This document shows positions 1-64,000 of a stretch of 64,000 bases of DNA, one piece after another. The notes beneath the pieces are model-generated. The model saw only the letters and a program-made list of their open reading frames with translations, was not told where the DNA came from and ran no database searches. The position numbers and the translations under genes are program-made. The stretch's first letter is position 1. Each line of letters starts with the position of its first letter. The DNA comes from a virus, in UHGV virus genome UHGV-0306641, one strand, 5' to 3'.

Positions 1-3000
1 AGCAAAACTTTGTTCGCCAGATGGAGCTGATTAATGCCCGTCGAAAAGCGGCCCCAATCGACAAAATTAAAGTCAACCTCAACGCCCGTTGGCTTGACCG
101 TCGCCTGATTAAAGAATTTCTCGCCGAACAGGGTTATGACGCCTTCCGCTATACAAAGGATCTGGAAGTTGAGAATGGCTACCTGGTGTCGGCGGATGAT
201 TACGAGGGTAAAGACGGTATTTTTACCGGATATCAGCTGCGAACCGTCACCAGCAATAGCGGTGTAACTGAGTTTAAAAAGGCCAATAACAGCGATGGTT
301 TCCTCAACCAGCTGGAGAACTACCTTAACGGCGTGAAACCGCGCGGCCCGAAGGCGGGGGAATACCTTTCTCGCATAGCCAAGCTGGAAGGTAGCTTCAA
401 CGATTGGTTGCGATCACATCCTGACGTTGAGGGTGTTGTGAACGACTACAACGATGCTTTTAACAACTACATCCCGTTCGAACATTCCAGTGAGTCACTT
501 CACCTGGAAGGACTGTCTGGCAAGCGTATCCCATTAAGTTATCAGAACTCTGAGGTTCGCCGCCTTTCGGAAGATGGGCGCGGGATTATGGGCTTTGGTA
601 CCGGCCTGGGTAAAACGACGACGGCGCTTGCCCTTGAAGCATTCAACTACCAACACGGACGTTCAAAACGCACTGTTTTTGTTGTTCCAAAGGCGGTCTA
701 CCACAACTGGTACCACGAGGCGCGGGACTTCTACAGCCCGGAGGTCTTTGCGCAAATGTTGTTTGTCGGCATTGACGAGGTCCGTGGGGAAGATGGCGAG
801 ATTCAGACATCCCAGGTTCGCAACGAAAACAACGAGCCGATGACTGATCGTGACGGCAATCCGGTAATGCGTAATGTCATTAAGGATGCCGATAGCGCCA
901 CGATTCTGGAGCGAATGAACCGCATACCGGCGTCGAATTTCCGTAGCGTCATTATGACCAAAGAGCAGTTTGGCATGATCCCGCTGCGTGAAGAAACCAT
1001 AGAAGAGAACTCGGCACAGGCGCTCTATAACGCTATTGATATGGGGCGTACCGATCTTCTGAAAAGTAGTCATCGTGCTGAGCTGGCGAAGAACAAAATT
1101 AAGGACAAGGCCGCTGACACCGGCACAGCGAAAAAGCACCAGGTTCCTTACTTTGAGGACATGAATTTTGACAATGTGATCGCTGATGAAGGTCACAATT
1201 ACCGAAATTCACTGGCTGCTGGTCGAGAAACCGCGCAGCTGGCCTATTTGCCGAATCCTGCAGTCTCGCAAATCGCGCGCGACATGGCTGTAAAAAGCGC
1301 CTACCTGATGAAGAAATTCAACGGTCGCGGCGTAACCCTGTTAACAGCTACCCCACTGGTAAACAGCCCGTTAGATGCCTTCAACATGCTATCTCACGTC
1401 GTGCCGGTTGAAGAGTGGAAAGCCATGGGGATATTAACCCCTGATGACTTTGTTCGCGTATTTGGCGAAACCGCTAACGTGGTGGTGCAGAAGATATCCG
1501 GCGAGGTGGTTGATAAGCAGGGGCTGGTGGGCTTTAAGAACCTGGACGGCTTACGCGGTATTTTCCATCGCTGGACCACTCTCAAGACCGCTCAGGACGT
1601 CAAGGAAAGCGTCAAAATCCCCGACCTGAACGAAATCAACGTAGACGTGCCGCTAACGCAAGAGCAGGTCGATATCTACGAGGAATTGCGCCAGCGCGCG
1701 GCGAAGATCGGACAGAAAGACGTCATTGAACGCAATGAGGATGGCACGATTTCCATCACGCCGAACAATAACGATGACTTTATTTTCTCGGTGATCCGCG
1801 ACATGGATAAGCTGGTCATTGACCCTGATTTATATCGGTCGTCAATGACGTTTATCTTTCCCGAAGACCAACGCGAAAAGGTTATGGCTATTGCCGCCGG
1901 TCTTCCCGCTGCAGCTGGTGGGGTAGAGGCGGATGACGATGAGTCTGACACGGGCCTGGTGAGTACATTATCCAGTAAGGTGGTCGAAACCAAAGTTGGT
2001 ACCCGTGGGGATGCGGTCGAGCTGGTGGTTAGCGTAGACCTGGAAGCTGCAGTGCTTCAGGCCATCGCGAAGGAAGGGATCGACATGAAGACGGTCACAC
2101 ACCCGATCCCGCCGAAATATGCCGCTCTGATTGCCAACCTTAAAGCCGGACTGGTTAACGGTAAGCAAATCATCTTCATGGATGAGAAAAGCCAGCACGG
2201 TAAGCTACGCCGTATTTTGTCGCATGCGCTGGGTATGGATGAGAGTCAGATCGGGATCATCAATGCCACCAGCGTACAGCAAGCCACCGGCGTGAAGCTG
2301 AAAAAGGTTAAAAAGCCGGTCGAACCGACGGAAAAAGCCGACGGTACATACAAAGACGGTGCCTGGGAGAAGTATTACAGCGAGCTGGCAAAATATGAGG
2401 ACTACATTTCCGCGCTGAATGATATGTCGCTCACCGGCATGGAAGGGATCGCCGCTGATTATAACGAAGGGCGAACGCCGATCGTCATCTGCAACAAAAA
2501 GGCGGAAGTAGGGATTAACCTTCACAAAGGTACCACGGACATTCATCACCTGACGCTACCGTGGACCCCTGCCAGTATCAACCAGCGTAACGGGCGCGGC
2601 GCGCGCGTAGGTTCATCACAGGATAGCGTTAACGTCCATTACTACTGTGGCATAGGTTCATTTGACGAGTTCCGGTTAGGTACGCTGAAACGCAAGGGTA
2701 ATTGGATCGGCGAAATCATGACGTCTGATGCCTCAACGCTCAAGAACGGCGACATGGACGAAAATGACGATATTCAGCTGCTGCTGGCGGCGAACCAGGA
2801 TGAGCGTAAAGCGCGTCTTGAAGCGCAGCTTGCAGCTCGACGCGAAGCGGAACGCCGTAAAGCCGAAAAAGAAGCTGAGGTAGCGCTGGATGTATACCTG
2901 CGTTCGTCCATTGCGGCAAACGAAGATCCGACCGCGCTGGCTGACAATCTCAACGACCTGACCGCACAGCTCAGCACCCAGGAGGAAGCGGTAGAAGAGG

Positions 3001-4892
3001 CGCGCAACGAAGTTACGAAGGAGGAATCCGAATATAACAGCTGGGCGGAGAAACACGGTAAGAAAAGCGCTGATGTTTATCACGGTTCGTCACGACGCAA
3101 TGCCCGGACCATGCTGAAATATCAGATTGAGAAACTAACCGATCTGAAAGGCCAGGTTAAAACAGCTCGTAATACCCTGACGCGCAATAAAAACGCCGCC
3201 ACGATGTTGAAGCGCGCCAAAGGTGATCTGGAGCGTAGTATTGCTGCTGGTGTGATCGACATTGACCCGGATGTGTTGCTGAATCCGTCAAACTACATGA
3301 AAACGAATAGCGGTCGAGTGTTAAAAACCGACGCTTATTACACCATCAATACTGATACCTCACAGCAAGTGATTGTGCGCATTACTCGACTGTTACCGGA
3401 AAAACAGACGGTAGAAACTGAAATCACTTACACCTCAGTTTATCCGTACTCTACGTATCGCATCGGATCGAAGAGAGAAATGCCGGTGAGCGATATTATC
3501 AACCAGGTTGATGTTTCACTGGATACGGTAGAGGCAAGACGTCGGGCTGCTGAAGGCCTTACACCAGACAAGGTTGCCAGCATCCTTACCCGCGCGCAGT
3601 TTTACGATGCAGTGACGGAGAACGTCTTACGCGTGAGGGACGATTACTGGATGGCATACAATGACGGCAAGCTTGAGCTGGTCTATATCTTGCGTGGAGC
3701 GTTGCCGGATGATATCGCGCCAACGTCTTATGTTTACCCGGACAGTAGTGATGATGGCCTAAAACGTGCGCTGTTTGCATATAGCCGCAGCGGTTCGAAT
3801 ATGTATTCAGCAAGGCTCTTTTTCATTGCCGTGTTTGGTGAAAACTACACCGCTGAGCTGGAGGCCTTTGGCGAGCAGGGGACCGTAGAGGATGTATTGC
3901 CGGTGCTCAATGAATCAATCGCTAAGGCTGAGGCCATGTACAACGATTCACTGGCTGGAGCGTCTGATAGCGACATTCGCGCCCAGTTTAACGGCAACCA
4001 TGAGTCTGTCAGGGCTATGTGGAAACACCGAGTTTCAACGTCATCCCTATCTCAGCTACATGAGAAATTCTCAAATAAGAGTCAGCTGCAAAACATGTTC
4101 CTTCAACTGCGTGATGAGCGCCTGGTGGCAAAGCTGCAGGTCATGAAAGAGGGCAATGCAAAGTTAGCGCAAAAACTGTATGAGCAATTCTCTCGCCTGA
4201 GTGGTGCGCGGTCGCTGAAAGTAATCCGTGATCTGGCTGACTCATCCGTAGCCGACTTAATTAAACAGGTGAATAGCCATGATTCACTTCTGACGTCATC
4301 CCTCGCTGATTACCTTATGGCTGGGGTGCTGGTGGGGGCGTACTCCGAAAGCCGTATATCGGTAGAGGATTTCCTTAACGTTGATGTGGTACGCCGCCAC
4401 ATTGAAGGAATTAAATATAAATTACAGGAGATTAAATCCGGGCAATTTGAGCAATTTGCTTCATCATGGGAGGGCTATCTCTCTATGATGGCAGGAGAAA
4501 AAACCGTTGAAGAGATCGAAGCCGAAAAGCAGGAGCGGGAGGCAAAACAGGCGGAAGCAATTGAGTTTACCCAAGAGCAAACGGACGAGAAAGACTTCGG
4601 TTACAGCATTCAACAAAACTCTTTAAATCTGGAAGGAAAGCGCGTCTGGCGTCGTAGAACGTTCAAACTCAGCTATCCGGCTGGTGGCGCGCACGTTCTG
4701 TGTGATACGTCGGGACGGGCCACGCTCAAGAAAAAATCCGTGCGGGAAATGCTAAAAGAGAAATACGGTGCGACGTTCTGGAACTTTGAAGACGATCCGG
4801 TTGAAGGTAACGAGTTTACCCAGCCAGCATGGGTAGTCTCAAGCCGGTACGACAAAGCCGAAATCCAAGCCAGCATACAGGCCATCATTTAA
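1..4892 (+). CDS. Giant SNF2/DEAH helicase-domain protein, DarB-like (5' end lies outside the window; frame is open back to position 1)
   Basis: Walker A GFGTGLGKTTTAL, motif II DEGHNY, SNF2 motif III LLTATPLVNSPLD, C-terminal helicase motif QRNGRGARVG; continuous >1620 aa ORF; architecture resembles the helicase half of P1 DarB (from memory). Confidence 0.7.
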   Translation, partial: QNFVRQMELINARRKAAPIDKIKVNLNARWLDRRLIKEFLAEQGYDAFRYTKDLEVENGYLVSADDYEGKDGIFTGYQLRTVTSNSGVTEFKKANNSDGFLNQLENYLNGVKPRGPKAGEYLSRIAKLEGSFNDWLRSHPDVEGVVNDYNDAFNNYIPFEHSSESLHLEGLSGKRIPLSYQNSEVRRLSEDGRGIMGFGTGLGKTTTALALEAFNYQHGRSKRTVFVVPKAVYHNWYHEARDFYSPEVFAQMLFVGIDEVRGEDGEIQTSQVRNENNEPMTDRDGNPVMRNVIKDADSATILERMNRIPASNFRSVIMTKEQFGMIPLREETIEENSAQALYNAIDMGRTDLLKSSHRAELAKNKIKDKAADTGTAKKHQVPYFEDMNFDNVIADEGHNYRNSLAAGRETAQLAYLPNPAVSQIARDMAVKSAYLMKKFNGRGVTLLTATPLVNSPLDAFNMLSHVVPVEEWKAMGILTPDDFVRVFGETANVVVQKISGEVVDKQGLVGFKNLDGLRGIFHRWTTLKTAQDVKESVKIPDLNEINVDVPLTQEQVDIYEELRQRAAKIGQKDVIERNEDGTISITPNNNDDFIFSVIRDMDKLVIDPDLYRSSMTFIFPEDQREKVMAIAAGLPAAAGGVEADDDESDTGLVSTLSSKVVETKVGTRGDAVELVVSVDLEAAVLQAIAKEGIDMKTVTHPIPPKYAALIANLKAGLVNGKQIIFMDEKSQHGKLRRILSHALGMDESQIGIINATSVQQATGVKLKKVKKPVEPTEKADGTYKDGAWEKYYSELAKYEDYISALNDMSLTGMEGIAADYNEGRTPIVICNKKAEVGINLHKGTTDIHHLTLPWTPASINQRNGRGARVGSSQDSVNVHYYCGIGSFDEFRLGTLKRKGNWIGEIMTSDASTLKNGDMDENDDIQLLLAANQDERKARLEAQLAARREAERRKAEKEAEVALDVYLRSSIAANEDPTALADNLNDLTAQLSTQEEAVEEARNEVTKEESEYNSWAEKHGKKSADVYHGSSRRNARTMLKYQIEKLTDLKGQVKTARNTLTRNKNAATMLKRAKGDLERSIAAGVIDIDPDVLLNPSNYMKTNSGRVLKTDAYYTINTDTSQQVIVRITRLLPEKQTVETEITYTSVYPYSTYRIGSKREMPVSDIINQVDVSLDTVEARRRAAEGLTPDKVASILTRAQFYDAVTENVLRVRDDYWMAYNDGKLELVYILRGALPDDIAPTSYVYPDSSDDGLKRALFAYSRSGSNMYSARLFFIAVFGENYTAELEAFGEQGTVEDVLPVLNESIAKAEAMYNDSLAGASDSDIRAQFNGNHESVRAMWKHRVSTSSLSQLHEKFSNKSQLQNMFLQLRDERLVAKLQVMKEGNAKLAQKLYEQFSRLSGARSLKVIRDLADSSVADLIKQVNSHDSLLTSSLADYLMAGVLVGAYSESRISVEDFLNVDVVRRHIEGIKYKLQEIKSGQFEQFASSWEGYLSMMAGEKTVEEIEAEKQEREAKQAEAIEFTQEQTDEKDFGYSIQQNSLNLEGKRVWRRRTFKLSYPAGGAHVLCDTSGRATLKKKSVREMLKEKYGATFWNFEDDPVEGNEFTQPAWVVSSRYDKAEIQASIQAII

Positions 4893-4930
4893 TTTTTATG
4901 GAGAGGCCCAGGTGACTGGGCCAAAAAGAA

Positions 4931-5368
4931 ATGACGACATTAATCGACACCATTAAGCCGACAGAAGAGTACATAGAGTCAGTATTGCAGGAGCATGCGC
5001 TGTCAGGCCGCAGCGAAGAAGAGTTTACCGCAACATATCTGAAGGGGCTGGTTGAGCGCCTGAAAGCAGATGTTAAAACATACCGATCGTTCGGCCCATG
5101 GTGGCCCTCGCTCAAGGTCTTGCTATTGAAAGATGGTCATACTGACTTTGGGCAAATCGTTGATGGGGATGTGGCGGCGATTTACGCCATGAGCCGCCCC
5201 GCTCTGACGCTGGTGGCTGCGCACCTTTGTGCTGACGAAGTACTGGAGTCTGGTAATATTCACAGTGCTGTTCATTTTCTCAGTGTTATGCCGTCGGCGG
5301 ATGATACTGAGCCATACCAATACACCAGCTACGACGAGTCCATCGAAAAATTCAAACTGACCAGATAA
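4931..5368 (+). CDS. hypothetical protein (145 aa)
   Basis: intact ORF directly downstream of giant helicase gene, same strand. Confidence 0.5.
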   Translation: MTTLIDTIKPTEEYIESVLQEHALSGRSEEEFTATYLKGLVERLKADVKTYRSFGPWWPSLKVLLLKDGHTDFGQIVDGDVAAIYAMSRPALTLVAAHLCADEVLESGNIHSAVHFLSVMPSADDTEPYQYTSYDESIEKFKLTR

Positions 5369-5378
5369 AGGAGCATAC

Positions 5379-5648
5379 ATGTCAAAAGTCAGACCCCAAA
5401 CTGAGCGCCGGTTTTACACCTCGGACCAGTTGCGGGAAAAGGCTGCAGCTATGGGTTGTTGCTTGCGATTTGCACGGTCACAGGGGGTTTTCGAGTTGAC
5501 GATTGATAATCAGCAGGAAAAAAACTGGACGTGGGTAATGCGCCCAGGAAGCAATGAGCGGGTACGTCTGGTGCGAGAGTTGACGCGGGATGAGTGGGAT
5601 CTTGCGCTCGCGAACGCACGGGAAACACTTCTTAGTTTTTCAATCTGA
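5379..5648 (+). CDS. hypothetical protein (89 aa)
   Basis: ORF with AAGGAG RBS 7 nt upstream of ATG. Confidence 0.6.
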   Translation: MSKVRPQTERRFYTSDQLREKAAAMGCCLRFARSQGVFELTIDNQQEKNWTWVMRPGSNERVRLVRELTRDEWDLALANARETLLSFSI

Positions 5649-5799
5649 AGTTTTCTAACAGAAAAATACCTTGCTTTAAATATATTAAAGCCTTAGATTT
5701 TAATGGAGCAAAAGAAAGGCCCGGCTATGCCGGGCCTCACATTCACCTGTAGGTTTTCGCCGTCAAACTTAGGCCTACAGAGAACAACAGGACTATATC

Positions 5800-5967
5800 A
5801 TGAAAACATACGCGCAACGCGATTTTGTAAACCATCCTCAGCTTTCTGCGAAAAAAAACGATGTTTCCTCTCTGGAAAAGACCCTCATCGTATGGGGATC
5901 TCTGCTTCTTTCAACCTTCGGCGCGGCTTGGATTCTGAGTCTTATCTACCAATTCGCGATCCGTTGA
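5800..5967 (+). CDS. small membrane protein candidate (55 aa), not in supplied ORF track
   Basis: ATG with AGGA RBS; single predicted TM helix IVWGSLLLSTFGAAWILSLIYQF; ORF below the 60-aa track cutoff. Confidence 0.3.
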   Translation: MKTYAQRDFVNHPQLSAKKNDVSSLEKTLIVWGSLLLSTFGAAWILSLIYQFAIR

Positions 5968-6042
5968 ACAACCTCACCTAAGCCCACACAAAAACCGAAT
6001 AATATCATCGGGTTTTGTATTCTATTCGGCGTTTACATAGCT

Positions 6043-6081
6043 AACAGCCATAAGCTTGGCTGTTGCTATTGTGTTTTTTTT
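6043..6081 (+). terminator. weak hairpin plus distal T-run
   Basis: AACAGCCA/TGGCTGTT 8-bp stem, T8 run 9 nt downstream. Confidence 0.3.
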
Positions 6082-6176
6082 GAAACGCCGTGAGAATAAA
6101 TGTAATCATTCATTATCTCTTAGATAGATTGATATCTTTCGGGGTGTGATACTTCATTAAGCTTCATGGAAAGGGT

Positions 6177-6734
6177 ATGCGATTTTCATCGGAATGGCTT
6201 GAAGGATACAAAAAGAAGCGTCCAGTTCGCGCCGCCTCTTCTAACTCAGACTGGTTAAAAACAGTCGTTAAGGTTTCAGTTCATGCAGCGGCACTCGCGG
6301 CCCTGATAAAAAAACCAGAACTGCTTAAAGGCAACCAGGAACACTACGACCAAGTACAGATTTTTGATCGCATAGAACGGAAACACCCCGATCTCTACTC
6401 ACTTCTTCACGCGACCCCGAACGGCGGATATCGCACCAAAAAAAGCGCGGCGCAAATGCCAGCTGAAGGACAGAAAAAAGGCTATCCAGATATGTCTCTT
6501 GATAAGCCAGCCGGTATTTATCATGGGATGCGAGTAGAGCTTAAACATGGGAAGAAAAAGCCAACCAAAGAGCAGATTGAATGGCTCAATTTGCTGACAG
6601 ATCAAGGCTACTACTGCATCCTGGCATTTACACCGGATGAAGCCGTTGCAGAGTTGGTGGCTTACTCACAGCTTGCTGCCGGTGAGTCGATGCCAGAGCA
6701 CCAAAATAACAGCTACTGGAGGGCGGCGGCTTAA
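6177..6734 (+). CDS. VRR-NUC domain nuclease (PD-(D/E)xK fold)
   Basis: GYPDMSLDKPAGIYHGMRVELKHGKKKPTKEQIEWL matches VRR-NUC signature (D...ExK, Q..W). Confidence 0.7.
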   Translation: MRFSSEWLEGYKKKRPVRAASSNSDWLKTVVKVSVHAAALAALIKKPELLKGNQEHYDQVQIFDRIERKHPDLYSLLHATPNGGYRTKKSAAQMPAEGQKKGYPDMSLDKPAGIYHGMRVELKHGKKKPTKEQIEWLNLLTDQGYYCILAFTPDEAVAELVAYSQLAAGESMPEHQNNSYWRAAA

Positions 6735-6744
6735 ACGTAAGGCG

Positions 6745-7032
6745 ATGATAGTGAAGTCAGAAGTTGTGCTGGTGGCTTGTTGCCAGCGGTGTTTATTACA
6801 TAGCATGGTAGAGGATCGGGGTTACATGGACATTAATGACGTATACAACACACTCGAAAATAACCCCGAAATGATAGGCCAACGGGAAGGATCTGCCGAT
6901 TTTGTAACGTTTGAGCCAAGTGAAGCTGGGGAAGGGGGAATGTTTGTAGTCAATGATATGAATGGGGGGATGGCTCCTTTTGAACCATCTTTAGATGACC
7001 TACTTGCTGATAACTGGATGTGTCATGCGTAA
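6745..7032 (+). CDS. hypothetical protein (95 aa)
   Basis: ORF starting at internal ATG after upstream stop; start uncertain. Confidence 0.4.
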   Translation: MIVKSEVVLVACCQRCLLHSMVEDRGYMDINDVYNTLENNPEMIGQREGSADFVTFEPSEAGEGGMFVVNDMNGGMAPFEPSLDDLLADNWMCHA

Positions 7033-7318
7033 ACACTACTACAACCTGTCATTTGTCGGAGAAAAGGGGCATTTCAGGAGCGCGGTGCTCGCATTGGATC
7101 ATAATACTGTGACCATACCTGATATCAGTTTAGCCAAACAGTCGTTGGACATGGACGATTCGACCGGACTGATATCAGTTAGCTATCTTGGCCTCATGAC
7201 AGAGCATGAATACTTCCATGGGCTGGGGAAATCGAAGGTATGGCGTCGGTGGCTAAACGTCGCGGCATGGTTTGTACCGTTCCTGGTATTGGCACTGGTG
7301 CTATTACAACAGCGATAA
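7025..7318 (+). CDS. small protein with C-terminal TM helix (alt start 6995)
   Basis: hydrophobic C-terminus WLNVAAWFVPFLVLALVLL; followed by terminator. Confidence 0.4.
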   Translation: MRKHYYNLSFVGEKGHFRSAVLALDHNTVTIPDISLAKQSLDMDDSTGLISVSYLGLMTEHEYFHGLGKSKVWRRWLNVAAWFVPFLVLALVLLQQR

Positions 7319-7327
7319 GCGCATTAA

Positions 7328-7351
7328 GGGCTGCAGTGCGGCCCTTTTTTG
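7328..7351 (+). terminator. Rho-independent terminator
   Basis: GGGCTGC-agt-GCGGCCC stem then T7. Confidence 0.6.
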
Positions 7352-7430
7352 TGTTCGTTATTAATAGACTATTAGGAAATTACAGATTATTATTTGCCTT
7401 GTTAATACCATAAAATCTAACAAGGAATAT

Positions 7431-8741
7431 TTGAATATAATGTCTAATGCCGCAGAACAACTCACCACTCCTACCCGCATCACCGATGAGGTACTTCACC
7501 TGTCCTTTGTCGGCGTCTATAACCAGCTGAATCTGACATTACGCCGTATCAGCGGCGACGACCTCGACCGGCGCGCGTTGGAAACCAGCATCAGCATGAT
7601 CGAGCAGTTGCAGAGTGACGTTAACACGCGTCTGGATGATGAAACCAACGACTGTAACGCCCTTATTGAACAGCTTGAGGCAACGAAAAACCAGCTACTG
7701 GGGATGAACCTGTACAAAGTAGAGGTACAGGAAGAGGCGCTGGCTAAAGAAGACGAGCTGGAGGGGTTACGTCATGACGCCAAAATGAAGGCGCTTGAGC
7801 TGGAAAACGCAATTATTAATTTAAAGAGCCAGATTGAGTCATCAGCACAGGAATTAACAACGATGCAGCTGGCCTACAATTCATTGAAAGCGTCCTTTGA
7901 TACCTATAAGCGCTTACATCCAGAATCCATTCTCCGTGAGCGTGACGATCTGACAAAGCAAGTCTCCAGGTTGCGAGCAGAGCGCAAAGAAACAAATAAG
8001 AGACTTCAAACCATGCAGAGTAAGCTGAATATTGCCGACAAGGAAGTTGCTGCAGCCCGTTCTAGCCTGATCACCAAGCGTCAGGATATGGACCGGCTTC
8101 ATGCTTTGCATGAGAACCTGAAAAAGCGGGTGGATTTTCACGACGGTCGCGAACAAGTGAAGCTGCATACAGTTGTTACTGAGCAAGGGACTGAGCTTAA
8201 CCTGTATATCTACAACTTCCACTTTGGCCTTTTGGCGCGCAATAGCTACATAAAGGGGCATGTTATTGAACTGGCTGATTTTCATTTCCAGATCCGTACA
8301 GCCATGATGGTTGCGATGGACGTGGTGCCTGGTGTGTGGGGAAACCCTATCTACGAACGTCTGAGCGTATTTAAAAATGCTTGGGATTCTGCGATAGACG
8401 AAGAATTACATCAGCGGATCATGGTCCGGTTAGAAATGGACTTCCCGAAAATCCACAAGCGCGCACTGGATGCCATCGCAGCTGGCATTGACGAACTGAC
8501 ATTACCGGCAAAGGTGCTCTCAATCCTGAAAGGTGCTGGATTTAAGAACGTGCAGGCCATAGCGTCCGTACTACCGTTTGAGCTGGTGGATATTAAGGGG
8601 ATTGGAGAACAGACAGCGACGGAAATCACTAACGCGATAAATAGCTGGGCTATTCGCTGGTCGCGCGAGAATTGCGACATTGAGGCATACAAATCGAATG
8701 TGATCAGCAGCGCTAAACCAGCAAAAAGTAAGAGAAAATAA
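7431..8741 (+). CDS. coiled-coil protein with C-terminal helix-hairpin-helix motif (436 aa; TTG at 7431 or ATG at 7440)
   Basis: long heptad-rich N-terminus; C-terminal LVDIKGIGEQTATEI HhH-like motif. Confidence 0.65.
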   Translation: MNIMSNAAEQLTTPTRITDEVLHLSFVGVYNQLNLTLRRISGDDLDRRALETSISMIEQLQSDVNTRLDDETNDCNALIEQLEATKNQLLGMNLYKVEVQEEALAKEDELEGLRHDAKMKALELENAIINLKSQIESSAQELTTMQLAYNSLKASFDTYKRLHPESILRERDDLTKQVSRLRAERKETNKRLQTMQSKLNIADKEVAAARSSLITKRQDMDRLHALHENLKKRVDFHDGREQVKLHTVVTEQGTELNLYIYNFHFGLLARNSYIKGHVIELADFHFQIRTAMMVAMDVVPGVWGNPIYERLSVFKNAWDSAIDEELHQRIMVRLEMDFPKIHKRALDAIAAGIDELTLPAKVLSILKGAGFKNVQAIASVLPFELVDIKGIGEQTATEITNAINSWAIRWSRENCDIEAYKSNVISSAKPAKSKRK

Positions 8742-8833
8742 ATTAAAACCTTAGAATTACATTGATAAAGATTGGAGCAGTACGTAAAGTACGAGCGCGA
8801 CATTACGACATTTAACTAATTCCTTTTGCATGC

Positions 8834-8864
8834 AGGGCTGACCTTTTAATCAGCCCTTTTTTTT
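8834..8864 (+). terminator. Rho-independent terminator
   Basis: AGGGCTGA/TCAGCCCT 8-bp stem followed by T8. Confidence 0.75.
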
Positions 8865-8974
8865 ATTCTTTTTTCTCCAAAACGTATCAGGCGCGCTCAA
8901 AATTTGAGGTGACGTGATTACCTATACTTATATTTTCCTTAGAATTATGGGTAATGTTAAGCGGAGGAAATGGA

Positions 8975-9385
8975 ATGTCTGAACGTATAACCAGTGTCGA
9001 AGTTGCTGCAGTTATGCTGAAGTGCGGTCGTTACATGACGATTTCTGAAATCATGGCGGCACTCACCGAAGCCTATCCCGATCTTGAGAACGGGCATACA
9101 TCAGTCACGAACATCGTGCGCACCTTCATGAAATCACCGTCTGCCAGCTGCTTCTCTTTCCCCGGCGCGTATCCTCGCATGTATCTGCTTACTTCGGTTT
9201 CAGGCTATCTATTCAAGATCAGAGGTAACAGGCATGTATGCTACGACGATTTGCCGTTTCATAGCGGGAGTAAAAAGGATCAGGAAATAGAGAATAAAAA
9301 AAGCCAGGAGGTTTCCCGGCTGGCCTTTAATTTATTTAACAGCATTTGTCGTGAGCGGATCGCATCAGGTATTACTATCGTCTGA
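8975..9385 (+). CDS. hypothetical protein (136 aa)
   Basis: GGAGGA RBS 6 nt upstream of ATG. Confidence 0.6.
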   Translation: MSERITSVEVAAVMLKCGRYMTISEIMAALTEAYPDLENGHTSVTNIVRTFMKSPSASCFSFPGAYPRMYLLTSVSGYLFKIRGNRHVCYDDLPFHSGSKKDQEIENKKSQEVSRLAFNLFNSICRERIASGITIV

Positions 9386-9856
9386 AGGGCGGCTAAGCCT
9401 TGCGATTGCGCGTGGCGCACGTTCACTCTCCACCTGATAGGGCTTAGTTCCCGGTGTGCTGCTTTCCACTGGTTTAACAGGCGCAGCATCATTCGGTAGT
9501 GGGGCTGGCTCAGACGCCTTGCCCGGTACCAAAGCCTCAGACTCAACTGGGGCAACTCGGCTGTTTTGTTTCTTTGGCTGGTGGTCTGCCGCAACCATTC
9601 CCATCAATGACATAGCCATGCTGATAAAGCGCTCAGCGCGTTCGTTTTCCGGCAATGCCATCAGATCCTGACGTTCCATTAGTGCAACCAGAGCGCCCAG
9701 CCCCATTTTCTCCAGTGCATAACCGTAACGCAGACAATCCAGCATTAGCCGACGTTTAGCGGCGTTACTCTGCAGGCCATTGTATTCGTGTGCCAGCGCG
9801 TCAGTTAAGGGGCTGTACTCAGCCAGCCCGGTAATCTTGATGGTTTGTTTTGTCAT
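9365..9856 (-). CDS. ParR-like centromere-binding adaptor candidate (partner of ParM)
   Basis: small gene translationally coupled downstream of actin-like ATPase; disordered Pro/Ala-rich C-terminus; no direct motif proof. Confidence 0.45.
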   Translation of the reverse strand: MTKQTIKITGLAEYSPLTDALAHEYNGLQSNAAKRRLMLDCLRYGYALEKMGLGALVALMERQDLMALPENERAERFISMAMSLMGMVAADHQPKKQNSRVAPVESEALVPGKASEPAPLPNDAAPVKPVESSTPGTKPYQVESERAPRAIARLSRPSDDSNT

Positions 9857-10935
9857 TAATTCCGCTCGCTAAGTTCAGCCAGTATCTCGTCACGCACTGG
9901 GTCAAGTGCGAAGTAAACGCCGCGTACAATACTTGTTTCCGGGTATTCAGGGATGAATACCAAATCATGCCAATCGGCAGTGTAATCAGGCATGCCATGT
10001 AGACGACCACCAATATAGTTTGCACCACCACCTACCAGCAATAGTGCATCAATATCCAGCATGTTTCTGTGAACCTTGCGAATATCAGCACGGATAATCT
10101 CAGCCAGTTCGCTGGCGGCCTGACTGATAACGCCAGATACATCAATTCGCTTGCTGCGAGCTGATTCCAGGCGCGAACCAATGAACCCCTGACGAATTAT
10201 CGTATCAATGCTCTCGATGTTAAGGCTCTTGGCGTTAATGTTTTTCCCGCTGGTGGCCTCAAACTCCTGCAGTAGAGCATAAACGCGTTCAATCATACGA
10301 TGAATGCCGTTCTCAGTCGTTCGACGGCTAATAACCTGCAGATCTTTATCCACCACAGCCATATCACATGTGAAGCGCCCTAAATCAACAACCAGAATGC
10401 TTTCTGCCTGCAGCAATTCAGAAAAGTCAGCCTGAGCAGAAATAACGGCAGGAACAGCTTCAGGAAATACCTCAACGTGTGCAATACGGGGAGGTTGAAT
10501 GTCGGCATTGTAATTGCGAACGGGTATCAAAAGGTTGTCAGCTTTCGCCTTGGTACGGACACGATCGATCTTGCCAATGTCAGAGTAGAACTGGTTCACC
10601 GGCAGTGTTTCCGCAAGTATCACGTCAGCACCGTCAAGGCCTGCACGAACAAGAGCTTCATTAACTAATACGCGGTGTGCTGCGCTTACCTGATAATCAG
10701 GGTCGCAGGTATCAACCAGGTCAGTCCCTTTATTAACGACTACATAGCTGCGCTCACGACCGTTATCGGTGGTTAACCATGAGGATGATGTTTCACTGGC
10801 TAACGTTTGCTGGCTACCTGAGCGAACCAGGGACGGCGTTACATAAGTCTCCATCTTGCCATCGCGTTCAAAGGTCAGGGCCACATTACCGGAGCCTGCA
10901 TCCACTGCAACAAAAACGTAGTTTTTCTTACTCAT
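9856..10935 (-). CDS. parM: actin-like segregation ATPase, ParM/StbA family (start at MSKKNYVF; track extends to TTG 11031)
   Basis: phosphate-1 VAVDAGSGNV, phosphate-2 LVVDLGRFTCD, adenosine motif LLVGGGANYIGG. Confidence 0.75.
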   Translation of the reverse strand: MSKKNYVFVAVDAGSGNVALTFERDGKMETYVTPSLVRSGSQQTLASETSSSWLTTDNGRERSYVVVNKGTDLVDTCDPDYQVSAAHRVLVNEALVRAGLDGADVILAETLPVNQFYSDIGKIDRVRTKAKADNLLIPVRNYNADIQPPRIAHVEVFPEAVPAVISAQADFSELLQAESILVVDLGRFTCDMAVVDKDLQVISRRTTENGIHRMIERVYALLQEFEATSGKNINAKSLNIESIDTIIRQGFIGSRLESARSKRIDVSGVISQAASELAEIIRADIRKVHRNMLDIDALLLVGGGANYIGGRLHGMPDYTADWHDLVFIPEYPETSIVRGVYFALDPVRDEILAELSERN

Positions 10936-11046
10936 ATCCAAATTCCTATTAGCTAATTTCAAAGTAATAAATCGCAACTGGAATGTACCATAAAGCCTCA
11001 AAAAGTCCATATTAAAGGAACTATTTAGCAATCATATGGGCAATAA

Positions 11047-11068
11047 ATGTCCTTATTAAAAGGACATA
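11047..11068. promoter_or_regulatory. perfect palindrome ATGTCCTT-attaaa-AGGACAT in parM-pacA divergent region
   Basis: 8-bp inverted repeat, 6-bp spacer; candidate operator. Confidence 0.4.
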
Positions 11069-11071
11069 AAA

Positions 11072-11141
11072 TGATCAGTAAGCAGGGAGAAACCTACATG
11101 ATCAAATGAGTGATCAAAAAAAGTGATCATTTGCGTGATCA
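11072..11141. repeat. array of five perfect TGATCA hexamers (each a Dam GATC site); pac-like or parC-like
   Basis: TGATCA at 11072, 11099, 11111, 11124, 11136; last four phased at 12-13 bp. Confidence 0.7.
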
Positions 11142-11197
11142 CTCTAAAAACCAGACCGCCTATCCTCGCGGCAGAGTGGTTTTGGGCGGTAGGCGTA

Positions 11198-12427
11198 ATG
11201 GCAAAGATTGACTGGGATTGGCACAGGGAAAATTATAAAAAACATAAACTTGAGTCAGGTGTGACTTACAAGGAGTATGCCGAATACCATTCCTTAAACC
11301 CGAATACCGCACGCCGCGAACTGAGTAAAAAGGTGGGTGATGAGGGGCAGGCACCCACGGTCCCGTCGCGTGATCAGGATGATGATCTAACCATCAGGAG
11401 AAAGGGGAGAAAACTCAAGCATAGCAGTGCCTTAGAGGAAATTACCGGGCAGGGTGAACCCGGCGAAACACGCGCAGGCACGAAAAATAAAAAAAATAAT
11501 TCCAAAGGCACACGCGCCAAAATGATCAAACCAGTGCATGAGGGGGAAGTGATCCCACATGTACCGAAACAACGAGGTAAGGGTAAGCAATTCGAAACCG
11601 GCAACGAGGTGAATGTTGTCGCGAATACCAGAGGAAAGCCACGCGAGGTTGATCGTGATGCTGCTGTCTCATTGTTGGAAGCTGGCCTGGAAGAATGCGA
11701 GGCATCCACAGTTAAAACAGCTGTCGAGCATATGCAGCTGTTGTCGCGAACCACAGCCAGGGCAGTAGAGCTATTCGAAACTGAAATAGCCAATATGAAT
11801 ATCCCACGAGAAAAGGGTGACAAGGATGGTGATGACGATGCTCCGTCCGGGCCACACCCGCTGTTAAAGCTGACAAAACTCCTGATTGAAGTCGGCTACA
11901 GGATGGATGACCACGCTACCCGTATCAGTTCTATCCGTTCCTCACGAGAAAAGCTCAAGATTGACCGTGAAAAGCTGGGCGCAAAAGCGACCGAAGCACA
12001 GGTTATTGCCACCGCCTACCAGCTGCGTGATGAAAACGACTGGGATATAGCAGAAACCGCTGAGTACATCGAGCGTCATGGGGTAAAACTGCCGGATTCA
12101 ATCGCCTTGAGGCTGGCTAAGGAGATCAAGGAAGCAGAACCGCCAGTTAGTGACGTCAACGCTGTAGATGATGACCAACTGGAAGAAGAGGCCCGTAAAT
12201 ATCGTGAAGCGCAGGCCGGTAAAGAAGCCTTCCTGAAAGAGCGCCGGGAAACTATCGCCAGGATTGTAGACGAGGGCGGGTATGGCGATACGAACCATGA
12301 CGGTATCAGGCGCGAAGGGGAGCTAGACCCGGATGAAGAGGGCTTAGATCTCGATTACGAAGCGACCCGCGAGTTATACGGCGAAGGCGATGAGATCGCG
12401 ATAGCGCCCCCGGATGAGGACGAATAA
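11198..12427 (+). CDS. pacA: terminase small subunit PacA homolog
   Basis: N-terminus DWDWHRENY...SLNPNTARR and C-terminus IARIVDEGGYGD plus acidic tail align with P1 PacA (from memory); stop overlaps pacB start (TAATG). Confidence 0.8.
   Translation: MAKIDWDWHRENYKKHKLESGVTYKEYAEYHSLNPNTARRELSKKVGDEGQAPTVPSRDQDDDLTIRRKGRKLKHSSALEEITGQGEPGETRAGTKNKKNNSKGTRAKMIKPVHEGEVIPHVPKQRGKGKQFETGNEVNVVANTRGKPREVDRDAAVSLLEAGLEECEASTVKTAVEHMQLLSRTTARAVELFETEIANMNIPREKGDKDGDDDAPSGPHPLLKLTKLLIEVGYRMDDHATRISSIRSSREKLKIDREKLGAKATEAQVIATAYQLRDENDWDIAETAEYIERHGVKLPDSIALRLAKEIKEAEPPVSDVNAVDDDQLEEEARKYREAQAGKEAFLKERRETIARIVDEGGYGDTNHDGIRREGELDPDEEGLDLDYEATRELYGEGDEIAIAPPDEDE
11372..11655 (+). repeat. scattered TGATC(A/G/C/T) hexamers inside 5' part of pacA, at the position homologous to P1 pac
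   Basis: TGATCA 11372, TGATCT 11384, TGATCA 11523, TGATCC 11550, TGATCG 11650; the SRDQDDD coding segment aligns with the P1 PacA segment that encodes pac. Confidence 0.4.
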
Positions 12428-13938
12428 TGGCATCCGGGAAGAAGAAAATTAAATGTGTAACCTCTGATCCGCGCTGGCGTGAAATGGCTATCCGCTATCG
12501 CCATGACTGGGGGTTAGCGGTCGTTGAATTGTTCGGAATGCAACCGAGCTGGCAGCAGGATGAAATACTGCAGTCTGTCCAGCAGATAAAGAGCATGACA
12601 ACCGTTACTTCGGGGCATGGTACTGGTAAGTCATCCCTGACAGCCATGATGCTGATGATTTACATGATCCTGTACCCGGATGCGCGCGTCGTCATCATCG
12701 CGAACAAGATTGCGCAGGTAAAATCCGGCGTATTCAAGTACGTGAAAACCTTTTGGGCCAACGCCGTAAAACGTCATCCGTGGCTGCAGAACCACTTTGT
12801 TTTAACCGACACCATGTTTTATGAGAGAAGCCGGAAAGGGGTGTGGGAAGTTCTCTGTAAAGGCTATCGTCTGGGTAATGAGGAAGGGCTGGCAGGGGAA
12901 CACTCCAAACACTTACTGATCATCTTGGATGAGGCGTCCGGTATCTCTGATAAGGCGATCGGCATCCTGACCGGTGCGCTGACGGAAGCTGATAACCGCA
13001 TGCTTATGCTGTCCCAGCCAACGCGCCCGTCTGGTTACTTCTACGACTCTCACCACAGCCTGGCGAAGACTGAACATAACCCTAAAGGGATCTGGACGTC
13101 GATTGTCCTCAACTCTGAGGAATCACCGTTTGTAACAGACGACTTTATTGTCATGAAGCTGGCGGAATATGGCGGTCGTGACAGCATGGAATACAAAATC
13201 AAGGTACTGGGCCAGTTCCCGTCCGTGATTGATGGCTTCCTGTTGGGCCGCGATGCCTGTGAGCGCGCCCAGCGTCGTAAAGTGTACCTTGAGAAAAACT
13301 GGGGCTGGGTGGCGCTGGCTGACGTTGGGAACGGTCGTGACAAATCCGTCCTGAACATTATGAAGGTAAGCGGCTATCGTGAGAAACGTCGGTTCGTTCC
13401 GTTCGTTGTGCTTGAAATGCCGGGTACCATGAACCCTACAGAGTTCGGTGACTTTATTGCGAACGAATGTACTCAGGAGCGGTTCCCCAATATCACTATA
13501 GGCGTGGATAGTGACGGCGTAGGCTCAGCTACTGCCGATCAGCTGGAGCGCAGGGGGGTTAACGTTGTCCGTATCCGCTGGGGTAAACCTATGTTCGCCA
13601 AAACAGATAAGGACCGATTCGTAAGCCAGAGAGCCTATGCCAACATCGCAGCTCGTGACGCCATACAGACGGGACGTATGAGGCTGGACTCATCGCCAAA
13701 GACAGCAGAACAGGCTTCAAAGATACCTTGGAAGATAAACGAAGATGGGCGTGTGGCGATGATGAAAAAGGATTACATGCGGCAGAAGATGAATATCAAG
13801 TCGCCAGACCGTTGGGATACGTACTGTTTTTCAACGCTTATATCGTATCGCCCTGCAAATGATGACCTGGGTGGAGACATGGAAGAAACCCGCGCAGATG
13901 CACTGGCAGAACTGTCGAAATATGACGATGTGATTTAA
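12427..13938 (+). CDS. pacB: terminase large subunit PacB homolog
   Basis: Walker A SGHGTGKS, Walker B LLIILDEASG, C-terminal nuclease-like region; immediately follows pacA. Confidence 0.85.
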   Translation: MASGKKKIKCVTSDPRWREMAIRYRHDWGLAVVELFGMQPSWQQDEILQSVQQIKSMTTVTSGHGTGKSSLTAMMLMIYMILYPDARVVIIANKIAQVKSGVFKYVKTFWANAVKRHPWLQNHFVLTDTMFYERSRKGVWEVLCKGYRLGNEEGLAGEHSKHLLIILDEASGISDKAIGILTGALTEADNRMLMLSQPTRPSGYFYDSHHSLAKTEHNPKGIWTSIVLNSEESPFVTDDFIVMKLAEYGGRDSMEYKIKVLGQFPSVIDGFLLGRDACERAQRRKVYLEKNWGWVALADVGNGRDKSVLNIMKVSGYREKRRFVPFVVLEMPGTMNPTEFGDFIANECTQERFPNITIGVDSDGVGSATADQLERRGVNVVRIRWGKPMFAKTDKDRFVSQRAYANIAARDAIQTGRMRLDSSPKTAEQASKIPWKINEDGRVAMMKKDYMRQKMNIKSPDRWDTYCFSTLISYRPANDDLGGDMEETRADALAELSKYDDVI

Positions 13939-13968
13939 TGGCTGGGGGCTGGTGGCCCCCTGCCACTT

Positions 13969-15003
13969 TCAATCTTTCTTAGTCAGGATGTTAAAATTCT
14001 TACCGCGACGGCTGCGTGTATCTCCAAACATAGAACGCAGCTCTGAGATAGTAAGAATATTGTTATTGTCGGTCGCAAACTTCCTTTCAAGTAATTTACG
14101 GTCCTCTTCTGTAAGCAATTCAAGCTTACGCCTACCCGCCTCTATTGAGCGGTTAGCTTTTTCTATTTCAGCCTCTGTTTTTGCCTTTGCCAGCTTAGTT
14201 TTAGCCCGTCTTTCAAAGTGGGTAATACGGCTTAAAATTGATTGCTCAACGATAGTTTTTTGCGCAGCTTTGGCCTCTGCAATCTCTATTTGGTCAATGC
14301 CGTAAATATCCCCAACCGTAAATATTGAGCACTTCAATGGTTTTATAAGACTATACTTATTGAAATATTCTGTTTTAGGCTCAGTTGATATTTTAATGTC
14401 GTCCTTTGTCCATTGCGGGTGATAAATCATGACGCCATGAGTCCCGCAACGTGCGCGCGTACTCTCATTTTCACCTTTAAAAACAACATCTAAGACAGTA
14501 TCCTGATACCCACTGACACGGTATCGGAACTTGTGTCCTTCGGGGTATGCTTCAAATGTTTCCATTTCCTCAGTGAGCGCTTTAACGGCTTCATTTGTAT
14601 GAGGAAACTTTCTAAGTTTCTTTATTTGCTTTTCATATCTATTAAGCAAATCCTCGCGTGTATGAGTGCATGTTGTTGCAGCATTAAAAAAACCAATAGC
14701 TACGGACACTGGTTCAATTATTAACATTGGAACCGGTGAATATATAGCTGTCGATATGGCTATGCTTTTGTTTTTCTTCATCTCAGTAGCAAGTTCAGCA
14801 AACTTTTTCCACCGAATTTGTAAATCAACAGCTTTATTAAAAATAGCCTCATCGTTTGAAAATGCGATAGGACGAATCTTCTCGTCTTTGGCATTTCTGC
14901 TGTGACAGATGGCGAGTGAATCAACCAGTTGCATCCAGTCTTTTTTGGTCTGCAAAAACAACTTGTACTGCTGCTCAAACATCACGTCATTAAACGCTGG
15001 CAT
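13969..15003 (-). CDS. c1: C1-type immunity repressor homolog (divergent from P1 C1)
   Basis: FEQQYKLF, IRPIAFSNDEAI, IYSPVPML, AYPEGHKFRYRVSGYQDTVLDV align with P1 C1 segments (from memory); sits between pacB and lox-cre as in P1. Confidence 0.75.
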   Translation of the reverse strand: MPAFNDVMFEQQYKLFLQTKKDWMQLVDSLAICHSRNAKDEKIRPIAFSNDEAIFNKAVDLQIRWKKFAELATEMKKNKSIAISTAIYSPVPMLIIEPVSVAIGFFNAATTCTHTREDLLNRYEKQIKKLRKFPHTNEAVKALTEEMETFEAYPEGHKFRYRVSGYQDTVLDVVFKGENESTRARCGTHGVMIYHPQWTKDDIKISTEPKTEYFNKYSLIKPLKCSIFTVGDIYGIDQIEIAEAKAAQKTIVEQSILSRITHFERRAKTKLAKAKTEAEIEKANRSIEAGRRKLELLTEEDRKLLERKFATDNNNILTISELRSMFGDTRSRRGKNFNILTKKD

Positions 15004-15105
15004 TGTGTGATTGTCCTTTTGGTTGTACTAACACGTTCTTACCCACTTGCTACCCACATTGAAAGTAATCAACGAACACGATAAAGCCTTAGAAAGACAG
15101 CGATC

Positions 15106-15234
15106 TCAATAAAGCCATGCTTCCAGCACCTTATGCGTCACGTCGTCTGGCAGGTGATCACGCAAAATGATCACCAATCTGAGGTAACGACGACCAGGTA
15201 ACACAATGACCGACCTGAATCCCATCGCCCTCAT
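15106..15234 (-). CDS. small ORF (42 aa) upstream of c1, same strand; Coi-like by position only
   Basis: ATG...TGA ORF MRAMGFRSVIVLPGRRYLRLVIILRDHLPDDVTHKVLEAWLY; weak RBS. Confidence 0.25.
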   Translation of the reverse strand: MRAMGFRSVIVLPGRRYLRLVIILRDHLPDDVTHKVLEAWLY

Positions 15235-15349
15235 CCTGAGTTAGCTCATTCATGTGGCCTGTCATGAGTACATACTAAAGCAAACCTTTCCCTTTATATA
15301 TACTTTTGATTCTAAGCTCACTCACGTTTCAACCAAAATAGGCAAAAAA

Positions 15350-15383
15350 ATAACTATAGATAATGGGGGTTATATAAAGTTAC
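15350..15383. other. lox-like recombination site candidate (13-8-13)
   Basis: ATAACTATAGATA-ATGGGGGT-TATATAAAGTTAC; outer arms ATAACT/AAGTTA match loxP; 10/13 arm symmetry; 177 bp upstream of cre. Confidence 0.5.
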
Positions 15384-15559
15384 GTGCTATGATCAGCTCA
15401 ACGGGTTATCTTGGTGATCATTTTAGAGGCCTGTGAAAGATTGGGACCATTGGCGTTGCTGGTGGCCTTATTTTTTACGTAGCACGTCGTTTCTTAGAAA
15501 GTATGTATTTTGAATGAGGACGTTTTACACGGTTCTCGCGTTATCAAGGAGGTCATAAC

Positions 15560-16585
15560 TTGAACTATCCGAATATTATCAACATGAATTCGAGTTTTCC
15601 CGAGCTTACGGGGATCACTCCAGAGGAAGTTGCACAGAATCTACGCAAATTCATGGCGGATAAAGAGGCATATTCTGAAAATACGTTCAAAAAACTAACA
15701 TCGGTTGTCCGGGCGTGGGCTGTGTGGTGCCAGAAAAATCAGATCGCACCGCTGCCGATTATGCCCGATTGCGCCAGAGCTTATTTTCTGGAACTACATG
15801 AAGCCGGTGTTGCATCCACCAGCATCACCAATCATTTTGCGATGCTTAACATGTTGGCCCGAATTTGTGGGCTTCCTGATCTGAAAAACTGTACAGAAGT
15901 GCAGCTGGCGATGAAGAAAATTCGCCGCCAGTCCGTTCTTGGCGGAGAAAAGACCGGGCAGGCCGTCCCGTTCCGGCTCGCCGACCTGCAGTTAGCCAGC
16001 CATATTTTGTCCCAGTCCGACCGGCTTGCCGATTTGCGCAACCTCGCTTTTCTGTACGTAGCCTATAACTCCCTTCTTCGAATACAGGAGATCGCCCGAA
16101 TCCGGGTAAAAGACTTATCCGTTAACGATGAGCGGATAATCATGGATATTTCTCACACGAAAACAGTCGTGACCGCCGCAGGCGTCATCAAACATCTGAG
16201 TGTTCCAGCCAGTAATATGTTGAAAAAATGGCTAAATACTTCAGAGCTGATCAGCCATCCCGACGCGGTTGTGTTTTGTCGTGTATTTAAAAATGATCGG
16301 GTACAGATATCCGAAACACCGATGACGACACCTTCACTGGAAAAAATATTCCAAGATACCTGGCGGCTGCTGGGCAGACCATCACAAACCACCAACAAAG
16401 GAAGGTATGAAATGTGGTCTGGACATAGCGCCCGAGTCGGAGCTGCACAAGATATGGCTGAGCGCGGAGTGAGTATGGCGCAGATAATGCACGAAGGAAC
16501 ATGGTCAAAACCGGAGACAGTAATGCGCTATTTACGACGCCTGAAGAACGAAAACAGCGCCATGAGTGACATAATGGAAAGGTAG
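15560..16585 (+). CDS. cre: Cre-type tyrosine recombinase (TTG start, AAGGAGG RBS)
   Basis: extensive identity with P1 Cre: NLAFLYVAYNSLLRIQEIARIRVKDLS, WSGHSARVGAAQDMAERGVS, catalytic R/H/R/Y context. Confidence 0.9.
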   Translation: MNYPNIINMNSSFPELTGITPEEVAQNLRKFMADKEAYSENTFKKLTSVVRAWAVWCQKNQIAPLPIMPDCARAYFLELHEAGVASTSITNHFAMLNMLARICGLPDLKNCTEVQLAMKKIRRQSVLGGEKTGQAVPFRLADLQLASHILSQSDRLADLRNLAFLYVAYNSLLRIQEIARIRVKDLSVNDERIIMDISHTKTVVTAAGVIKHLSVPASNMLKKWLNTSELISHPDAVVFCRVFKNDRVQISETPMTTPSLEKIFQDTWRLLGRPSQTTNKGRYEMWSGHSARVGAAQDMAERGVSMAQIMHEGTWSKPETVMRYLRRLKNENSAMSDIMER

Positions 16586-16666
16586 ATACGCATCATTCTA
16601 AGGCTTTAATTTGTTGTAACGTGACTATTATTAGGACAAAATCGGACACGCGCCAAAGGAGGTGTT

Positions 16667-16987
16667 ATGTCGGATCTTGTCCTGCTTCACAGGCACTTTG
16701 TCATTGACCATTGCAAGCTTAGTTTTACTGCAGGCATCAAACATGGTCGTGCCGTGGTAGTTTTTGGCATAGCCACTCAATCCGAAGTAACCCCCCTCCT
16801 GACGCTTGAAAAAGAGTACCCGGACCGTAACGCCGCTTGTCAGTACGTACAGCGAGTGACAGAAACGGCAGCGCGCAAGTTGCTGGTTTACTACCAGAAC
16901 GAGCACCAACCATTAGTTGACCGCATCAATAACGTGTTTTCCGGGCCAATCCGACTGGAATATTCCAGCCGCCACAAACCAGCGTAA
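16667..16987 (+). CDS. hypothetical protein (106 aa), cra-position
   Basis: AAGGAGG RBS; directly downstream of cre as cra is in P1. Confidence 0.6.
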   Translation: MSDLVLLHRHFVIDHCKLSFTAGIKHGRAVVVFGIATQSEVTPLLTLEKEYPDRNAACQYVQRVTETAARKLLVYYQNEHQPLVDRINNVFSGPIRLEYSSRHKPA

Positions 16988-16990
16988 GAG

Positions 16991-17449
16991 ATGTGTATGT
17001 CCGTATCGTCAAACGTTGTGCGCCTGTTCGTCGCCGTCGCAAGCGCCCATGACATAAATGATCCAGTCGGCAACTTCAGCAATGGGTCTTATGTGGATTC
17101 ATACAGTGGATATTACTTCGGTCCTGACATTTTCCAGCACCCCAAGACATTAGCAACCTTGGTTAAGAACGGGGTGATCGAGTTTTGCCGCGACCAGGAG
17201 CATGGCGAGGTGATCCGGTTCGACGACCGGCGTGACGTTCTTGACGAGTTCCAGCGCGGGATATTAGACGCCGAGGCCGGTAATCCTGATGACGCGGAGG
17301 ACTCCACCAGCCCTTACGCCTACCTTGCCGGTAGAAAGTTCTTCAATCAGCGCCAGCGCTACGGAGGAATGGCGTACAGAGAGGACCAGGGACGCGTCTG
17401 TCATGGAATGGTGTGCGCTGACACTGGGGAACGATGGGAACAAGGGTGA
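16991..17449 (+). CDS. hypothetical protein (152 aa)
   Basis: intact ORF in operon. Confidence 0.5.
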   Translation: MCMSVSSNVVRLFVAVASAHDINDPVGNFSNGSYVDSYSGYYFGPDIFQHPKTLATLVKNGVIEFCRDQEHGEVIRFDDRRDVLDEFQRGILDAEAGNPDDAEDSTSPYAYLAGRKFFNQRQRYGGMAYREDQGRVCHGMVCADTGERWEQG

Positions 17450-17531
17450 TAGACAGAAAAAAGGGGGCCATTACAGCCCCCCTTCTTCATTGCGATTTAG
17501 CCTTTGAAAAAGCCACTGACAGGATAGCAAA

Positions 17532-18014
17532 TTGAACAACGCCTTCCCACAATTACAGATCTTTTCTTCTCCATACCCGGACGTTGCCGCCGCCATTATT
17601 GCGATCTATTGCGGTGAAAAGCGCGGCCTGACGCTTTCCCGACGGGATTTTACCGCCCTTCTGCCTGGCGTCAGCACCGATCACATTCGCAAAACGCTAC
17701 GCGACTTTCTTGAAAACAAGACGCTGGCCCGGAGCGGATGCCGGTACCGGCTCGCAGTTACTCCCGCCAGAATTATTGGCATGAAGCCGTACCGCCTTTA
17801 TCGCGTGGATTTACAGATTCTACGGCTCATACAGTCAAGAGGTGTCATCACGGCAAGCGACATGCTGCGGGTACACGGCGTGTCACGAACAATATTTCTG
17901 AGATCCGCCGCAAGGCTGAAAAAGCTGGGACTGATTGAGTCCTATCAAGACAAACCACTCCCGGCAGCATGCCGGTACTACAAATTTAAAACACAGGAAA
18001 ATATCCATGAGTAA
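17532..18014 (+). CDS. winged-helix DNA-binding protein candidate (TTG start)
   Basis: LQILRLIQSRGVITASDMLRVHGVSRTIFLRSAARLKKLGLIES resembles wHTH/MarR-type recognition unit. Confidence 0.5.
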   Translation: MNNAFPQLQIFSSPYPDVAAAIIAIYCGEKRGLTLSRRDFTALLPGVSTDHIRKTLRDFLENKTLARSGCRYRLAVTPARIIGMKPYRLYRVDLQILRLIQSRGVITASDMLRVHGVSRTIFLRSAARLKKLGLIESYQDKPLPAACRYYKFKTQENIHE

Positions 18015-18477
18015 ATTACAGATTTGCAAGATTGATGAAGGCGCAACGGTGCCAATGCTGGCTGGTGGCTCTACTTTCCCTATTGAGGCTACAGATATTC
18101 GCTTTGAGGCCGTCATCCGCAATGCCGGTAATCACGCAAAGGCGTACTGGCTGAAAACAGGGCTGGCGTTTAACGTCCCTGAAGGCCACGTTCTGAAGGT
18201 TTACTCTGCACCTGATATAGCAAGGGCTAACCATGCCAGACTTGCCGAATGCGTAGCGCTGGTGGAGCCTGGCGACCATTCAGAATTGACTCTGCGAATG
18301 GTGATCGACGATGGCGGTAAATCATTTGAGCCTAAGCCGGGGATGATTGTCGCCCGTGCCATGCTGGAAAAAATTGTCTGCCTGGAGCTGGAAGAAGTAG
18401 ACAGCTTTGATGCGCCAAAATCAGTAAAAAACACCAGCCAGCCCAAAGGGGATGTAACCGCAAAGGCTGGTAAATAA
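18007..18477 (+). CDS. dUTPase-fold protein (possibly non-catalytic)
   Basis: beta-rich pattern alignable by eye to E. coli Dut (LKTGLAF.VPEGHVLKVYS; PKPGMIVARAMLEKIV) but motif III degenerate. Confidence 0.45.
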   Translation: MSKLQICKIDEGATVPMLAGGSTFPIEATDIRFEAVIRNAGNHAKAYWLKTGLAFNVPEGHVLKVYSAPDIARANHARLAECVALVEPGDHSELTLRMVIDDGGKSFEPKPGMIVARAMLEKIVCLELEEVDSFDAPKSVKNTSQPKGDVTAKAGK

Positions 18478-18478
18478 C

Positions 18479-19153
18479 ATGGAATACATCATCGGCAAGG
18501 GGGTGAGTGTCTTCACCCTCGATGGCAACGAAATCGACCAGAGAAGTATCGACCTAGCCTTGTTTACCCTTACCGGCTTCACGCCCATTAATACCAATGG
18601 TGTTACGGTATGGGAGCGCGGTAGCGAGCGCTACTGGACGCCACCAGACACGCAGGTAGAGGACGCGGATAGCATATCTGATCATCTGAATGCGAAGGTA
18701 ATGGTACCGTCACAGGATGCCGGTTTCGCGCAACGGCTATTGCGCCTGGTGCCGATGGTGGTCAATCCGATCGTGTTTATTGAAGGTCGTTTGGTTGGTG
18801 GCTGGCAGGTCGAGAATAACCCGGAGCCAAGCACCGGCGACATTATGACAAACGGTCATCAATCCCATTCTTACCAGGACACAGTTTTACCCATGGCTAT
18901 TGCAATGGTGTTTCTGCAGGTACAGGGGTTGGGCCAACAAGCCTGGGTCTATATCGGGGAGCACGATGGCGCGCAGCCGGAGCTGCATTACGTGGTCCCT
19001 CACCCGCGCACCCTGGCATTGTTGGAAAGCACACCTTCATTCATCCGCGCGCCGGAACTTGATAAGTTCGCGGTAGTCGGTCCGTCGCCAGACTTTATAC
19101 AAGAAGCGTTTACGACCGCTAAGCTAAAGCAGGCCGCTCGCGTTCCTGAATAA
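18479..19153 (+). CDS. hypothetical protein (224 aa)
   Basis: intact ORF ending at bidirectional terminator. Confidence 0.6.
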   Translation: MEYIIGKGVSVFTLDGNEIDQRSIDLALFTLTGFTPINTNGVTVWERGSERYWTPPDTQVEDADSISDHLNAKVMVPSQDAGFAQRLLRLVPMVVNPIVFIEGRLVGGWQVENNPEPSTGDIMTNGHQSHSYQDTVLPMAIAMVFLQVQGLGQQAWVYIGEHDGAQPELHYVVPHPRTLALLESTPSFIRAPELDKFAVVGPSPDFIQEAFTTAKLKQAARVPE

Positions 19154-19161
19154 TCTCCGAC

Positions 19162-19186
19162 CGGCCCCCGTCAGGGGGCTGTTATT
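19162..19186. terminator. bidirectional Rho-independent terminator
   Basis: CGGCCCCC-gtca-GGGGGCTG stem between convergent genes; T-rich flank. Confidence 0.6.
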
Positions 19187-19617
19187 CACCCTTCGGCATC
19201 TTCCGCTAACAATTCAAGCATTGACGGTTTAGGGTTATCAGCCACGATCTGAGTTGGTGAGCTGCAGGCGTCTACTTCCGCCTCTTTTCGAGGCTTGCTG
19301 TCAGCATTCAACCACTGATGGATTAGCGCTGGCATCTGGCCCTTCGTTAAGTCGGGTTTAAACCATAAGCTGTAAGCCGTCCGGGAGCCACCAGCAGCTG
19401 CATATTCTGCGAAATTGACAATGTAGCCCTCTACCCCCTTCTTAAACTCAACGTCATCCATTTTATTACCATTTAACGCAACCATGCCTGAGTCCTGATA
19501 AATGATAACTTTGCGTGTGCCGCAATCGAAATTAAGCGCGCGTAAGCTGGTGGGTTGTCCTACTGTCGGGACAAAAATTAGTAATGCAGAAATTAAAAGC
19601 CATTTTATATTTTTCAT
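19186..19617 (-). CDS. secreted protein with signal peptide (143 aa)
   Basis: N-terminal MKNIKWLLISALLIFVPTVG signal-like; AGGGA RBS. Confidence 0.65.
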   Translation of the reverse strand: MKNIKWLLISALLIFVPTVGQPTSLRALNFDCGTRKVIIYQDSGMVALNGNKMDDVEFKKGVEGYIVNFAEYAAAGGSRTAYSLWFKPDLTKGQMPALIHQWLNADSKPRKEAEVDACSSPTQIVADNPKPSMLELLAEDAEG

Positions 19618-20059
19618 ATTTCCCTACCAGATCAAATAGCAATAAATATGCTTGCCCTCATATCTGGCGAGATAGGTTATAGGACTTTCCGCAATAACAG
19701 TAATTTTTTACGCAATAATCTTTAACGCAACAGCACCTGCCGAGCGCCATGTGACTATCTAATCCGCTCTACGACTTGTCGCACCCTGATTTGACATTGA
19801 ATTCTAAGGATTTACTTTATGTTTACTTGCTAATAACTGAGGGCAGTAAGCATGTTAGGGTAAAAACTCATTTGCTCACCTGCCCCCATGGAAAATAAAA
19901 TAGCAGCACGGTAACAATTACAAACGAGAGGAATATATGAAAATTAAAATCAAGCTTATTATCTTTACTTTCAAAATAAACTTACATATTGAGAGATTAT
20001 GCAATTAAATAAAAATGGGGGATTCGACCAGATGTGTCCTCCCCTATAGTTTCCGTATC

Positions 20060-20557
20060 CTACTTGTAGTAGTAGGCTATATTCATTGCCTTATAGAGTT
20101 CCTTAAATCTTTCTTCTCTATATAACGAAAGCCATTCCGTCCAATTACTTATTACGATCTTCCAGAGTGGTGAATCAAACAATGCAGATTGAGCCGGTAA
20201 TTGCTCTCCTGGTTGGAGGTATACCGCCTCAATCATTCTTACACAGCGTCCAAAATCATCAGGGTCAAGAGGGTAGGCAAATTCCGCCTCACAGCCTCCT
20301 GTCAATATGGATGCCATATATAGACTGCTAGCCCCAACATCATCACTGGCAAGCCATGCCTCCAGCCCTATTCCCTCCTTGCCTACTCCCTTCAGGACTA
20401 CAGCTGGCTTACGAGCGTACTCCGCCACAATTAAGTTCGCCGCTCCTATTATCGTGCTGTAACGGTTATCTGCAGTGAGGCCTGGAATCTGGCGGCACAG
20501 CTCCGTAGAAATGGCATTTATCAAAGCAATCTGATCTATCTGGTAGGTTTCGCTCAT
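20060..20557 (-). CDS. hypothetical protein (165 aa; start at MSETYQ with AGGAAG RBS)
   Basis: internal ATG with good RBS; longer track ORF overlaps upstream gene. Confidence 0.55.
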   Translation of the reverse strand: MSETYQIDQIALINAISTELCRQIPGLTADNRYSTIIGAANLIVAEYARKPAVVLKGVGKEGIGLEAWLASDDVGASSLYMASILTGGCEAEFAYPLDPDDFGRCVRMIEAVYLQPGEQLPAQSALFDSPLWKIVISNWTEWLSLYREERFKELYKAMNIAYYYK

Positions 20558-20579
20558 TGCTGTCTTCCTTGTAATGGAT

Positions 20580-21020
20580 TCAGGCGACCTGGTGGCAGGT
20601 AACGCCCATAGAACGGATAGCGGCGCACACGTCCGGGTTATCATCGAACGCGCACAAAATGTTTTCGGTGCCGATGTTCCTGATCCAGTCACGCTTAATT
20701 TCAGCTGGTGGGCGGTGCTCTTTCTCCCCACGCATAATCAGGCGGTCATAAGGGATCTGGTATCGTGATAACCAAGCAGCTGTTTCCGCATAGGCCACCT
20801 CTCCCCGGCTTGTAAGAATGAAAATCCTGTAATGTCTGCTCAGTGCCACCAGCAACGCGATATTCGCCATGATGGGAGTATCTTTCTCACACGCCAGGCT
20901 AAAACGGTCCCAGTTCGGCGCGTGGCTCATCATGTCCAGGCGAGGAATGAGATCCTCACGGTGGCGGTGGTCAGCCAACGTATTGTCCAGGTCAAACACC
21001 ACGATATCTGCAGTGGTCAC
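20580..21020 (-). CDS. HAD-superfamily phosphatase (nucleotidase-like), GTG start
   Basis: motif I FDLDNTL (DxDxT), AGGAG RBS. Confidence 0.65.
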   Translation of the reverse strand: MTTADIVVFDLDNTLADHRHREDLIPRLDMMSHAPNWDRFSLACEKDTPIMANIALLVALSRHYRIFILTSRGEVAYAETAAWLSRYQIPYDRLIMRGEKEHRPPAEIKRDWIRNIGTENILCAFDDNPDVCAAIRSMGVTCHQVA

Positions 21021-21158
21021 AAAAACACTCCTGTCATTCGTAAGTGAACAATAATAATCAATATGATTCTAAGGTATTTGTATTTATCGAATGGATAAAT
21101 TACAGCATTCCGTTTTATACTCTGAGAATACCATTAAATCTAAGGGTTTTTAAAAGGG

Positions 21159-21833
21159 TTGTTCATGCTTAGTACAGAGGATCGGGATGCACTCTACGAA
21201 AAACAGCGAATCGCAGCGCAACGGCAGCGCGAACGTCAGAAGACCAAGCTGGCTGACCCAGCTTATCGGCAACATCAACAGGAAAAACGGCAGGCGGCAG
21301 CACAACGATCCGCCGAAAAACGATTAGCCCGTATCCGTTCACCGGAGTATCAGGAAGCGCAGCGTGAAAAACAGCGCATTAAGCGACAGGAAACAGCACA
21401 GAAACCACGTACAGCACTTACCGTTACCAAAACCCGTAAAACCTCAACGCGAGGACTGAAAGGCAGAACCCCGACCGCAGACGAACGGCGCGTAATGAAT
21501 GCGTTAGCCAAACTCCCCTGCACCGCTTGCTGGCTGCATAAACACCACCAGCCAATTGTCAGCCTGCATCATGTAAATGGGCGCACTGCAGCTGGCGCGC
21601 ATATGGATGTTTTACCGTTGTGCCGGTGGCATCACCAGGACGCGGCCCCAAAAGCAGATCGCGAGCAATACCCGTGGCTGGTGCCGGTTCATGCCAGCGG
21701 CAATGTTGGCGGAAAGGCCGAATTTACGCGCCTGAACGCCTCCGAAGAAGATTTGCTACTCATGGCCTACGAACAGGCTGGAATAATCAGAGAGGTACAT
21801 GGTGTGCCACTCGTAAAAAGGAACGAACAATAA
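21159..21833 (+). CDS. Ref-like HNH endonuclease with basic disordered N-terminus
   Basis: CTACWLHKHHQ...LHHVNGR...PLCRWHHQ HNH/zinc motif; basic repeat-rich N-terminal 100 aa as in P1 Ref (from memory). Confidence 0.65.
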   Translation: MFMLSTEDRDALYEKQRIAAQRQRERQKTKLADPAYRQHQQEKRQAAAQRSAEKRLARIRSPEYQEAQREKQRIKRQETAQKPRTALTVTKTRKTSTRGLKGRTPTADERRVMNALAKLPCTACWLHKHHQPIVSLHHVNGRTAAGAHMDVLPLCRWHHQDAAPKADREQYPWLVPVHASGNVGGKAEFTRLNASEEDLLLMAYEQAGIIREVHGVPLVKRNEQ

Positions 21834-22621
21834 TGAGAATAAAACATTGCGCCACATCTGATCCACGTTGGGTGGAGCTGGTAGAGAAATATCAGAGTAA
21901 CTGGAATCAAGCGATGATAGACATCTTTGGTATGACACCTACAGATCAGCAAAAACTGGTGATAGAAAGAGCAAGCAAACCGGGTTCACATACAACGGTA
22001 ACAACCCCTAGTGGAATTGGTTGTAAACACCTCATAAGTGCTATTGCCATTCTCCTCGTAATTCTTTATCCCAATGGGCGAGTTATCATCCCATCAATGG
22101 ACGTTGCCGCCACCAAAAGCCAAATAATGAAGTACATGAAGCAACATTGGTATAAAGCGATTCAAAATCATCCATGGCTTGATATTTACTTTGACCTAAC
22201 GAGCAACGGAATCCATGAACGAAGCACCGACCGCCTTTGGTTTAGCAGTTTTAAAAGCGTCAGAAAGTATCCAGAAAGCATAGCTGGTGAATATGCCAAA
22301 CATCTGTTTTTCATTTGCCCTAATGCCAATAGCTTATCCGAAAAGATAATGGGAATTATCAATGCCTCATTGGTTGAAAGGGACAATGGAATACTGCTCA
22401 CAGGAATACCATCAGAACACCGTACTTACTTTTATCATAGCCACCATAGGCTATCAGGGGATCTATATTCAGCGATTCAATTGAGTGCCGAAGATTCTCC
22501 ACTCGTAACGCCGGAATACATAGAGATGAAAAGACGTGAACTTGGAGGACGCGACACAAACGCTTATCGGATGCAGGTCCTGGGCCTTTTCCCAAACGAA
22601 TCATCCACCAGCGATATATAG
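21833..22621 (+). CDS. degenerate paralog of terminase large-subunit N-terminal ATPase domain (mat-position gene)
   Basis: colinear with PacB residues 1-265 (SDPRW, FGM.P..QQ, YP..RV.I, HPWL, HSHH, K..VLG.FP) but Walker A becomes PSGIGCKH and Walker B LFFICPNANS; no nuclease domain; TAATG overlap with the preceding HNH gene. Confidence 0.7.
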   Translation: MRIKHCATSDPRWVELVEKYQSNWNQAMIDIFGMTPTDQQKLVIERASKPGSHTTVTTPSGIGCKHLISAIAILLVILYPNGRVIIPSMDVAATKSQIMKYMKQHWYKAIQNHPWLDIYFDLTSNGIHERSTDRLWFSSFKSVRKYPESIAGEYAKHLFFICPNANSLSEKIMGIINASLVERDNGILLTGIPSEHRTYFYHSHHRLSGDLYSAIQLSAEDSPLVTPEYIEMKRRELGGRDTNAYRMQVLGLFPNESSTSDI

Positions 22622-22629
22622 GTGTAACA

Positions 22630-22860
22630 GTGACAAGAACAGCAACGGAACGGGCCTTAAATCCCCACGGACACGTATATATACTGGATGGATTAACCAA
22701 ACTCCATATTTGTAAGATTTGCGGAACCTGTGAGCGCCGGAACGGACAATATTGGTGGGCTGGTAAGTGGAGTAAGACAGAGCCGCCGTGCGGCCTCAAC
22801 ACAGATGGACAACGGGACTGGCATAACAATGCAAACCCTGACAACGAAGACGAACCATGA
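22630..22860 (+). CDS. small Cys-rich protein (GTG start)
   Basis: HICKICGTCERR...PPCG zinc-ribbon-like. Confidence 0.35.
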   Translation: MTRTATERALNPHGHVYILDGLTKLHICKICGTCERRNGQYWWAGKWSKTEPPCGLNTDGQRDWHNNANPDNEDEP

Positions 22861-22903
22861 CCGGCTGCAGGACGATAAATAATTCCTTGACGCAAAAAAA
22901 ACA

Positions 22904-22925
22904 CAAAGTACAAACCGCATAAAAT
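22904..22925 (+). promoter_or_regulatory. conserved 19-bp element CAAAGTACAAACCGCATAA + CATAAA(-10-like), class II late-promoter candidate
   Basis: identical 19-mer also at 52615; CTCGCAGC box follows. Confidence 0.45.
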
Positions 22926-23013
22926 CCTCGCAGCTTTTGTGTTCCCTTGAGGGTACTTTTGACAATTTAACTTCCTGCTTTAGCGCGGTTGGGAACATCA
23001 ATAGCCAGTAAGG

Positions 23014-23035
23014 GGCCGCAATCGCGGCCTTTTTG
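23014..23035 (+). terminator. Rho-independent terminator/attenuator hairpin in leader
   Basis: GGCCGC-aatc-GCGGCC then T5. Confidence 0.6.
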
Positions 23036-23054
23036 CTTTCTGGAGGATAGAAAA

Positions 23055-23714
23055 TTGAGTCAAAAAATAGCTGTTTTCAGTCTCTCAACATCAACCCCGC
23101 TCTATGTCACCGCCATCTATAACGATGACAACAACCTGATAATGAGCACCCCGAAATCACTTCCCAACTCATTAAAACAACAACGAGTAAAGGTGATCCC
23201 CGCCGTCGAGAAGTTACTTAAAGCTGACTTTAAGGTGCTGGTGGATGAAACCAGTGGGACCATTGCGAGCGAAAGTGGCGCTCACCATGTTTCACTGAAG
23301 ACGCGACATACAGACTCGCGCGCTGCAGTTTTGGTCGGCATCGAGCGTTACAACGAATTGCGCCTCCAGAAAGCCATTTCTCTTCCAGAGAAAAACCCCG
23401 GCGCATATGAGATCCCGTCTTCTATCGTGGACATTGATTACAACGCCGCCGGTGACGAGGTATATCACATCAACTGGCAGGATATTCGACCCGAGCACCT
23501 GCTTACGATCATGTGCTGTTTTGCCACGGTATACCATCCTGTTACTTCTGCTGCGTATATCAAAGCCATGACCGGCTGCAGCGAAGAACGCGAGCAGCAC
23601 CCGCTATTACGCGTTTTCGGGAATCTCATTAAGCATCAGGAAGTGACCAGTGCAAACGCCGTACCGCCATCGCTAACCGGGAAGCGAATCAGTGATAACG
23701 AGGTCATTCTATGA
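23055..23714 (+). CDS. hypothetical protein (TTG start after GGAGGA RBS; alt ATG 23142)
   Basis: track ORF start at 22989 rejected because terminator hairpin lies inside it. Confidence 0.45.
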   Translation: MSQKIAVFSLSTSTPLYVTAIYNDDNNLIMSTPKSLPNSLKQQRVKVIPAVEKLLKADFKVLVDETSGTIASESGAHHVSLKTRHTDSRAAVLVGIERYNELRLQKAISLPEKNPGAYEIPSSIVDIDYNAAGDEVYHINWQDIRPEHLLTIMCCFATVYHPVTSAAYIKAMTGCSEEREQHPLLRVFGNLIKHQEVTSANAVPPSLTGKRISDNEVIL

Positions 23715-24040
23715 GTTACAACCGCCTGGATGACCGCACAATTGACGATCCTATCCTGCTGGCATTGTTTCATCAGGAAGTCATTGCACGGGCCACCAGC
23801 TACAGCGCCGACAACATCTCTTACACCATCAAGCCCGATGAGGTTTACCGTTCTGATTTGTCGGCGTTTCGCTGTTACGGCAATGAAGAATTACGCTGGG
23901 TATTCCGCCTGCTGGTGGGGCATGAATCTGAAACTGAAGCCATGCCGGTTGGCACAACGTTAACCGTGCCGCCGGTGGCCTGGATACGTGACCGGATGCG
24001 CGACTATGCGTCGGGAACGGTGGAGTTAATCAGTGGCTGA
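23711..24040 (+). CDS. hypothetical protein (109 aa)
   Basis: ATGA-coupled to neighbours. Confidence 0.55.
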   Translation: MSYNRLDDRTIDDPILLALFHQEVIARATSYSADNISYTIKPDEVYRSDLSAFRCYGNEELRWVFRLLVGHESETEAMPVGTTLTVPPVAWIRDRMRDYASGTVELISG

Positions 24041-25235
24041 TTTTCCCCGCGCCAGTAACGGTCGATATCAAACAGAAGGCCTAAGCGCTCGCGAGTTCGA
24101 ACGCCTATTCAACCAGATTGAGAAGGATAAGCGAAGCAAGCGCCGCGCCGCTCGCCGCACTCTGACGCCGTTTTCACTGAAGAACAAAACAGCCGAAGAT
24201 ATCCTCTCGCTTGGCAAGAAGAAAAAAGGCGGTACGTTCTTCACGGTCGAAGACCTGAAGGCATTTGAAAGTCGCCGCAAGGATATCCGACAGACGTTCA
24301 ATTCAGGCGTCGCCGGGATTACCTATGCCCAGCTCATAGCCGGAAGTGAAGCGATTGACGTTAAACGTGCTAACAACGCCGTAGACGACGGTTCCGGCAT
24401 TAAGCGCGCCGTGCCTTCATCATTGAAGCATAACGTCGTCACAGTCAGCGTGGAGGCTTCAGATCGATCCGAAGACCAGCATCACCGCGTAAAAGTACGC
24501 TTTGAGGAATGGGATTCACTGATTGATGAGCTGGGGGATGAGACTAGCGCGGTAAAAGTGACGAAAAAGCTGTGTGCCGGTCGCGTATCCTTCGATTGTG
24601 ATTGTGGTCGTCATCAATACTGGTATCGCTACATCGCGACCGCTGGTAACTTTGCCCTGGCACCACCAAAGGAATATGCCTTCCCCAAAATCCGTAACCC
24701 TAATCTCAAAGGGATCGCCTGTAAGCACGTGATCCACGCAATGACCCGACTCCAGTCGGCAAGCTGGCAATTGCGGATCGGTCAGGCCATGCTGCAGGCC
24801 GCTAAGCGTGTAGGGTTCGGTGACGACAAGCGGAGAACTACCAAACATTTCACTGAGGAAGACCGGAAAAGATTCAACAAGAACCGTAACTCACAGACTA
24901 ACCAGGGGGCGATGCGTCAGGAGTGGGATAAATACCAGCGCCGCCAGAAAGCGCTGGGTAATCAGATTGCGCGAGACAGTACAAAGCTACGTTCCCTCAG
25001 CGACAAACTACTAAAAGCCCGGAAAATGACGCAAAAACAACGGGCAAAGGCAGAAGAAAGTCAGCAAAAGCTTAAAGCCGAGCAGGATAAAAACAAGGTG
25101 CTGCAGCAGCAGCTCGCCGATCGTTTCAAGGTGGAACGCCAGGCGTTTATTGATGCGATGATAATGACTGGTGTATCACGTCAGGACGCCGAGAAGCGCT
25201 TCCTGGACTACGTGAAAAACAAAGGCAGGGGTTAA
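24033..25235 (+). CDS. SWIM zinc-finger protein with basic coiled-coil C-terminus
   Basis: CAGRVSFDCDCGRHQYWY...CKHVIHAM (CxCxnCxH SWIM signature). Confidence 0.6.
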   Translation: MADFPRASNGRYQTEGLSAREFERLFNQIEKDKRSKRRAARRTLTPFSLKNKTAEDILSLGKKKKGGTFFTVEDLKAFESRRKDIRQTFNSGVAGITYAQLIAGSEAIDVKRANNAVDDGSGIKRAVPSSLKHNVVTVSVEASDRSEDQHHRVKVRFEEWDSLIDELGDETSAVKVTKKLCAGRVSFDCDCGRHQYWYRYIATAGNFALAPPKEYAFPKIRNPNLKGIACKHVIHAMTRLQSASWQLRIGQAMLQAAKRVGFGDDKRRTTKHFTEEDRKRFNKNRNSQTNQGAMRQEWDKYQRRQKALGNQIARDSTKLRSLSDKLLKARKMTQKQRAKAEESQQKLKAEQDKNKVLQQQLADRFKVERQAFIDAMIMTGVSRQDAEKRFLDYVKNKGRG

Positions 25236-25241
25236 TACAAA

Positions 25242-25273
25242 AGCCCCCAACCTTTCGGTCAGGGGGCTATTTT
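25242..25273. terminator. bidirectional terminator
   Basis: AGCCCCC...GGGGGCT stem between convergent genes. Confidence 0.55.
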
Positions 25274-25691
25274 ACGCGTCCATGAATGAGCTTGCCGGAA
25301 TGTTAAAGCGCCGCGCAAGTGCTTTCATGTGATCCAGTGTTAATGAGCGAGTCCCGTTAAGGATACGGCTCACAAGCGATTTCTTACCAATCTCTTCCTC
25401 AAAATCACTCTGAGTCAGTTTGTGCTGGTCCATCAGGACACGCAGCAGGGCCACGCCGCTTGGTAACGCTGCAATACGCTCGTTGAACTCAGCCAACTCT
25501 TCCGCCTCATCTTCATACTGGGAAATTTTCGCAACCAGCATGTCCACCAGCGGATGATCTGGCTCGTGTTCAATCAGGTATTCAACCAGCGTCAGCGCGT
25601 CTTCATAGTCCTTACGAGAGGCATTGCCCCCCAGGAGGGGGACAATGCTAACCAGGCTGTTTGCCGCCTGGAGAGCATCGGTATACATCAT
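25272..25691 (-). CDS. higA: HigA antitoxin (HTH-XRE)
   Basis: near-colinear with E. coli K-12 HigA (VSRILNGTRSLTLDHMKALARRFNI). Confidence 0.9.
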   Translation of the reverse strand: MMYTDALQAANSLVSIVPLLGGNASRKDYEDALTLVEYLIEHEPDHPLVDMLVAKISQYEDEAEELAEFNERIAALPSGVALLRVLMDQHKLTQSDFEEEIGKKSLVSRILNGTRSLTLDHMKALARRFNIPASSFMDA

Positions 25692-25999
25692 TCTTTCGTT
25701 CTCCGGTAAAAATCTGTCAGCTTGTCGTATTCGGCATGTGTGGTTATGTGCTTTATGAAGATTTTCCCACGTTCAAAATCAGCAAAAAACATCACTCTCA
25801 AATTCCCGCCGCCTACATCGATCACCCACCACTTCTCCCGATATTTCATTCTGTCCAGCGAGGCAAATCGCTTCTTCATGTCGTCCGGTGAAGTGTAATT
25901 ATCTTTCTTCAAAGTCCGGTATACGCTTTCAAGTGCCGCTGCCTGATTGGGAAATTGCCTGGTGGCTGTATCGAAGGGAATCCTCGATACAACGTGCAT
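25688..25999 (-). CDS. higB: HigB mRNA interferase toxin
   Basis: FASLDRMKYREKWWVIDVGGGNLRVMFFADFERGKIFIKHITTHAEYD matches HigB; AAGGAG RBS; ATGA overlap with higA. Confidence 0.9.
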   Translation of the reverse strand: MHVVSRIPFDTATRQFPNQAAALESVYRTLKKDNYTSPDDMKKRFASLDRMKYREKWWVIDVGGGNLRVMFFADFERGKIFIKHITTHAEYDKLTDFYRRTKE

Positions 26000-26148
26000 C
26001 CTTATCTCCTTTCGTTTCCATCTTGGAAACATAGTATCTCACTATCCGAATGTTGACAAGATGGATACTAAAATAATTTATGCATCTGCAATTCACAATC
26101 TCCATACAGTGCTCACATCCGCAAATTAACCCGTCAGTGAGGCACAGA

Positions 26149-26910
26149 ATGGGCCGTTTTGATGAATGGCTTAACGACACAAAGCCGGTAACAGTCACAC
26201 CGGTTAGCTCTGCCGTTATCCAGCCAGAGGAAACAACCGAAGTCACCCCACCAGCAATTACCGATATGGATGAGCTGGTGGAGGTGGATATTGCTGCCCC
26301 GCAGCAGCCAGAAGAAACGCTTTTTGATGAGATAGGCTCAACAGAAAGCGCGCCGGTCGCAGCATTGCCAGGTGAACTGGCGACACGCGATCAGGACATA
26401 AGTCTGAAGCCGCGTTTTAAAGGTCACTCCCCGCTCAATTCGATGGTTCGCCTGGACTGGATGAAACTCATTGAACTGCACCCGGATAACTTTGACGCCC
26501 TGCTCTTTCGGCCTGACCCCGAGGATGTGGGCGAAGTTGACGAAGAAAGCGGCATTGAAGGCCCATCCTACACCGAACTGAACAACAATCAGCGTGACCT
26601 ACGCTATCTCGATCCGGTCCCGGTCAAAGTGCTGGATTGTCCTGATGAACGGGACTCATTTCAGGTCGTGGATTCTGACGGCGAACAGGATGGACTGAGT
26701 GACGAGCTTCAGTTACTACGTATAGCCGCAGAAAACGTGTCTATCGGCTCAATACTCACCTGGAATGAGGAAATGGCATCCGGGAAGCTGGCCCAGCGCT
26801 GGTGGTATGTACACCGCATTTACAGCTTTGGTACGCAGCACGTCGGATCGCTGTATTACTGCATTCCTGCACGAAACATGGATACAACTGAGGGAGGGAT
26901 CGTTAAATGA
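26149..26910 (+). CDS. acidic hypothetical protein (254 aa)
   Basis: start at MGRFDEW with GAGG RBS; first gene of plus-strand structural-like operon. Confidence 0.55.
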   Translation: MGRFDEWLNDTKPVTVTPVSSAVIQPEETTEVTPPAITDMDELVEVDIAAPQQPEETLFDEIGSTESAPVAALPGELATRDQDISLKPRFKGHSPLNSMVRLDWMKLIELHPDNFDALLFRPDPEDVGEVDEESGIEGPSYTELNNNQRDLRYLDPVPVKVLDCPDERDSFQVVDSDGEQDGLSDELQLLRIAAENVSIGSILTWNEEMASGKLAQRWWYVHRIYSFGTQHVGSLYYCIPARNMDTTEGGIVK

Positions 26911-27671
26911 GTAGAGAACTTTTAGCCAAAACGCGCCAGTGGAAAAAAACACGTACAGGAAAGTTCGAAATAACCGGATTTTCCGCGATCGATGAAGCTG
27001 TGGCGCGTGAAATTAATATAATTTTCAGCGACGTCGTAGTGACTCACCCCAGCAGGGGCCGTGAGCGGTTTGCAGAGTTCCTGAAGCGTAAGCCGGAAGA
27101 CCGCGTATTCGTGGGCAATTTTGATAACGTGGTTGAGTTTTTGGGCGCGGTTCGTCGCGCAGCTGCCGGACGCCGTAGCATTCCATCCGATAAAATCATT
27201 AACCGCGACGCCATGCCGTTTATCAACATTTCACGGACCTTTGACGCTGACTACGAAAATAACGACAACCAACGTCATCGGCGCGAGGTAGGAGACTTAA
27301 TGGCTGATGATGGCGAAACACCTATCGCTGAGGTGGACGCAATGCAGGTATTGCTAACCTACAACGTTACGTTGATTGCTGCCGAAAAATCTACTCTCAG
27401 CCTGATGTGTAACACCTTAGCGTCATCATTACGCTGGCGCGAATCCACCAGCTTTACGGCTATCGACTATCTGGTTAACGCAAAAACGGAAATTGATTGC
27501 TCCTTCCAGGATGCAAAGGCTATCGGTTACAGCGATTTATCTACGCCGATCACCGAAAACCGGATATTTGCAGCCCAGGCGACGTTAACGGTTATGGCAG
27601 ACATGCTAACCGCGTTCGAAGTTGATGCGAGCGAGGTTCGTATTCATACGTACAGCAGCACTCAGGGTTAG
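26907..27671 (+). CDS. virion/baseplate-module protein (254 aa)
   Basis: ATGA-coupled operon with spike-like gene. Confidence 0.55.
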   Translation: MSRELLAKTRQWKKTRTGKFEITGFSAIDEAVAREINIIFSDVVVTHPSRGRERFAEFLKRKPEDRVFVGNFDNVVEFLGAVRRAAAGRRSIPSDKIINRDAMPFINISRTFDADYENNDNQRHRREVGDLMADDGETPIAEVDAMQVLLTYNVTLIAAEKSTLSLMCNTLASSLRWRESTSFTAIDYLVNAKTEIDCSFQDAKAIGYSDLSTPITENRIFAAQATLTVMADMLTAFEVDASEVRIHTYSSTQG

Positions 27672-27673
27672 TT

Positions 27674-28654
27674 ATGGCTCAGTTACAGCAATACTTTCTT
27701 CAGTCGGCAACGCTTAACGATCAGGTCATCCCCCGAGAATGGATAAATTCGGTTCTCTACATTGAGAAAACAGCGCTTACCGGCCCCCTTCTACGCCTGG
27801 AAGTGAGGGATGCCACGGGTTCTATTGTTGACGAATACAAAGCGGCCTACGGCGCTAAGCTGGTGGTCGAAACGGGCGATCCCACCGGCGACCGCAAGAC
27901 GGTAAAAGAAACCTTTTTCGTTACGTCAGCACCAGCACAGGGTGATGTGGTCCAGATAACGGCGATCCTTGACGCTCTGAAGACAATCAAGACGCCCACC
28001 AGCGCGGCAAAACTGTTTTCAAACAGACAGCCAAGAGACATTCTCAAAGACTTTGCAGGTTCTTTAACCGTTGAGGCTGATACGTTTAAAAAGGCAGGTA
28101 CGTATCACCTAAATATGGGGGAAAAGCCGTCGCTGGTGCTCAGCCAAATAGCTGCCGATCATGGTGCTCTGGTGTGGATAGCGCGCGGTAAGTTTTACGT
28201 GAAAGAAATGGCGCGCTTAATCAAGACAAAAGCGGTGATGGTGTATGAGTCCAATAACCCCTCAGCTCAATACACGATCAGCCGTTCCGAGCATATCAAT
28301 CAGGATTTTGCCGCCACACAGGATAGCCAGTATCGCTTTGTGGGTTACTCAGAAACTGATGGGTATGTCGAAACTGGGGACGCCTCCCTGCCCGTTCGAT
28401 ACGTTTCTGATGCAGATATGTCCACGCTGAAGAACATGCAGCAGGTACTGGTACCGAAATTAGACATTGAGGTATCAGGTAACACAGATATCACTGCAGG
28501 CATGGTGATCGGTATCCAGATCCATCGCTACGACCAGAAAAACCAGGTAGATGAATCCCTCCCGAAAAACTTCATTGTCGAGCGAGTGGCGCATTACGAA
28601 GACCGCATATCGTATATCACGCGCATGATATTAGGAGTGCCATATATTGAGTAA
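27674..28654 (+). CDS. virion/baseplate-module protein (326 aa)
   Basis: operon context. Confidence 0.55.
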   Translation: MAQLQQYFLQSATLNDQVIPREWINSVLYIEKTALTGPLLRLEVRDATGSIVDEYKAAYGAKLVVETGDPTGDRKTVKETFFVTSAPAQGDVVQITAILDALKTIKTPTSAAKLFSNRQPRDILKDFAGSLTVEADTFKKAGTYHLNMGEKPSLVLSQIAADHGALVWIARGKFYVKEMARLIKTKAVMVYESNNPSAQYTISRSEHINQDFAATQDSQYRFVGYSETDGYVETGDASLPVRYVSDADMSTLKNMQQVLVPKLDIEVSGNTDITAGMVIGIQIHRYDQKNQVDESLPKNFIVERVAHYEDRISYITRMILGVPYIE

Positions 28655-29303
28655 GAAAAGAGCTGTCATTGTGGGAACCAAACACCCAGGCGGATTAATG
28701 CGCGCGCAAGTAAGGGTGTTGCCGGATTGGGTTGGCGTACCGGATGAATCGTTACCGTGGGCGGAATACATGATGCCCATAGGCAATGCTTTTACACCAA
28801 CTGTTACCGGCGATCTGGTATGGGTAGAGTTTCCATATACCGATGTACGAGGAAAGCCTGATACGCGACGACCATTGATTGTAGGCGCGGCCTCCGATTC
28901 GCCTGGCGGGGTTCCTAACGTTGCGCCTGAAGCGTCCGGGCAAGGTGCCGCGTGGGAGCCGCCGCCGGTTGATGGTGCGCCAGCGCGCCCACAATTCACA
29001 CCAAGTGAAGATTTTGTTGTGCATCGCAATAACGTTTTTGAGGTTCGTACAGCTGGTGGCGGGTATGAGATAGCCAATACCGCAGCTGGTACGCGCATAG
29101 GCATGAATGAGGCCGGTAAAGCCTACATTATCGGGCCTGGTGATATGGTCTTTGATGCTGGTGGAGACTTCATTGTAAAAGCTGGTGGAAAGATCAGCAT
29201 GGAATCTAAGGATAAAACAGAAATTAAGTCAGGCGCAGCAATGGACCTTACTGCATCTGGCAAGCTGAGCGGCAAAGCTTCTCAAGTTGATTTTTCAAAA
29301 TAA
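28647..29303 (+). CDS. baseplate spike/hub gpV-like protein candidate
   Basis: GDLVWVEFPYTDVRGKPDTRRPLIVGAASDSPGG resembles OB-fold region of P2 gpV/VgrG spikes. Confidence 0.45.
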   Translation: MSKKRAVIVGTKHPGGLMRAQVRVLPDWVGVPDESLPWAEYMMPIGNAFTPTVTGDLVWVEFPYTDVRGKPDTRRPLIVGAASDSPGGVPNVAPEASGQGAAWEPPPVDGAPARPQFTPSEDFVVHRNNVFEVRTAGGGYEIANTAAGTRIGMNEAGKAYIIGPGDMVFDAGGDFIVKAGGKISMESKDKTEIKSGAAMDLTASGKLSGKASQVDFSK

Positions 29304-29369
29304 ATAACATTAATTCTAAGGAACAATGTGATTTAATCTACCTGTCTTTATCAGGTAGGTAATCACAGG

Positions 29370-30278
29370 ATGAAATCTCCTTTCTTAAAAAACGTCTGTA
29401 TCTATCGCCTTTCGCGTGATTTTTCCCTGTCACGCGAGGCGTTTCACGAGCAATTAGCCCAGTTCGCTTTCACGCCTTGTGCAGCTCAGGATATGGCTAC
29501 GTCTGGTTGGGTAAACGTTACCCCGGAGACAATGGTTATTGAGCATGAAGGCTCTTACCTGATCTGCTATTGCAATGAAAGCAAGATACTCCCCACGCAT
29601 GTAGTCAACGAGGAAGTGGCGAAGCGTGTAAGCAAGGTAGAAACCACTCAAGGCCGTAAAGTTCGCCGCGCCGAACGTCTGGCCCTCAAAGATGAAGCAC
29701 TGATGGCTCTCATTCCGCGCGCATTCACCAAGCCTTCTATGCATTACGTCTGGATAGACCTGAACCTACAACGTGTGATCGTCGAAGCCGGTAGCGCCAG
29801 AACTGCAGAAAACATACTGGCCCTGTTACGTAAAACCATCGGTTCTCTGCCCGTTGTGCCGTTGATGATGGAAAACCCCATTGAGCTGACGATGACCGAT
29901 TGGCTCAAATCAAATCAGATGCCCGCAGGTTTCACTATCGGCTCTGATGCCGTGTTTAAAGCCATTCTGGAGGATGGCGGCGCACTCCGTGTCAGCAAGC
30001 AAGATCTGTTTAGCGATGAGATATCCACGCACCTGGAAGCCGGTAAGCTGGCGACCGCTGCAGGGCTGCACTGGCAGGACCGTATGTCGTTTCGACTGAT
30101 GGACGATATGACGATTAAAGCCATTAACTTCGCCGACGAGCTACGCGACCAAAATGACGATATCGATCGTGAAGACGCTCATTCCCGGCTGGTGGCTGAT
30201 TTCATACTTTTCTCAGGCGAGTTCAACGCCATGATGAGCGCTCTCACCGTTGCGCTGGGTGGCGTCTGTGAACGCTAA
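29370..30278 (+). CDS. rdgC: RdgC-family recombination-associated protein (P1 hrdC equivalent)
   Basis: near full-length colinearity with E. coli RdgC (LGSLPVVPLMMENPIELT, DELRDQNDDIDRED). Confidence 0.9.
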   Translation: MKSPFLKNVCIYRLSRDFSLSREAFHEQLAQFAFTPCAAQDMATSGWVNVTPETMVIEHEGSYLICYCNESKILPTHVVNEEVAKRVSKVETTQGRKVRRAERLALKDEALMALIPRAFTKPSMHYVWIDLNLQRVIVEAGSARTAENILALLRKTIGSLPVVPLMMENPIELTMTDWLKSNQMPAGFTIGSDAVFKAILEDGGALRVSKQDLFSDEISTHLEAGKLATAAGLHWQDRMSFRLMDDMTIKAINFADELRDQNDDIDREDAHSRLVADFILFSGEFNAMMSALTVALGGVCER

Positions 30279-32601
30279 CCACGTAATACGCCACCAGCTG
30301 ACCTATGGCTCAGTGTGTAGCGGCGTAGAGGCGGCAAGTCTGGCATGGGAACCGCTGGGCTTACGTCCTCTCTGGTTCGCTGAGATTGAAGAATTCCCTT
30401 CTATGGTACTGGCTGAGCGCTGGCCCCATGTCCCGAACCTGGGCGATATGACAACTATCGCCGATCGTATCCGCGCGGGTGAAGTTCCCGCTCCTGATGT
30501 GCTGGTGGGCGGTACCCCCTGCCAGGACTTTTCTCTTGCTGGCTTACGCGCTGGGATGAAGGGAAAGCGCGGTCAATTAACCCTCGCATTTGTTGAGTTA
30601 GCTAATGTCATTGACGATAAACGCGCCGAAGAAGGCAAGCCGCCTGTCATCATCGTCTGGGAAAACGTCCCTGGCGTCTACAGCGATAACAACAACGCTT
30701 TCGGAAACTTCCTCGCTGCACTGGCTGGAGAATTTGAAGCGTTTGAACCTGGCCCAAGACCTGCCCACGGAAAAACCTCTGACTACTGGGGCTGGAACAA
30801 AAAAACCAGCATACAGTTTCCAAAGTGGTCAAAGCACGGTTGTGTTATTGGAAGAAGTCGCCGCCTGGGATGGACAACCAAAGACGCTCAATATTTCGGA
30901 GTGGCACAACGACGCCGCCGTTGTTTCCTTGTGGCAAGTGCTCGAACGGACTTCGATCCCACGTCGGTATTTCTTGAGTCCGGCAGCGTGTGCAGGGATT
31001 CTGCACCGAGCCGCGAAGCGTGGTCGGTCGCTTCCTCCCTTACTCGAAATGGGGTTGGTGTCCGTGGCGCAGACGACAACCAAGCCCAAGCCCAGCACCT
31101 GATATGTATGGCGCATGGGCAAGCTGGCGCAGAAATCAACGATAACCTGTCACCTACCCTGACGTGTAACCATGAGCAGCCGATCATCTTCAGTGAGCAG
31201 TCTGTGAAGACATTCCGCATGGAGGCATTAGGCCAGTATTCAGAGTGCGACTTCGCCTCAACGATTAAAGCCCGCGACTTCAAAGAAGCGACTGATCTCG
31301 TGTTGAGCTTTCCGGCACAAATGACTAGCACACAATACGCCAGCGCAGATCCAGACGTCAGTCAGACTATTCAGGCACTAAACCCGACCGCCGTTTGCTA
31401 TCCCACCAGCGATAAGACAATCAGAATCGTGGTGCGTCGCATTACCCCCGTAGAAGCCGAGCGCTTACAGGGAATGCCTGACAATCACACCCTGATCCCC
31501 GTTCACAAGATGAAACGCCTTGTTGATGATGAAATCGCCTATCTGAAACACCATTGCCCGGACATTACGGACGATATGATTTTCAAGATGGCGAAGGATG
31601 GCCCGCGCCATAAAGCCATCGGCAACAGCATGGCGGTTCCAGTTATGCGCTGGCTGATGACGCGCATTCTTACTGAATTGCCGGTTAATGCACCACAGCA
31701 ATCCCCCTCTCCTGCAGCTAAAACCGTTGAAAAAATGACAAAGAAAAAACGCAAAACCTCTAAGGCGGTGAATACGTCGTCTTTTGTACGCCCGTTCCTC
31801 AAATGGCCCGGAGGGAAATATGCCCAGCTGGACCAGATCATACCGTTTATTGGAACGGGTAAGCGCCTCATTGAGCCGTTCGTCGGCGCTGGTTCGGTAT
31901 TCCTCAATGCTCAAGGATTTGAGCGGTACATTGGCGGGGATACCAGTGCAGACCTTATTGGCCTTTACCATGCACTGCAGCAAACCCCCGGCGCGCTGGT
32001 GGATAAAGCCAGGGCAATGTTTGATGGGTATAACTCCGAAAAGGGTTACTTCGACATTCGCGAGAAGTTCAATCGTATTCACTACACACCACTGGAGCGC
32101 GCTGCGGCGCTTCTTTACCTCAACCGCCATTCCTACAATGGCCTGATGCGTTACAACCTAAAGGGCGGGTTCAACTCATCCTACGGCAAGTATAAAGCCC
32201 CCTATTTCCCTGCAGATGAAATGGAGGCCTTTAGCAAGCTCTCCCCTTCATGCGAATTTCACTGCCAGTCCTTCGTTGACACTATTCGCCAGGCCGGTGA
32301 AGGCGATGTGCTGTTTTGCGATCCGCCTTATATGCCGTTACCGGGTAAGGAAGGTTTCACGACATACACCGGCACTACGTTCACAGACGAACACCAATGG
32401 CAGTTGCTCAATGAAATGGTTGCGGCCCACCAGCGAGGCGCGCGCGTAGTCGCTACGAACTCCAGCAACGAAAAACTGGTTGAGGCATACCGCAAAGCTG
32501 GCTTTAACGTGCGCGACCTGTTTGCGCGCCGCTCTATGTCTTGCAAAGGCGACTCTCGTGAAATCGCTATTGATATCGTGGCGACACTCGGCATTTCTTA
32601 A
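30250..32601 (+). CDS. dmt: bifunctional DNA methyltransferase: N-terminal C5-cytosine MTase + C-terminal Dam-like N6-adenine MTase (start uncertain 30250-30268)
   Basis: C5 motifs SVCSGVEA, GGTPCQDFSLAG; Dam motifs KWPGGK, DPPY; same fusion as P1 Dmt, follows hrdC as in P1. Confidence 0.85.
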   Translation: MRWVASVNANHVIRHQLTYGSVCSGVEAASLAWEPLGLRPLWFAEIEEFPSMVLAERWPHVPNLGDMTTIADRIRAGEVPAPDVLVGGTPCQDFSLAGLRAGMKGKRGQLTLAFVELANVIDDKRAEEGKPPVIIVWENVPGVYSDNNNAFGNFLAALAGEFEAFEPGPRPAHGKTSDYWGWNKKTSIQFPKWSKHGCVIGRSRRLGWTTKDAQYFGVAQRRRRCFLVASARTDFDPTSVFLESGSVCRDSAPSREAWSVASSLTRNGVGVRGADDNQAQAQHLICMAHGQAGAEINDNLSPTLTCNHEQPIIFSEQSVKTFRMEALGQYSECDFASTIKARDFKEATDLVLSFPAQMTSTQYASADPDVSQTIQALNPTAVCYPTSDKTIRIVVRRITPVEAERLQGMPDNHTLIPVHKMKRLVDDEIAYLKHHCPDITDDMIFKMAKDGPRHKAIGNSMAVPVMRWLMTRILTELPVNAPQQSPSPAAKTVEKMTKKKRKTSKAVNTSSFVRPFLKWPGGKYAQLDQIIPFIGTGKRLIEPFVGAGSVFLNAQGFERYIGGDTSADLIGLYHALQQTPGALVDKARAMFDGYNSEKGYFDIREKFNRIHYTPLERAAALLYLNRHSYNGLMRYNLKGGFNSSYGKYKAPYFPADEMEAFSKLSPSCEFHCQSFVDTIRQAGEGDVLFCDPPYMPLPGKEGFTTYTGTTFTDEHQWQLLNEMVAAHQRGARVVATNSSNEKLVEAYRKAGFNVRDLFARRSMSCKGDSREIAIDIVATLGIS

Positions 32602-32642
32602 AAGCATCTAATTTTCAACAAACTGTAGTTAAGGACTTTGAA

Positions 32643-33056
32643 ATGGATAAACAAGCTTTCGCAAGCAACTTAATCGTCAACGCAACGCCTATGACACGGC
32701 AGGCATACAATGACTTGCGTGGATGGAAACTCCCTGAAAATGGTGAGGATGAAGGCTATTTAGTGGAACAAATAGATTTTGGCCCTGTAGATAGTCATCT
32801 TACGTGGGTGCCCAAAGATGCGTTTGAACGTCATCATTTGCCAATGGGTGTTAATGCTGAGAATACGTTACCGTGGAAACTGCGAGTGCTGGCAGAAAAA
32901 ACGCAGCTGGAGCAACGATTAGCGGGACTGACAAAGTATCGCGAATCTGAACATTTCAGTTCTCTATCGTTCGCTCAACGATTATTGCTCATTGAGCAAC
33001 ACAGGTTGATGACTGAATATTCGAACGTGCTGCAAGTTCGACTTGATTCAAATTAA
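32643..33056 (+). CDS. hypothetical protein (137 aa)
   Basis: AAGGA RBS. Confidence 0.55.
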   Translation: MDKQAFASNLIVNATPMTRQAYNDLRGWKLPENGEDEGYLVEQIDFGPVDSHLTWVPKDAFERHHLPMGVNAENTLPWKLRVLAEKTQLEQRLAGLTKYRESEHFSSLSFAQRLLLIEQHRLMTEYSNVLQVRLDSN

Positions 33057-33746
33057 GTGTTTGTCATGACGCACGACGAACTAAACCAAATAGCCAAGCG
33101 TTGGCTGCTCAGGGCTGAAAGTGCAAAGGGACCGGGTTGTAAGGTCGCTTTCGTGGAAGTTGGAGCTGTAGGCGATACAGAGCGCGCTGACGCATGGGGT
33201 TATCGCTGGGGATGGCGCGGTGGTAGCGTGCTGGTGGAGGTTAAAGTATCCCGTTCTGACTTTTTACGGGATAAGCATAAGCCACACAGGAAAAGCGGTG
33301 GCATGGGAGATTACCGCTATTACATGTGTCCTGAAGGGATAATCAACATTAGTGACTTGCCGGACCGCTGGGGGCTTTTATGGGTTAACAAGCGGGGACA
33401 CGTCAAACTGATGGCTGGTCATATCTGCTGTCTCGTGGGTAACAGTTGGGGTGGAAACCGTGATCTCGCCTTCTTCTGGCAGCACGAGACGGATATGGAA
33501 GTTGAGCGCGGTCTTCTGGCCTACATGGTGTCCCGCGTGGGTGATCCTGATGCACTTCTGCAGGAGCAGCGAGGTTATTTGCGGCTTAATCAGAAACAGG
33601 CATCCCACATCATTGAATTGGAGAAAGGAGAGCGTCGTTATAGAAACGAGATTGCCAGGCTACGGCATACGCTGGAAAGAAACGGTTGGGAAGACCCTAG
33701 GACAAATACTACCGCAATCCCCCGTAAACTTGATCCCATACTCTGA
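33057..33746 (+). CDS. putative PD-(D/E)xK-like nuclease (GTG start)
   Basis: DAWGY...VLVEVKVSRSDF arrangement resembles D-(D/E)xK core; hypothesis only. Confidence 0.45.
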   Translation: MFVMTHDELNQIAKRWLLRAESAKGPGCKVAFVEVGAVGDTERADAWGYRWGWRGGSVLVEVKVSRSDFLRDKHKPHRKSGGMGDYRYYMCPEGIINISDLPDRWGLLWVNKRGHVKLMAGHICCLVGNSWGGNRDLAFFWQHETDMEVERGLLAYMVSRVGDPDALLQEQRGYLRLNQKQASHIIELEKGERRYRNEIARLRHTLERNGWEDPRTNTTAIPRKLDPIL

Positions 33747-33749
33747 AAA

Positions 33750-33777
33750 AGCAAAAAGGCCGCGTTAGTAACGGCCT
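33750..33777 (-). terminator. Rho-independent terminator for minus-strand par operon
   Basis: AGGCCG...CGGCCT stem; U-run on minus strand. Confidence 0.55.
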
Positions 33778-33817
33778 CTTTCACACAACATGCACATACA
33801 TTGGCAATGCTACGTAA

Positions 33818-34096
33818 TTACATTTTTGGAAACTCAAGCAACCAGTGATTTCTCTCGTTCTCAGGCATTTTCGAGTAAGCACACAATGCCGCTTTCAAAA
33901 CATCCGTATTTCCAAATCCTGTACGCAGAGCTTCTGCTTCCATAATATCAATGAACACCGGATTCAGGCGATACGTGCGCTGCACCGTTTTAGTGGTGTT
34001 GGGGCGCTTGTCACCTTCATTGATAAATCTGGAGACTTCGTAGTTTGAAGGTGCTTCCGTTGATTTTAAATCAACGCTTGGTGGTTTTAGCTTCAT
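33818..34096 (-). CDS. small partition protein partner candidate (ParG-like), downstream of parA
   Basis: 92-aa gene 3' of small Walker ParA in same operon. Confidence 0.45.
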   Translation of the reverse strand: MKLKPPSVDLKSTEAPSNYEVSRFINEGDKRPNTTKTVQRTYRLNPVFIDIMEAEALRTGFGNTDVLKAALCAYSKMPENERNHWLLEFPKM

Positions 34097-34186
34097 GAGT
34101 ACCTACCGTATATTCACTATGTACATACAACGCAATTACATTAAGGTAAATACATTGTATTGTCCATTTGTATTTACATCGTATTA
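34097..34186. repeat. AT-rich repeat cluster with TGTATTTACA / GTAAATACA / ATGTACATACAA motifs (centromere-like) between parA and its partner
   Basis: GTAAATACA 34147, TGTATTTAC 34170, ATGTACATACAACG 34119. Confidence 0.5.
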
Positions 34187-34849
34187 CTAGAGAATGCCAA
34201 TTTCTTGAGCCACCAGCTCGATTTGTGCCTTTGCTTTTCCAAGGCTATTACCGCGCGCTACATCATGAACACCGGCCCCTTCATTACATGCGCTTTCAAA
34301 AATATCGAGAGCCGCGAGGCGGTTTTTTAACGGTTGAATCCATACAGGATCTGAACGCAGGTACTTATCCAGCTCGATGGCATCTTTAACTTTGCTTGGC
34401 TTATTGGTTTCTATCCTGGTAAGAAGAACCCACGGGGATAATTTAGGGTTGGCGTTTTGAGCTTTACGCACTTTCTCGGTTACAGCTGTAAGCGTATTAC
34501 GTTCAAATTTAGATGATGGCTTAACCAGAGTGATAAGGATATCCGCAACGGTTAACGCACTACGGAACTCCTTGCTATCGTGACCGGCACAGTCAACAAG
34601 GACGTATTCAAACATAGCCGTCAGCTTTACGATCTCTTTACTGATCTCGCCATACGCCTCATAAACAGGAACAACGGGTAAGCCATTGCTTCTGCGGTCC
34701 TCTCCCCAGTTGACCATGTCCTGGTTTTTATCGGACTTCAGAATGCAGCACGTCTTTCCCTTGTTAACGAGCATTGACGCCGTATTAGCTGCAGTAGTGG
34801 ACTTCCCCACGCCGCCTTTATCCGACACATAAACAATCGACTTACCCAT
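34187..34849 (-). CDS. parA: small Walker-type partition ATPase ParA/ParF family
   Basis: deviant Walker A KGGVGKST; 220 aa. Confidence 0.85.
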   Translation of the reverse strand: MGKSIVYVSDKGGVGKSTTAANTASMLVNKGKTCCILKSDKNQDMVNWGEDRRSNGLPVVPVYEAYGEISKEIVKLTAMFEYVLVDCAGHDSKEFRSALTVADILITLVKPSSKFERNTLTAVTEKVRKAQNANPKLSPWVLLTRIETNKPSKVKDAIELDKYLRSDPVWIQPLKNRLAALDIFESACNEGAGVHDVARGNSLGKAKAQIELVAQEIGIL

Positions 34850-35060
34850 ATATCATCCCCATAGCGCACATAGTATTATCAATGTAATTACACTGTACAT
34901 GCGTGTAATGTTTGGCATATCCGCATGAAGTGTAATGCGTAACCAGCTCATGTCAATACTTTGTATTTACATTACTGACACCACAATGTAAATACATAGG
35001 CAATACACAACAGTAAATACACCAGACATACAACGCATTTACAACCAATCTAAGACGTAA
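34850..35060. repeat. second AT-rich repeat cluster of same family upstream of parA (candidate parS/operator)
   Basis: TTGTATTTACATTAC, AATGTAAATACATAGG, CAGTAAATACACC, CAATGTAATTACACTGTACATGCGTGTAATG. Confidence 0.5.
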
Positions 35061-35064
35061 AACC

Positions 35065-35091
35065 AAATCACAGACTCCCTATCCTCACCCC
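35065..35091 (+). promoter_or_regulatory. class I late-promoter-like element AAATCACAGACT-N3-TATCCT-aCCCC
   Basis: same 26-nt pattern at 57445 and 59575, invariant 9-bp spacing CAGACT to TATCCT; 31 nt upstream of ATG. Confidence 0.5.
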
Positions 35092-35115
35092 TGCGTAACC
35101 AACACAGGAGGCGTT

Positions 35116-35400
35116 ATGAGCGCAGCAGGAACTATTGATTCTGTTTGTTCTGGTCATGGTGGATTTCCAGCCCGGAAAACTGCAGAAGCAGAGCCATTCC
35201 TAACCATCAACGGAAAGCCGGTGCTGGTGGATGGAAACCTCTTCCCCGACCACTCAGACGGCAATTCCACTCACAGCGGCGTAGCGGTATCTACACGCCC
35301 ATGGTTCACCATAAACGGGAAACCTATCGCATGCGTTTCCGACCCCGTGTCGTGTGGCTCAGTGGTAGCAACCGGCGATGATTTCTTTCAGGTGGCATGA
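35116..35400 (+). CDS. PAAR-like spike-tip protein candidate
   Basis: repeated TINGKP(V/I) and HG/Cys-rich pattern reminiscent of PAAR-repeat proteins; AGGAGG RBS. Confidence 0.4.
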   Translation: MSAAGTIDSVCSGHGGFPARKTAEAEPFLTINGKPVLVDGNLFPDHSDGNSTHSGVAVSTRPWFTINGKPIACVSDPVSCGSVVATGDDFFQVA

Positions 35401-36179
35401 TGTTAGATAACGATAAACAAATTGATGCTTTCGGCATCCTGACGGCACAAGGCTCAGCAACCCCAGCGCCCATTATTAGTTACCGCAAAGCGACAGGCCT
35501 GTCTGACAGCCTAAAGAGTGCAGTTACCGCTCTTTACCTGGCTGACGTCACCTACCCTCCATCAATATCCGGGTACACGGATATGCTACCCAAATACATC
35601 AATACACTGGCTGCAGCAGCTGCGGAGGCCAGCCGGTTTATTGCAGCGATTCAGGGGTACACCACTCCATCGGATCTTCTGCAGATGAAAATCGGCTGGG
35701 AATGCCATGCAAAAGGCAACCGCTTAACGCCGGTACCGCCATTTGCGCTGGTGGAAGGGTTATGTGACACCGCCACCAGTGAAAGCATGAACGACGCACT
35801 GAATCATATTGAGCTAACGGCACTGTCCGATGCGATGACCATCATTAACGAAAAAATGCTTGCCGCCGCCGTTCCGCCCGGAGGCGAAGGAGAAGCAACT
35901 CCCCCGCCGGTACCGCCCAGCTTTACACCAGCTGAAATTGAAGCGCTGAAAGTTGCAACTGAAACGCTTTCCCCGCTGTTTTCGGTACTTGATGCCACCA
36001 GCACAGTAACCAGCGATTACACAGACCGGGTAAATAACTCTACGGCTGTAGCCACAAAATCACTGGCTAATGCCGTAGCCATAACACTGACGGTAGGGCT
36101 AACCGCCGATCCTGTTATGTCACAAGCCATAGCGTCAATCATGCCCCCCGGCGTTATAGACGCACTCAAAGAGGAATGA
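35397..36179 (+). CDS. hypothetical protein (260 aa)
   Basis: ATGA-coupled. Confidence 0.6.
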   Translation: MMLDNDKQIDAFGILTAQGSATPAPIISYRKATGLSDSLKSAVTALYLADVTYPPSISGYTDMLPKYINTLAAAAAEASRFIAAIQGYTTPSDLLQMKIGWECHAKGNRLTPVPPFALVEGLCDTATSESMNDALNHIELTALSDAMTIINEKMLAAAVPPGGEGEATPPPVPPSFTPAEIEALKVATETLSPLFSVLDATSTVTSDYTDRVNNSTAVATKSLANAVAITLTVGLTADPVMSQAIASIMPPGVIDALKEE

Positions 36180-36181
36180 AC

Positions 36182-36688
36182 ATGTTAAGTGCCTGGCGAA
36201 CGCCGGTTATAGCAGTCACGCTGGCCCTATTCAGTTACGTATTGATTAAGGGATATAACGCCTATTCAGATCACGTTAAGTACGTAAAAGGTCTGGAAAC
36301 CGACAACAAAACGCTGCAGGAAGACAACGACAACCTTGATGCCCAAAAACGCGGCCTGAGTGTCGCTCTCCAGCAACAGCAATCGCAAAACGAAGAGTTG
36401 CGGCTTGAACTGCAAAGGCGCGCCGACCTTCAGGCTGAAAGCGATAAGAAAGAGAGTGATCTGGAAGAACAGCTAAGCAAACAGAAACAGGAAACAGCAG
36501 ATGCAATTTCAAACCTTACTAAGCAGCTCCAGAAGGCGGGTCTTCGCAATTTGCGTCTTCCTGACAGTGTTATCAGGATGCAACGGGAACGCGCCGAGGA
36601 AGTCAACCGCAGAGCCAATAGTCGTTACAAAGGTAGTGAGCCTACCAAAGCAGGAAGCCAAAACGTACCTACCGTGCCTGATTCCTGA
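36182..36688 (+). CDS. i-spanin (Rz-like): N-terminal TM helix + periplasmic coiled coil
   Basis: TM VIAVTLALFSYVLI then heptad-rich region; contains embedded out-of-frame lipoprotein gene. Confidence 0.6.
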   Translation: MLSAWRTPVIAVTLALFSYVLIKGYNAYSDHVKYVKGLETDNKTLQEDNDNLDAQKRGLSVALQQQQSQNEELRLELQRRADLQAESDKKESDLEEQLSKQKQETADAISNLTKQLQKAGLRNLRLPDSVIRMQRERAEEVNRRANSRYKGSEPTKAGSQNVPTVPDS

Positions 36689-36803
36689 AGATACTCCCGA
36701 ATACCTGGAACTATACCCGGTGTATACGAGAGTGCTTTTTGATGCAATTGAGGAATGCAATTCGCGTAACGCAATCCGGTCCGATTACAACATGAAGCTA
36801 TGA
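36501..36803 (+). CDS. o-spanin (Rz1-like) lipoprotein, overlapped architecture
   Basis: signal peptide with lipobox LSGC; +1 frame overlapping 3' end of i-spanin and extending past it. Confidence 0.6.
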   Translation: MQFQTLLSSSRRRVFAICVFLTVLSGCNGNAPRKSTAEPIVVTKVVSLPKQEAKTYLPCLIPEDTPEYLELYPVYTRVLFDAIEECNSRNAIRSDYNMKL

Positions 36804-36826
36804 TGGTGTGATGATGGGTATTGGAA

Positions 36827-36851
36827 AGGCTGCGTTTGCGGCCTTTTTTTC
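36827..36851 (+). terminator. Rho-independent terminator
   Basis: AGGCTGC-gttt-GCGGCCT stem then T7. Confidence 0.65.
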
Positions 36852-36900
36852 TACCCGAGGTTTAACAAACATACAGCTAACCTTAGTGCTACACCATGAG

Positions 36901-36958
36901 ATCAACGCTGGCGGGTAATATCAACGCTAGCGGGTAAAAACCATCAACGCTGGCGGGT
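36901..36958. repeat. three RepA iterons (incA-like) immediately 3' of repA
   Basis: ATCAACGCT(G/A)GCGGGT x3 (reverse complement of the upstream iterons). Confidence 0.75.
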
Positions 36959-36960
36959 GC

Positions 36961-37845
36961 TCAGGTTATTTTCTTATCGCGGCTAAGAATGTTCAGGACA
37001 AAATCACCACGAACTTTTTCAATACTGTATTTGAGAAATCCGGCTTCAGATAATTGCTCAAGCGCCTTTTTAATGGTCGCATTTTGCGCCCCTTTATGGG
37101 ATGTAAGCTGTAAGCGATCACGCAATCTATCGAAACCAATACGATAAAAATTATCAGGCAATTCAACGAGGTAAAGGTATAGAGCCTGTGCTGACTCTTT
37201 TCTTGATAAGGTCTTCAGTACCTTCAGGTATAAGCGAGTCTTCCCGTCAACCTGATAGAGTGTATTCAGGTCGGGGTTTGGGCGAATAATGACCTCGTCC
37301 GTACCTTCGTCATAGTAAGAAGTCGTAACAAGGCCCATGTTGATATTGACCTTTTTACCCTCTACCGATGATGGTTTCACAAACTTAAAGCTGGTACGCT
37401 GAATACGGGTTAATGAATCGTTGAATCTCTTTCTAAGCTTTGAGTCAACGCGCTTAGTAGCAAGCCCACAACTCATTGCAAAGTCTATGAAATTCATGCG
37501 AACCGTGCCGTTTGCATCCAGGTGCTGATGTGCCAAAGTATCAACGATCCCCAGCCACACTTTGAAGTCGGTATCCATATCGAGCCTCGGACCATAAATA
37601 CTGACGCTTTCATAGCCTTCACCCGCCAGCGTTGATAGGCGGCAAAGTTCTTCAGTAGCATCAACGGTATGGCTACGTTTCATAGGATCAACACCGTCTT
37701 TCACCGTCGGAACAAACACACCCAGGCGCAGTAAAGACTTAGGCTGAATACTTTGTTTTGAGTTAGGAATCAGGTGGATAACTTCACCAGAAGTTTTGTC
37801 AACTTCCGTGATCAAAAGAGCTAAGCCATTGTTTTCTTTTTCCAT
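36961..37845 (-). CDS. repA: plasmid replication initiator RepA (P1 R-replicon type); alt TTG start 37863
   Basis: LLRLGVFVP, IYGPRLDMDTDFKVWLGIV, ESAQALYLYLVELPDN, TIKKALEQL...YSIEK align with P1 RepA. Confidence 0.85.
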   Translation of the reverse strand: MEKENNGLALLITEVDKTSGEVIHLIPNSKQSIQPKSLLRLGVFVPTVKDGVDPMKRSHTVDATEELCRLSTLAGEGYESVSIYGPRLDMDTDFKVWLGIVDTLAHQHLDANGTVRMNFIDFAMSCGLATKRVDSKLRKRFNDSLTRIQRTSFKFVKPSSVEGKKVNINMGLVTTSYYDEGTDEVIIRPNPDLNTLYQVDGKTRLYLKVLKTLSRKESAQALYLYLVELPDNFYRIGFDRLRDRLQLTSHKGAQNATIKKALEQLSEAGFLKYSIEKVRGDFVLNILSRDKKIT

Positions 37846-37884
37846 TCCATCTTCCGCAATCAATGTGGACTTTTTTAAGAGAAT

Positions 37885-37986
37885 ACCCGCTAGCGTTGAT
37901 GATTTCTACCCGCTAGCGTTGATAGTTTACCCTCTAACGCTGATGCGTAACCCGCCAGCGTTGACAATCTACCCGCTAGCGTTGAT
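37885..37986. repeat. five direct iterons (incC/origin-type) upstream of repA
   Basis: ACCCGCTAGCGTTGAT-like repeats at 37885, 37908, 37929, 37950, 37971 (21-23 bp period). Confidence 0.8.
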
Positions 37987-38128
37987 CCGATCAACCTGAG
38001 AGCCGCGATATACAAGGGCTGCGAGAGATCCTATTCTTTTATTAAACTTAGTTTGATCCTCTGTTGATCTTTTTATTTGATCTAATCAGTGAATAACTTA
38101 AGGAATTAGATAGTGACAGGGTGAATAA
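37984..38128. other. oriR-like region: six GATC sites (three as phased TTGATC(T/C) heptamers) plus two DnaA-box-like GTGAATAA sites
   Basis: GATC at 37984, 37989, 38027, 38055, 38066, 38079; AGTGAATAA 38088 and GGTGAATAA 38120 (8/9 to TGTGNATAA). Confidence 0.6.
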
Positions 38129-38160
38129 GTCCGAAATGCTTAGCGCCAAAAAAAGCCCCA

Positions 38161-38433
38161 TTAAGGGGCTAGATCTTCATCGGATAAATGCGCTTTACAC
38201 GCTGCCTTAAAGGTCAGGCAAGAACGGCTGCGTAACGCCGGTGCAAACGCCTTTAGCAATTCCTCTCTGTTAAAACCATCTGCAGCAAACAAAGATATCT
38301 TCTTCTCAATGCGTTCTTTGGCTTCAGAGAGCTTCACATCTTTGTTATTCCGTAAAAAGCGTAAGATGTAGTCGGCAATAATTCGAACCGGTTTAGTGAT
38401 ATCACACTCAGCGTGGAGGGACTGTGTATTCAC
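38161..38433 (-). CDS. hypothetical protein (90 aa)
   Basis: ORF coupled to upstream gene. Confidence 0.45.
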   Translation of the reverse strand: MNTQSLHAECDITKPVRIIADYILRFLRNNKDVKLSEAKERIEKKISLFAADGFNREELLKAFAPALRSRSCLTFKAACKAHLSDEDLAP

Positions 38434-39557
38434 TTTCTTACCTCCCAGCGACGAACGATTTCAATCCAGTTGGCACCCAGTGCGAACATCATGGTTTCAG
38501 CAACTGCATCGCCGATACTCATTACGGTGTCTCCTTCCTGCATGAACTGACGCATTTTGCTGCGAATCTCCCTTTCGTTATCTGCATCTGCGCGGCCTGT
38601 TAGACTTGGTTTAACTTCCCAAAATGAAGCGGCTAAAGGGTTAAATGTTACCTGTGGAGCAACGTCAGATACCCGGACAGCATATCCACCATCACGACGC
38701 TTAATGATCAGGTGAAGCATAAAACGCGGTACGTCAGCCCCAAGAGAAACCAGTTCATTGATTTCCAGTGCCTTAGCATGCTCAGAATTCAGATCATCCT
38801 GTTCCATTTTATCCATTGCTGAATGCAGCATGCCGTGCAACAGCCCCATATTTTCTGCGTTCTCTTTGTTGAACTGGGCATTGATTTCTTTAACGTGAAA
38901 ACCAACGTCCATTGCCAAAGCTTCGGTGTGAGCTGCTGCCACCAGCTGAAGTTGATTATGGCCTCCGCTGCTCAGGTAATCGAAACGGGCAGCGTTGCCA
39001 TAGGCCTCGTTAATTTTGTAGGCCTCACCTTGTGCTTTTTGAAGGATCTTTGTCTTCAATGTCTCTGGATGCCCTTGCCAACAATCAGCCATTTCAGGTG
39101 AGGCTAGGAACAACAAGTTCGCCTCTATGGTTTCATCCATCGCAAGTGCTTCATCATGGGCATATTCGAGTTCAATTAAACGACCTATTTCGTCGGCGTT
39201 ATCCCATGCGTCCTGCATCATTTGCGCATCCAACTTTATCGCCGCTACGTGCGCTCCTTCAATTTCTGCCGCGCGCCCTACTGCGTTCATCTGGTAGAAA
39301 AAATCCAACTGGTAGATATATGCCGCATTCTGCTCTCGCGTTAACAGAGGCGTTATTTTCTTGGCGTTCATTTCCAGCGCTTCGGCGTGGGCGTCCTCGT
39401 AGTCCTGAATCGCTGCATCAATACGGGTATGCACGTTCTTGCCATGGTGTACGCGCCAGAATGGGTATGAGCCGTTGTGACTGTTCTTAACACGAATAAA
39501 ATACTGGTTTCCACAGCGGGTATATTCTTTACCTTCCAGAGTAATGTGGTATTCCAT
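38430..39557 (-). CDS. hypothetical protein with four internal AHxEALxM(N/D) repeats (375 aa)
   Basis: AHAEALEMN, AHDEALAMD, AHTEALAMD, EHAKALEIN spaced ~50 aa. Confidence 0.6.
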   Translation of the reverse strand: MEYHITLEGKEYTRCGNQYFIRVKNSHNGSYPFWRVHHGKNVHTRIDAAIQDYEDAHAEALEMNAKKITPLLTREQNAAYIYQLDFFYQMNAVGRAAEIEGAHVAAIKLDAQMMQDAWDNADEIGRLIELEYAHDEALAMDETIEANLLFLASPEMADCWQGHPETLKTKILQKAQGEAYKINEAYGNAARFDYLSSGGHNQLQLVAAAHTEALAMDVGFHVKEINAQFNKENAENMGLLHGMLHSAMDKMEQDDLNSEHAKALEINELVSLGADVPRFMLHLIIKRRDGGYAVRVSDVAPQVTFNPLAASFWEVKPSLTGRADADNEREIRSKMRQFMQEGDTVMSIGDAVAETMMFALGANWIEIVRRWEVRK

Positions 39558-39683
39558 ATCGTCGCCAATGACACGGAGTAACTTAACCCCACGACCACGC
39601 AGATCAGAGTGATGCTTTGGAAGTCTGTTTCATAATCTGTTCCTGATTTCTCATCGTCGGCCGCGCCATGCCACCGACTCAAT

Positions 39684-39699
39684 GAGTAAATATTTACTC
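39684..39699. promoter_or_regulatory. perfect 16-bp palindrome GAGTAAATATTTACTC (operator candidate)
   Basis: identical copy 42 bp away; divergent intergenic region. Confidence 0.6.
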
Positions 39700-39725
39700 A
39701 ATTGTAATCAGTAGTCAATGGCAAA

Positions 39726-39741
39726 GAGTAAATATTTACTC
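39726..39741. promoter_or_regulatory. second copy of GAGTAAATATTTACTC palindrome
   Basis: exact repeat. Confidence 0.6.
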
Positions 39742-39793
39742 ATAGCCATTCGGCAGATATGATGTGATTAACCTAATTAGCCAGGACATGAGT

Positions 39794-40207
39794 ATGAAAG
39801 TAAATTATGTGAGGAAAGGTACCGGCACACGCACGACGATAGTTATACCCGATCATCTATGCCAGCTATGGTTAGCAACCACGCCTTCTGATGCAGTAAA
39901 ACGCGATACGCAGCGCATTAAAGAGCGCCTGGAGCAACTGGATGTACCCAGCGAAGGCGAACCATTCCAGCGCTTAGCAGAGTCTGCGCTGGTGGCTGAT
40001 ATTGAGGCATACCAGGCCCGTTTGCTTGCCTCCGGCGAGCAGATGAAGGTCCGTGTTATTGATGCCCTGTTAGCGTGGCTGCAGGGAGCTGTAGAGCCGA
40101 CCGCCAGCGTTAATGATGTGTTCAAAGCGATCGAGCAATTTAAGTCTATTCCGTGGGAAATTGAGGAATCATTCGAAAGCCTGGAGAAACAGCGCTATCC
40201 GGGTTGA
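39794..40207 (+). CDS. small DNA-binding protein candidate (possible ribbon-helix-helix), start MKVNYVRKG
   Basis: AGGACA RBS; beta-strand-like RTTIVIPDHL followed by helical region; first gene after twin palindromes. Confidence 0.45.
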   Translation: MKVNYVRKGTGTRTTIVIPDHLCQLWLATTPSDAVKRDTQRIKERLEQLDVPSEGEPFQRLAESALVADIEAYQARLLASGEQMKVRVIDALLAWLQGAVEPTASVNDVFKAIEQFKSIPWEIEESFESLEKQRYPG

Positions 40208-40293
40208 CCTTCGTCATTAAATAACGATGCATACAGTGACAATTAACGTAATGCGTTGCTATAAAAAACAAACGCTTCGTAACAGGATGAAAA

Positions 40294-40863
40294 ATGGCTA
40301 ACTGTATTCCGCTGGACCCAAAATTGCCCGCCAATTTTGACATTACTCCAAACGACAAACGATCTAAGAACCAGCTCGACACCTGGTGGGATCATCCTTA
40401 CTGCATCACCCATGACGGTGCATTCCTGGTGTACTGTCTGAATGGTGGAGCATGGGACCGCCCTACACTGTTTGGAAAAGCTGACACTTATGATGAGGCT
40501 TGCGAGCTGGCAGAAAAAAAACAGGCCGAGTGGGTAAAAACACGCGCACAACCGACGTTCTTGTACTCGACAGAACCACCGTTTGTCCTCATCCGACAGC
40601 CACAACGTCCAGACCACCAGCAGGTCATTGTGGGGGAGTTCGCCACAATGGAAGAAATGAATACGTTCTCGCTGGCGCAGGAAAATAACGAGACTGTAGA
40701 GGTTGTACCTACCCTCAACCATAATCACATGAGCCTGCCTCAACTTGCCTGGTACAGCAATGAGCTTGAGCTGTCTATCTCTAAGCTGGGTAATGAAGCA
40801 AACGCGCTACGTGAAGTACGGGAAATTGTGATTAAACGCATCCGCGAAGTGCAGAACGGATAA
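40294..40863 (+). CDS. hypothetical protein (189 aa)
   Basis: ORF with RBS. Confidence 0.6.
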   Translation: MANCIPLDPKLPANFDITPNDKRSKNQLDTWWDHPYCITHDGAFLVYCLNGGAWDRPTLFGKADTYDEACELAEKKQAEWVKTRAQPTFLYSTEPPFVLIRQPQRPDHQQVIVGEFATMEEMNTFSLAQENNETVEVVPTLNHNHMSLPQLAWYSNELELSISKLGNEANALREVREIVIKRIREVQNG

Positions 40864-40877
40864 AAGGGAATAAGAGA

Positions 40878-41219
40878 ATGGCAAAAATTCAATACCACCG
40901 TGACTGGGGTAATTACCTGGAAGTGTACGATCACGACTCAGTTGCAGAAATGAACGATCAGCTACTTCAGCACTGTGAAGAGACAATGGGGGCTAACTCT
41001 CCAGATATCGTCGTTGAATATCCGGTATATCTCCGTGATATCTATTCTGTGAAAGAACCAGGGAAATTAACTCGCATCGGCTACGTGAGCCTGGTTTTTG
41101 AAGACGCAGCCGACGGTTATGTTGTCCACCATTACACGCTCGACAAGAAAGAGCTTCCTAATGAATGGAGCGCCTTTAGTTTTTATGGCGGGGAATACGG
41201 ACTAAAACAAGCTCAGTAA
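40878..41219 (+). CDS. hypothetical protein (113 aa)
   Basis: ORF. Confidence 0.6.
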   Translation: MAKIQYHRDWGNYLEVYDHDSVAEMNDQLLQHCEETMGANSPDIVVEYPVYLRDIYSVKEPGKLTRIGYVSLVFEDAADGYVVHHYTLDKKELPNEWSAFSFYGGEYGLKQAQ

Positions 41220-41230
41220 AATTAGACGGA

Positions 41231-41521
41231 GTGATGGCATCAATGGCGGTAAGGCTATATTACAACTCAGCTGATATGCGAACGAGGGCCAGTGATGCCT
41301 GGCATACTGAATGGATCAGTAAAAGCGGTTTGAAAGCGCGACTTTGGACTGATAAGGCCATCTCAGATTTTCTCGGAAAACCTCAGAAAGCTGGTCCCAT
41401 TATGGCGTGGAAGCAAAAAGAAGTGCAGCAGGTTGAAAATACCACGGCGTTTCAAAACTGGATGGTGAAACGCCGTGCATGGTTAACCGCGCGAGGGAAA
41501 TTACCCGCAGATGATAGTTGA
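41231..41521 (+). CDS. hypothetical protein (96 aa)
   Basis: ORF with GGAG RBS. Confidence 0.55.
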   Translation: MMASMAVRLYYNSADMRTRASDAWHTEWISKSGLKARLWTDKAISDFLGKPQKAGPIMAWKQKEVQQVENTTAFQNWMVKRRAWLTARGKLPADDS

Positions 41522-41833
41522 CTGGCTACCGTCTTGTTTACGGCATTTTGGGCACCGGTTGTCGCAGAAATACGGAAAGCTGTTATCCAGCTCGTCCACC
41601 CAGCGCTTGTGATCGTAACAGTAGAAAACCTCCCACGGCAGGCCATACTCAAACATCCATTCCTGGACCTGCGCTGTCATAGGTATTGGCGGGATCGTGC
41701 TCTGGTTGGTGCTGTAGCAATTCAGGCGTTCTTCTGCCTCACGCAGCTGGCGTTCAAGGCTCGCTATTTGTTGACGCATCAGCCGCCGTTCTCTCAGCAT
41801 TTTGAAGTAAATGCTCTCGTCAGTTACTGCCAT
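41501..41833 (-). CDS. coiled-coil + C-terminal zinc-ribbon small protein, paralog A
   Basis: PWEVFYCYDHKRWVDEL...CPKCRK; start MAVTDE. Confidence 0.55.
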   Translation of the reverse strand: MAVTDESIYFKMLRERRLMRQQIASLERQLREAEERLNCYSTNQSTIPPIPMTAQVQEWMFEYGLPWEVFYCYDHKRWVDELDNSFPYFCDNRCPKCRKQDGSQSTIICG

Positions 41834-42116
41834 CTTCCCCCCTGCAGCCCGGACACGTCCCGTAGGTATCGTGCGGGAAGCTACTACACAACTCATCAAG
41901 CCAGCGTTCGTGTTCATAACACCAAAAAACCTCCCACGGAACCCTGTGCTTTTTCATCAGCGCCATAAGGTTTATTGGCATATCTGCCGGTTGGCGTTCT
42001 TCAGGAAGCAGTTGCCCGGAGAGTTGCCTTTCCATGCGGTCCAGCTGGCGTAAAAGTTCTGCATTATCTCTCTCCAGTTGCTCACATTTGGCCTGGAGTT
42101 CAGTTTTAGTTGGCAT
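41820..42116 (-). CDS. coiled-coil + C-terminal zinc-ribbon small protein, paralog B
   Basis: PWEVFWCYEHERWLDEL...CPGCRG; tandem duplicate of neighbour. Confidence 0.55.
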   Translation of the reverse strand: MPTKTELQAKCEQLERDNAELLRQLDRMERQLSGQLLPEERQPADMPINLMALMKKHRVPWEVFWCYEHERWLDELCSSFPHDTYGTCPGCRGEDGSN

Positions 42117-42123
42117 AATTCCC

Positions 42124-42510
42124 CTAAATTACGGGTAGCTCATCAGTTGCCGCATTTAATGCGGAGTTAATGAGGAATGTAACGACTCCCACGACCGTTA
42201 CATCATCAAGAGCATCCCCTTCAATAGCCTCGCCGTCGTCGGTTATCAGCGACCGCCCCAGTACGCGCGCAAAGTGAGTGCGACCACAGAATGAGATCAG
42301 CACCAAGTTGCTCTGTTTTGGCCTGAATGAGCGGTTAACAACGGCGTAGCCGGTCGATGTTTGTATGGTCAAACAGTTCGCGTCGTTCTGGCAGATATCG
42401 TCAACGGTAAGACGGCGTTCGACATAATCATTTGCTGGTGATGGAAAGCCCACGGGAATACCTCGCGCAATAGTACTGGTTATATATACAGTATTATTGC
42501 GCGAGAGCAT
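42124..42510 (-). CDS. humD: UmuD'-like protein (P1 HumD equivalent), S24 peptidase fold
   Basis: GFPSPANDYVERRL matches UmuD GFPSPAADYVEQRI; length 128 aa. Confidence 0.8.
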   Translation of the reverse strand: MLSRNNTVYITSTIARGIPVGFPSPANDYVERRLTVDDICQNDANCLTIQTSTGYAVVNRSFRPKQSNLVLISFCGRTHFARVLGRSLITDDGEAIEGDALDDVTVVGVVTFLINSALNAATDELPVI

Positions 42511-42524
42511 GGTGTCAATTCCTG

Positions 42525-42821
42525 TTATATGCGATATTTTTTGGTAATGTGCTCCATGGTGCGATCAATGACGTGTACAAGGCATTTTGCGTCCTGTGTA
42601 TCAGCCAGCTGAGGGTTGCCGTTCGTCACCTCATACTGTAGTGGTGCTTTGACAATGTTCAGTACATCGAGCGCGCGCTGCGGATCATCCTCATGAATCA
42701 TCAGCTCCGCCAGCTCCAGTTGCTGTGTAGCGATCAGGTTGGTAATTTCCTGCTGGTGGCCCACCAGCATTTGCTGCAGCCGGTGCGCATGACGCGCCAG
42801 CAATTCTTCGCGCTTGCTCAT
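42525..42821 (-). CDS. hypothetical protein (start MSKREELL)
   Basis: ORF. Confidence 0.45.
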   Translation of the reverse strand: MSKREELLARHAHRLQQMLVGHQQEITNLIATQQLELAELMIHEDDPQRALDVLNIVKAPLQYEVTNGNPQLADTQDAKCLVHVIDRTMEHITKKYRI

Positions 42822-42822
42822 C

Positions 42823-43722
42823 TTATTTATCCTCTCCGCAGCCACACCAGTAATGCTTATTTCCAGCACAACGTAATACATGGGCATTTCTGCCGCATCG
42901 AGGGCAACTGATTAATTCGCCTTCGGACTGTATTTCTTCACGAGTTGGTGTAGCTTCTTTCTGAGGGTCCGCCAGAAAAGCAAGGCACATACTGGCCCAG
43001 GTATCTTTAGCGTAATCTGATGCCTCGATATCCTTGCGTGAAGTAACTCGCCATTGTCCATTCTCGTTCAATCGTCGGAATATTTTGGTACCGATATTTT
43101 CGATCTCAGGTACGTGTTTAAGGCAAAGACGGCGCTGCAGTAACGCCTCCCCTGCAGCTATGTTGGCATAGGCCCATGGATTAAAATAACGCGTCGAACG
43201 CAACCCATCAGCTTCCGGTCTTGCCATAGATACGCGCTGCGGTTTCACTCCTGACCTCTCAAGTACCTCAGCCAAATGCCTGCCCAACCCCTCTTCCGCA
43301 ATAACAACATGCCAGACATTTTGTTTAATCCGGGACAGTACCTCTTCTTCGGTCAGATGCTCACCAATATCAACCACAATAAAGCGTCTTTCGTTCATTT
43401 CTCCAGATACGCGGAAAAGAGAAAAGTTGATACCTGAAAGGCTACTGCTATAGCTACAGCAAGCTACTAGCTGTGAAGTAGCCCAATCAAAATTGACCAC
43501 GGATGTATTGCTCTGCTTTGCCTTGTTAAGTTCAGTTTCGGTGTATAACGGCATCCATAAATTATCTGAGCCGCACGGTACCACTCCACTCTTTATTAAT
43601 GTGCTGCTTAATTTTGCTCTCAGTTGCTGTGTATTCTGGTATTTAATTGCTGTATCAAATAGTGCGTTTACCAGGTCCCGATAAAGATGCGGTGGTAACG
43701 GGTATAAGTCTGAGTTAGGCAT
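42823..43722 (-). CDS. hypothetical protein with C-terminal Cys4 zinc ribbon (299 aa)
   Basis: CPRCGRNAHVLRCAGNKHYWCGCG. Confidence 0.6.
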   Translation of the reverse strand: MPNSDLYPLPPHLYRDLVNALFDTAIKYQNTQQLRAKLSSTLIKSGVVPCGSDNLWMPLYTETELNKAKQSNTSVVNFDWATSQLVACCSYSSSLSGINFSLFRVSGEMNERRFIVVDIGEHLTEEEVLSRIKQNVWHVVIAEEGLGRHLAEVLERSGVKPQRVSMARPEADGLRSTRYFNPWAYANIAAGEALLQRRLCLKHVPEIENIGTKIFRRLNENGQWRVTSRKDIEASDYAKDTWASMCLAFLADPQKEATPTREEIQSEGELISCPRCGRNAHVLRCAGNKHYWCGCGEDK

Positions 43723-44023
43723 TGATATTCACCTTTATTGCAAACACCTTCACCGGCTCGGCACCAAAGTGAGGATGAGTTATTGTCTCTATGTCATAGC
43801 CGTCATACGGAACAACTATGCGCCGATCCGCGTCGTCTTTGCGTGGATAGCCCCTGGTAATAATCAGGCGGTCATATGAGCGGCCTACCAGCCGTTTAGT
43901 CCAATAGTCATTACACAAACGGTACTCTTTGGGTTTTTCTCCACGCTTCATCGCGTCAAAGTATTCGCCGTTTACCGCCAGTTGGAGATCAGCCATTCTT
44001 TTTATTCCGGTGATAGGTAGCAC
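43715..44023 (-). CDS. ASCH-domain protein
   Basis: GEKPKEYR (GxKxxExR ASCH motif). Confidence 0.6.
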   Translation of the reverse strand: MLPITGIKRMADLQLAVNGEYFDAMKRGEKPKEYRLCNDYWTKRLVGRSYDRLIITRGYPRKDDADRRIVVPYDGYDIETITHPHFGAEPVKVFAIKVNINA

Positions 44024-44222
44024 GTAACAGATTGATAATTTCCTCTACGACTATCCAGATAACAAATATAGGAATAGGCGCAAACCAAAATAAACCTAAT
44101 AAAAAAGCTTCACGTGGATTTCTTTCAAGACCGCATTCATCATCACGCTTTAGCGAATAGAAATACACACCAGCAAACCCCAGCAGGTAAACAATCAGAG
44201 AAGTTAAAAAATTATTATCCAT
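43989..44222 (-). CDS. small two-TM membrane protein (77 aa)
   Basis: two hydrophobic helices. Confidence 0.45.
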   Translation of the reverse strand: MDNNFLTSLIVYLLGFAGVYFYSLKRDDECGLERNPREAFLLGLFWFAPIPIFVIWIVVEEIINLLRATYHRNKKNG

Positions 44223-44226
44223 TAGT

Positions 44227-44433
44227 TTATTTCCTGTGTCCTACGGTCATTATTTTTAATTCCAGTTCCGCACTACGGCGTTCCTGAAGTTCATCAAGCG
44301 CGTAGCAAATATCTGCAATCTCACGACTGCAAAGCATATGGTGGCTGTAATTTCTAATATGCTTTAACTCGTTAATGCGCTCGTCTGTTATATAGTCACT
44401 GTTTACTGCCAGGCGCAGGTTCGCCACCAGCAA
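44227..44433 (-). CDS. hypothetical protein (68 aa)
   Basis: ORF in operon. Confidence 0.35.
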   Translation of the reverse strand: MLVANLRLAVNSDYITDERINELKHIRNYSHHMLCSREIADICYALDELQERRSAELELKIMTVGHRK

Positions 44434-44451
44434 CCTCCTTATCCATGTGTT

Positions 44452-45186
44452 TTAGTAAATTCTCGTACCGTTGGTGCCGTCGCTGCCAATCCCAAGATGC
44501 AGCTCCATACCTGGTGTGATTTCTTCTTGCTTCAAACCCGGTATTTGATGGGTGTGGCCTCCTCCTAACTCCCAAATCATGACTCTACTACCACAACATT
44601 TTTCACACCCTACAACTCCCTGTGTATGTGCTCCTGGGGGAAAACCATGATTGCAAGCCGCGCGGCGAAAAGCATTGAGTTCGGCTCTCTCTGAGGTGGT
44701 CAGTGGAGACTCTACCGCAACCGCTTTCACAGGATGATTGGCATTGGTGCAGCCCTTACCGCAAATCGTACATTCAGCAACCATCACCGGCTCTGGCTGC
44801 TTATCCGTTATCAAATCAACGTTATCCGTTATGATCGGCTGTCCAAGCATCGCTTTAAAGGCAGCAATGCCAGCATCATGTTCTGCTCGTTGTTCCGGCG
44901 TCATAGCGTCAAGCTCGGCGTTGTATTCTGCACGGCGCTGTAGAGCATCCAGTATTAGTGACGTTTTAACCCCTTTACCAAACCGTAACCCAGGCTCCAG
45001 AAATACAGGGCATGGCAGCTTTTCAGGGTATGAATTTGTTGATCGGGGTGCAGCCTCCAGCGATGCCAGCGCGATACGCGCCAGATCTTCGGCTTCTTCT
45101 GCTGGCAGCACAACGTTGCTACCAGGTCCATATGTTTCGCGCCACGATTGGATTTTTAGCAGGCGTTCTCTGGTAATAGTGGTCAT
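44452..45186 (-). CDS. hypothetical Cys-rich protein (244 aa)
   Basis: ORF. Confidence 0.6.
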   Translation of the reverse strand: MTTITRERLLKIQSWRETYGPGSNVVLPAEEAEDLARIALASLEAAPRSTNSYPEKLPCPVFLEPGLRFGKGVKTSLILDALQRRAEYNAELDAMTPEQRAEHDAGIAAFKAMLGQPIITDNVDLITDKQPEPVMVAECTICGKGCTNANHPVKAVAVESPLTTSERAELNAFRRAACNHGFPPGAHTQGVVGCEKCCGSRVMIWELGGGHTHQIPGLKQEEITPGMELHLGIGSDGTNGTRIY

Positions 45187-46133
45187 TTTGCATCCCCTTT
45201 AATCATGGCGGCGCGGCTGTTCCATGCTGATTTCAAATTTTCTTTAAACCCAAATTCAACATGAGATGAAGCCCCGCATTCAGTACAGGTAATAACATCA
45301 CCACCAAAATGCGGATCGTTATCTTGCTCAATGGTGAGTTGACGCGCTTTACCGCCACAAAATGGGCATGGCATAAGCCCATTTGCTGAATCCGGTACTA
45401 CTGGCGCTGGTGGCATACCAGCATTTGGGTGTAATGCCCGGATGCCATCAGCTATCTCTGCTAACGTGTCGGAATAGTCGCGCTGTGCGTCATTGCCAAA
45501 TTCAAACGAACCTGTGTCGTTATCCTGGCGTCCGTGCTCGTTGTCGTAGGATTCGCGTTGCTGGTCTACCCAATTAGCGGCGGCTTCTATGCCATCACGA
45601 TAGAACGAAACAGTAGGCAACACCTTGTAAGGCTCGCTTACAGGTTTAGCTGTAGGTGTATTTTTGTGGTTGTTCCATGATCCTACTTCATCATCAACTT
45701 TTCCCTGAAGCATGGCGGCGCGGCGGATTTCGCTCTCCAGTTCTTCAGCCCAATCTTGCCACTCCTCCGGCAATCCGTTTTTACTGCTGGCTACGTGATT
45801 AGCCAGTTTATAGAGTTCATCATTCATTACCGGCGCAGGCTGGGGGGCTGTGTAAACGATGCGCCCTGTACCACCGGCGCTAACAACGCTCTCGTAAATC
45901 TCTTTAGTGGTGTCGTACCAATCATCGTTAATTAGTTGGTAAATCGGATCAGAGCGGTCAGCATCGCGACGTTGCTGCAGCTCCACCAGCGCAATGAGCG
46001 TGAGGGACTGAAGGGCATGTTGAACTTTATTCCCCTCGTTGGCGTGGTGCTCTACGCCACTTTTGCGTATCTCTATCAGATCCGTTAGGGCTTCATCGTC
46101 CAAACTATCCGGCGTAATTGGCTGTAGTTCCAT
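45183..46133 (-). CDS. protein with C-terminal Lar-like CPFCGG zinc ribbon
   Basis: MPCPFCGGKARQ...CTECGA resembles Lar/restriction-alleviation family ribbon. Confidence 0.55.
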   Translation of the reverse strand: MELQPITPDSLDDEALTDLIEIRKSGVEHHANEGNKVQHALQSLTLIALVELQQRRDADRSDPIYQLINDDWYDTTKEIYESVVSAGGTGRIVYTAPQPAPVMNDELYKLANHVASSKNGLPEEWQDWAEELESEIRRAAMLQGKVDDEVGSWNNHKNTPTAKPVSEPYKVLPTVSFYRDGIEAAANWVDQQRESYDNEHGRQDNDTGSFEFGNDAQRDYSDTLAEIADGIRALHPNAGMPPAPVVPDSANGLMPCPFCGGKARQLTIEQDNDPHFGGDVITCTECGASSHVEFGFKENLKSAWNSRAAMIKGDAK

Positions 46134-46426
46134 TATTTATCCTCCTGCATTTGCGGTCCATACACCGGAAACATGCGTACAATATTCACTTTTGAAAACG
46201 GGAAAAGCTGGTCATACGGGTAGTTTGCTGGGAGTGAATCTTCGTTAACCCACATAAGTGGCTCGGCTGTTAAAGCTGCCAGTGTGATTTCAGCCAGGCG
46301 AAGATGAATTCTTGCAATCTCAGAGTTGCCCGGTAATCGGGTTACGGCCCCCTCCAGCACTTCAATATTTTTTCGCGCCTGTTCAATCAACTGCTCTTTG
46401 GTAAATTCTCTGGTAATAATTGTCAT
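46133..46426 (-). CDS. hypothetical protein (97 aa)
   Basis: ORF. Confidence 0.5.
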   Translation of the reverse strand: MTIITREFTKEQLIEQARKNIEVLEGAVTRLPGNSEIARIHLRLAEITLAALTAEPLMWVNEDSLPANYPYDQLFPFSKVNIVRMFPVYGPQMQEDK

Positions 46427-46629
46427 GGGTTAGTCCTTGAAATTTTATGACCTGGTGCGAAAGCTCGTGTCCTGTCTTTGCTGATACGCCAGCCATGTGA
46501 CCGCGCCTCTTTAGCGCAGCTGGACCACGACGAACCAATGTACTCGCCAAAATCAGGGCTTCCCCATTCCTTTGCTGTGCATTCCTCACAGTCACAATGA
46601 AGATGAACGGTGTAATTTGCAGCTATCAT
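46423..46629 (-). CDS. small zinc-binding protein (68 aa)
   Basis: HCDCEEC motif. Confidence 0.45.
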   Translation of the reverse strand: MIAANYTVHLHCDCEECTAKEWGSPDFGEYIGSSWSSCAKEARSHGWRISKDRTRAFAPGHKISRTNP

Positions 46630-46630
46630 C

Positions 46631-47065
46631 TCACTCCCCCTTCACGCCAATGCCAGCGGCGGCAAGTGCTTCACGAAACGCACCAACAACTGCACAGGTG
46701 TTAAACATGTCATCGTTGATGCTGCCATCATCGTTACGGTAATCGGATGGTAATTTAACGGTCACCGTCCGCGCCCCCAGTTCTGCTATGCGCTGGCGAA
46801 GTGCGGCAATTTCCATCTCGGCGGCGTCGGCATAATGGATGTTTGCATGCTCTTTCAGGTGGTTACAGGCCATCATGAAGCCGCGATGATGCTCACGATT
46901 AGCTCGGCAAATTCCCTCTTCAATACGCTTCTCTGCGTCCTCCAGAGCGCCAATAATCACCTCAAATTCATCCCAGCGAATGATTGGCGCGTAAACATCA
47001 CCAGAGCCGCGCTTCAGCCTGATATCTGAAATAATCGACTGAGCCTTTTTTTTGAGTGCTGTCAT
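46631..47065 (-). CDS. hypothetical protein ending LAAAGIGVKGE
   Basis: shares 3' 30-bp repeat with gene at 47483. Confidence 0.55.
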   Translation of the reverse strand: MTALKKKAQSIISDIRLKRGSGDVYAPIIRWDEFEVIIGALEDAEKRIEEGICRANREHHRGFMMACNHLKEHANIHYADAAEMEIAALRQRIAELGARTVTVKLPSDYRNDDGSINDDMFNTCAVVGAFREALAAAGIGVKGE

Positions 47066-47250
47066 TGGGATTTCCCCTTACTCAGTTTCCGGCGACATGC
47101 GGCGCAGTCGTCAGAACTTTCGAAAGTGTCTGGTTCGCGGTCATGACCGAAGTACATCCAGCGACCACAGATGCTGGTAGCTTCATTCTCAGCGAAGAAA
47201 TGGTGTTTATTGGCGTTAACCGGCCTGGCCCATCCTGCTTTTTTGCTCAT
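47062..47250 (-). CDS. small Cys protein (62 aa)
   Basis: ORF. Confidence 0.4.
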   Translation of the reverse strand: MSKKAGWARPVNANKHHFFAENEATSICGRWMYFGHDREPDTFESSDDCAACRRKLSKGKSQ

Positions 47251-47501
47251 GATGCAGCTCCTTCAGTTTTCTTTTCGTCGACGCTCCAGGCTGTAGCCAG
47301 TGCATGCGTCACGTGATAAAACGAATGCTTGACCTTCACAGAGAAAGTTTCTCCAGTAGCCGAAACTGTCTCGATGGTCGTTAGCTCGCCGCCGCTTTCG
47401 TGGTCTGGATAGAACTGTGTAACCAAGTTGGTTTCGACAATCACCGAATCATCAGCCGTGTTCATTTTTAGTCTCATGACACTCAATTCCCCTTCACGCA
47501 A
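47247..47501 (-). CDS. hypothetical protein (84 aa)
   Basis: ORF. Confidence 0.45.
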   Translation of the reverse strand: MREGELSVMRLKMNTADDSVIVETNLVTQFYPDHESGGELTTIETVSATGETFSVKVKHSFYHVTHALATAWSVDEKKTEGAAS

Positions 47502-48109
47502 ATGCCAGCGGCGGCAAGCACTTTGCTAACTAGAACCTTGTAAGCGTTTTGAGCACGTACAGCGTCAACGGACCGCCATTTCTCTACATCTGGCAATTCA
47601 ACTTCCGCCGCCAGCTCCCGCGTTTCCATTTCATCCGGTACTACAGGCGCTGGTACGTCTTCCCATTCACGGATGACTGCCGCAAGTTTCTCGGCGTCAG
47701 ATGCGGAAATATCACCATCAATAAACATCACTGGCTTACCCTTATTCGCCTCCAGTTCTGCTATGCGCTCCTCATAGCGGGCACCAATGGAAACGGCTTT
47801 TTTAAATGCCTTGAACCATCTTGCTGAATCCTGCTTTGCTGCTTCCCGCTCATCCAGCATCGCAAGAACGTCCGGGTCGCTAACATCAACGATAGTGACG
47901 CGGGATTGTTCATAATGGTCATCCGCGATACTGCGGCCTTCTGCGTAGTGGCATCCCGTATCGTCATAGGTCGCCCCTGTACACCCATAAGTGATGCGGC
48001 TGGCAGACATACGCTGTACAGTCATTTCCGCGCCGCAAATGTGGCATTTCGGCACGGGTTTTGGTGAATAGCGCTCACGTAAAGCAGTTAAGTCGGTCAT
48101 CTGGCTCAT
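47483..48109 (-). CDS. hypothetical zinc-ribbon protein ending LAAAGICVKGN
   Basis: CHICGAEM...GCTGATYDDTGCH; shared C-terminal module. Confidence 0.55.
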   Translation of the reverse strand: MSQMTDLTALRERYSPKPVPKCHICGAEMTVQRMSASRITYGCTGATYDDTGCHYAEGRSIADDHYEQSRVTIVDVSDPDVLAMLDEREAAKQDSARWFKAFKKAVSIGARYEERIAELEANKGKPVMFIDGDISASDAEKLAAVIREWEDVPAPVVPDEMETRELAAEVELPDVEKWRSVDAVRAQNAYKVLVSKVLAAAGICVKGN

Positions 48110-48378
48110 AAACGTTTCTTTGCCTCAAATTGAAATTGGTCTTCCTCTTCCGCTTCGTGGCGATCACGTTCGCTGCAAAGGAAGTCATATTCCGTCTGGA
48201 TTTCTGCAGGCCAGGCGTCAGTGTTCTGACCGTATTCTTCCTGAATGGCGGAGATACGCTTTACACACTCGCGGTACGGGTTTTTGATGGGATTTGCTGG
48301 GGTAAGCATGGAAAATAGTTCGTCCAGGCTTCCGGCCCCCTTAATGCTGGCGATCAGCTGTTCAGCGACTTTAGCCAT
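48106..48378 (-). CDS. hypothetical protein (90 aa)
   Basis: ORF. Confidence 0.5.
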   Translation of the reverse strand: MAKVAEQLIASIKGAGSLDELFSMLTPANPIKNPYRECVKRISAIQEEYGQNTDAWPAEIQTEYDFLCSERDRHEAEEEDQFQFEAKKRL

Positions 48379-49075
48379 GGTTAGCCTCCCTGGTAGCGAG
48401 GAAGGTGGTCATCGACTTTTCGATCATCGGCGCAGCACGGTACCGGCTGATACCCCACACAATAGCGAATAGAATCCATTGGAAATGGCTGGTATACGTC
48501 TTATAGGAAATGTCAGCGCACAATTCCCATATATCTACACAGACAGGCCAGTCAGCTTCATAAACGGCGTTATATGCCAATACATCGTTATTGAAATCCT
48601 CACGGCACAGCTCGCGAACGATTTCACGAATACGGGATTTGTCACTGTCTGGTTCGTCGTCTTCGTCGCTCCAATCAACGTCTGGCTCGTTTTCGTCGTC
48701 TTCAAAATATGTGCTTAGCAATTCCTTCAAGGATGAGCAAAATTCGTCATGATCATATGACTTAGCAAGCAGCTCACGAGCGGAACAACCGGCACCAGCC
48801 TCAAGTTTTTCAGACCAATAATGCGTGTTAATCTCCAGCGTATTGCGCGCAAAAAAATCAAACATGTCGTAGGTACGGGTAAACGTCCAGGTCCCCATAT
48901 CGCCGCAGATAGTCAGATAGCCAGGCCATGTAATGAGATCGAAGTAATAGCAGTTGGTCCCCGGTTGTTGGAAACGGATGTGACGATAAACGCCGTCCTC
49001 TTTCAGAATGGTCATTTGATGGTTACAAACATCCCGAACAAATTGGCTTAAAGTGTCGCGCTGTTTCAGTTTCAT
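48371..49075 (-). CDS. hypothetical acidic protein (234 aa)
   Basis: ORF. Confidence 0.55.
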   Translation of the reverse strand: MKLKQRDTLSQFVRDVCNHQMTILKEDGVYRHIRFQQPGTNCYYFDLITWPGYLTICGDMGTWTFTRTYDMFDFFARNTLEINTHYWSEKLEAGAGCSARELLAKSYDHDEFCSSLKELLSTYFEDDENEPDVDWSDEDDEPDSDKSRIREIVRELCREDFNNDVLAYNAVYEADWPVCVDIWELCADISYKTYTSHFQWILFAIVWGISRYRAAPMIEKSMTTFLATREANHG

Positions 49076-49665
49076 TGTGTTGCATCCTTGCGAATTGACT
49101 GCAGGTAAGCTTTTAACGGCTCAGAATCACCATGACCTACACCTACACTGTCGGCTCCGAGGGGCCATGAAGCTCTTTCCGTTCCACCAGGGAAACGGAA
49201 ATAAACGACGATCTCTTTTTTGAAGTTTTGGTGTGCTGTGACGTCGGAAATGCCGGGAAATTTAGCGATCGCTTTTTCAATGGCTTCCAGCTCTGCGGCC
49301 TTTATGCGCTGACGCTCCGTTTCAGCATCAATGAGGTAATTCATCCAGCGCGCCTGGCATTCAGCGTCACAGTAAGCGGTGTCGCCATCCCACACGCGGC
49401 CCTCAGTTTCGTTATCAACGTGACACTGGCAATATGCGCATTCTTGCCACCAGCCAAACTCTTCAACCAGTGCGTAGCCTGGCACTTTCCCCAGCTCTGC
49501 ATATTTGTCTGCTCCGGGCATGCGTTTGCACGATATACCGCTAAACTCTTCTTCCAGCTCTTGAGCACCTTCACGTCGTGCCACAACATTGCTGGTGGCA
49601 AACCGGACAATGCCGTATTCATCACCCTGAATATGGAATGCTTTTAATATCTGCTTTTCCGTCAT
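49072..49665 (-). CDS. hypothetical Cys-rich protein (197 aa)
   Basis: CAYCQCH...CDAEC. Confidence 0.55.
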   Translation of the reverse strand: MTEKQILKAFHIQGDEYGIVRFATSNVVARREGAQELEEEFSGISCKRMPGADKYAELGKVPGYALVEEFGWWQECAYCQCHVDNETEGRVWDGDTAYCDAECQARWMNYLIDAETERQRIKAAELEAIEKAIAKFPGISDVTAHQNFKKEIVVYFRFPGGTERASWPLGADSVGVGHGDSEPLKAYLQSIRKDATQ

Positions 49666-49676
49666 GGTATTAGTCC

Positions 49677-50030
49677 TTATTTCGTTTGCATTCTGAGCAA
49701 TTTAAAGCCGATGTTGCATGTTTCACACCGGGCAGACATTGAGCCTGAGCGGGACTGTTTGAGGCTGTATTTTTTGCATTGGGGGCAAGTCACCTCAGTT
49801 ATCCGTATAGCCATGAGGCGATTGATTTCGTCGCGCATTTGAGGCGATTTAGAGCGGCGCTTCTTGCGTGGCGGGGCTATACCCAGCGCTTTAAGCGTCT
49901 GGTTGTATTCTCTACGAATCCAGTTGCCGCCTGGTTCATCGGCAAGGCCGTCACCAATCATGTCACCCAGTTTGATTAACTGTTTTTGAAGGTATTTTTT
50001 GGTTTCTTCGTTTAGGTTGCTGGTACTCAT
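49677..50030 (-). CDS. zinc-ribbon protein (117 aa)
   Basis: CPQCK...CETC. Confidence 0.5.
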   Translation of the reverse strand: MSTSNLNEETKKYLQKQLIKLGDMIGDGLADEPGGNWIRREYNQTLKALGIAPPRKKRRSKSPQMRDEINRLMAIRITEVTCPQCKKYSLKQSRSGSMSARCETCNIGFKLLRMQTK

Positions 50031-50662
50031 CGCGATCCCTCGCAGGTGTAGTTTTTGCAGCCTTCAAAGTCATAGGGATTCAGCTGCCAGCTAATACGCC
50101 CACAAAACGGGCAGTTCCAGCGAGTTTTGCCAGTGTTCTGGCGTTTATTCTTGCGCTTCAGGTGCGCCGGTACGCGCAACCCGGCTCCCTGAGTCATCTT
50201 GCGACGGTTAAGAAGGTTGATGTTGAAAGTGCGACGCTTTGCGGCATCCGCGACGGAGAACGGCAACCACACAAGGCCTTCGCTGTCTTCCCGCGCCGTT
50301 GTGTAGGTAGCTGCTTTGCTAAAATCAGTCGTTGGTAATGAGCCGTCTGCCAGCCAGTACACATCATTGCCGTCCCACTCTCCTTTAACGAATGCGACGT
50401 AGGCGTGGCAACCGTCCACCAGCGTTGTTTTGCCTGGAATATGCTGGTGGTCAACATGCCATACAGTCAGAGCGTCAATGCAGTCTGCAGACACTGGCAG
50501 GTCAATATCCCTGCCGTGCTCCCATGCTGATTGTGCTGAATGCAGAGTGTATACATGCGCTGAGTCAACATTGGTGCTGTAACCCTGTCCATTGGCGCAA
50601 TGAAAGGACATATTGGTTCCGGTTGTATCGCGCAGGCATGCCATATAAAAGCGATCGCTCAT
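50027..50662 (-). CDS. protein with C-terminal Lar-like CPFCG ribbon (211 aa)
   Basis: WNCPFCGRISWQ...CKNYTCEG. Confidence 0.55.
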   Translation of the reverse strand: MSDRFYMACLRDTTGTNMSFHCANGQGYSTNVDSAHVYTLHSAQSAWEHGRDIDLPVSADCIDALTVWHVDHQHIPGKTTLVDGCHAYVAFVKGEWDGNDVYWLADGSLPTTDFSKAATYTTAREDSEGLVWLPFSVADAAKRRTFNINLLNRRKMTQGAGLRVPAHLKRKNKRQNTGKTRWNCPFCGRISWQLNPYDFEGCKNYTCEGSR

Positions 50663-50958
50663 AGCGCGGCCTCCGGGCTAATGCCTTTCGGCGCAACTTT
50701 TAGCTTTAACACGACGGGGCCGTCGCGAAAGTTACCATCGACGATCCCGTCAAGCTCCTGGATCTCCTGCTTAGTCAGGTTGTGCATTTTTGCAATGCAG
50801 TAATTCCCTTTAAGAACTCCCACACCTGTCGCGCGGCAGGACGTTGAGCCATAGCTGTAACCGTGCTTATCTAGCCATTTCTGGCATTCGTTCCACGCTT
50901 TGAAATCACCAATACCACTGAAAACCTTCTTAAACATTTTCAGCCCCCTTGTTATCAA
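50659..50958 (-). CDS. hypothetical protein (99 aa)
   Basis: ORF. Confidence 0.45.
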   Translation of the reverse strand: MITRGLKMFKKVFSGIGDFKAWNECQKWLDKHGYSYGSTSCRATGVGVLKGNYCIAKMHNLTKQEIQELDGIVDGNFRDGPVVLKLKVAPKGISPEAAL

Positions 50959-51142
50959 TGGGGCGAATGGTGTCCAGCTTCAGCCGACGCTTTGTGTTCG
51001 GCGCGCCGATACGACGCCCGGTAAACTTGTCGTATGTTTCTCTTGGGCCAGCGCACCAGGTAGTTGCTGTTTCACGCAACTTGATACGCTTATCTCCATC
51101 TTTGGTAACGACTTCGCCGGTATGGGTTTTAGGCTGGCTCAT
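50930..51142 (-). CDS. hypothetical basic protein (70 aa)
   Basis: ORF. Confidence 0.4.
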   Translation of the reverse strand: MSQPKTHTGEVVTKDGDKRIKLRETATTWCAGPRETYDKFTGRRIGAPNTKRRLKLDTIRPIDNKGAENV

Positions 51143-51654
51143 GCCTTACGCTCCTGTAACTTCAAGACCTGCTTGCGATGTTCCTCACTCTGCGGAACCC
51201 CTGTGAAGTTGACTGCAATGAAATATTCGATCCGGTCTTTTGTCGTTGCGTCATCAAGAATTACTGCTGTAAGTGTCGGACGACCAAAGGACAATTGTTC
51301 TGCCCTAGAAAACTCAAACCAGAATATTTCCTCATCACCAATAACAATTGGGATCTCATTGTTGATGAACATTTTGAGCGTTGTCAGACGCTGTTTACCG
51401 TCTACAACTTCAATGTAAGGGCCGTCAGAAGCATCCCAATCAGGTGCTTTTGCTAGTGCCACACTTCCAATCGGGAAACCTGATATCAAAACACGCAGAA
51501 AAGTTTGTTGTTCTTCTTCGCCCCAAACATATTCGCGCTGATACTCAGCGCCGAAATTAAGTACGCCTCGGCGAATCCAGTCGATATACATATCGATTGG
51601 GTATTCTCCGGTTCGCGCACGAAATACTTCAGCTTCACGAATACGGTTGCTCAT
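51139..51654 (-). CDS. DUF262/ParB-like nuclease-domain protein (stand-alone, 171 aa)
   Basis: VVDGKQRLTTLKMFIN matches DGQQR(L/I)T(T/S) signature of DUF262 (GmrSD N-domain family). Confidence 0.6.
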   Translation of the reverse strand: MSNRIREAEVFRARTGEYPIDMYIDWIRRGVLNFGAEYQREYVWGEEEQQTFLRVLISGFPIGSVALAKAPDWDASDGPYIEVVDGKQRLTTLKMFINNEIPIVIGDEEIFWFEFSRAEQLSFGRPTLTAVILDDATTKDRIEYFIAVNFTGVPQSEEHRKQVLKLQERKA

Positions 51655-51887
51655 TCCGCTTCCCCTTCTTTAATTTTCCGCACCATTTCAGTCCACATAG
51701 GGGCCAGTATTTCTATCGCTTTCTCTTTGCTACCAGCTGGGCCTTCGAGCTGCGCGCGGTAATGGTCGTATGGACATTTAATGCCACCTCTATTCCAACC
51801 AAACTGATCAGCTTTCAGTGCGAACTCAGGGGTATTGCCGCAAGCTGGGCATTTAGGTAACGATTTTTGTATTTCTCCGACGTTCAT
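51651..51887 (-). CDS. Lar-like zinc-ribbon small protein (78 aa)
   Basis: LPKCPACGNTPEF...CPYDH. Confidence 0.45.
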   Translation of the reverse strand: MNVGEIQKSLPKCPACGNTPEFALKADQFGWNRGGIKCPYDHYRAQLEGPAGSKEKAIEILAPMWTEMVRKIKEGEAE

Positions 51888-51933
51888 CCTGCTTTTTCCT
51901 TATGCAAATTTGTGGCTCTGAAGCGCGTCGTTG

Positions 51934-52125
51934 TTACGATCTCTTCTGTTTTCTGCGTCCACTTTTTCGGTAACTGCTACTGCCATACACCAGCGCTAAA
52001 AGGCTCGACGCCATGGCTATTTTTCCCGCTGTTTCTGTTCCCCACTCCGCCCCCCACGCCAGGGCTATCACCAACCCCCAGCAGAGAAACGCCAGGCCAA
52101 CAAACAGCGCCCGGACCAGCCTCAT
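51934..52125 (-). CDS. small membrane protein (63 aa)
   Basis: two hydrophobic segments, basic C-terminus. Confidence 0.35.
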   Translation of the reverse strand: MRLVRALFVGLAFLCWGLVIALAWGAEWGTETAGKIAMASSLLALVYGSSSYRKSGRRKQKRS

Positions 52126-52562
52126 TTTTTAGGCCTGAAGACCTGACTCATTTCCTCTCCGCCGGTTTCAATCAGGATCTGCTTTAGCCCTTTTGATGCG
52201 GAGCCTTTGCCGCGTTCCTCCAGAAAATCGACGGCTTTTTTCGGTAGGTAGAAGGTCTTGGATACGGGGGTATCAATCTTTCTTGGCGCGCCCACGCGGG
52301 GATAGCAAACCGCTTTGATGATTTCTTTGTTATTGGCGCTGGTGGGCATGTCGAGAATTATCTTCCCGGCACGTTTAAGGATGATGCGATCCGCTAACTG
52401 CCGCGTTTCCTCTTCCTCTGTCAGAAGTTCATGCAACCGGGCATCAATAAGCCGACGTGAGTCCGTCTGGTAGTTATGGCTGGTCGCCCCAGTTTTGTAT
52501 GAAAAAAAAATCTCGTAAGCCACGGCAATTCCCTGTTGGATAATTTCAGAGTAAAGATACAT
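52122..52562 (-). CDS. hypothetical protein (146 aa), first gene of minus-strand early operon
   Basis: ORF. Confidence 0.5.
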   Translation of the reverse strand: MYLYSEIIQQGIAVAYEIFFSYKTGATSHNYQTDSRRLIDARLHELLTEEEETRQLADRIILKRAGKIILDMPTSANNKEIIKAVCYPRVGAPRKIDTPVSKTFYLPKKAVDFLEERGKGSASKGLKQILIETGGEEMSQVFRPKK

Positions 52563-52614
52563 GTAAATCTAACAAAAATAAATTAAATCTATGGTATTTT
52601 TTGAAGTGGGTTAA

Positions 52615-52634
52615 CAAAGTACAAACCGCATAAT
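52615..52634 (+). promoter_or_regulatory. class II late-promoter candidate CAAAGTACAAACCGCATAAT
   Basis: 19/19 identical to element at 22904; CATAAT -10-like; 55 nt upstream of structural gene. Confidence 0.5.
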
Positions 52635-52688
52635 CTCTACGCGTCAAAAGTAACTCTCGCAGCCGCGCCCTAAGATAAGGGCTAAATT

Positions 52689-54440
52689 GTGAGCAAAGAT
52701 ATTTCGCCTGCCCGCGCGCGAATGGATGAAATCAACCAACGCGCCGCGCGTGTCGCAGCATTCACCGTTGATATTCAAAAAAAGAATGGCGTCACCATTA
52801 CCGATCCTAACGAGCTGGCTCAGGCTTCACTGGATGCGGCATTACGTGATCCGATGTTTGAAGGTGTTGACCCACGCTTTGTGAAGCGTGTCGCGAGCGC
52901 GTGGACGTCGGCGATGATCGAGCACCAGCAACGTACCGGTGATTTGCCATCACCAGACCTGCTGGCAAACGCGCAATATTGCTGTGAAAACCTGATGTTG
53001 GAAGCCGCATCTGACAAACATGAAGGTGTTGGTCGCGCGATGTTTGAATCAGCTGCAGCTGATATGCGTACCTCTGATGGTGTTTTACGTCTGGCCCAGT
53101 TCGTAGCGCTTATCCTGCCGGTATCTTTGGGTGCAGCAACGTCTGACGCATGTACTTTCGTACCGTGCGATCGTGATAAAGCCAATATTTACGAACTGCT
53201 TAACGTCGCAGGGACGGAGTTCGGCTCATTCAAGGTCGGTGACGAGCTGCACATGCAAGCCGCCGGTATGTATTCGCAACTCAAGCGTTACTACATCTTC
53301 CCCGCAGATCTTCAGCCAGATGGTACGAAGAAAACCTTCAACTTTGGAATTAAAGCAGTTGAAGGGAAAGATATGGCTATCCGTGCCGGTCGCACGAAGC
53401 TGATCATTAACCGCCGTCAATCTAAAGCTGATGACGGCGACGGCAACCTGTATTTCAACGATAAAGATGCTAACGGGACGGCATTCTCCGCCACCTGTAA
53501 AGTTGCTTATGACAAAGGTACGGTCGCTGTCACCTTCACTGAAGCACCTGCAGCGGGTACTGAATTAGCGATTCAGCTGGAAATCAACATCGAAAAAGCG
53601 CCAGAGCTTATTCCTGTGATTAACCAGTCCATGCGTGAATGGCAGGTTAGCCCTTCTCAGTATGTTGTTGCATCCGAGCACACTGTCATGTCTGCATCTG
53701 ATGCCAGCCGTGAATTTGGCCTCAACATGCAGTCGATCCAGTTTACTGCAATGCGTAACTGGCTCTCCCATGAGCAGGACATGATGCGTCTGCGCCTAAT
53801 GGCGTTTTTCTGTATCGAAAAATACGACTTTGACGTAGCGCTGCCGGAAGCTCAGCAATATGAATCCTGGGTTGGCCTGCTTCGCCATCGTGTGAATGAA
53901 ATGAGCACGGCGATGGTCAATAAAACCCGTAAATCCGGCATTCGTGGCGGTTTTGCTGGTGGTGAGGCTGCGAACTTTATTAAGTCTCTCCCGCCGCAGT
54001 ATTTCTCCCAGGACCCGAACTACGTTGAAAGCCCTCACGTCCAGTACATCGGTACGCTGTTTGGCTACATCCGTATTTTTGAAGTCCCGACCGCTGTTTG
54101 TGACCAGTTCGTAAAAGATGGCTATGACTTCAATTCAAATGAAGTTATTTTCTACGGTCGCGGTAACAGCATTGGTGAAGCAGGTCTTATCACCGGTGAT
54201 GCCGTGCCTGCCATTCCTTATATCCACGAAACCAATCCTTCTTTGGTGAACCGCACCACTATGTGGGGATCTGCGCTTAACGAGATCCATCCGCGTAAAG
54301 GTGAAGCCTATTTCTGCAAGCTGCAGCTGACCAACGCCAAAGTTGGCGCATTCAACATGCTGAACGGAAAGAAAATCGAAGCAGGTCAACCGACTGAGCC
54401 TGAAGTGCCGGAAGTGGCTGACGCCAAATCCACCAAATAA
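52689..54440 (+). CDS. virion structural protein (583 aa; GTG start)
   Basis: first gene of tail module under conserved promoter element. Confidence 0.6.
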   Translation: MSKDISPARARMDEINQRAARVAAFTVDIQKKNGVTITDPNELAQASLDAALRDPMFEGVDPRFVKRVASAWTSAMIEHQQRTGDLPSPDLLANAQYCCENLMLEAASDKHEGVGRAMFESAAADMRTSDGVLRLAQFVALILPVSLGAATSDACTFVPCDRDKANIYELLNVAGTEFGSFKVGDELHMQAAGMYSQLKRYYIFPADLQPDGTKKTFNFGIKAVEGKDMAIRAGRTKLIINRRQSKADDGDGNLYFNDKDANGTAFSATCKVAYDKGTVAVTFTEAPAAGTELAIQLEINIEKAPELIPVINQSMREWQVSPSQYVVASEHTVMSASDASREFGLNMQSIQFTAMRNWLSHEQDMMRLRLMAFFCIEKYDFDVALPEAQQYESWVGLLRHRVNEMSTAMVNKTRKSGIRGGFAGGEAANFIKSLPPQYFSQDPNYVESPHVQYIGTLFGYIRIFEVPTAVCDQFVKDGYDFNSNEVIFYGRGNSIGEAGLITGDAVPAIPYIHETNPSLVNRTTMWGSALNEIHPRKGEAYFCKLQLTNAKVGAFNMLNGKKIEAGQPTEPEVPEVADAKSTK

Positions 54441-54446
54441 TTGCAA

Positions 54447-54471
54447 AGCGGCATCTGAACGGGTGCCGCTA
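54447..54471 (+). other. intergenic hairpin without U-tract (possible attenuator/processing site)
   Basis: AGCGGCA...TGCCGCT 7-bp stem. Confidence 0.3.
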
Positions 54472-54485
54472 ACAGGATTCTGAAC

Positions 54486-56072
54486 ATGAAACAAATTCCT
54501 TTTGCAGTTGGTCAGGCATCCGGTATCGCGATCATGCCGGTTAATGCTGATGCGACCAACACCAATACGTCAGGCGGTGCTTCTGTTTTCGCTGGGTTAG
54601 TAATTTCCCGCCGTGGCAAGCCAGGCGTAGTATTACGCGTTACTGCAAATAACTATCAGTCGGTGCTGGGCGCGGCTATCCATCCGCGTCAGGGGGCTAT
54701 GTTTGAGCCATTGCGTCACGTCGAACGTGCGACAAAAGGCGGTGATGGTTATGTCGTTCGCGTGTGCGCGCCAGACATGAAAATCCCGATGCTGGCCCTT
54801 ACGCTAAATGCGGAAACAAAAGCGTTCACCGCGACAGCATCCACCATGAACGTTGGGGCGCTCCCTGCCCTGCCTGATGGCGCTCACGCGCTGATTTACA
54901 TTGATGATGGTGATGCCTCTACCTCTCGTGCAATTAACTTACATGAGGATGAGACTTCCGAAGGCTTATTCATTCTGGAGCTGCAGGAAACTGATGCTGC
55001 AGGTACCGTCACTATTCTGGAATCGCACCAGGTATCCTTTGATCCTGATGGTATTACCGACATGGGGACCCCGGCATTCATTGCTACGGCTCTGGAAAAT
55101 GGTTCCACGCGATTACGTGCGCTGGTGGCGGATGATGCACATGAAGCTATCTCTCAGCTTCAGGGAGAATTGACGCCGGTTAAAGCAATACCGTTTGTTG
55201 GCGGTAGTGATGGTGATTTTTCGACGATTAAGGCTGCTGATTATCAAAAAGCGCTGACAGTCCTGAAAAAATCGATGTTTAGCTTTACTGCAGTCCTCTC
55301 ACTCGGTTGTTACGACCCCACAGTGATTGCGGATCTGGATAAATTTTCCCAAGATATTCGGGTTGATATGTTCTATGACCTGAAGGGCGCACAAACAGCC
55401 GCGTTAGCTATCACTGAAGCGAAGTCACACGGCCTCGGTGGATCTCACCAATCATGTCGCTATTACTTCCCGTATTCCTGCCGCGATGTATTCACTGGCG
55501 CAAATGTTGTATTCGGGATCTCCTGTGAGGCGTTTATTGCTAAGGCTAAAGGCGTTGCGCTGGTCCCGGATGTTGGTGGCTGGCATTACGCACCTGCAGG
55601 GACTTCGCGGGGCATCATTAGTCGTCAGAACATCAAGCCTATCCCTAATCTGGATGAGATTGATCTCGAAGAGTTCGTTAAAGCCCGAATCAACACGGTT
55701 GCGATGAATGAAGCCGGTGATCTTTATATTGACGATTACCTGACGACTATCACCAAAAACAACTACCTGCGTCTGCAGCCTATTAGCTCGTTGATGAACG
55801 CAATTGCGCGCGGTTTTTACCAGGTTGCTGAGGCTGCAAAACATGAGCCTGATGGCGTTACGGCAACGGTATTGACGTCGGGTATGACAGATTTGCTTGA
55901 GCGATTTGTTGCCGCTGAAGCACTGGTAAAACCTCGCGATACAAGCCAGGGCGAGTCCCCTTTCACCCTGTCACTGACCCAAAAAGACATTGACCTGTGG
56001 GAACTGGAATGGGCTGTTTGCCCGACGGGTTCGTCACGTCGAATTGTCGGTAAACCGATGCTCTTGCGCTAA
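54486..56072 (+). CDS. tail sheath protein candidate (528 aa)
   Basis: size, position before tube-like gene and tape measure; C-terminal GDLYIDDY segment resembles sheath-family conserved region. Confidence 0.5.
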   Translation: MKQIPFAVGQASGIAIMPVNADATNTNTSGGASVFAGLVISRRGKPGVVLRVTANNYQSVLGAAIHPRQGAMFEPLRHVERATKGGDGYVVRVCAPDMKIPMLALTLNAETKAFTATASTMNVGALPALPDGAHALIYIDDGDASTSRAINLHEDETSEGLFILELQETDAAGTVTILESHQVSFDPDGITDMGTPAFIATALENGSTRLRALVADDAHEAISQLQGELTPVKAIPFVGGSDGDFSTIKAADYQKALTVLKKSMFSFTAVLSLGCYDPTVIADLDKFSQDIRVDMFYDLKGAQTAALAITEAKSHGLGGSHQSCRYYFPYSCRDVFTGANVVFGISCEAFIAKAKGVALVPDVGGWHYAPAGTSRGIISRQNIKPIPNLDEIDLEEFVKARINTVAMNEAGDLYIDDYLTTITKNNYLRLQPISSLMNAIARGFYQVAEAAKHEPDGVTATVLTSGMTDLLERFVAAEALVKPRDTSQGESPFTLSLTQKDIDLWELEWAVCPTGSSRRIVGKPMLLR

Positions 56073-56082
56073 GGAAAAAGAG

Positions 56083-56793
56083 ATGCTGAATAAACGTAAT
56101 ATGAACCATAGCCTACTGCTCCAGGCCGGTTTTTCCGTGGATACCACTGCTGAAGAACAAGCCATGCTTGAAAACAATACTAATAAGAACAAGCCTGTCA
56201 AAAAAGATGGCGATAAAGAAATGGCTATGATGGAAGCGGTAGAGCGCCGCTACAACGAGGACCGTCGTAGTGTTGCGGCGTCTATGCTTGTGGACTGGGC
56301 CAACGACGGCGAACCAACCTGGCTTGATTTTAGTGCGTTGGCTATTTCCCTGGCTGACCTGCCTGATCTGGAAGACGACAGCGCCGACTATACCGACGAA
56401 CAGGTTGATGCTTACAACGATGCGCTGTCTGACCTGGCCTACGCAGCTATTGCACTCGGTGCAGACCAGGAAGACGTCACTAGTATGATCGACGATGAAG
56501 ATGATGACGCTGCAGCTGCTGTCTACGATGCTATTAATGACATTGATGACAGCGATGAAGCTATTTCTCAATACACTATCGCCGGTGATGACGATGACGC
56601 TATGTTTGAAGCGCCGAAAATTAAGGTTGTTCGCGACGGAAAAGTAAAACTGATCCGTAAACGCATTCGTAAACTGCGCCGAACCTCCAAACAAAAAGCG
56701 GCCTTGAAAAAAGCACGTCGTAAAGCGCAAACCTCCACGGCAAAACTACACCGCCGTAAATCCATGAAGCTCCGCCAAAAGCGCGGAATGTAA
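56083..56793 (+). CDS. acidic protein with strongly basic C-terminal tail (236 aa)
   Basis: AAGGA RBS; KRIRKLRRTSKQKAALKKARRKAQ tail. Confidence 0.6.
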   Translation: MLNKRNMNHSLLLQAGFSVDTTAEEQAMLENNTNKNKPVKKDGDKEMAMMEAVERRYNEDRRSVAASMLVDWANDGEPTWLDFSALAISLADLPDLEDDSADYTDEQVDAYNDALSDLAYAAIALGADQEDVTSMIDDEDDDAAAAVYDAINDIDDSDEAISQYTIAGDDDDAMFEAPKIKVVRDGKVKLIRKRIRKLRRTSKQKAALKKARRKAQTSTAKLHRRKSMKLRQKRGM

Positions 56794-56802
56794 TGAGCCT
56801 GA

Positions 56803-56830
56803 GCCACCAGCAACTTGCTGGTGGCTTTTT
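56803..56830 (+). terminator. Rho-independent terminator
   Basis: GCCACCAGC-aactt-GCTGGTGGC then T5. Confidence 0.75.
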
Positions 56831-56844
56831 AGGGAGCCTTCACA

Positions 56845-57435
56845 ATGATTTGTGGCGCGATAATGCCAGATGGCGTAAGCCCCTTCCTGAAAGTCTTTAT
56901 TACGTCAGAAACGCATATGGTTGTGGGCTATATAGGCCAGGGTAGCAGTGCTGAACTGCAATCCATGTGGGAATCACCGTTCGGTAACGACAGCTTAGGG
57001 GGTATGGCGGGGGCTGTCAGTTCTGCAGCCGGTAAAGTGGCTTCAACCGCTCAGGCTATGTCAGACCAGACAACCAAATCGACCTTCAATAGCCTGCTGA
57101 TATGGGAAGGCCAGACACCACCGACGTTTAACCTTGTCATTGATCTGATGGCTACAATGGATGCGAAGGTGGAGGTAAATGATGCTATTTCCACCTTGCT
57201 GCAGATGGAATCGCCGGAGCTGGCAGCAATGGCAGCTACAGGACGCCGACCCACACCAGTTATTCTGGATATCGGTCGCAGACTGAAACTGATGGATGTT
57301 GTGATTCAGAACGTCAGCTATCAGCTCGATGTTCCGAAAACAGCCCAAGGCTACTATACGCATAATACCGTTACACTGCAGTGCTCTGGTATGGCTGTAC
57401 AAAACCAGTCTGACATTCCCTACATGTTTATCTGA
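56845..57435 (+). CDS. hypothetical structural protein (196 aa)
   Basis: GGGAG RBS. Confidence 0.55.
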   Translation: MICGAIMPDGVSPFLKVFITSETHMVVGYIGQGSSAELQSMWESPFGNDSLGGMAGAVSSAAGKVASTAQAMSDQTTKSTFNSLLIWEGQTPPTFNLVIDLMATMDAKVEVNDAISTLLQMESPELAAMAATGRRPTPVILDIGRRLKLMDVVIQNVSYQLDVPKTAQGYYTHNTVTLQCSGMAVQNQSDIPYMFI

Positions 57436-57444
57436 TCCTTTCGT

Positions 57445-57471
57445 AAATCACAGACTACTTATCCTACCCCC
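57445..57471 (+). promoter_or_regulatory. class I late-promoter-like element AAATCACAGACTACTTATCCTACCCCC
   Basis: conserved with 35065 and 59575. Confidence 0.5.
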
Positions 57472-57514
57472 AGTGCAATTTTGGCACTGCCACTGTTTCA
57501 ACTGAGGGGTATTT

Positions 57515-58006
57515 ATGTCTGGATTTTCCAACACCAAAGCCGATATGGGCTTTCTCAAAAAACGCCTTAATCAGAGCCTTGCCGCCGGTGAAAAACTGGT
57601 TGGCTCTGAGTTTTGGATGCGCATCAAGGGTTATGACAATTTGTCTATTCTTGTTCGTACAGCCCAAATTCCTGAAATGACCCGTGAAGACGTGGAAGAT
57701 TTCGCGCCGAGTGGCATGAAAATTAACCAACATGGGCCTATTCGTAACTCTGGCGAAATTCAGGTGACGTGCGCAGAAACTATCAAAGGCGATGTGTTTA
57801 AAGCCGTGCGTCAAATGGTTTATGGCAAAGAGTATGTCGATATCGAGCTTCAGGCAGCTGCAGAATCTAACAGTGGTTCAGATGGCGGTATCACTCGCAA
57901 ATTGCTGCATTGTAAGGTCTACAGTGACGCCATTGATTTCGGTTCAGAAGACGTGACTACTGTTGTGCGCCCTACCCTACGTATCGTTTACAACTGGGCT
58001 GAATAA
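57515..58006 (+). CDS. tail tube protein candidate (163 aa)
   Basis: size/position after sheath candidate; GAGGGG RBS. Confidence 0.4.
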   Translation: MSGFSNTKADMGFLKKRLNQSLAAGEKLVGSEFWMRIKGYDNLSILVRTAQIPEMTREDVEDFAPSGMKINQHGPIRNSGEIQVTCAETIKGDVFKAVRQMVYGKEYVDIELQAAAESNSGSDGGITRKLLHCKVYSDAIDFGSEDVTTVVRPTLRIVYNWAE

Positions 58007-58008
58007 TT

Positions 58009-58560
58009 ATGACGCCAGTCGATATGCTGGAAGGCGTTAAAAAGCGCTTTCAGCCGCTTCTCGCGGATGATGAGACATTGCTTAAAACCCTGTTACGTCA
58101 AGCGTTGACGACTTATCAGGATAAGGCTGGCGTAATAGGCCGAGTTCAGATAAGCAAGCAGGATGGCGTCAGCCTGAAGCTACCAGAAGATTATCTGGCA
58201 TTAATCCATGTCACAGATAGTCGCGGTGGCCTGGTGTATGCCGACCCCTACCCTGACTCCATCAGACTGGATTTGGATGGCTGCGAACGTTATCCACTGA
58301 CAATGGCGTATTTGCTCAACCTGAGAGATCGTGATTTCGAAAAATGGGTTATACCGGATGACATTATCGGGAGCCTGGAAGACTATCTGGAGGCGCTTAT
58401 TGCGATTAAAAACACGGAGAGACTCCGCATTGTAGCCATCGCCGGGAAACTGGATACCAGTGGATACCCTGATGAAATTACTCTGCAGCAGCGCAAGCAA
58501 GAGCTGGAGCTGCAAATGTCGGCGAACAGAGCGATTATCCCTGGCGCAACCATACTGTAA
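58009..58560 (+). CDS. hypothetical tail-module protein (183 aa)
   Basis: ORF. Confidence 0.6.
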   Translation: MTPVDMLEGVKKRFQPLLADDETLLKTLLRQALTTYQDKAGVIGRVQISKQDGVSLKLPEDYLALIHVTDSRGGLVYADPYPDSIRLDLDGCERYPLTMAYLLNLRDRDFEKWVIPDDIIGSLEDYLEALIAIKNTERLRIVAIAGKLDTSGYPDEITLQQRKQELELQMSANRAIIPGATIL

Positions 58561-58614
58561 CGCGTGGATCAGTGCTGCATAGTTTGCAGCACTCCACCAG
58601 CTCACGAGGTGATT

Positions 58615-59316
58615 ATGGGTTTTTTTGATGGGCTGGCGAATAACATCACTGGTGGTGCCAGTGCTAAATCTATCGGCAGTAACCTCCTTTCCAACATTCT
58701 TGACCGGGCCACATCGATCACCAGCGGAAAATCAGTTTCGTTCGGTGGCATGCCTGCGGAGCTATCGAACGCTAAATCAATTCTGCAGGCTGCGATGCGT
58801 ATTCGTTATGCACAGGGCTGGCAATGGACGGTTGAAGCTGATGGGATGCCCGGAATTGATATGTACGCAAAAGACGTCACATTTGGTTTTGGCAACATTG
58901 AAACCGAGTCAAAAATTATCGGGGGTATTGAATTTAATAAACCGACTCATCGGACTGCGGGAAACCTTACGATGACCGTTCGTGATAACGAGAACGGTGA
59001 TCTGTATAAATGGTTCGATCAGCGTCGTGCTAAGGTCATCAACAATGACGGTACCATCAACCTCCCCCCTTCCTATCTTATGAATATTCGACTGTACAGG
59101 GTATCTCAGGACGGTCAACGAACACTGGCTGAAGAAGCTGCAATGATCCCTACCACGCTGGGGGAAGTCACCTGGTCGCGTGATCAAGTGACAGAGTTCA
59201 TGTCATACCCTCTGTCATTTGTTAAAGGTTCGTCTATTAACAAAGGGTTTAGTGGGCTTGCAGGCAGCGCCATATCTGGGCTGACCAGTAAAATCGGGAG
59301 TGGAATATCCTTCTAA
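58615..59316 (+). CDS. hypothetical tail-module protein (234 aa)
   Basis: start MGFFDG with GAGGTG RBS. Confidence 0.55.
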   Translation: MGFFDGLANNITGGASAKSIGSNLLSNILDRATSITSGKSVSFGGMPAELSNAKSILQAAMRIRYAQGWQWTVEADGMPGIDMYAKDVTFGFGNIETESKIIGGIEFNKPTHRTAGNLTMTVRDNENGDLYKWFDQRRAKVINNDGTINLPPSYLMNIRLYRVSQDGQRTLAEEAAMIPTTLGEVTWSRDQVTEFMSYPLSFVKGSSINKGFSGLAGSAISGLTSKIGSGISF

Positions 59317-59329
59317 ACGTAAATGCAGT

Positions 59330-59530
59330 GTATGTACTTGATGTTATGTCATTGGATATGCGATGTAATATCAATGTACATACAAATATGTAATTACGAC
59401 GTACATGCAATGTGTGTTCGTTGTGCCGCATAAGTGCGACACTGTATTTACAAATAAGTATTTACTGTGTATGTGCGTATGGTTAACGATGTGAATATGT
59501 TGTATTTACTTAATCGTATTATCATTGTAT
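59330..59530. repeat. third AT-rich repeat cluster of the TGTATTTAC / ATGTACATACAA family, inside the tail module
   Basis: CTGTATTTACAAATAAGTATTTACTG, TTGTATTTACTTAATCG, CATTGTATTTACGTTG, CAATGTACATACAAATATGTAATTACG. Confidence 0.55.
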
Positions 59531-59574
59531 TTACGTTGTGTTGTCTTTTATTGGCGAAGAGAATGCGCCATAAC

Positions 59575-59600
59575 GAAAACACAGACTGCATATCCTACTC
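59575..59600 (+). promoter_or_regulatory. class I late-promoter-like element AAACACAGACTGCATATCCTACTC
   Basis: conserved with 35065 and 57445; 32 nt upstream of ATG. Confidence 0.5.
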
Positions 59601-59626
59601 AGCATCACTTCATTGCTGGGGCAAAC

Positions 59627-60445
59627 ATGAAAATTCCTGATTTCCCATTACCATCCCAACCAAGAACAGAGATCCAATTCCGCATGCCAACGGTGGATGA
59701 CGCTATGTTGTATAGCGACAGTCTGCCAGACCAAGAGGAAGCCACGACAACAAAATACCTCAACGCCATGCAAGCTGGGGAGGTAAACGATAGCGCCCTC
59801 TGGACGGCTCAGGATCGTCGTACTGCTCTTTGGTGGATTTACATCAATTCCCGCACGGATACAGTCTCCACGTACCCCTATGTCTGCCAGCACTGCGGAG
59901 AAACTCATTTCTATGATTTCGACCTGAGAGAGCTTTCTGAAAATGCAGAATTGCTGACAGAGGTTCCAGAACGTCGCGTAATGGTACCGGTTCAAGGTGT
60001 TCCGACTGAATGGACATTAAAACCATTGGATGGTCGGGGAATTTGTATGCTTGAAAAGCTACGCTTCATGCTTCCTGAAGAAACCGACCCTGAATACAAA
60101 AATGCTGAGCGTCGAATGCGTCTGGCTGAAATTGCCTTGAATACGGCTCTTGATGACGACCCGGATGATTACGAAGCTGCAGCAAATCGCCGTTATGACT
60201 TGATCGCAAGCATGGCTACAGATACCGAATTTGTACCGTTAGTTGCCAAAATTCACTTAATGCAACGCGAGCTACGGCATGGCCTGGACGTGAGCATTGA
60301 GCGCGGTGTTGTGTCCCTTGTTCTCCCTCCGCATAGCTGTGAAGCCGAAGGTAAGGAGGGCAAAGCAACTCGATTGCTGGTTCCCTTTCGGAATAGCTCA
60401 TTCATTCCAAACTTTAAATCTGAGTGGCTGGTTAACCGTTATTAA
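59627..60445 (+). CDS. tail assembly chaperone candidate (272 aa)
   Basis: position immediately upstream of tape measure; overlapping alternative-frame ORF ends at sit start. Confidence 0.5.
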   Translation: MKIPDFPLPSQPRTEIQFRMPTVDDAMLYSDSLPDQEEATTTKYLNAMQAGEVNDSALWTAQDRRTALWWIYINSRTDTVSTYPYVCQHCGETHFYDFDLRELSENAELLTEVPERRVMVPVQGVPTEWTLKPLDGRGICMLEKLRFMLPEETDPEYKNAERRMRLAEIALNTALDDDPDDYEAAANRRYDLIASMATDTEFVPLVAKIHLMQRELRHGLDVSIERGVVSLVLPPHSCEAEGKEGKATRLLVPFRNSSFIPNFKSEWLVNRY

Positions 60446-60559
60446 CAACCTCACGCTTTACGGCTATCAGCCGGTAAGCGACGTAGAGCGACTGCCGGAA
60501 TGGAGAGCACTGGAAATGAATAAAGCGCTGCAGGATAAGTACAAACCCAAGAGGTCTTA

Positions 60560-63500
60560 ATGATGGTTAAAAAGGATCGGTTAAGCATCATTGATGCCAT
60601 CGAGAAAGCCAGCGAAGCCGAATTAGGAGAGTTAGCTAAGATCTCCCAGGCGTTACAAAACTTAGCCCCAGCAAATGAGCGTGGACCTGTAGATGGAGAG
60701 TCGAATGGTTCAACTCTGGTTGTTAGTCGCCGACTGAAGCAACGCACAAATGTCCCTGGCCCTAAAAATTCAAGACCGCCACAGGCCGAAAAAGCAGATA
60801 TAAAAAGCCCACAAACAGCCAGAAAAGAACAAAAAAGAACTTATGAAAGGGACTTTAGCGAAAGGTCGGAATCTGGTGGCGAAAAAATACGTACAGAAAG
60901 GACCAAAAAGGCCATTAATGGAGTTAACGAAGGGCGTGAGCGTCGAACATACGCGGATGTTCTGACGGCTAATGGTCAGAAACTGGCGCGGAAGAGGGGG
61001 CCAAAACCATCCAGTGAACGGCGTCAGCAGCATTCGCGAGAAACCAGGGCAGGTGAAGAAAGCAATAATTCACCAAATCGTGATGCATCCGGGCGCTTTG
61101 TTTCCCGCGACAAAGTTGAAGAGACAAGTCGAGTTCGCCAGCAAAAGTTAGGGCTGAAGGAACAGGAAAAGTTACAGGGTGGCTTTTTCAATCGGCTGGG
61201 CAACATGCTCAAGAGTAACAGTGAAAAGGATTCAAAGCTGAATGCTGACGGCGCGGAGTTGGTGGGTGGTGCTGCCGTTGGTGGACCTGTATGGATGCTG
61301 GGCAGGGGAATGTTTGATCTCGGCAAGAGCGTTAGCGATAACGTTGTATCCCTGCAGCAATGGGTAAGCGACAAAAAAGAAGGTAAAGAGCTGAGTGAAC
61401 CTACACCAGCGAAGAAATATCCCGATGTAGTGACCCAGCCATTACCTCCACCAAAAATGGGCAGTAAATCTTCAGCGGAAACATTCAGCAAAGGTGCTCA
61501 GGAAAAAGGGATTCAGGCTACTCAAGAGCAAACGCAGGTTATTGCAGCCAATGATGAACGAATCATTGAAGGCCTGGACGAAATCAGGGAAGAAATTAAG
61601 CGCAGCGGTAAAGGCGCAGCTGGTGGTGGGTTAGGTGGATGGTTCGGCGATCGCTTCGGTAGAAAAGGGAGAAGAGGGCGGTTAGGTCATATCGGACGAG
61701 GTGACGCATCTCTGCCTGAAAAAGCCCGTAAAAAGGTACGTAAACCCCGAAATGGCAGCTTAGGTAAGCTGAAGGCAGTAATGACAAGCGCCAATGTGCT
61801 GAAAGGTGCTGGTGGTGTTGCTGCAGGCGGTGCTCTCGTTGCTACTGGGGCTAAAGTCGCAACGGATGTTGTTGCCAAACCTGTAGCGGAGAAAGTGACG
61901 ACAAAAGCCGTTGAAGCTGCAGCTAAACCTGTTGCAGCTAAGGTCGTTGCGCCTATAGCAGAAGAGGCTGGCGAGGCTGCAGCCAAAACAGGGGCGCTCA
62001 AAGCTGGCGGCAAACTTGGCGCAAAGACTGCATTGAAGGCGATCCCGCTTCTCGGTACCGCGCTTAGCATTGGCTGGGATGCCTATGACGGGGCCACTGA
62101 TGAAGAAGGGCAGAGGGCAGCATTTAACGTCGCAGATGGCAAAGAAGTCAGCGCCCGACAAAAGACAGCGTTTACCGCCGCGAACGTACTCAATATGGGG
62201 GGGCTGGTATCTGGTGGTGCTGGCTTACTCGCTTCCGGCGCGCGCATGTTCGGTATGGACAGCGTTGCCGATGCGTTGACCTTCGATACTGAGAGTATTG
62301 CGAAAGGCCTTGATTCCGGTATGGCGACGGTCGGCGATGCCATATCAAAAGTGACGTCATCCTATGAGGATAAGGGCAACGAAATAACCAAAGCCGTATC
62401 TGATGGTACCGATAAAACTGTTAATGCAATTAACCGGTTAGGTACCCAAATGCAGGGGGGCGAATGGGGCAAAGATAACGTTGGTGCTGCAGGTAAATCT
62501 GTTTCAGATTACGAGTCAGTTCAGACCAATGACATAGGCGCAGACCTGAATATAGGCGGGAAAAACGCTAAAGTTCGATCATTCCGCAACAACAACTTTG
62601 GAAACCTGAACTACGTCGGGCAAGAAGGTGCGAGGCTCGAAGATCCGAACAGTAAAGGTGAAGCGAGGTTCGCTAAATTCAATACGCCGGAGGAAGGATT
62701 CAGGGCTTTGGCGCACCAGCTCACCCTGTACTCAAATGGGAAGTCGAAGGCAACCGGCGGTAAAAAACTCAATTCCGTAGAAGACATTATCAAAGTCTAT
62801 GCGCCGGAGAGCGAAAACAGCACGAAGGACTATATCAGCGCACTTTCCAAAAAAATGGGCGTGGAGTCTGGACAGCAGCTGGATATGACTAACCCGGATG
62901 TAATGACCCAGTTAATCCGTGGTATTGCTACGATCGAAGGAGGTAATCCACAGGTTACTGATCAGTTCATTAAAGACTCAATTGGCACACATGAAAACGG
63001 TAAATGGGTTGGCGGTAAATTTAGCAATGAGTCTCTGAAAGTAGTCAATGAAGCCCGCGCCAGCAAAGGCCTGGCTCCAGTAGCGGAAAATTCCCTCTAT
63101 AGCACTGGCAGCAAAGTAATAACAACCGCGCCAAAAGGCGTAGTTTCTCCGTCACCAGCTCCAATCGCGACACCTGCAGCTGTCGCTGACATCCCGGCTA
63201 AAGTGGACAAAGTTGTTCAGGAACAACTGAATGAACACGGCGTTCGAGGGATGACAAAGAACCGACCGGAAGAGGGAGTATCGCAGCCTAAATCAGCGAT
63301 TAAATCCAGTGAAGAGGTTGCAAAAGCATTAGCTGAAAAGGCGGCGTCAGGCTCCGCCGGTATATGGGATAAGACAAAATCTGCAGCTGCAACGGGGGCC
63401 AGTGCGGTAATGGCTGCACCAGGTAAACTCGATGCCGCGCTGCAGGAGAAGATGACGGAGTATAACGTCAGGGGAATGGCGAAGAATCGTCCTTCAGCTG

Positions 63501-64000
63501 GGCTATCACTTCCCGCCGGTGCAACGATGCCATCCTCGCTTGAAGTTGCTGCACTACCGGCAGCTGAAATTGCGCGCCGAGGCAGGGATGCCGCTAATCG
63601 CCAAAACACGCAGGCAACTACCACTGTGTCGGCGTCCGGGCGTCCAGCTGCAGGCGCAGCTCCCAGTGCTACTTCTAGCATTCCGAGAGTAACCGCGCGC
63701 GATGCTGCAGTACCAGAAGAAAGCATGTTTGAGAAAGCGATGGGGGGTGCTGTTGACGGTTTAAAAGCTGTTGGTGCCTCCATCCTTCCGGCAGTTAGTG
63801 ACACGCTAAATCAGACCGTTAGCGGCTTCAGTGGTAATCAGATCGTTGGTGATGCGCTAAATGCTGCAGGTATGTCTGATCCAACCATTCAGCGCGCTAT
63901 AGCTCCTATCACCGACAAGGTAGGTACTTGGCTTGATAGTGGCGTCAGTTCACTCACTGATGCTTCGACTTCTCTATTAACGAAGGACCAGACGGCTCAG
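60560..64000 (+). CDS. tape measure protein with internal lysozyme/transglycosylase-like segment (Sit-like); 3' end beyond window
   Basis: >1140-aa open frame from ATG 60560 to window end (absent from ORF track for lack of a stop); Gly/Ala-rich repeats; FRNNNFGNLNYVGQEGAR...RGIATIEGG segment; P1 Sit is a ~1140-aa tape measure with transglycosylase domain (from memory). Confidence 0.75.
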   Translation, partial: MMVKKDRLSIIDAIEKASEAELGELAKISQALQNLAPANERGPVDGESNGSTLVVSRRLKQRTNVPGPKNSRPPQAEKADIKSPQTARKEQKRTYERDFSERSESGGEKIRTERTKKAINGVNEGRERRTYADVLTANGQKLARKRGPKPSSERRQQHSRETRAGEESNNSPNRDASGRFVSRDKVEETSRVRQQKLGLKEQEKLQGGFFNRLGNMLKSNSEKDSKLNADGAELVGGAAVGGPVWMLGRGMFDLGKSVSDNVVSLQQWVSDKKEGKELSEPTPAKKYPDVVTQPLPPPKMGSKSSAETFSKGAQEKGIQATQEQTQVIAANDERIIEGLDEIREEIKRSGKGAAGGGLGGWFGDRFGRKGRRGRLGHIGRGDASLPEKARKKVRKPRNGSLGKLKAVMTSANVLKGAGGVAAGGALVATGAKVATDVVAKPVAEKVTTKAVEAAAKPVAAKVVAPIAEEAGEAAAKTGALKAGGKLGAKTALKAIPLLGTALSIGWDAYDGATDEEGQRAAFNVADGKEVSARQKTAFTAANVLNMGGLVSGGAGLLASGARMFGMDSVADALTFDTESIAKGLDSGMATVGDAISKVTSSYEDKGNEITKAVSDGTDKTVNAINRLGTQMQGGEWGKDNVGAAGKSVSDYESVQTNDIGADLNIGGKNAKVRSFRNNNFGNLNYVGQEGARLEDPNSKGEARFAKFNTPEEGFRALAHQLTLYSNGKSKATGGKKLNSVEDIIKVYAPESENSTKDYISALSKKMGVESGQQLDMTNPDVMTQLIRGIATIEGGNPQVTDQFIKDSIGTHENGKWVGGKFSNESLKVVNEARASKGLAPVAENSLYSTGSKVITTAPKGVVSPSPAPIATPAAVADIPAKVDKVVQEQLNEHGVRGMTKNRPEEGVSQPKSAIKSSEEVAKALAEKAASGSAGIWDKTKSAAATGASAVMAAPGKLDAALQEKMTEYNVRGMAKNRPSAGLSLPAGATMPSSLEVAALPAAEIARRGRDAANRQNTQATTTVSASGRPAAGAAPSATSSIPRVTARDAAVPEESMFEKAMGGAVDGLKAVGASILPAVSDTLNQTVSGFSGNQIVGDALNAAGMSDPTIQRAIAPITDKVGTWLDSGVSSLTDASTSLLTKDQTAQ

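Follow-up and report, generated by a model that had tools for sequence, protein, structure and literature searches.

Here, we describe a dispersed set of asymmetric sequence motifs in a 64,000-nucleotide stretch of viral DNA (UHGV-0306641; hereafter "the window", meaning the whole stretch analysed), which are very probably the operators of the C1-type master lysogeny repressor of this element. Judged from its sequence, the element is a D6/P1-like plasmid-prophage, and its closest relatives are Citrobacter plasmids of ~85 kb. In P1, C1 likewise represses through dispersed 17-bp operators, and the C1 operators of P1 and P7 (ImmC) include Op2, Op21, Op51, Op53, Op68, Op72, Op82-88, Op94 and Op99. 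The operator reading had been put forward in a preliminary description of the window and is well supported, because the gaps carrying the motif match those of P1 and D6, the core word follows the clade of C1 and the operator consensus of P1 is absent; in addition, the window contains an ORF of the C1 family. These comparisons give good support to a known system, C1 operators, occurring here in what would be a new specificity variant, and from them we infer both that C1 is the binding protein and that its binding represses.

The motif and its copies in the window

The exact word TTCTAAGG occurs seven times in the window against ~1.5 (1.47) expected, a count that none of 100 shuffled sequences reached. 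All seven copies lie outside ORFs, in the ~11% non-coding share of the window (P ~2e-7), and the earlier statement that every copy is non-coding is thus true of this strict core but not of the loose pattern WTCTAAGS, for which three of 13 matches fall within ORFs (12342, 29204 and 37431). A scan with a 21-nt PWM gave 11 motif sites in total, spread from 5.7 to 52.6 kb; the copies with the core ATCTAAGG at 5691 and 21138 have flanks in common with the other sites and similar PWM scores (leave-one-out 15.9-19.5). Nine of the ten positions in the preliminary description are true copies of the motif, and two further sites, at 29198 and 52581, were missing from it. The remaining listed position, TTCTAAGC at 15310..15317 (plus strand), was rejected, as its leave-one-out score is 0.7 and its core is unconserved, reading TACCAAGC, TTCTTAGC or T-CTAAGA among relatives (alignment A2), and it is therefore probably no site. 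Based on 41 non-redundant copies from the clade of the window's C1, the consensus is approximately a-T-[ac]-[ac]-n-n-t-a-A-T-TCTAAGG-n-T-T-T-a, which is asymmetric and has ~13-14 informative positions.

The leftmost operator-like site, ATTAAAATCTAAGGCTTTAAT (5684..5704, minus strand; PWM 25.6), precedes an operon that extends from a 55-aa ORF via pmgM to pmgS, is identical in the 94% identical plasmid NZ_CP114569 and has an orthologue in the related locus L009; the promoter predicted here, TTGCTT-17-TAGATT, has its -10 within the reversed core. Directly 3' of the pmgS stop codon, ATGTAATTCTAAGGTTTTAAT (8742..8762, minus strand; PWM 28.4) adjoins the -35 of a predicted promoter, TTGATA-17-TAAAGT, has the same core but altered flanks in NZ_CP114569, and has orthologues in L008 and L009. 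The site CCATAATTCTAAGGAAAATAT (8930..8950, minus strand; PWM 22.1), with the -10-like TAGAAT within its core, is located 25 nt upstream of the start of lpa (8975), and orthologous sites upstream of lpa are present in L007, L008 and L009, the P1 counterpart being Olpa. The lpa homologue (late-promoter activator; 8975..9385, plus strand; PF25716 BPP1_LPA, E 2e-24; phrog_1704) is presumed to be the key regulated gene among the candidate targets. The next site, CTGTCTTTCTAAGGCTTTATC (15080..15100, minus strand), lies 77 nt upstream of c1 and probably serves a putative autoregulation of this gene; the longest invariant block of the c1 leader in a six-genome alignment (A1) is TTTCTAAGG, which also precedes c1 in loci with C1 37-49% identical.

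Between cre and an operon extending from an orf117-like to an isaA-like gene, GCATCATTCTAAGGCTTTAAT (16590..16610, plus strand; PWM 25.1) has an equally placed counterpart in all relatives compared, and D6 has TTCTAACA at the equivalent position (89949). The site ATTGAATTCTAAGGATTTACT (19796..19816, plus strand) falls between the two hexamers of a near-consensus promoter, TTGACA(19791)-16-TACTTT, downstream of which there was no ORF of at least 60 aa, no Rfam match and no significant fold. Upstream of ref, the distal site (21061..21081, plus strand; PWM 23.0), with a core unchanged in NZ_CP114569 and with Oref in P1 and 76639 in D6 as counterparts, precedes the -35 of a predicted promoter (TGGATA-18-TATACT) by 11 nt, and the proximal site (21132..21152, plus strand; PWM 21.9) lies downstream of the predicted -10 and 7 nt from the start codon of ref; sites at ref also occur in L007 and L008. 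Similarly, CATTAATTCTAAGGAACAATG (29308..29328, plus strand; PWM 20.8), 42 nt upstream of hrdC (rdgC)-dmt, has its counterparts in Odmt of P1 and 64117 of D6. The probable extra site CATGGAATCTAAGGATAAAAC (29198..29218, plus strand; PWM 15.6), which holds the WTCTAAGS match at 29204, is inside the 3' end of a gene-5 homologue; in NZ_CP114569 four of its flank positions differ and its core is unchanged, and it is therefore probably a real site. A further probable site, AATTAAATCTATGGTATTTTT (52581..52601, plus strand; PWM 18.9), has a variant core, is kept in NZ_CP114569 and occupies the gap from which a long leftward early operon and the capsid gene diverge, where minus-strand TTAACC-17-TAGATT puts a -10 within the core; the equivalent capsid/orf52 gap of D6 has TTCTAACA at 54210.

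The -10 hexamers predicted inside the reversed cores of the sites at 5684, 8930 and 52581, and the promoter with the 19796 site in its spacer, would be of the sigma-70 type. Plausible hexamers overlap 6-7 sites by consensus match, with a generic regional promoter scan at chance level (20 vs 22.7 expected), and the consensus hexamer search gave no convincing promoter at the c1 and hrdC sites; the promoter positions at the sites are to be read as putative.

Conservation and correspondence with P1 and D6

All 11 sites are present at collinear positions in NZ_CP114569, and the window and this plasmid differ at none of 88 core positions vs 27 of 143 adjoining flank positions (Fisher P 1e-6), a comparison biased by the use of the same PWM for locating the orthologous sites. 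The same gaps carry sites in loci with C1 92, 82, 79, 59, 49 and 38% identical. Among 84 loci, many of which are near-duplicates and which effectively represent some three to five independent clades, TTCTAAGG reaches 3.2 per 10 kb only with the window's C1 clade, TTCTAACA 2.2 per 10 kb with D6-like C1 and GCTCTAAT 3.3 per 10 kb with P1-like C1, while off-clade counts of the core words are far lower and mostly zero, and intermediate clades feature intermediate cores.

For P1, dispersed asymmetric C1 operators have been described at 22 sites with a consensus, and the operator is experimentally defined (PMC8546580); the annotated C1 operators (GenBank AF234172) are those at c1, lpa, ref, uhr-hrdC-dmt, pmgL/pmgM, pmgR-pmgS and the isaA operon. 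The motif gaps of the window adjoin orthologues of these genes and correspond to the P1 gaps with annotated operators, in line with the earlier claim that the layout is that of the P1 C1 regulon. The two elements also have in common the repressor family, many single, asymmetric and dispersed sites, which in the window are at or near putative promoters, and the TCTAA core. As previously proposed, nothing beyond TCTAA is common to the two operators: the window word is a-A-T-TCTAAGG-n-TTT, whereas the P1 consensus is ATTGCTCTAATAAATTT, which with up to three mismatches has 0 matches in the window vs 14 in half of P1, and C1, if acting here, would therefore need a different site. With regard to the core, the 3' pair is GG in the window, TA in P1 and CA in D6, and the 5' base is T, as opposed to C in P1. 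The repressors differ as well, P1 C1 having 283 aa and being without the ~80-residue C-terminal helical extension of the window's C1 (long helices 236-310 and beyond). Further apparent differences from P1 are that the kilA-repL, c4-icd-ant and ban targets, a Coi homologue and a clear Lxc homologue were not found in the window.

D6 has the closest gene order, darB-ulx-orf13 ... pmgS-lpa-pacAB-c1-lox-cre, and a C1 of 345 aa, which is the same long form as the window's 344 aa. Its dispersed word TTCTAACA (12 copies vs 2.9 expected) is located in the same gaps, i.e. at c1, downstream of cre, at ref, at hrdC, in the pmgS region and at capsid/orf52. However, the D6 word is agTTTTCTAACA and not TTCTAAGG, neither genome is enriched for the word of the other, and the C1 proteins are only 29% identical.

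The C1 homologue and other explanations for the sites

The presumed binding protein is the 344-aa product of the c1 homologue (13969..15003, minus strand), a member of the C1 repressor family found in the conserved arrangement pacB-c1-lox-cre. In BLASTP searches it was 29% identical to D6 C1 (E 7e-37) and 24% to P1 C1 (E 3e-11), and precomputed PF27008 (Phage_P7_repressor_C1) matches fall on homologues 37-82% identical to it. The search for Coi in the c1-lox interval gave only unconvincing ORFs of 35-42 aa. The ORF at 5379-5648, directly after ulx, has the position of lxc in P1 and matches D6 orf13 (E 5e-12) but not P1 Lxc (E 0.38); it is regarded as a positional analogue of Lxc only.

In the mechanism that we propose, the C1 homologue would recognise one asymmetric site of ~14-20 bp, a-A-T-TCTAAGG-n-TTT-a, and copies of it would lie on or next to the promoters that drive c1, lpa, ref and hrdC-dmt, the operons pmgM-pmgS and post-cre and the long leftward early operon, as well as the promoter at 19796. 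In a lysogen, bound C1 would keep these target units off and, by silencing lpa, the entire late regulon too. The clade would have re-specified its operator by keeping TCTAA and changing the neighbouring bases.

The sequence does not identify the binder directly, and the core word would equally track the clade of any regulator co-inherited with c1, such that the sites might instead belong to another regulator of the element, e.g. the protein at the orf13/Lxc position or one resembling Cro, or to a nucleoid protein of the host. We consider this improbable: the motif is, we take it, unlike the consensus sequences of IHF, Fis and LexA. The sites are also in the same gaps as the P1 operators, no regulatory module other than that of c1, cre and lox is conserved throughout the loci with TTCTAAGG, and the TCTAA core is common to the experimentally defined C1 operator of P1 (PMC8546580). 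That the repeats represent a duplicated promoter module or AT-rich bias, with no dedicated binding protein, is very improbable. Several copies do have a longer common tail, TTCTAAGGCTTTTATTTGTTGTAA, suggesting that some sites spread within a promoter cassette, but most are alike over ~14 bp only and have unrelated flanks, the core is invariant while flanks drift, the word and the repressor clade change together, and GG sets the core apart from a generic AT-rich promoter spacer.

It is more improbable still that the motif is a late-promoter element for Lpa, the counterpart of the -22 box in the late promoters of P1, even if the window encodes an Lpa homologue (8975-9385) and the late element must here differ from that of P1, the P1-type late box AAGTGACTT being unrecognisable in the window and its pattern at chance. 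Neither pacA and mat nor the tail operons have a site upstream; the sites instead precede genes that are C1-controlled in P1, including one site before lpa itself and one before c1, and neither their orientation to the downstream gene, which is mixed, nor their spacing to the -10 is fixed. Moreover, there is a separate candidate late element, the 19-bp repeat CAAAGTACAAACCGCATAA, which precedes both mat and the capsid gene in exact copies, at the positions of LPmat and LP23 in P1.

Site polarity around lox and resemblance to Tus-Ter

The orientation of the candidate C1 operators switches at the lox-like site ATAACTATAGATA-ATGGGGGT-TATATAAAGTTAC (15350..15383), a conserved block of alignment A2, with only minus-strand sites to its left and only plus-strand sites to its right, a polarity overlooked in the preliminary description. 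In the window 10 of 10 copies, and in the clade 39 of 41, are directed away from lox, and this strict polarity differs from the weak trend in P1 (12 of 18).

The AlphaFold model of the window's C1 (pLDDT 92.5) and that of a P1-type C1 had Tus-Ter structures as their only significant PDB matches, at TM-scores of 0.35-0.45 between predicted and solved structures, and a Tus-like two-domain fold is predicted for the C1 repressor family. Sequence homology is limited to a weak profile match between C1 and Tus (hhalign probability 13%, E 0.002, 88 columns), and a Pfam search with the window's C1 gave no match to the Ter (Tus) family. Tus provides the classical example of a monomer that clamps asymmetric DNA, and P1 C1, with its known role in transcriptional repression, likewise binds its asymmetric site as a monomer; the predicted Tus-like fold would explain single, asymmetric sites. 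A further likeness is that two opposed groups of sites flank a dimer-resolution site, namely lox in this element and dif in E. coli. The operator word is presumably unrelated to Ter sequences, except for a coincidence in CTAA-G.

In this regard, C1-type repressors might be Tus-fold proteins with operators that are polar like Ter and with an ancestry in common with Tus-Ter, bound C1 serving as an orientation-dependent roadblock in addition to a promoter occluder, a proposal that we regard as unlikely and offer tentatively. If true, operators pointing away from lox would represent either a fork-trap geometry or a layout strictly permissive for forks from the plasmid origin, and bound C1 would block helicases or RNA polymerase according to orientation. 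Chromosomal Tus-Ter and the immunity repressors of P1 and D6 would then be related, and one of them would have arisen by recruitment of the other.

Dispersed sites around the word TTCTAAGG

The 8-bp word TTCTAAGG is present in seven copies against 1.47 expected, and at least seven copies were reached in none of 100 shuffles, so that the enrichment over shuffled sequence implied by the preliminary description holds within the window. ORFs leave only roughly 11% of the window free, and all seven exact copies are found there (P ~2e-7). In a ranking of intergenic 8- and 9-mers it stands alongside the iterons and another clustered repeat, being the only dispersed one of these. The earlier statement that every copy is non-coding is correct for the exact word, but a looser pattern, WTCTAAGS, also matches at 12342 and 37431; both matches were rejected as they lie within ORFs and their flanks are not conserved.

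A 21-nt PWM recovered nine of the ten sites first listed, starting at 5684, 8742, 8930, 15080, 16590, 19796, 21061, 21132 and 29308, with scores of 20.8-28.4; the maximum in Markov shuffles of the window was 18.8, using a closely similar ten-site matrix that still held the tenth site, 15310. That site (TTCTAAGC) was discarded because of its leave-one-out score of 0.7 and a core that varies among relatives. The PWM also selects 29198-29218 (score 15.6), which falls within the gene-5 homologue at its 3' end, and 52581-52601 (score 18.9, core ATCTATGG), both with scores within the shuffled-sequence range, and their support is thus the conservation of their cores in a relative plasmid and not the score. 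The consensus of 41 non-redundant copies from this clade is asymmetric, featuring a strong A-T-TCTAAGG-n-T-T-T part that is preceded, at a distance of about 8 nt, by a weaker A-T-[AC]-[AC]. Regular helical phasing of paired sites was rejected, as the spacings of 188, 71 and 110 bp have no phase in common, and a literature search for the motif words returned primers only. Two further words lie close to sites or genes of the set. At 15490-15500, about 60 nt upstream of cre, lies a palindrome, TTTCTTAGAAA (minus strand: TTCTAAGA), which is kept in five of six relatives and could act as a weak operator or be bound by another protein. A D6-type word, TTTTCTAACA, at 5651-5660 shares a gap with the 5684 site, from which it lies about 25 nt upstream, and may represent an additional, weaker site.

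All 11 sites are collinear in NZ_CP114569, a 94%-identical relative plasmid, where none of 88 positions in the 8-bp cores had changed as against 27 of 143 in the flanks, the other 13 positions of each 21-mer (Fisher P 1e-6), a comparison that is biased since the relative's sites were found with the same PWM. The word is located in the same gaps in loci with C1 proteins 92, 82, 79 and 59% identical, namely ~80 nt upstream of c1, just 3' of cre, 5' of lpa, beside pmgS and 5' of ref, and TTTCTAAGG is the longest invariant block of the c1 leader in a six-genome alignment. A search of genome contigs with the single C1 protein gave one close relative only, and the distant C1 clades come from an exhaustive search that yielded 54 representatives. 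Among these, TTCTAAGG is retained upstream of c1 and downstream of cre at 49% and 38% C1 identity, while the word is ATCTAAGG or ATCTAAAG at 39%, TTCTAAGG or TTCTAAAC at 37%, and ATCTAAAY at 33%. The relative locus L001 has another strong site, CTTTAATTCTAAGGTGTAAAT, lying outside the window at 2150-2180 (~9831 in NZ_CP114569). It is 3' of a head-protease gene and upstream of both a GATC-rich region and a gene of 305 aa; this gene, which comes after a TTCTAAGG site and occupies the D6 repL position, shows no detectable similarity to D6 RepL (E 4.9).

Gene content of the window

The window is ~94% identical to 84-88-kb plasmids of Citrobacter freundii and C. portucalensis, and its genes and their order match those of the P1/D6 plasmid-prophage group, with proteins mostly nearer to D6 than to P1. 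Megablast against a phage collection gave no DNA-level match to the region, and Rfam at gathering thresholds gave no match across the entire window. The order includes darB (21-4892), ulx, pmgM, pmgS (7431-8741), lpa (8975-9385), parM, pacA, pacB, the c1 homologue (13969-15003, minus strand, 344 aa), a lox-like site (15350-15383) between c1 and cre, cre (15560-16585), ref (21159-21833), mat and tail genes, and hrdC-dmt (29370-32601). Beyond these come a rep gene accompanied by iterons, a long run of small genes in a leftward operon, and the genes for capsid and sheath. In addition to the genuine pacB (12427-13938), two ORFs resemble parts of PacB, the large terminase subunit: 21620-22621 (40%, 258 aa) and 42823-43722 (31%, 186 aa). 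Directly after ulx, in the place of the corepressor gene lxc in P1, there is an 89-aa ORF (5379-5648) that is a homologue of D6 orf13 (E 5e-12) and for which homology to P1 Lxc is not detectable (E 0.38).

Eight copies of the iteron ACCCGCYAGCGTTGA at 36902-36959 and 37621-37993, in opposite orientation on the two sides of a RepA-like gene (36961-37863), form with this gene the plasmid origin and copy-control region. Repeats of GTAAATAC occur in two clusters, one at 34146-35020, which flanks a parA-like gene (34187-34849) and could be a centromere, and one at 59444-59534, upstream of a pmgB homologue. The Chi sequence GCTGGTGG is present in 67 copies in 64 kb (41 plus, 26 minus), with a strand ratio of 11 to 1 left of lox.

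C1 as the presumed binding protein

The sites had been described as operators of a C1 homologue, and our comparisons support that reading. The 344-aa ORF is homologous to the C1 proteins of D6 (29% identity, E 7e-37) and P1 (24%, E 3e-11); Pfam family PF27008 is present on relatives of the window's C1, and a search of this C1 and of small ORFs matched no model in the Pfam copy used. C1 of P1 works via dispersed asymmetric 17-bp operators (n = 22, consensus ATTGCTCTAATAAATTT; PMC8546580). Allowing up to three mismatches, this consensus is matched 14 times in half of P1 but is absent from the window. The P1 GenBank record (AF234172) lists C1 operators at ref, mat, ssb(-isaA), c4, kilA-repL, rlf, uhr-hrdC-dmt, ban, 26/pmgL(-pmgM), ppp, pmgR-pmgS (two), pmgT and lpa, and the consensus also matches in the c1/coi region; the window's sites precede homologues of c1, lpa, ref, hrdC-dmt, pmgM-pmgS and the isaA-containing operon. 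D6 has neither the P1 word nor TTCTAAGG but a dispersed word of its own, agTTTTCTAACA, with TTCTAACA present in 12 copies against 2.9 expected. It is found 5' of c1, 3' of cre, 5' of ref, hrdC and icd, around pmgS and pmgR, and in the capsid/orf52 gap, and of the eight loci with sites in the window, six or seven correspond to positions in this D6 set. When 84 loci, representing few independent lineages only, were grouped by C1 clade, TTCTAAGG, TTCTAACA and GCTCTAAT reached 3.2, 2.2 and 3.3 copies per 10 kb in one clade each, and their off-clade counts were far lower, mostly zero. Homology, regulon match and the pairing of word with clade together represent the covariation expected of a repressor and its operators, and support the reading of the sites as P1-type C1 operators in a version specific to this clade. 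C1 residues ~236-344 form a C-terminal extension (long helices 236-310) in this clade and in D6, absent from P1 C1, which could mediate oligomerisation or partner binding.

By sequence, a different binding protein co-inherited with c1 is conceivable, but nothing points to one. The sites could also be taken for late promoters of the Lpa type, a reading that fails: pacA, mat and the tail operons all lack a site on their 5' side, the sites show no common orientation with respect to the gene that follows, and the P1 late-box pattern is at chance level in the window. Moreover, a different 19-bp exact repeat, CAAAGTACAAACCGCATAA, marks mat (22904-22922, 5' of the gene) and the capsid gene (52615-52633, likewise 5'), the two positions of LPmat and LP23 in P1, which makes the repeat a candidate for this clade's Lpa-dependent late promoter.

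All promoters near the sites are predicted ones, and a generic promoter scan was at chance level. Read on the opposite strand, the site core holds TAGAAT or TAGATT, and with a -35 element 17 nt upstream this gives a predicted promoter for the 5.7-kb operon, possibly lpa, and the leftward early operon (52.6 kb). The 19796 site occupies the spacer of a predicted TTGACA-16-TACTTT promoter, the two ref sites bracket a predicted TGGATA-18-TATACT, and the 8742 site adjoins a predicted -35. Repression of lpa would keep the late genes silent, as in P1. The -35 beside the 8742 site belongs to a predicted TTGATA-17-TAAAGT promoter, which begins at the edge of the site and is followed by a strong terminator hairpin at 8834-8857 (region 8762-8857); the pair could specify a C1-controlled RNA of ~70 nt, or the hairpin may be no more than the terminator of the pmgS operon. 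In the stretch 19791-20050, the near-consensus promoter that holds the 19796 site in its spacer faces into a 440-bp gap; the one ORF downstream encodes 23 aa and has a good RBS (19937-20008), and the transcript would be antisense to the genes at 20060-21020; Rfam on 19600-20100 gave one chance-level match only, and the fold of the putative transcript is not significant (z -0.56). GTTGTAAC, 3' of the 16590 site, was rejected as a Ter core, the simpler reading being the -35 (TTGTAA) of the next promoter.

Polarity around lox and the predicted fold of C1

The lox-like site at 15350-15383 (ATAACTATAGATA-ATGGGGGT-TATATAAAGTTAC) consists of 13-bp arms and an 8-bp spacer and is part of a block conserved in all relatives. 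To its left, all four operator-like sites are on the minus strand and to its right all seven are on the plus strand, and thus every site points away from lox. Across seven loci of the clade, 39 of 41 WTCTAAGG copies, which are not independent, point the same way. Gene direction does not explain this polarity, since the 5684, 8742 and 8930 sites oppose their downstream genes. The trend is weaker in D6 (~9/13) and P1 (~12/18). Two opposed groups of sites round a dimer-resolution site recall the arrangement of Ter round dif in the Tus-Ter system, and the lox-centred polarity may reflect a polar interaction with forks or polymerases.

By sequence, the C1 family has no match among solved structures. 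An AlphaFold2 model of the window's C1, built on a 48-sequence alignment, is confident (pLDDT 92.5, pTM 0.77), and its only significant Foldseek matches in the PDB are four Tus-Ter complexes (E 6e-10 to 3e-8). The same four matches, and no others, were returned for a second model (pLDDT 90.3) of a 282-aa protein 53% identical to P1 C1 (E 4e-9 to 2e-8, TM 0.41-0.45). With hhalign, C1 and Tus give a weak match (probability 13%, E 0.002) that places C1 112-199, including the family-invariant R160 and R162, on Tus 177-265. A Tus-like fold is therefore predicted, from these models, for the window's C1 and for P1-type C1. Tus, a monomer, clamps a ~23-bp asymmetric site, and such a fold would account for single asymmetric operators. 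In the literature collection searched, no paper linking Tus and C1 was found. If true, the prediction would explain an old oddity of the P1 master repressor, its single asymmetric sites, and would provide the first structural relatives for the otherwise isolated Tus.

Together, the predicted fold and the lox-centred polarity would, if confirmed, lift the case above a routine regulon call. For a group of Citrobacter plasmid prophages that is so far uncharacterised, the sites provide a testable operator map and with it a map of the immunity regulon. Across the C1 family, specificity appears to have diversified by two to three base changes round a fixed TCTAA core, making C1 and its operators a simple system for studying repressor-operator co-evolution. 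This bears on how P1-like phage-plasmids, elements that carry resistance genes in Enterobacterales, become heteroimmune.

Follow-up and report, generated by a model that had tools for sequence, protein, structure and literature searches.

The DNA analysed here is a stretch of 64,000 nucleotides from virus genome UHGV-0306641, hereafter called the window. Between ref and a small gene, orf76, it carries an open reading frame which we call X. The features used in this study are the following.

11198-12427, + strand: pacA, pac-recognition subunit, candidate partner to which PacB and X may bind
12427-13938, + strand: pacB, functional terminase large subunit (function predicted)
21092-21145, + strand: just upstream of ref, promoter-like site TGGATA-18-TATACT and then CCATTAAATCTAAGG, a motif repeated in the window
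21165-21833, + strand: ref, first gene of the operon, Ref-family RecA-dependent HNH nuclease (activity predicted)
21796-22638: X-carrying segment, 16 bp instead in X-less sister plasmids (single-gene indel)
21833-22621, + strand: X, 262 aa, stand-alone paralog of the ATPase domain of PacB (TerL), by prediction without catalytic activity
22630-22860, + strand: orf76, small Cys-rich protein, phrog_7369
23010-23043, + strand: terminator-like hairpin with T-run, closing the ref-X-orf76 unit before mat
23055-23714, + strand: mat, the actual Mat (maturation control) homolog
42823-43722, - strand: Y, second partial PacB paralog, degenerate, nuclease domain only

The HNH gene upstream of X, described as Ref-like in an earlier, sequence-only reading of this DNA, encodes a true Ref. 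Its product matches PF16786 (RecA_dep_nuc) with E 2e-34, above the curated cut-off, and phrog_2321 with E 2e-66, and it is annotated as Ref family in NZ_CP114569. The overlap of its stop codon with the start of X is likewise confirmed (TAATG, 21831-21835), and an AGGA Shine-Dalgarno sequence is located 10 nt 5' of the X start. In plasmids that lack X, it is the ATG of orf76 that overlaps the ref stop. The promoter-like site upstream of ref matches the consensus no better than expected by chance. CCATTAAATCTAAGG occurs 8 times in the window, compared with an expectation of 1.8, and four of these sites lie upstream of an ORF on the same strand. No P1-type C1 operator was found upstream of ref or of the X relative in element L010, a tRNA-like string upstream of the latter was not called by ARAGORN, and no Rfam family was detected within 20000-24000. 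Other likely counter-defence or early genes, i.e., ref and a gene for a PNKP-like phosphatase, are found near X.

In the sequence-only reading, X was assigned to the mat position of P1 and considered as a possible Mat, or even as the true nature of Mat-type proteins. This did not hold. X lies downstream of ref and ahead of mat, a gene in its own right (23055-23714), whose product is 52% identical to D6 Mat and 35% identical to P1/P7 Mat and is labelled maturation control protein in two related elements (L001 and L002); the best alignment of X with this homolog is no better than E 4. X-type genes appear in databases as 'hypothetical' or 'Terminase large subunit', and recognising that they are not Mat corrects an annotation trap.

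X and the ATPase domain of PacB

PacB of the window is 73.6% identical to D6 PacB and has SGHGTGKS, LDEASG, SQPTR and the nuclease domain intact. PacA (phrog_1711 terminase, E 3e-93) carries a conserved N-terminal HTH and a C-terminal motif that is conserved between elements. In BLASTP, PacB and X share 100 of 257 positions (39%) with E 2e-66, residues 6-255 of X being colinear with residues 10-266 of PacB, and identity to the PacB proteins of the window, D6 and P1 lies at 39-40%. The alignment includes SDPRW, FGM.P..QQ, YP..RV.I, HPWL, HSHH and LG.FP, in good agreement with the colinearity first proposed from the letters. Exactly two copies of the ATPase domain are present in the window, pacB and X, about 8 kb apart. 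Neither X nor its relatives belong to a Pfam family.

The earlier reading was also right that Walker A is altered in X, while its register, 'PSGIGCKH', was one residue off: SGHGTGKS of PacB aligns with TPSGIGCK. The loss holds despite this slip, as Cys stands in place of the P-loop Lys; GK[ST] is kept in all 124 of the live representatives. At Walker B, LLIILDEASG of PacB stands opposite LFFICPNANS as claimed, and within this stretch (LIILDEASG opposite FFICPNANS) the Asp and the catalytic Glu are gone. The coupling (C) motif SQPTR has become GIPSE, and DNR has become DNG. The reported absence of a nuclease domain was borne out, since X ends at the boundary of the ATPase domain and tblastn with the PacB C-domain detected no remnant downstream.

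A comparison by AlphaFold and structure alignment, which had been proposed as a check, returned the ASCE ATPase fold of the TerL N-domain. The AF2 model of X (pLDDT 91.3) has the terminase ATPase fold, and the closest PDB folds found with Foldseek are the ATPase domains of Sf6 gp2 (E 2e-9), P74-26 and T4 gp17 (TM 0.71); BFVD yielded TerLs with TM up to 0.82. A profile search of PDB sequences with X had no match, and it was fold comparison alone that gave matches.

The positions that are conserved in live PacBs and lost in the dead clade to which X belongs are all catalytic or coupling residues: Walker A S-G-H-.-T-.-K-S, Walker B D-E, DNR, SQPTR and the LAGEH positions. Live PacBs and the dead clade have a further 35 conserved positions in common, structural or at the surface, and some positions are conserved in the dead clade only. 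The most conserved residues of X are those it has in common with PacB. Two PacB surfaces are retained, N-terminally the DPRW...W...LFG..LT.QQ helices and C-terminally the FYxSHH / AEDSPLV / YGGRD..YR lid. Judged from alignment and model, X lacks all residues for nucleotide binding, hydrolysis and coupling and keeps the fold.

Distribution and relatives of X

In a D6-like phage-plasmid of Citrobacter, X forms an accessory, low-GC single-gene cassette inserted into the ref operon. The limits of the indel were set by blastn against L002 and by junction alignments. GC and GC3 of the segment are 0.428 and 0.411, compared with 0.51-0.54 and 0.50-0.63 in neighbouring genes. Only two of seven otherwise near-identical Citrobacter phage-plasmids carry X, and the five without it have the same pacAB (95.5% identity). 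D6, P1 and P7 have no X-like gene. No copy of X was found in 5,426 complete E. coli genomes or, at the DNA level, in the phage collection. The dN/dS of X is 0.09-0.14, the same as for ref and mat, and its dS resembles that of the flanks. Between the same elements, X proteins are about 40% identical and PacB proteins 58-65%, which indicates at the sequence level that X evolves faster than PacB. Similarity of X to its own PacB is not above that to foreign PacBs, and three cognate sets gave no signal of co-evolution.

Relatives were collected by an exhaustive HMMER search; a word-indexed protein search gave few. From these comparisons, X is placed in an old clade of dead PacB N-domains in P1/D6-like phage-plasmids. 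Proteins of the X-type clade have 250-270 aa and share only 33-46% identity, and intact ORFs of conserved length (252-270 aa) are found in at least 10 dead-domain lineages. Dead sequences make up 10 of 138 representatives, and 9 of these 10 have no nuclease domain (Fisher p 8e-9). They form two clades in an NJ tree (bootstrap 99% and 100%), the second of which has, judging by the tree, a separate origin. A contig scan of genomes for relatives recovered live PacBs only, one relative (P0020) was not found in viral contigs, and the backbone of element L019 was not found in PLSDB. The sequence-only reading knew of no description of the relationship. In agreement with this, a literature search found no earlier account of the X-type family.

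The relatives occupy different accessory loci in different elements. In L016, for example, the gene follows directly after dam within an rdgC-methylase-dam neighbourhood, and in P0016 and P0022 the dead domain is fused to unrelated C-terminal extensions. The idea that X and Ref form a functional pair finds no support here: ref occurs in sister plasmids with or without X, and X relatives elsewhere adjoin dam, a radical-SAM gene, or stand alone, without Ref. We also rejected a pairing with orf76. A homolog with 53% identity lies in L019 two genes upstream of P0016, and beside other X relatives orf76 homologs are absent; orf76-like genes are near X in two lineages only and also occur without it.

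Y resembles PacB residues 305-471 (26% identity, E 4e-12), matches only pacB C-domains in the phage collection and carries a zinc ribbon at its C-terminus. It lacks the first catalytic Asp, PacB ADVG standing opposite CSYS and VDSDG opposite IAEEG. Its relation to PacB is indicated by sequence similarity alone, as the AF2 model has a pLDDT of 37. Y is present in 5 of the 7 sister plasmids regardless of X. A split pseudo-terminase of X and Y was considered and rejected, since the two do not co-occur and Y is found in X-less plasmids.

Possible roles of X

Sequence, fold, motif loss and purifying selection together argue that X is a TerL N-domain paralog with a dead ATPase site and no nuclease, and we are highly confident that it is a functional paralog of this kind. 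The family probably acts by mimicry and not by catalysis. The Y half-paralog in the same element, nuclease-like, fits this theme.

Our preferred reading, to which we assign a probability of roughly 0.35, is that X is a trans-dominant mimic which interferes with packaging by competing for a partner. Via the retained PacB surfaces, X would compete with a PacB for PacA or the portal, and complexes containing X would be unable to cut pac or to translocate DNA. The most plausible targets would be competing P1-like elements that share the cell. Inactive subunits can poison TerL motors, which are oligomeric, and packaging interference is a real strategy, as in the case of SaPI Ppi and PICI Rpp. Patchy presence, varied loci, low GC and faster evolution than PacB suggest conflict-type behaviour. 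On the other hand, X is not closer to its own PacB than to foreign ones, so nothing points to a particular partner, and it is not obvious how packaging of the element itself would be spared. In P1, ref and dam are repressor-controlled genes of the lytic phase; co-transcription of X with ref and the location of a relative after dam would place X in the cell when the element itself must package, which speaks against interference. PADLOC-DB models matched neither X nor eight relatives nor orf76, and for X this counts against interference. Loss of the ATP site is equally expected under relaxed constraint or immune evasion.

The main rival is a decoy for terminase-sensing immunity. Avs1-3 and Upx sense TerL's ATPase and nuclease domains as molecular patterns. 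Made early, X (and Y) could fill these sensors without triggering them; in a variant, the dead sites would hide a useful TerL-like protein from ATP-bridged recognition. We consider this unlikely, albeit with several points in its favour. EcAvs2 recognises the TerL ATPase domain via Walker-bound ATP and a bridging ATP (PMC13601566), and the residues gone from X are exactly the ATP-binding ones, while Y is without a nuclease catalytic Asp. The patchy distribution points the same way, as do the adjoining genes of likely counter-defence or early function (ref, PNKP-like phosphatase). Also, vs.8 of T4, a stand-alone TerL-ATPase paralog with intact Walker motifs, activates EcAvs2, and its authors suggest that vs.8-like proteins may be anti-defence factors (PMC13601566). 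However, it is sensor binding that activates Avs and Upx, so that a binder would more likely act as an agonist. Upx does not depend on catalytic residues for recognition (PMC13601566), and X might therefore trigger Upx. No known anti-defence homology was seen.

X could also regulate the packaging of its own element as a non-cutting stand-in for PacB that keeps PacA-pac complexes inactive, which would block suicidal pac cleavage of the prophage-plasmid or time the onset of headful packaging. The conserved N- and C-terminal PacB surface motifs and the conservation of the PacA C-terminus between elements are compatible with such a role. So is the location in the ref operon and, for a relative, directly after dam, given that cleavage of pac in P1 is under the control of Dam methylation. 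We nevertheless regard it as quite improbable, because X is dispensable, being missing from 5 of the 7 plasmids that share pacAB, because D6, P1 and P7 manage without such a gene, and because X shows no cognate-specific similarity to its own PacB.

Still harder to credit is a neofunctionalised scaffold outside packaging, in which the ASCE fold serves as a binding platform, e.g., with DNA metabolism of the Ref, Dam or RdgC type. DNA-transaction neighbours in two elements (ref in the window, rdgC-methylase-dam in L016), the unrelated extensions of P0016 and P0022 and the positions conserved only in the dead clade would suit it, yet the neighbours are inconsistent across elements and the top-conserved residues of X are those shared with PacB. 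Finally, lost catalytic motifs, the missing nuclease domain and patchy distribution might recall a functionless leftover of pacB, decaying after duplication or recombination, which we consider very improbable in view of a dN/dS identical to that of functional neighbours, an intact ORF whose length is maintained in at least 10 lineages at 33-46% identity, an end precisely at the domain boundary, a Shine-Dalgarno sequence with start-stop coupling and a confidently predicted fold; as a pseudogene, X is ruled out by its dN/dS of 0.09-0.14 and deep conservation.

To our knowledge, no protein of tailed phages is more conserved than the large terminase, and for bacterial innate immunity (Avs1-3, Upx) it is a prime target. 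Conserved, dead, domain-sized copies carried as optional cargo suggest that phages and phage-plasmids mimic terminase, likely against one another or against host sensors. More broadly, it is conceivable, though doubtful, that P1/D6-like phage-plasmids trade dead X and Y mimics as conflict factors, either as motor poisons or as Avs1-3/Upx decoys. If true, these pseudo-terminases would be viral pseudoenzyme weapons of a new class, with at least two evolutionary origins. X would provide a natural, ready-to-use dominant-negative or decoy reagent for dissecting P1-type pacase assembly (PacA-PacB-portal), inter-phage competition and terminase sensing.

Comparison with known systems

PacB of P1 and D6 is homologous to X throughout the ATPase domain and has the same fold and the same N-terminal and lid motifs. 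It differs in the presence of Walker A Lys, Walker B Asp-Glu, SQPTR and the nuclease domain, whereas X is accessory, not essential, and located outside the pacAB operon. P1 Mat has only the genomic neighbourhood in common with X, which lies just upstream of mat; it is a separate conserved gene without sequence similarity to X.

In eukaryotic retroviral systems, resident elements encode defective viral subunits that act trans-dominantly, for example sheep enJS56A1 Gag and mouse Fv1/Fv4. By analogy, X would resemble them in concept, as a resident defective copy of an assembly protein that poisons related incoming viruses; the difference lies in the eukaryotic retroviral setting.

T4 vs.8 is, like X, a single-domain protein paralogous to the TerL ATPase of the same phage and restricted to one phage lineage (PMC13601566), and both are encoded apart from the terminase operon. 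Compared by description only, vs.8 keeps Walker A and B and activates EcAvs2 (PMC13601566), whereas in X, which stems from the PacB lineage, both Walker motifs are lost. SaPI Ppi and PICI Rpp (PMC6739421) offer an analogy to the proposed action of X, as non-enzymatic binders of a terminase component that block or redirect packaging. They target TerS, are not TerL homologs and are carried by satellites (PMC6739421), whereas X is carried by the phage-plasmid itself.

The PacB-like gene between ref and mat

The window comes from a D6-like phage-plasmid of the P1 family. Its terminase large subunit (TerL), PacB (12427-13938), shares 73.6% identity with phage D6 PacB and ~57% with P1-group PacBs, and its pacAB genes are common to seven complete Citrobacter plasmids of 84-95 kb (~95.5% nucleotide identity). 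The interval studied holds three co-oriented genes, the first three features listed here; the last one lies far downstream.

ref, 21165-21833: predicted Ref-family RecA-dependent HNH nuclease (PF16786, E 2e-34; phrog_2321)
X, 21833-22621: 262 aa, dead paralog of the PacB ATPase domain
orf76, 22630-22860: small Cys-rich (zinc-ribbon-like) protein (phrog_7369)
Terminator-like hairpin, 23010-23043: 3' of orf76
Mat homolog, 23055-23714: next gene after the hairpin
Y, 42823-43722, minus strand: 299 aa, resembles the PacB nuclease domain and carries a C-terminal zinc ribbon

The first gene, previously described as Ref-like, is a true Ref family member by its Pfam and PHROG matches. Its stop overlaps the start of X (TAATG, with AGGA 10 nt upstream). 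X is colinear with PacB residues 10-266 (39% identity, E 2e-66), and exactly two copies of this domain were found in the window by tblastn. Both Walker motifs are lost: SGHGTGKS of PacB aligns with TPSGIGCK (Walker A), and LIILDEASG with FFICPNANS (Walker B). This confirms the sequence-only reading of X as an ATPase-dead paralog of the TerL N-domain; its Walker A string was one residue off register, which leaves the conclusion of an altered motif unchanged. X ends where the ATPase domain ends, and no nuclease-domain remnant was found downstream.

An AlphaFold2 model of X, built from nine relatives, reached a mean pLDDT of 91.3 and a pTM of 0.90. The solved structures that match it best are without exception ATPase domains of large terminases (Sf6 gp2, E 2e-9; P74-26; T4 gp17, TM 0.71; D6E; HK97), and matches among viral models are TerLs as well (TM up to 0.82). 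Because of this resemblance, the earlier reservation that the fold might prove unrelated to terminases falls away. X is homologous to TerL, lacks every enzymatic hallmark of one and is a pseudoenzyme derivative, not a terminase.

X had also been considered a Mat-type protein at the mat position. With 52% identity to the D6 'maturation control protein' and 35% to P1/P7 Mat, the product of 23055-23714 is the Mat homolog; sister-plasmid annotation also names it Mat, and no similarity to X is detectable. This rules out X as Mat; X is an additional gene lying between ref and mat.

Y aligns over its residues 79-250 with the nuclease domain of PacB (26% identity, E 4e-12), and in the phage collection Y matches nothing except pacB C-domains. 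In the alignment, ADVG (the first catalytic Asp motif) reads CSYS and VDSDG reads IAEEG, so that Y looks like a catalytically degenerate nuclease half-paralog of PacB. Five of the seven sister plasmids carry Y, with or without X. The assignment of Y is by sequence similarity, its predicted structure being of low confidence (pLDDT 37).

Insertion, selection and surroundings of X

X is missing from five of the seven sister plasmids. In these, 16 bp stand in place of window 21796-22638 and the ref stop overlaps the orf76 ATG, which identifies X as a single-gene cassette placed precisely between two translationally coupled genes (orf76, coupled by TAATG, lies at 4303-4524 in L002, an X-less sister plasmid). 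At 0.428 (GC3 0.411), X has a clearly lower GC content than ref, pacB, mat and the tail genes (0.50-0.54; GC3 0.50-0.63), a difference pointing to an origin outside this element. Its 15 known close variants (95% identity or more), from Citrobacter freundii, one E. coli draft and metagenomes, all occupy the same context. Between the window and three carriers, dS of X is 0.095-0.115, like that of its flanks, and its dN/dS of 0.09-0.14 is indistinguishable from those of ref (0.11-0.14) and mat (0.08-0.13), indicating purifying selection on a working protein.

Several observations concern the surroundings. A plasmid search with 20500-23100 found over 100 large Klebsiella plasmids, most of them conjugative, that match only part of it at ~96% identity (42% of the query in two pieces, query 671-2601 = window 21170-23100), in a region annotated as Ref and hypothetical proteins. 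The ref-mat spacer is a variable spot (window 22852-22895 versus L002 4525-4983); in X-less sister plasmids this place is taken by a different segment of 459 bp, annotated with two small antisense ORFs. A PNKP-like HAD phosphatase (phrog_415) is encoded divergently upstream of ref (20060-21020, minus strand), together with an unknown protein of 163 aa with only ~78% identity to its sister-plasmid counterpart, a divergence far above that of its neighbours. A HigB/HigA toxin-antitoxin pair, per sister-plasmid annotation, is located 3' of the tail gene (25.2-26 kb). A CCATTAAATCTAAGG-like motif occurs at eight sites in the window versus 1.8 expected: 5691(-), 7408, 8937(-), 21131-21145, 29197, 29307, 41174(-) and 52580. 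Four of them sit 20-110 nt upstream of same-strand ORFs, ref among them. The motif is a candidate for an operator or for a promoter element specific to the phage. The window lacks a P1-type C1 operator.

Relatives of X and their genomic settings

When 1.84 billion representative proteins were searched exhaustively with HMMER, 138 of the listed matches spanned the whole ATPase domain. Among these, 124 keep both Walker motifs (116 with the nuclease domain) and 10 have lost both; 9 of the 10 dead proteins end at the domain boundary (252-270 aa), and over the listed matches motif loss is associated with ending there (Fisher p 8e-9). The exceptions, P0016 (L019 8001-9335) and P0022, carry unrelated C-terminal extensions of 185 and 104 aa in place of the nuclease domain, neither with a Pfam match. 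No family member matches a Pfam or PADLOC model.

A bootstrapped NJ tree of N-domains separates two independent dead clades that in no case join each other. Clade A (X, P0016, P0017, P0019, P0020, P0022, P0024, P0039, P0165; support 99%) is nested among P1/D6-type PacBs, and clade B (P0067, P0121, P0166; support 100%) adjoins a different PacB-like group. On this tree, dead PacB ATPase-domain paralogs appear to have evolved twice. Mutual identity within clade A is only 33-46%, about the same distance as to live PacBs, which makes this an old clade whose length and fold were nevertheless maintained. As a separate observation, many PacB-like terminase representatives (P0042, P0060, P0072, P0074, P0077, P0080, P0108, P0127, P0142, P0152, P0162 and others) have large insertions, apparently inteins, placed right within the P-loop of Walker A (SGHGC...HNTGK[ST]).

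Relatives with available context lie in P1/D6-like phage-plasmid DNA at differing places, with no constant neighbour:

L010 (P0019): alone, ~2.5 kb upstream of parM-pacA-pacB-c1-cre
L013: follows a radical-SAM gene
L014: among small ORFs near a TerB gene
L016 (Citrobacter phage-plasmid NZ_CP145667, a further family member): directly after dam, start-stop overlap (4183-5783)
L019 (P0016): near ref and an orf76-like gene (7441-7701)

In L010, a strong terminator-like hairpin (7960-7989; CCCCGC...GCGGGG then T8) lies only ~20 nt before the P0019 start codon, too close for the gene to have a separate promoter; a tRNA-like 3' string in the 880-bp spacer upstream gets no ARAGORN call. In L016, rdgC and a second methyltransferase-like gene precede the pair. 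Since P1 pac cleavage is Dam-regulated, the proximity to dam could be meaningful or coincidental.

Elements that carry a dead paralog have a normal pacAB as well. For three elements that have the two genes, X shows no greater similarity to its own PacB than to foreign PacBs, and between elements X-X identity is ~40% versus 58-65% for PacB-PacB.

Retained surfaces and possible roles

Nine clade-A proteins were compared with fifteen live PacBs. Nucleotide-handling residues conserved in live PacBs are lost in the dead proteins (Walker A S-G-H-.-T-.-K-S, Walker B D-E, LAGEH, DNR, SQPTR). The 35 positions conserved in both cluster in the N-terminal helices (D10, R12, Y20, G33, Q39, Q40) and in the C-terminal lid and linker (F200, H205, E220-S-P-.-V, G238-G239, Y245, G251, F253); the N-terminal positions W13, L16, W24, A27, F32, L36 and T37 show stronger conservation in the dead clade than among live PacBs. 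From this pattern we infer that protein-protein surfaces were retained without catalysis.

X is a non-catalytic paralog of the TerL ATPase domain, folded and under selection, and it behaves like mobile accessory cargo. Our preferred model, held tentatively at a probability of about 0.35, is packaging interference: X would mimic PacB and occupy PacA, the pac-recognition subunit, whose C-terminus is conserved between elements, or the portal, and the resulting complexes would be dead. Its weak points are that the element has no evident way to spare its own packaging and that X, by analogy with P1 ref and dam, would belong to a lytic-phase operon.

The main rival, which we consider possible with a distinctly smaller chance, builds on Avs2, which detects the ATPase domain of TerL by way of the ATP bound to it and is triggered by vs.8, a stand-alone TerL-ATPase paralog of T4 with intact motifs (PMC13601566). 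Dead active sites could then make X an antagonist decoy, or simply invisible. Self-regulation of pac cleavage by X seems rather unlikely, and a scaffold function outside packaging slightly more so. Decay to a mere remnant is highly improbable, given a dN/dS equal to that of ref and mat.

Full-text literature searches brought up no description of dead PacB/TerL paralogs, and databases label the family 'hypothetical protein' or, once, 'Terminase large subunit'. The proposed packaging interference follows a logic like that of the Ppi/Rpp proteins of satellites and of trans-dominant defective viral subunits. The nearest described relative in kind is T4 vs.8, which differs from X in lineage and, by its description, keeps the Walker motifs.

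Follow-up and report, generated by a model that had tools for sequence, protein, structure and literature searches.

Organization of the mat and capsid operons

The 64,000-nucleotide stretch of DNA analyzed here (the window) is, as judged from its sequence, a P1-like phage-plasmid, with homologues of DarB, Ref, Lpa, PacA/B, the gp23 capsid protein, and the sheath. All window features described below lie on the + strand. The homologue of Lpa, the late promoter activator (8954-9385), was recognized by PHROG 1704 (E 3e-25) and Pfam PF25716 (86.8 bits; cutoff, 35). It is 37% identical to the Lpa of D6, and a tblastn comparison of P1 with the window homologue returned no match at E<=1e-5.

The mat homologue and its ribosome-binding site occupy 23042-23714 (GGAGG at 23042-23046; TTG start at 23055, reading to 23714). 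An earlier note on this DNA had placed a ribosome-binding site and a TTG start 3' of a terminator here, and this assignment is borne out: the protein from 23055 matches PHROG 1837 from residue 1, and in alignment all Mat homologues start where it does. mat is the first gene of its operon, with the homologues of P1 genes 26 and 25 next (23711-25235). The gene at 52689 is a homologue of P1 gene 23, which encodes the major capsid protein, and the sheath gene follows it.

A putative late promoter precedes both operons

The 19-mer CAAAGTACAAACCGCATAA is found exactly at 22904-22922 (copy 1) and 52615-52633 (copy 2). As first noticed, there are exactly two copies in the window; no third copy was found elsewhere in it with up to 3 mismatches allowed, and none of 100 dinucleotide shuffles gave two matches. 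Similarity between the two promoter copies stretches to 29 nt (86% identity). From the end of copy 2 to the capsid GTG at 52689 is 55 nt, the distance originally reported, but the gene reached is the capsid gene and not, as then supposed, the first tail gene.

In the P1 record, each late promoter spans 19 bp, with a 9-bp -22 box separated by 4 bp from a -10 hexamer; mat is preceded by LPmat, and gene 23 follows LP23 at a distance of 52 nt. Copy 1 as a putative late promoter (22904-22925) is the positional homologue of LPmat and is made up of the box CAAAGTACAAAC, the 4-bp spacer CGCA, and the -10 hexamer TAAAAT (22920-22925); the 9-bp equivalent of the -22 element within the box is AGTACAAAC (22907-22915). 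Copy 2 (52615-52636), the positional homologue of LP23, has the same box and spacer, followed by TAATCT (52631-52636). The -10 had been read as CATAAA/CATAAT; alignment with diverged relatives places it 2 nt to the right. Its homologues in these relatives are TATCTT, TACAGT, CATAAT, AATACT, and TAATTT, and A2 and T6 are common to the aligned hexamers TATCTT, TACAGT, CATAAT, and AATACT. Transcription is predicted to start at ~22932 from copy 1, as inferred from -10 spacing, and at ~52643 from copy 2. A -35-like hexamer, TTGACG (22887-22892), lies 27 bp 5' of the copy 1 -10, beyond normal sigma-70 spacing; TTGAC is present 19 to 27 bp 5' of the -10 in the mat promoters of all lineages.

Homology thus supports the view that the CAAAGTACAAACCGCATAA element is an activator-dependent late promoter and not a plain sigma-70 promoter, because it has the P1-like 9+4+6 geometry, the LPmat and LP23 positions, and an Lpa homologue encoded in the window. 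The promoter reading of the 19-mer proposed at the outset gains from the same observations. The box is kept in both copies and across lineages, and the box sequences of the mat and capsid promoters co-evolve within each lineage. The window yielded no canonical AAGTGACTT promoter, and AGTACAAAC is nonpalindromic, unlike the inverted repeat AAGTNACTT recognized by P1 Lpa. This divergence of the box is consistent with a diverged Lpa, the element being a variant and not a canonical P1-type late promoter. By analogy with P1, from which the box differs in sequence and in having no inverted repeat, the Lpa homologue presumably activates both copies.

A pattern scan of the window gave a candidate third late promoter, AATTCACAATC TCCA TACAGT (26090-26110), directly after an inserted higBA-like module and 38 nt 5' of the ATG of the next tail gene (26149). 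Looser pattern scans gave several more matches, of which only this one was retained besides the two 19-mers.

The mat leader is predicted to form a structured, terminated RNA

Between copy 1 and mat lies a predicted mat-leader RNA of ~105 nt (22932-23036; covariance-model match, 22929-23036), comprising a structured domain and a terminator. The domain is closed by a long helix in which GCU.UUG UGUUCCC (22933-22946) pairs with GGGAACA.CAA.AGC (22991-23005). The seed segment S1, GAGGGTACTTTTGAC (22949-22963), spans hairpin P2 from its 5' arm through its apical loop, and its core, TACTTTTGAC, has a predicted probability of being unpaired of 0.82 in the window. GCGCGG (22983-22988), the 3' side of hairpin P3, is invariant in 18 aligned non-P1-type leaders.

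The intrinsic terminator (23010-23039) consists of the stem GGGGCCGC / GCGGCC(UU), the loop AAUC, and the tail UUUUUGCUUU. A consensus scan recovered the hairpin at 23010-23033 as AAGGGGCCGC aatc GCGGCCTTTT followed by T-run/GCTTTC; the 10-pair stem contains 6 G-C pairs, and the 4-nt loop and stem are followed by TTTTTGCTTT. A terminator between copy 1 and the next gene had been proposed from the window, and it is kept in all lineages: the GCCGC/GCGGC stem is nearly invariant, the loops vary, the T-run is always present, and the hairpin folds independently in each. With its own putative promoter and terminator, 22932-23036 is predicted to be a short noncoding unit and is conserved as a unit. 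It contains no ATG and no conserved leader open reading frame with a start codon and ribosome-binding site, and no conserved pairing of an antiterminator with the terminator arms was found among the folds of 10 lineages. Rfam 15 gave 0 matches at gathering score in the whole window. The best subthreshold matches in 22800-23120 had E values of at least 0.85, and those to Trp_leader (13 bits; E 6.6), SNORD22, and Parabacteroides-1 were set aside as chance.

The leader is conserved across P1-like lineages

Plasmids, protein searches, and IMG/VR supplied the relatives; neither megablast nor blastn found a match to the region in the phage collection. The leader is present in ~159 plasmid records. 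The order of promoter, ~80-nt structured leader, terminator, and mat is kept in every lineage examined, namely Klebsiella/Citrobacter, Leclercia, Pantoea, Enterobacter, D6, Rosenbergiella, Cronobacter JK004, and P1 itself. In relatives with unrelated 5' genes, homology sets in close to the 5' side of the promoter box, ~8 nt ahead of the 19-mer. Mat homologues all begin at an ATG or TTG just 3' of the terminator; on sequence grounds, the mat start in the P1 record is overextended and would hide the predicted leader RNA inside the annotation. The P1 mat-leader RNA is predicted at ~2703-2817 of AF234172, with 3' ends at ~2815-2820.

A covariance model made from window-type sequences gave full-length matches in all non-P1 lineages (E 1e-5 to 1e-32). 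P1-type leaders were not detected by this model, and they are taken as homologous from their position, fold, and partial motif similarity; the single-sequence folds of P1 and JK004 show the same architecture. In a structural alignment fitted by the covariance model, which favors the tested structures, 95.5% of cells in the leader fold were paired, versus 82.9% in shuffles (0/500); slid controls reached <=53%. Changes on both sides were present in 15 of 25 pairs, including 7/7 of the outer pairs of the closing helix. MAFFT with RNAalifold on 18 leaders recovered essentially no structure, the helix arms being out of register, a problem overcome by the covariance model and single-sequence folds.

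The leader loop is complementary to the predicted 5' end of the capsid mRNA

S1 (22949-22963) is complementary to a segment, S1', GTCAAAAGTAACTCTC (52643-52658), with which the capsid (gene 23) mRNA is predicted to begin. The duplex has 15 pairs, with one bulged A and one G.U, and GTCAAAAGTA occurs in the window solely at 52643 and, as its complement, at 22954. Downstream lie CCGCGC (52663-52668) and an overlapping hairpin (the two spanning 52663-52682) made of GCCCT (52667-52671), aagata, and AGGGC (52678-52682); AAGGG (52677-52681), in the 3' arm of this hairpin, is likely the capsid Shine-Dalgarno sequence. The leader GCGCGG may tentatively make a second contact with CCGCGC. CTCGCAGC, which lies 3' of both promoter copies (22927-22934 and 52656-52663) and had been remarked on for that, is not consistently common to both sites in other lineages; part of it falls within S1' and the possible second contact, and we treat the rest as chance or lineage specific.

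The pairing was followed across 13 variants from ~9 lineages in an alignment built by hand and anchored on a U4/A4 run; a concatenated realignment was made by MAFFT with fixed anchor sequences. Over 16 intermolecular pairs, 91.3% of cells were paired, versus 76.3+-1.7 in shuffles (0/500; neither this count nor the other shuffle counts are probabilities, since related sequences are not independent). Slid controls reached <=58%. Both sides had changed at 10 intermolecular pairs and in 29 cells (29 cells were reached in 0/500 shuffles), and one pair shows all four Watson-Crick types. Where cells within the duplex depart from Watson-Crick pairing, most are G.U, and A.C is absent from the interior.

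Mean duplex energy was -21.4 kcal/mol for cognate combinations versus -11.6 kcal/mol for noncognate ones. After opening costs, net energies ranged from -4.0 to -13.1 kcal/mol across lineages, and the window duplex, at -4.0 kcal/mol, is the weakest because of its bulge and G.U. Its duplex energy is not unique in the window, where the capsid site ranks 5th best of 42,648 30-nt windows; no further target of the seed stands out there. The seed loop has a predicted probability of being unpaired of 0.5 to 0.9 in 8/9 lineages, the exception being Pantoea, in which the minimum-energy fold hides the seed (0.19). The loop-to-5'-end contact was not recovered by RNAcofold in either the window or P1, because such a contact is a pseudoknot in the concatenated representation, and pairing was scored instead by duplex energy and opening energies.

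The complementarity was predictive in one lineage, L160, whose capsid leader GCCAAAAAACCUCUC was used to predict a mat leader with GGTTTTTTGGC...GCGCGG. The exact 15-mer complement matched the capsid leader alone, the two outermost predicted bases being wrong. The core-plus-GCGCGG pattern recovered the mat leader on the same contig, directly 5' of a Mat homologue and with a promoter box and terminator; it forms 13 Watson-Crick pairs with the capsid leader. In P1, the best partner of the mat seed among the 11 late promoters is the initial transcribed region of LP23 (-21.2 kcal/mol; background, -9.6+-2.9), and LPlyz is a borderline target (9 nt; -15.6 kcal/mol). The predicted P1 counterparts are a capsid mRNA from the G or C opening GAAAAGGGAUUC and the mat seed CCCUUUUC. 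For the divergent contigs IMGVR_UViG_2619619259_000001, 3300012995_000005, and 2871745582_000001, the predicted mat seeds are GAUUUACAUUUUC, GGUUUGCUUCUCG, and GAGACUCUUUCC, respectively, with G.U allowed. The leader thus appears to carry what is expected of a base-pairing sRNA, a conserved accessible seed with compensatory change.

A model for the mat leader and its alternatives

Our favored reading, to which we give a probability of roughly 60%, is that a late terminated leader sRNA (or 5' untranslated region) of mat base-pairs with the capsid mRNA at its 5' end and that the leader terminator attenuates the mat-baseplate operon. What supports it is that the sequence is conserved and that both the fold and the intermolecular pairing covary. 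In this model, the Lpa homologue (8954-9385) would switch on the LPmat and LP23 homologues, both of which have a box near -22, a 4-bp spacer, a -10, and no properly spaced -35. Transcription from copy 1 would first yield the ~105-nt RNA, with its 5'-closing helix, a hairpin loop exposing ..UACUUUUGAC.., the GCGCGG hairpin, and the terminator. Most of these transcripts are predicted to stop at the terminator as a discrete small RNA, and readthrough would give the mat-baseplate-tail mRNA, setting this operon below the capsid operon with its identical promoter. The exposed loop and adjoining arm (22949-22963), as the putative regulator, would pair with the first ~16 nt of the copy 2 capsid mRNA (52643-52658), the putative target. 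This loop-to-5'-end antisense contact would probably change the stability of the capsid mRNA (5' end protection) and/or its translation, given the hairpin that holds the Shine-Dalgarno sequence a short way 3' of the contact.

The alternative that survives best, although we think it unlikely, is a leader acting purely in cis. The terminator would then be a constitutive attenuator or insulator, lowering expression of the mat-baseplate operon compared with that of the capsid operon and blocking readthrough from upstream genes, and the shared 13- to 16-nt segments would be inverted DNA sites for a late regulatory protein. Identical promoters do serve two operons of very different product demand, with a terminator in one only; co-evolution of the boxes shows that protein-site co-evolution happens here, and covariation counts alone cannot separate RNA pairing from co-evolving DNA sites. 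Against it, drift of DNA sites should give G.U and A.C equally, whereas the departures from Watson-Crick pairing inside the duplex are mostly G.U and never an internal A.C. Moreover, the two sites face opposite ways and differ in how far they lie from their promoters (+1 versus about +18), and the mat copy sits in the apical loop of a covarying hairpin within a 5'-closed, terminator-ended RNA. A plain attenuator needs no 80-nt conserved fold with invariant loop residues.

Somewhat less probable again is that the leader is a processive-antitermination device, either in cis, like put of HK022, or as a loading site for a phage antiterminator, as for lambda Q. The terminator would be read through only late, perhaps even on pairing of the leader with the capsid mRNA 5' end. 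The arrangement invites this reading: a promoter, a structured RNA, a terminator, and then a long essential late operon, kept family-wide. Antiterminators have also been indicated for P1, without direct evidence (PMC10695390). Against it, the leader has no Rfam match and no conserved alternative pairing with the terminator arms, the terminator hairpin folds on its own in all lineages, and only one of the at least 3 late promoters in the window has such a terminator; no Q- or N-like protein was noticed in the window, which was not searched systematically for one. A riboswitch or leader-peptide attenuator sensing a metabolite, tRNA, or translation is very improbable: a ~75-nt conserved structured domain with invariant loop nucleotides does precede a terminator and then a ribosome-binding site, and there is the very weak Trp_leader match (13 bits; E 6.6), but no conserved mutually exclusive antiterminator helix, conserved open reading frame, or Rfam family near threshold was found, and the invariant loop is accounted for by its complementarity to the capsid mRNA. 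The earlier note had wavered between a ~100-nt small RNA and a regulated leader. The small RNA is favored by the covarying fold, exposed loop, terminator, and capsid complementarity; the regulated attenuator is left with no antiterminator pairing, leader peptide, or Rfam family.

For the wider proposition, that P1-family phages, P1 included, carry an unrecognized late sRNA (the terminated mat leader) co-evolving as an antisense to the capsid mRNA 5' end, we judge the balance to tip slightly in favor. A textbook phage, P1 underlies transduction and vectors in wide use, and P1-like phage-plasmids are common carriers of resistance genes in Enterobacterales. The late program of P1 is ascribed to Lpa acting on 11 promoters, with no late RNA regulator and no direct evidence on the handling of terminators (PMC10695390), and our literature searches returned no description of a mat-leader RNA. 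In an hfq mutant, P1vir has smaller heads and tails and a lower burst (bioRxiv 10.64898/2025.12.28.696737). If our favored reading is true, it would add a new regulatory layer to a program ascribed to Lpa alone, an RNA link between the head operon and the mat/baseplate operon; it would require correction of the mat start in the reference P1 record and give reason to revisit the poorly understood "maturation control" locus. The pairing would be directly testable in P1 through seed and compensatory mutations. Covariation between distant loci can expose phage sRNA-target pairs from sequence alone.

Comparison with known systems

Like P1 LPmat and LP23, the window promoters combine a 9-bp box, a 4-bp spacer, and a TAnnnT -10, and they have no -35 at a distance of 17 bp; they lie before mat and ~52 to 55 nt before gene 23, and an Lpa-family protein is encoded nearby. 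They differ in the box itself, (CAA)AGTACAAAC as against AAGTGACTT in P1, which in the window has no inverted repeat. Host SspA, according to Hansen et al. (2003), is reportedly also required at the Lpa-dependent late promoters of P1.

The lambda PR'-6S RNA-tR' unit acted on by Q likewise has a late promoter, a strong terminator after ~100 to 200 nt, and a short RNA before the late genes. PR' is constitutive, whereas the window promoter is, by analogy, activator dependent; no Q-like protein or pause element was noticed, one late operon alone has the terminator, and the short RNA has a conserved fold and a target complement. HK022 put is also a conserved structured RNA directly 3' of a promoter and 5' of terminators, but it consists of two stem-loops acting on RNA polymerase, whereas the mat leader has a three-way architecture and a loop complementary to another mRNA. 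No similarity to put was found by the Rfam scan, the only comparison used.

The C4 antisense RNA of P1/P7, which acts on the icd-ant mRNA, comes from the same phage family. It is small and structured and uses exposed segments to bind short complementary sites on a target mRNA transcribed elsewhere; its pairing sites are a1/b1 and a2/b2 in the P1 record (bioRxiv 10.64898/2025.12.28.696737). C4 belongs to the immunity region, is processed from its target's own transcript, and represses translation, whereas the mat leader would be late and terminator ended and would target the extreme 5' end of a structural-gene mRNA. The two have no sequence similarity (no Rfam match to C4).

SreA and SreB of Listeria arise when transcription ends prematurely within 5' leaders, and these small RNAs act in trans. 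The mat leader differs in showing no evident ligand switch and in having as its partner a late operon of the same phage with an identical promoter. What it would share with them is a promoter whose transcripts end up as a short terminated leader or as the full mRNA, the short form pairing with a distant mRNA.

Gene content and genomic context

The window encodes a giant protein resembling DarB, a nuclease resembling Ref, and proteins resembling Ulx and PmgS. Also encoded are an Lpa-like activator (8954-9385; Pfam PF25716, 86.8 bits, cutoff 35), terminase subunits of the PacA/PacB type, a sheath protein, and proteins of the baseplate. No nucleotide match to the window was found in the phage collection; its mat region (22000-24500, used as the query) was 95 to 99% identical to its counterpart in 167 plasmids from Klebsiella, Citrobacter, Raoultella, and E. 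coli. This gene content and the near-identical plasmid counterparts identify the window as a P1-like phage-plasmid. The gene that follows the first copy of a repeated 19-mer (copy 1) is a homologue of P1 mat (identity, 35% with P1 Mat and 52% with D6 Mat), and downstream of it are homologues of P1 genes 26 and 25. The gene after copy 2, which an earlier note on this DNA had taken for the first tail-module gene, is instead a homologue of P1 gene 23, encoding the major capsid protein, with the sheath gene next.

Several other features of the window were recorded. A HigB-toxin/HTH-antitoxin pair (25272-26032, minus strand; annotation from the near-identical plasmid NZ_CP114569) is inserted in the opposite orientation after the gene 25 homologue and ahead of the next tail gene, dividing what is one operon in relatives; a candidate late promoter (26090) immediately follows the insertion. 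An open reading frame (ORF) at 21620-22621 resembles the N-terminal portion of PacB-like large terminases (PHROG 5902), a family that also includes the full-length gene at 12427-13938; this partial paralogue lies between ref and the mat promoter and is missing at the corresponding position in most relatives. A recurring AT-rich intergenic motif (AAATAAATTAAA..., CCTTAGAAT / ATTCTAAGG, AAATCTAA) was found at 5677-5700, 7413-7439, 8735-8758, 8937-8946, 15085-15095, 16593-16603, 19800-19812, 21066-21080, 21135-21148, 29310-29325, and 52565-52598, with one copy immediately upstream of the Lpa homologue and one immediately upstream of the capsid late promoter. These copies are probably C1-repressor operators of the window's lineage and possibly the element that the earlier note called class I. 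Arrays of an approximately 16-nt repeat (ACCCGCTAGCGTTGAT and variants) at 36880-36960 and 37884-38010 flank an ORF on the minus strand (36961-37863) and look like plasmid origin iterons, with the ORF as the initiator gene. Dense short repeats of the TGTACAT / GTAATTACA / GTAAATAC type fill intergenic regions 34860-35040 and 59320-59520, which may be binding-site clusters.

The repeated 19-mer resembles P1 late promoters

As the earlier note had claimed, the 19-mer CAAAGTACAAACCGCATAA occurs exactly at 22904-22922 and 52615-52633 on the plus strand, and CTCGCAGC is present downstream of each copy. The window contains no further copy with up to 3 mismatches, and no shuffled window contained two matches. 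Similarity between the two copies extends over 29 nt (86%). The P1 record (AF234172) annotates eleven late promoters, each of 19 bp and comprised of a 9-bp "-22 region," 4 bp, and a -10; LPmat precedes mat, and LP23 lies 52 nt upstream of gene 23. Aligned, they read aAC-AAGTGACTT-N4-TAnAAT. The window element, AGTACAAAC plus CGCA plus TAAAAT or TAATCT, has the same geometry, and its copies occupy positions homologous to those of LPmat and LP23. The -10 was assigned by comparison with diverged relatives, in which A2 and T6 are always retained; the earlier note had placed it (as CATAAA/CATAAT) 2 nt too far left. The box is not palindromic and is unlike that of P1, consistent with an Lpa homologue of low identity (37% to D6 Lpa; no match to P1 by tblastn). 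On these grounds, we class the element as a variant P1 late promoter, presumably Lpa dependent. A candidate third member of the family (26090-26110) precedes the next tail gene. In every lineage, a TTGAC (22887-22891 in the window) is kept 19 to 27 bp ahead of the mat late promoter -10; this includes P1, whose record annotates it as the -35 of the sigma-70 promoter Pmat; in most lineages this spacing exceeds the normal -35 distance.

A promoter-leader-terminator-mat unit is conserved

Copy 1 is followed by a textbook intrinsic terminator (AAGGGGCCGC-aatc-GCGGCCTTTT and a T-run) and then by GGAGG and a TTG at 23055, an arrangement already recognized in the earlier note. The match of the protein read from this TTG to its PHROG family begins at residue 1, and the protein aligns with residue 1 of every homologue. 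In Leclercia, Pantoea, and Enterobacter plasmids and a second Citrobacter plasmid, the upstream genes are unrelated and homology starts immediately upstream of the promoter box. Protein-guided retrieval yielded approximately 90 additional loci. In every lineage (Klebsiella/Citrobacter, Leclercia-like, Pantoea, Enterobacter, D6, Rosenbergiella, Cronobacter JK004, and P1), the box is followed by a leader of approximately 80 nt, a hairpin and T-run, a ribosome-binding site, and mat. In P1, the LPmat -10 (2691-2696) is followed after approximately 100 nt by the hairpin AAGCCGCC-gct-GGTGGCTT, then TTCTTTTTT, a ribosome-binding site, and ATG 2827, the start in all homologues and in the mat annotation of other P1-like records. 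Since homologues start at this ATG and the ORF from the AF234172 mat start (2716) reads through the terminator-like hairpin (2800-2817 and T-run), that annotation probably is over-extended by 37 codons.

The terminator stem GCCGC/GCGGC (23012-23031 in the window) is nearly invariant across lineages, while the loops are entirely different. This exceeds the needs of a hairpin and suggests an extra constraint on the stem.

The mat leader has a covarying predicted fold

Single-sequence folds of the mat leader, the predicted RNA between copy 1 and mat, were made for ten lineages, and most shared a common plan. A long helix closes the molecule from the predicted 5' end, hairpin P2 has CUUUUGAC (CCCUUUUC in P1 types) within a large apical loop, the small hairpin P3 bears an invariant GCGCGG (GGCAC in P1 types), and the terminator comes last. 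The raw sequences show compensation in the closing helix: the window has UGUUCCC/GGGAACA, Rosenbergiella has CGAACC/GGUUCG, Enterobacter has GCGCUAAGGUUCCC/GGGAGCCCUAGCGC, P1 has GCCCGGUAC/GUACCGGGC, and JK004 has AGCCCGGUGC/GCGCCGGGCU. RNAalifold returned no structure from a MAFFT alignment, because MAFFT had set the helix arms out of register. A covariance model trained on five sequences of the window type matched the leader over its full length in every non-P1 lineage and had one strong match within the window (22929-23036). It did not detect the P1-type leaders, whose link to the others is through position, architecture, and partial motifs. In the covariance-model alignment, 95.5% of cells were paired, compared with 82.9% in shuffles (0/500), figures that lean towards the structure since the alignment was fitted to the model. 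Both sides had changed in 15 of 25 pairs, including all seven outer pairs of the closing helix, and slid controls reached at most 53%. These models indicate that the mat leader is a structured RNA.

The leader loop is complementary to the predicted capsid mRNA 5' end

The loop and arm segment GAGGGUACUUUUGAC of the mat leader (the seed, 22949-22963) is complementary to GUCAAAAGUA(A)CUCUC (the target, 52643-52658). The target begins 6 nt after the copy 2 -10 and so lies where the capsid mRNA is predicted to start; its exact 10-mer is unique within the window. Gene 23 leaders were fetched from many relatives and matched to mat leaders by contig. Complementarity was present throughout the paired lineages with differing sequences (seed and capsid mRNA 5' end): GAAGGUUCUUUUGAC and GUCAAAAGAACCUUC in D6 (15/15 Watson-Crick), GAUGGAAUUUUUGAC and GUCAAAAAUUCCCUC in Pantoea, GAGGGUUCUUUUGAC and GUCAAAAGAACUUUC in Enterobacter (two G.U), GGGUACUUUUGGC and GCCAAAAGUA in Rosenbergiella (an A-to-G in the otherwise constant core paired with a matching U-to-C), UGGAUCCCUUUUC and GAAAAGGGAUUCA in P1, and GGGACUCUUUUC and GAAAAGAGUUCC in JK004.

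An alignment of 13 sequence variants (12 rows in an earlier version) was built by hand, with both segments joined and the register set by artificial anchor sequences. Across 16 intermolecular pairs, 91.3% of cells were paired, compared with 76.3 ± 1.7% in shuffles (0/500), and both sides had changed in ten pairs and 29 cells (29 cells, 0/500 shuffles); because the lineages are related, these shuffle counts are not probabilities. One pair occurs as UA, AU, CG, and GC. Slid controls reached at most 58%. Duplex energy averaged -21.4 kcal/mol for cognate and -11.6 for non-cognate combinations. With the opening cost of both RNAs subtracted, net energies ran from -4.0 kcal/mol in the window (the weakest) down to -13.1, and the predicted probability that the seed core is unpaired was 0.5 to 0.9 in eight of nine lineages, the exception being Pantoea. 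Within the window, duplex energy alone ranked the capsid site only fifth among 42,648 30-nt segments. RNAcofold, which is unable to represent such a contact, missed it in both the window and P1.

When the P1 seed was compared with the initial transcribed regions of the eleven late promoters, LP23 was best (-21.2 kcal/mol; background, -9.6 ± 2.9 kcal/mol), and LPlyz, with a 9-nt complement (-15.6 kcal/mol), was borderline. The LPpac initial region (AF234172 90494-90515, CGCGTCAAAAAGAG) resembles the non-P1 capsid mRNA 5' end (GTCAAAAG...); the P1 seed is not complementary to it.

One lineage initially was known from its capsid leader alone (GCCAAAAAACCUCUC), and its mat leader was predicted to contain GGUUUUUUGGC and then GCGCGG. 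Scanning 2.9 million viral contigs by pattern gave many chance matches and one match on the same contig as this capsid leader. It lay between TAAATCACACAC-TTCA-TAGAAT (box and -10) and a terminator, directly 5' of a Mat homologue. Seed and target form 13 Watson-Crick pairs; the exact prediction was wrong at the two outermost bases.

Alternative explanations and possible mechanism

Co-evolving DNA sites for a protein, combined with a plain attenuator, would produce the same covariation. Against this, non-Watson-Crick cells within the duplex are mainly G.U and never A.C (A.C is found solely at frayed ends), the two sites are oppositely oriented with different spacing, and one lies within the loop of a covarying RNA hairpin. 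The order of parts also fits a put-like or Q-like antitermination device, and a review-type statement holds that there are indications of, but no direct evidence for, antitermination in P1 (PMC10695390); no alternative pairing, protein, or Rfam match supports such a device here. The earlier note had proposed a small RNA or an attenuator. The conserved unit and covarying fold agree with a discrete leader RNA, and the mat leader has no conserved pairing that competes with the terminator, no conserved ORF, and no Rfam family, so that the defining features of a riboswitch or leader-peptide attenuator are missing. Chance complementarity is excluded by the cross-lineage data.

Sequence comparison demonstrates a conserved unit, a covarying fold, and covarying complementarity at the predicted capsid mRNA 5' end. 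In the mechanism that we propose, most copy 1 transcripts would stop at the terminator, giving an RNA of approximately 105 nt with a protected 5' helix, and readthrough would provide mat and the baseplate/tail genes at a level below that of the capsid operon, whose identical promoter is not followed by a terminator. The leader loop would nucleate pairing with the capsid mRNA 5' end, and pairing would spread into the P2 arm. This might shield the capsid mRNA 5' end from decay or remodel the capsid leader, in which the likely Shine-Dalgarno sequence AAGGG (52677-52681) lies inside a hairpin, GCCCU/AGGGC. A tentative second contact, not backed by covariation, might join the invariant GCGCGG (22983-22988) to a conserved CCGCGC (52663-52668) that overlaps the 5' arm of this hairpin; the P1-type equivalent would be GGCAC with GUGCC. 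Either RNA could be the regulator or the target, and the effect could be positive or negative. Purely as context, P1vir heads and tails were smaller and the burst was lower in an hfq mutant host (bioRxiv 10.64898/2025.12.28.696737).

The mat leader RNA and its capsid mRNA complement are absent from Rfam and unannotated in the P1 and D6 records, and no description was found in the searchable literature, which covers the key papers incompletely. The promoter is a variant of an established type, and terminated leader RNAs that base-pair in trans are also known; what appears to be new is the mat leader as an RNA family and as a connection between two late operons in a paradigm phage.
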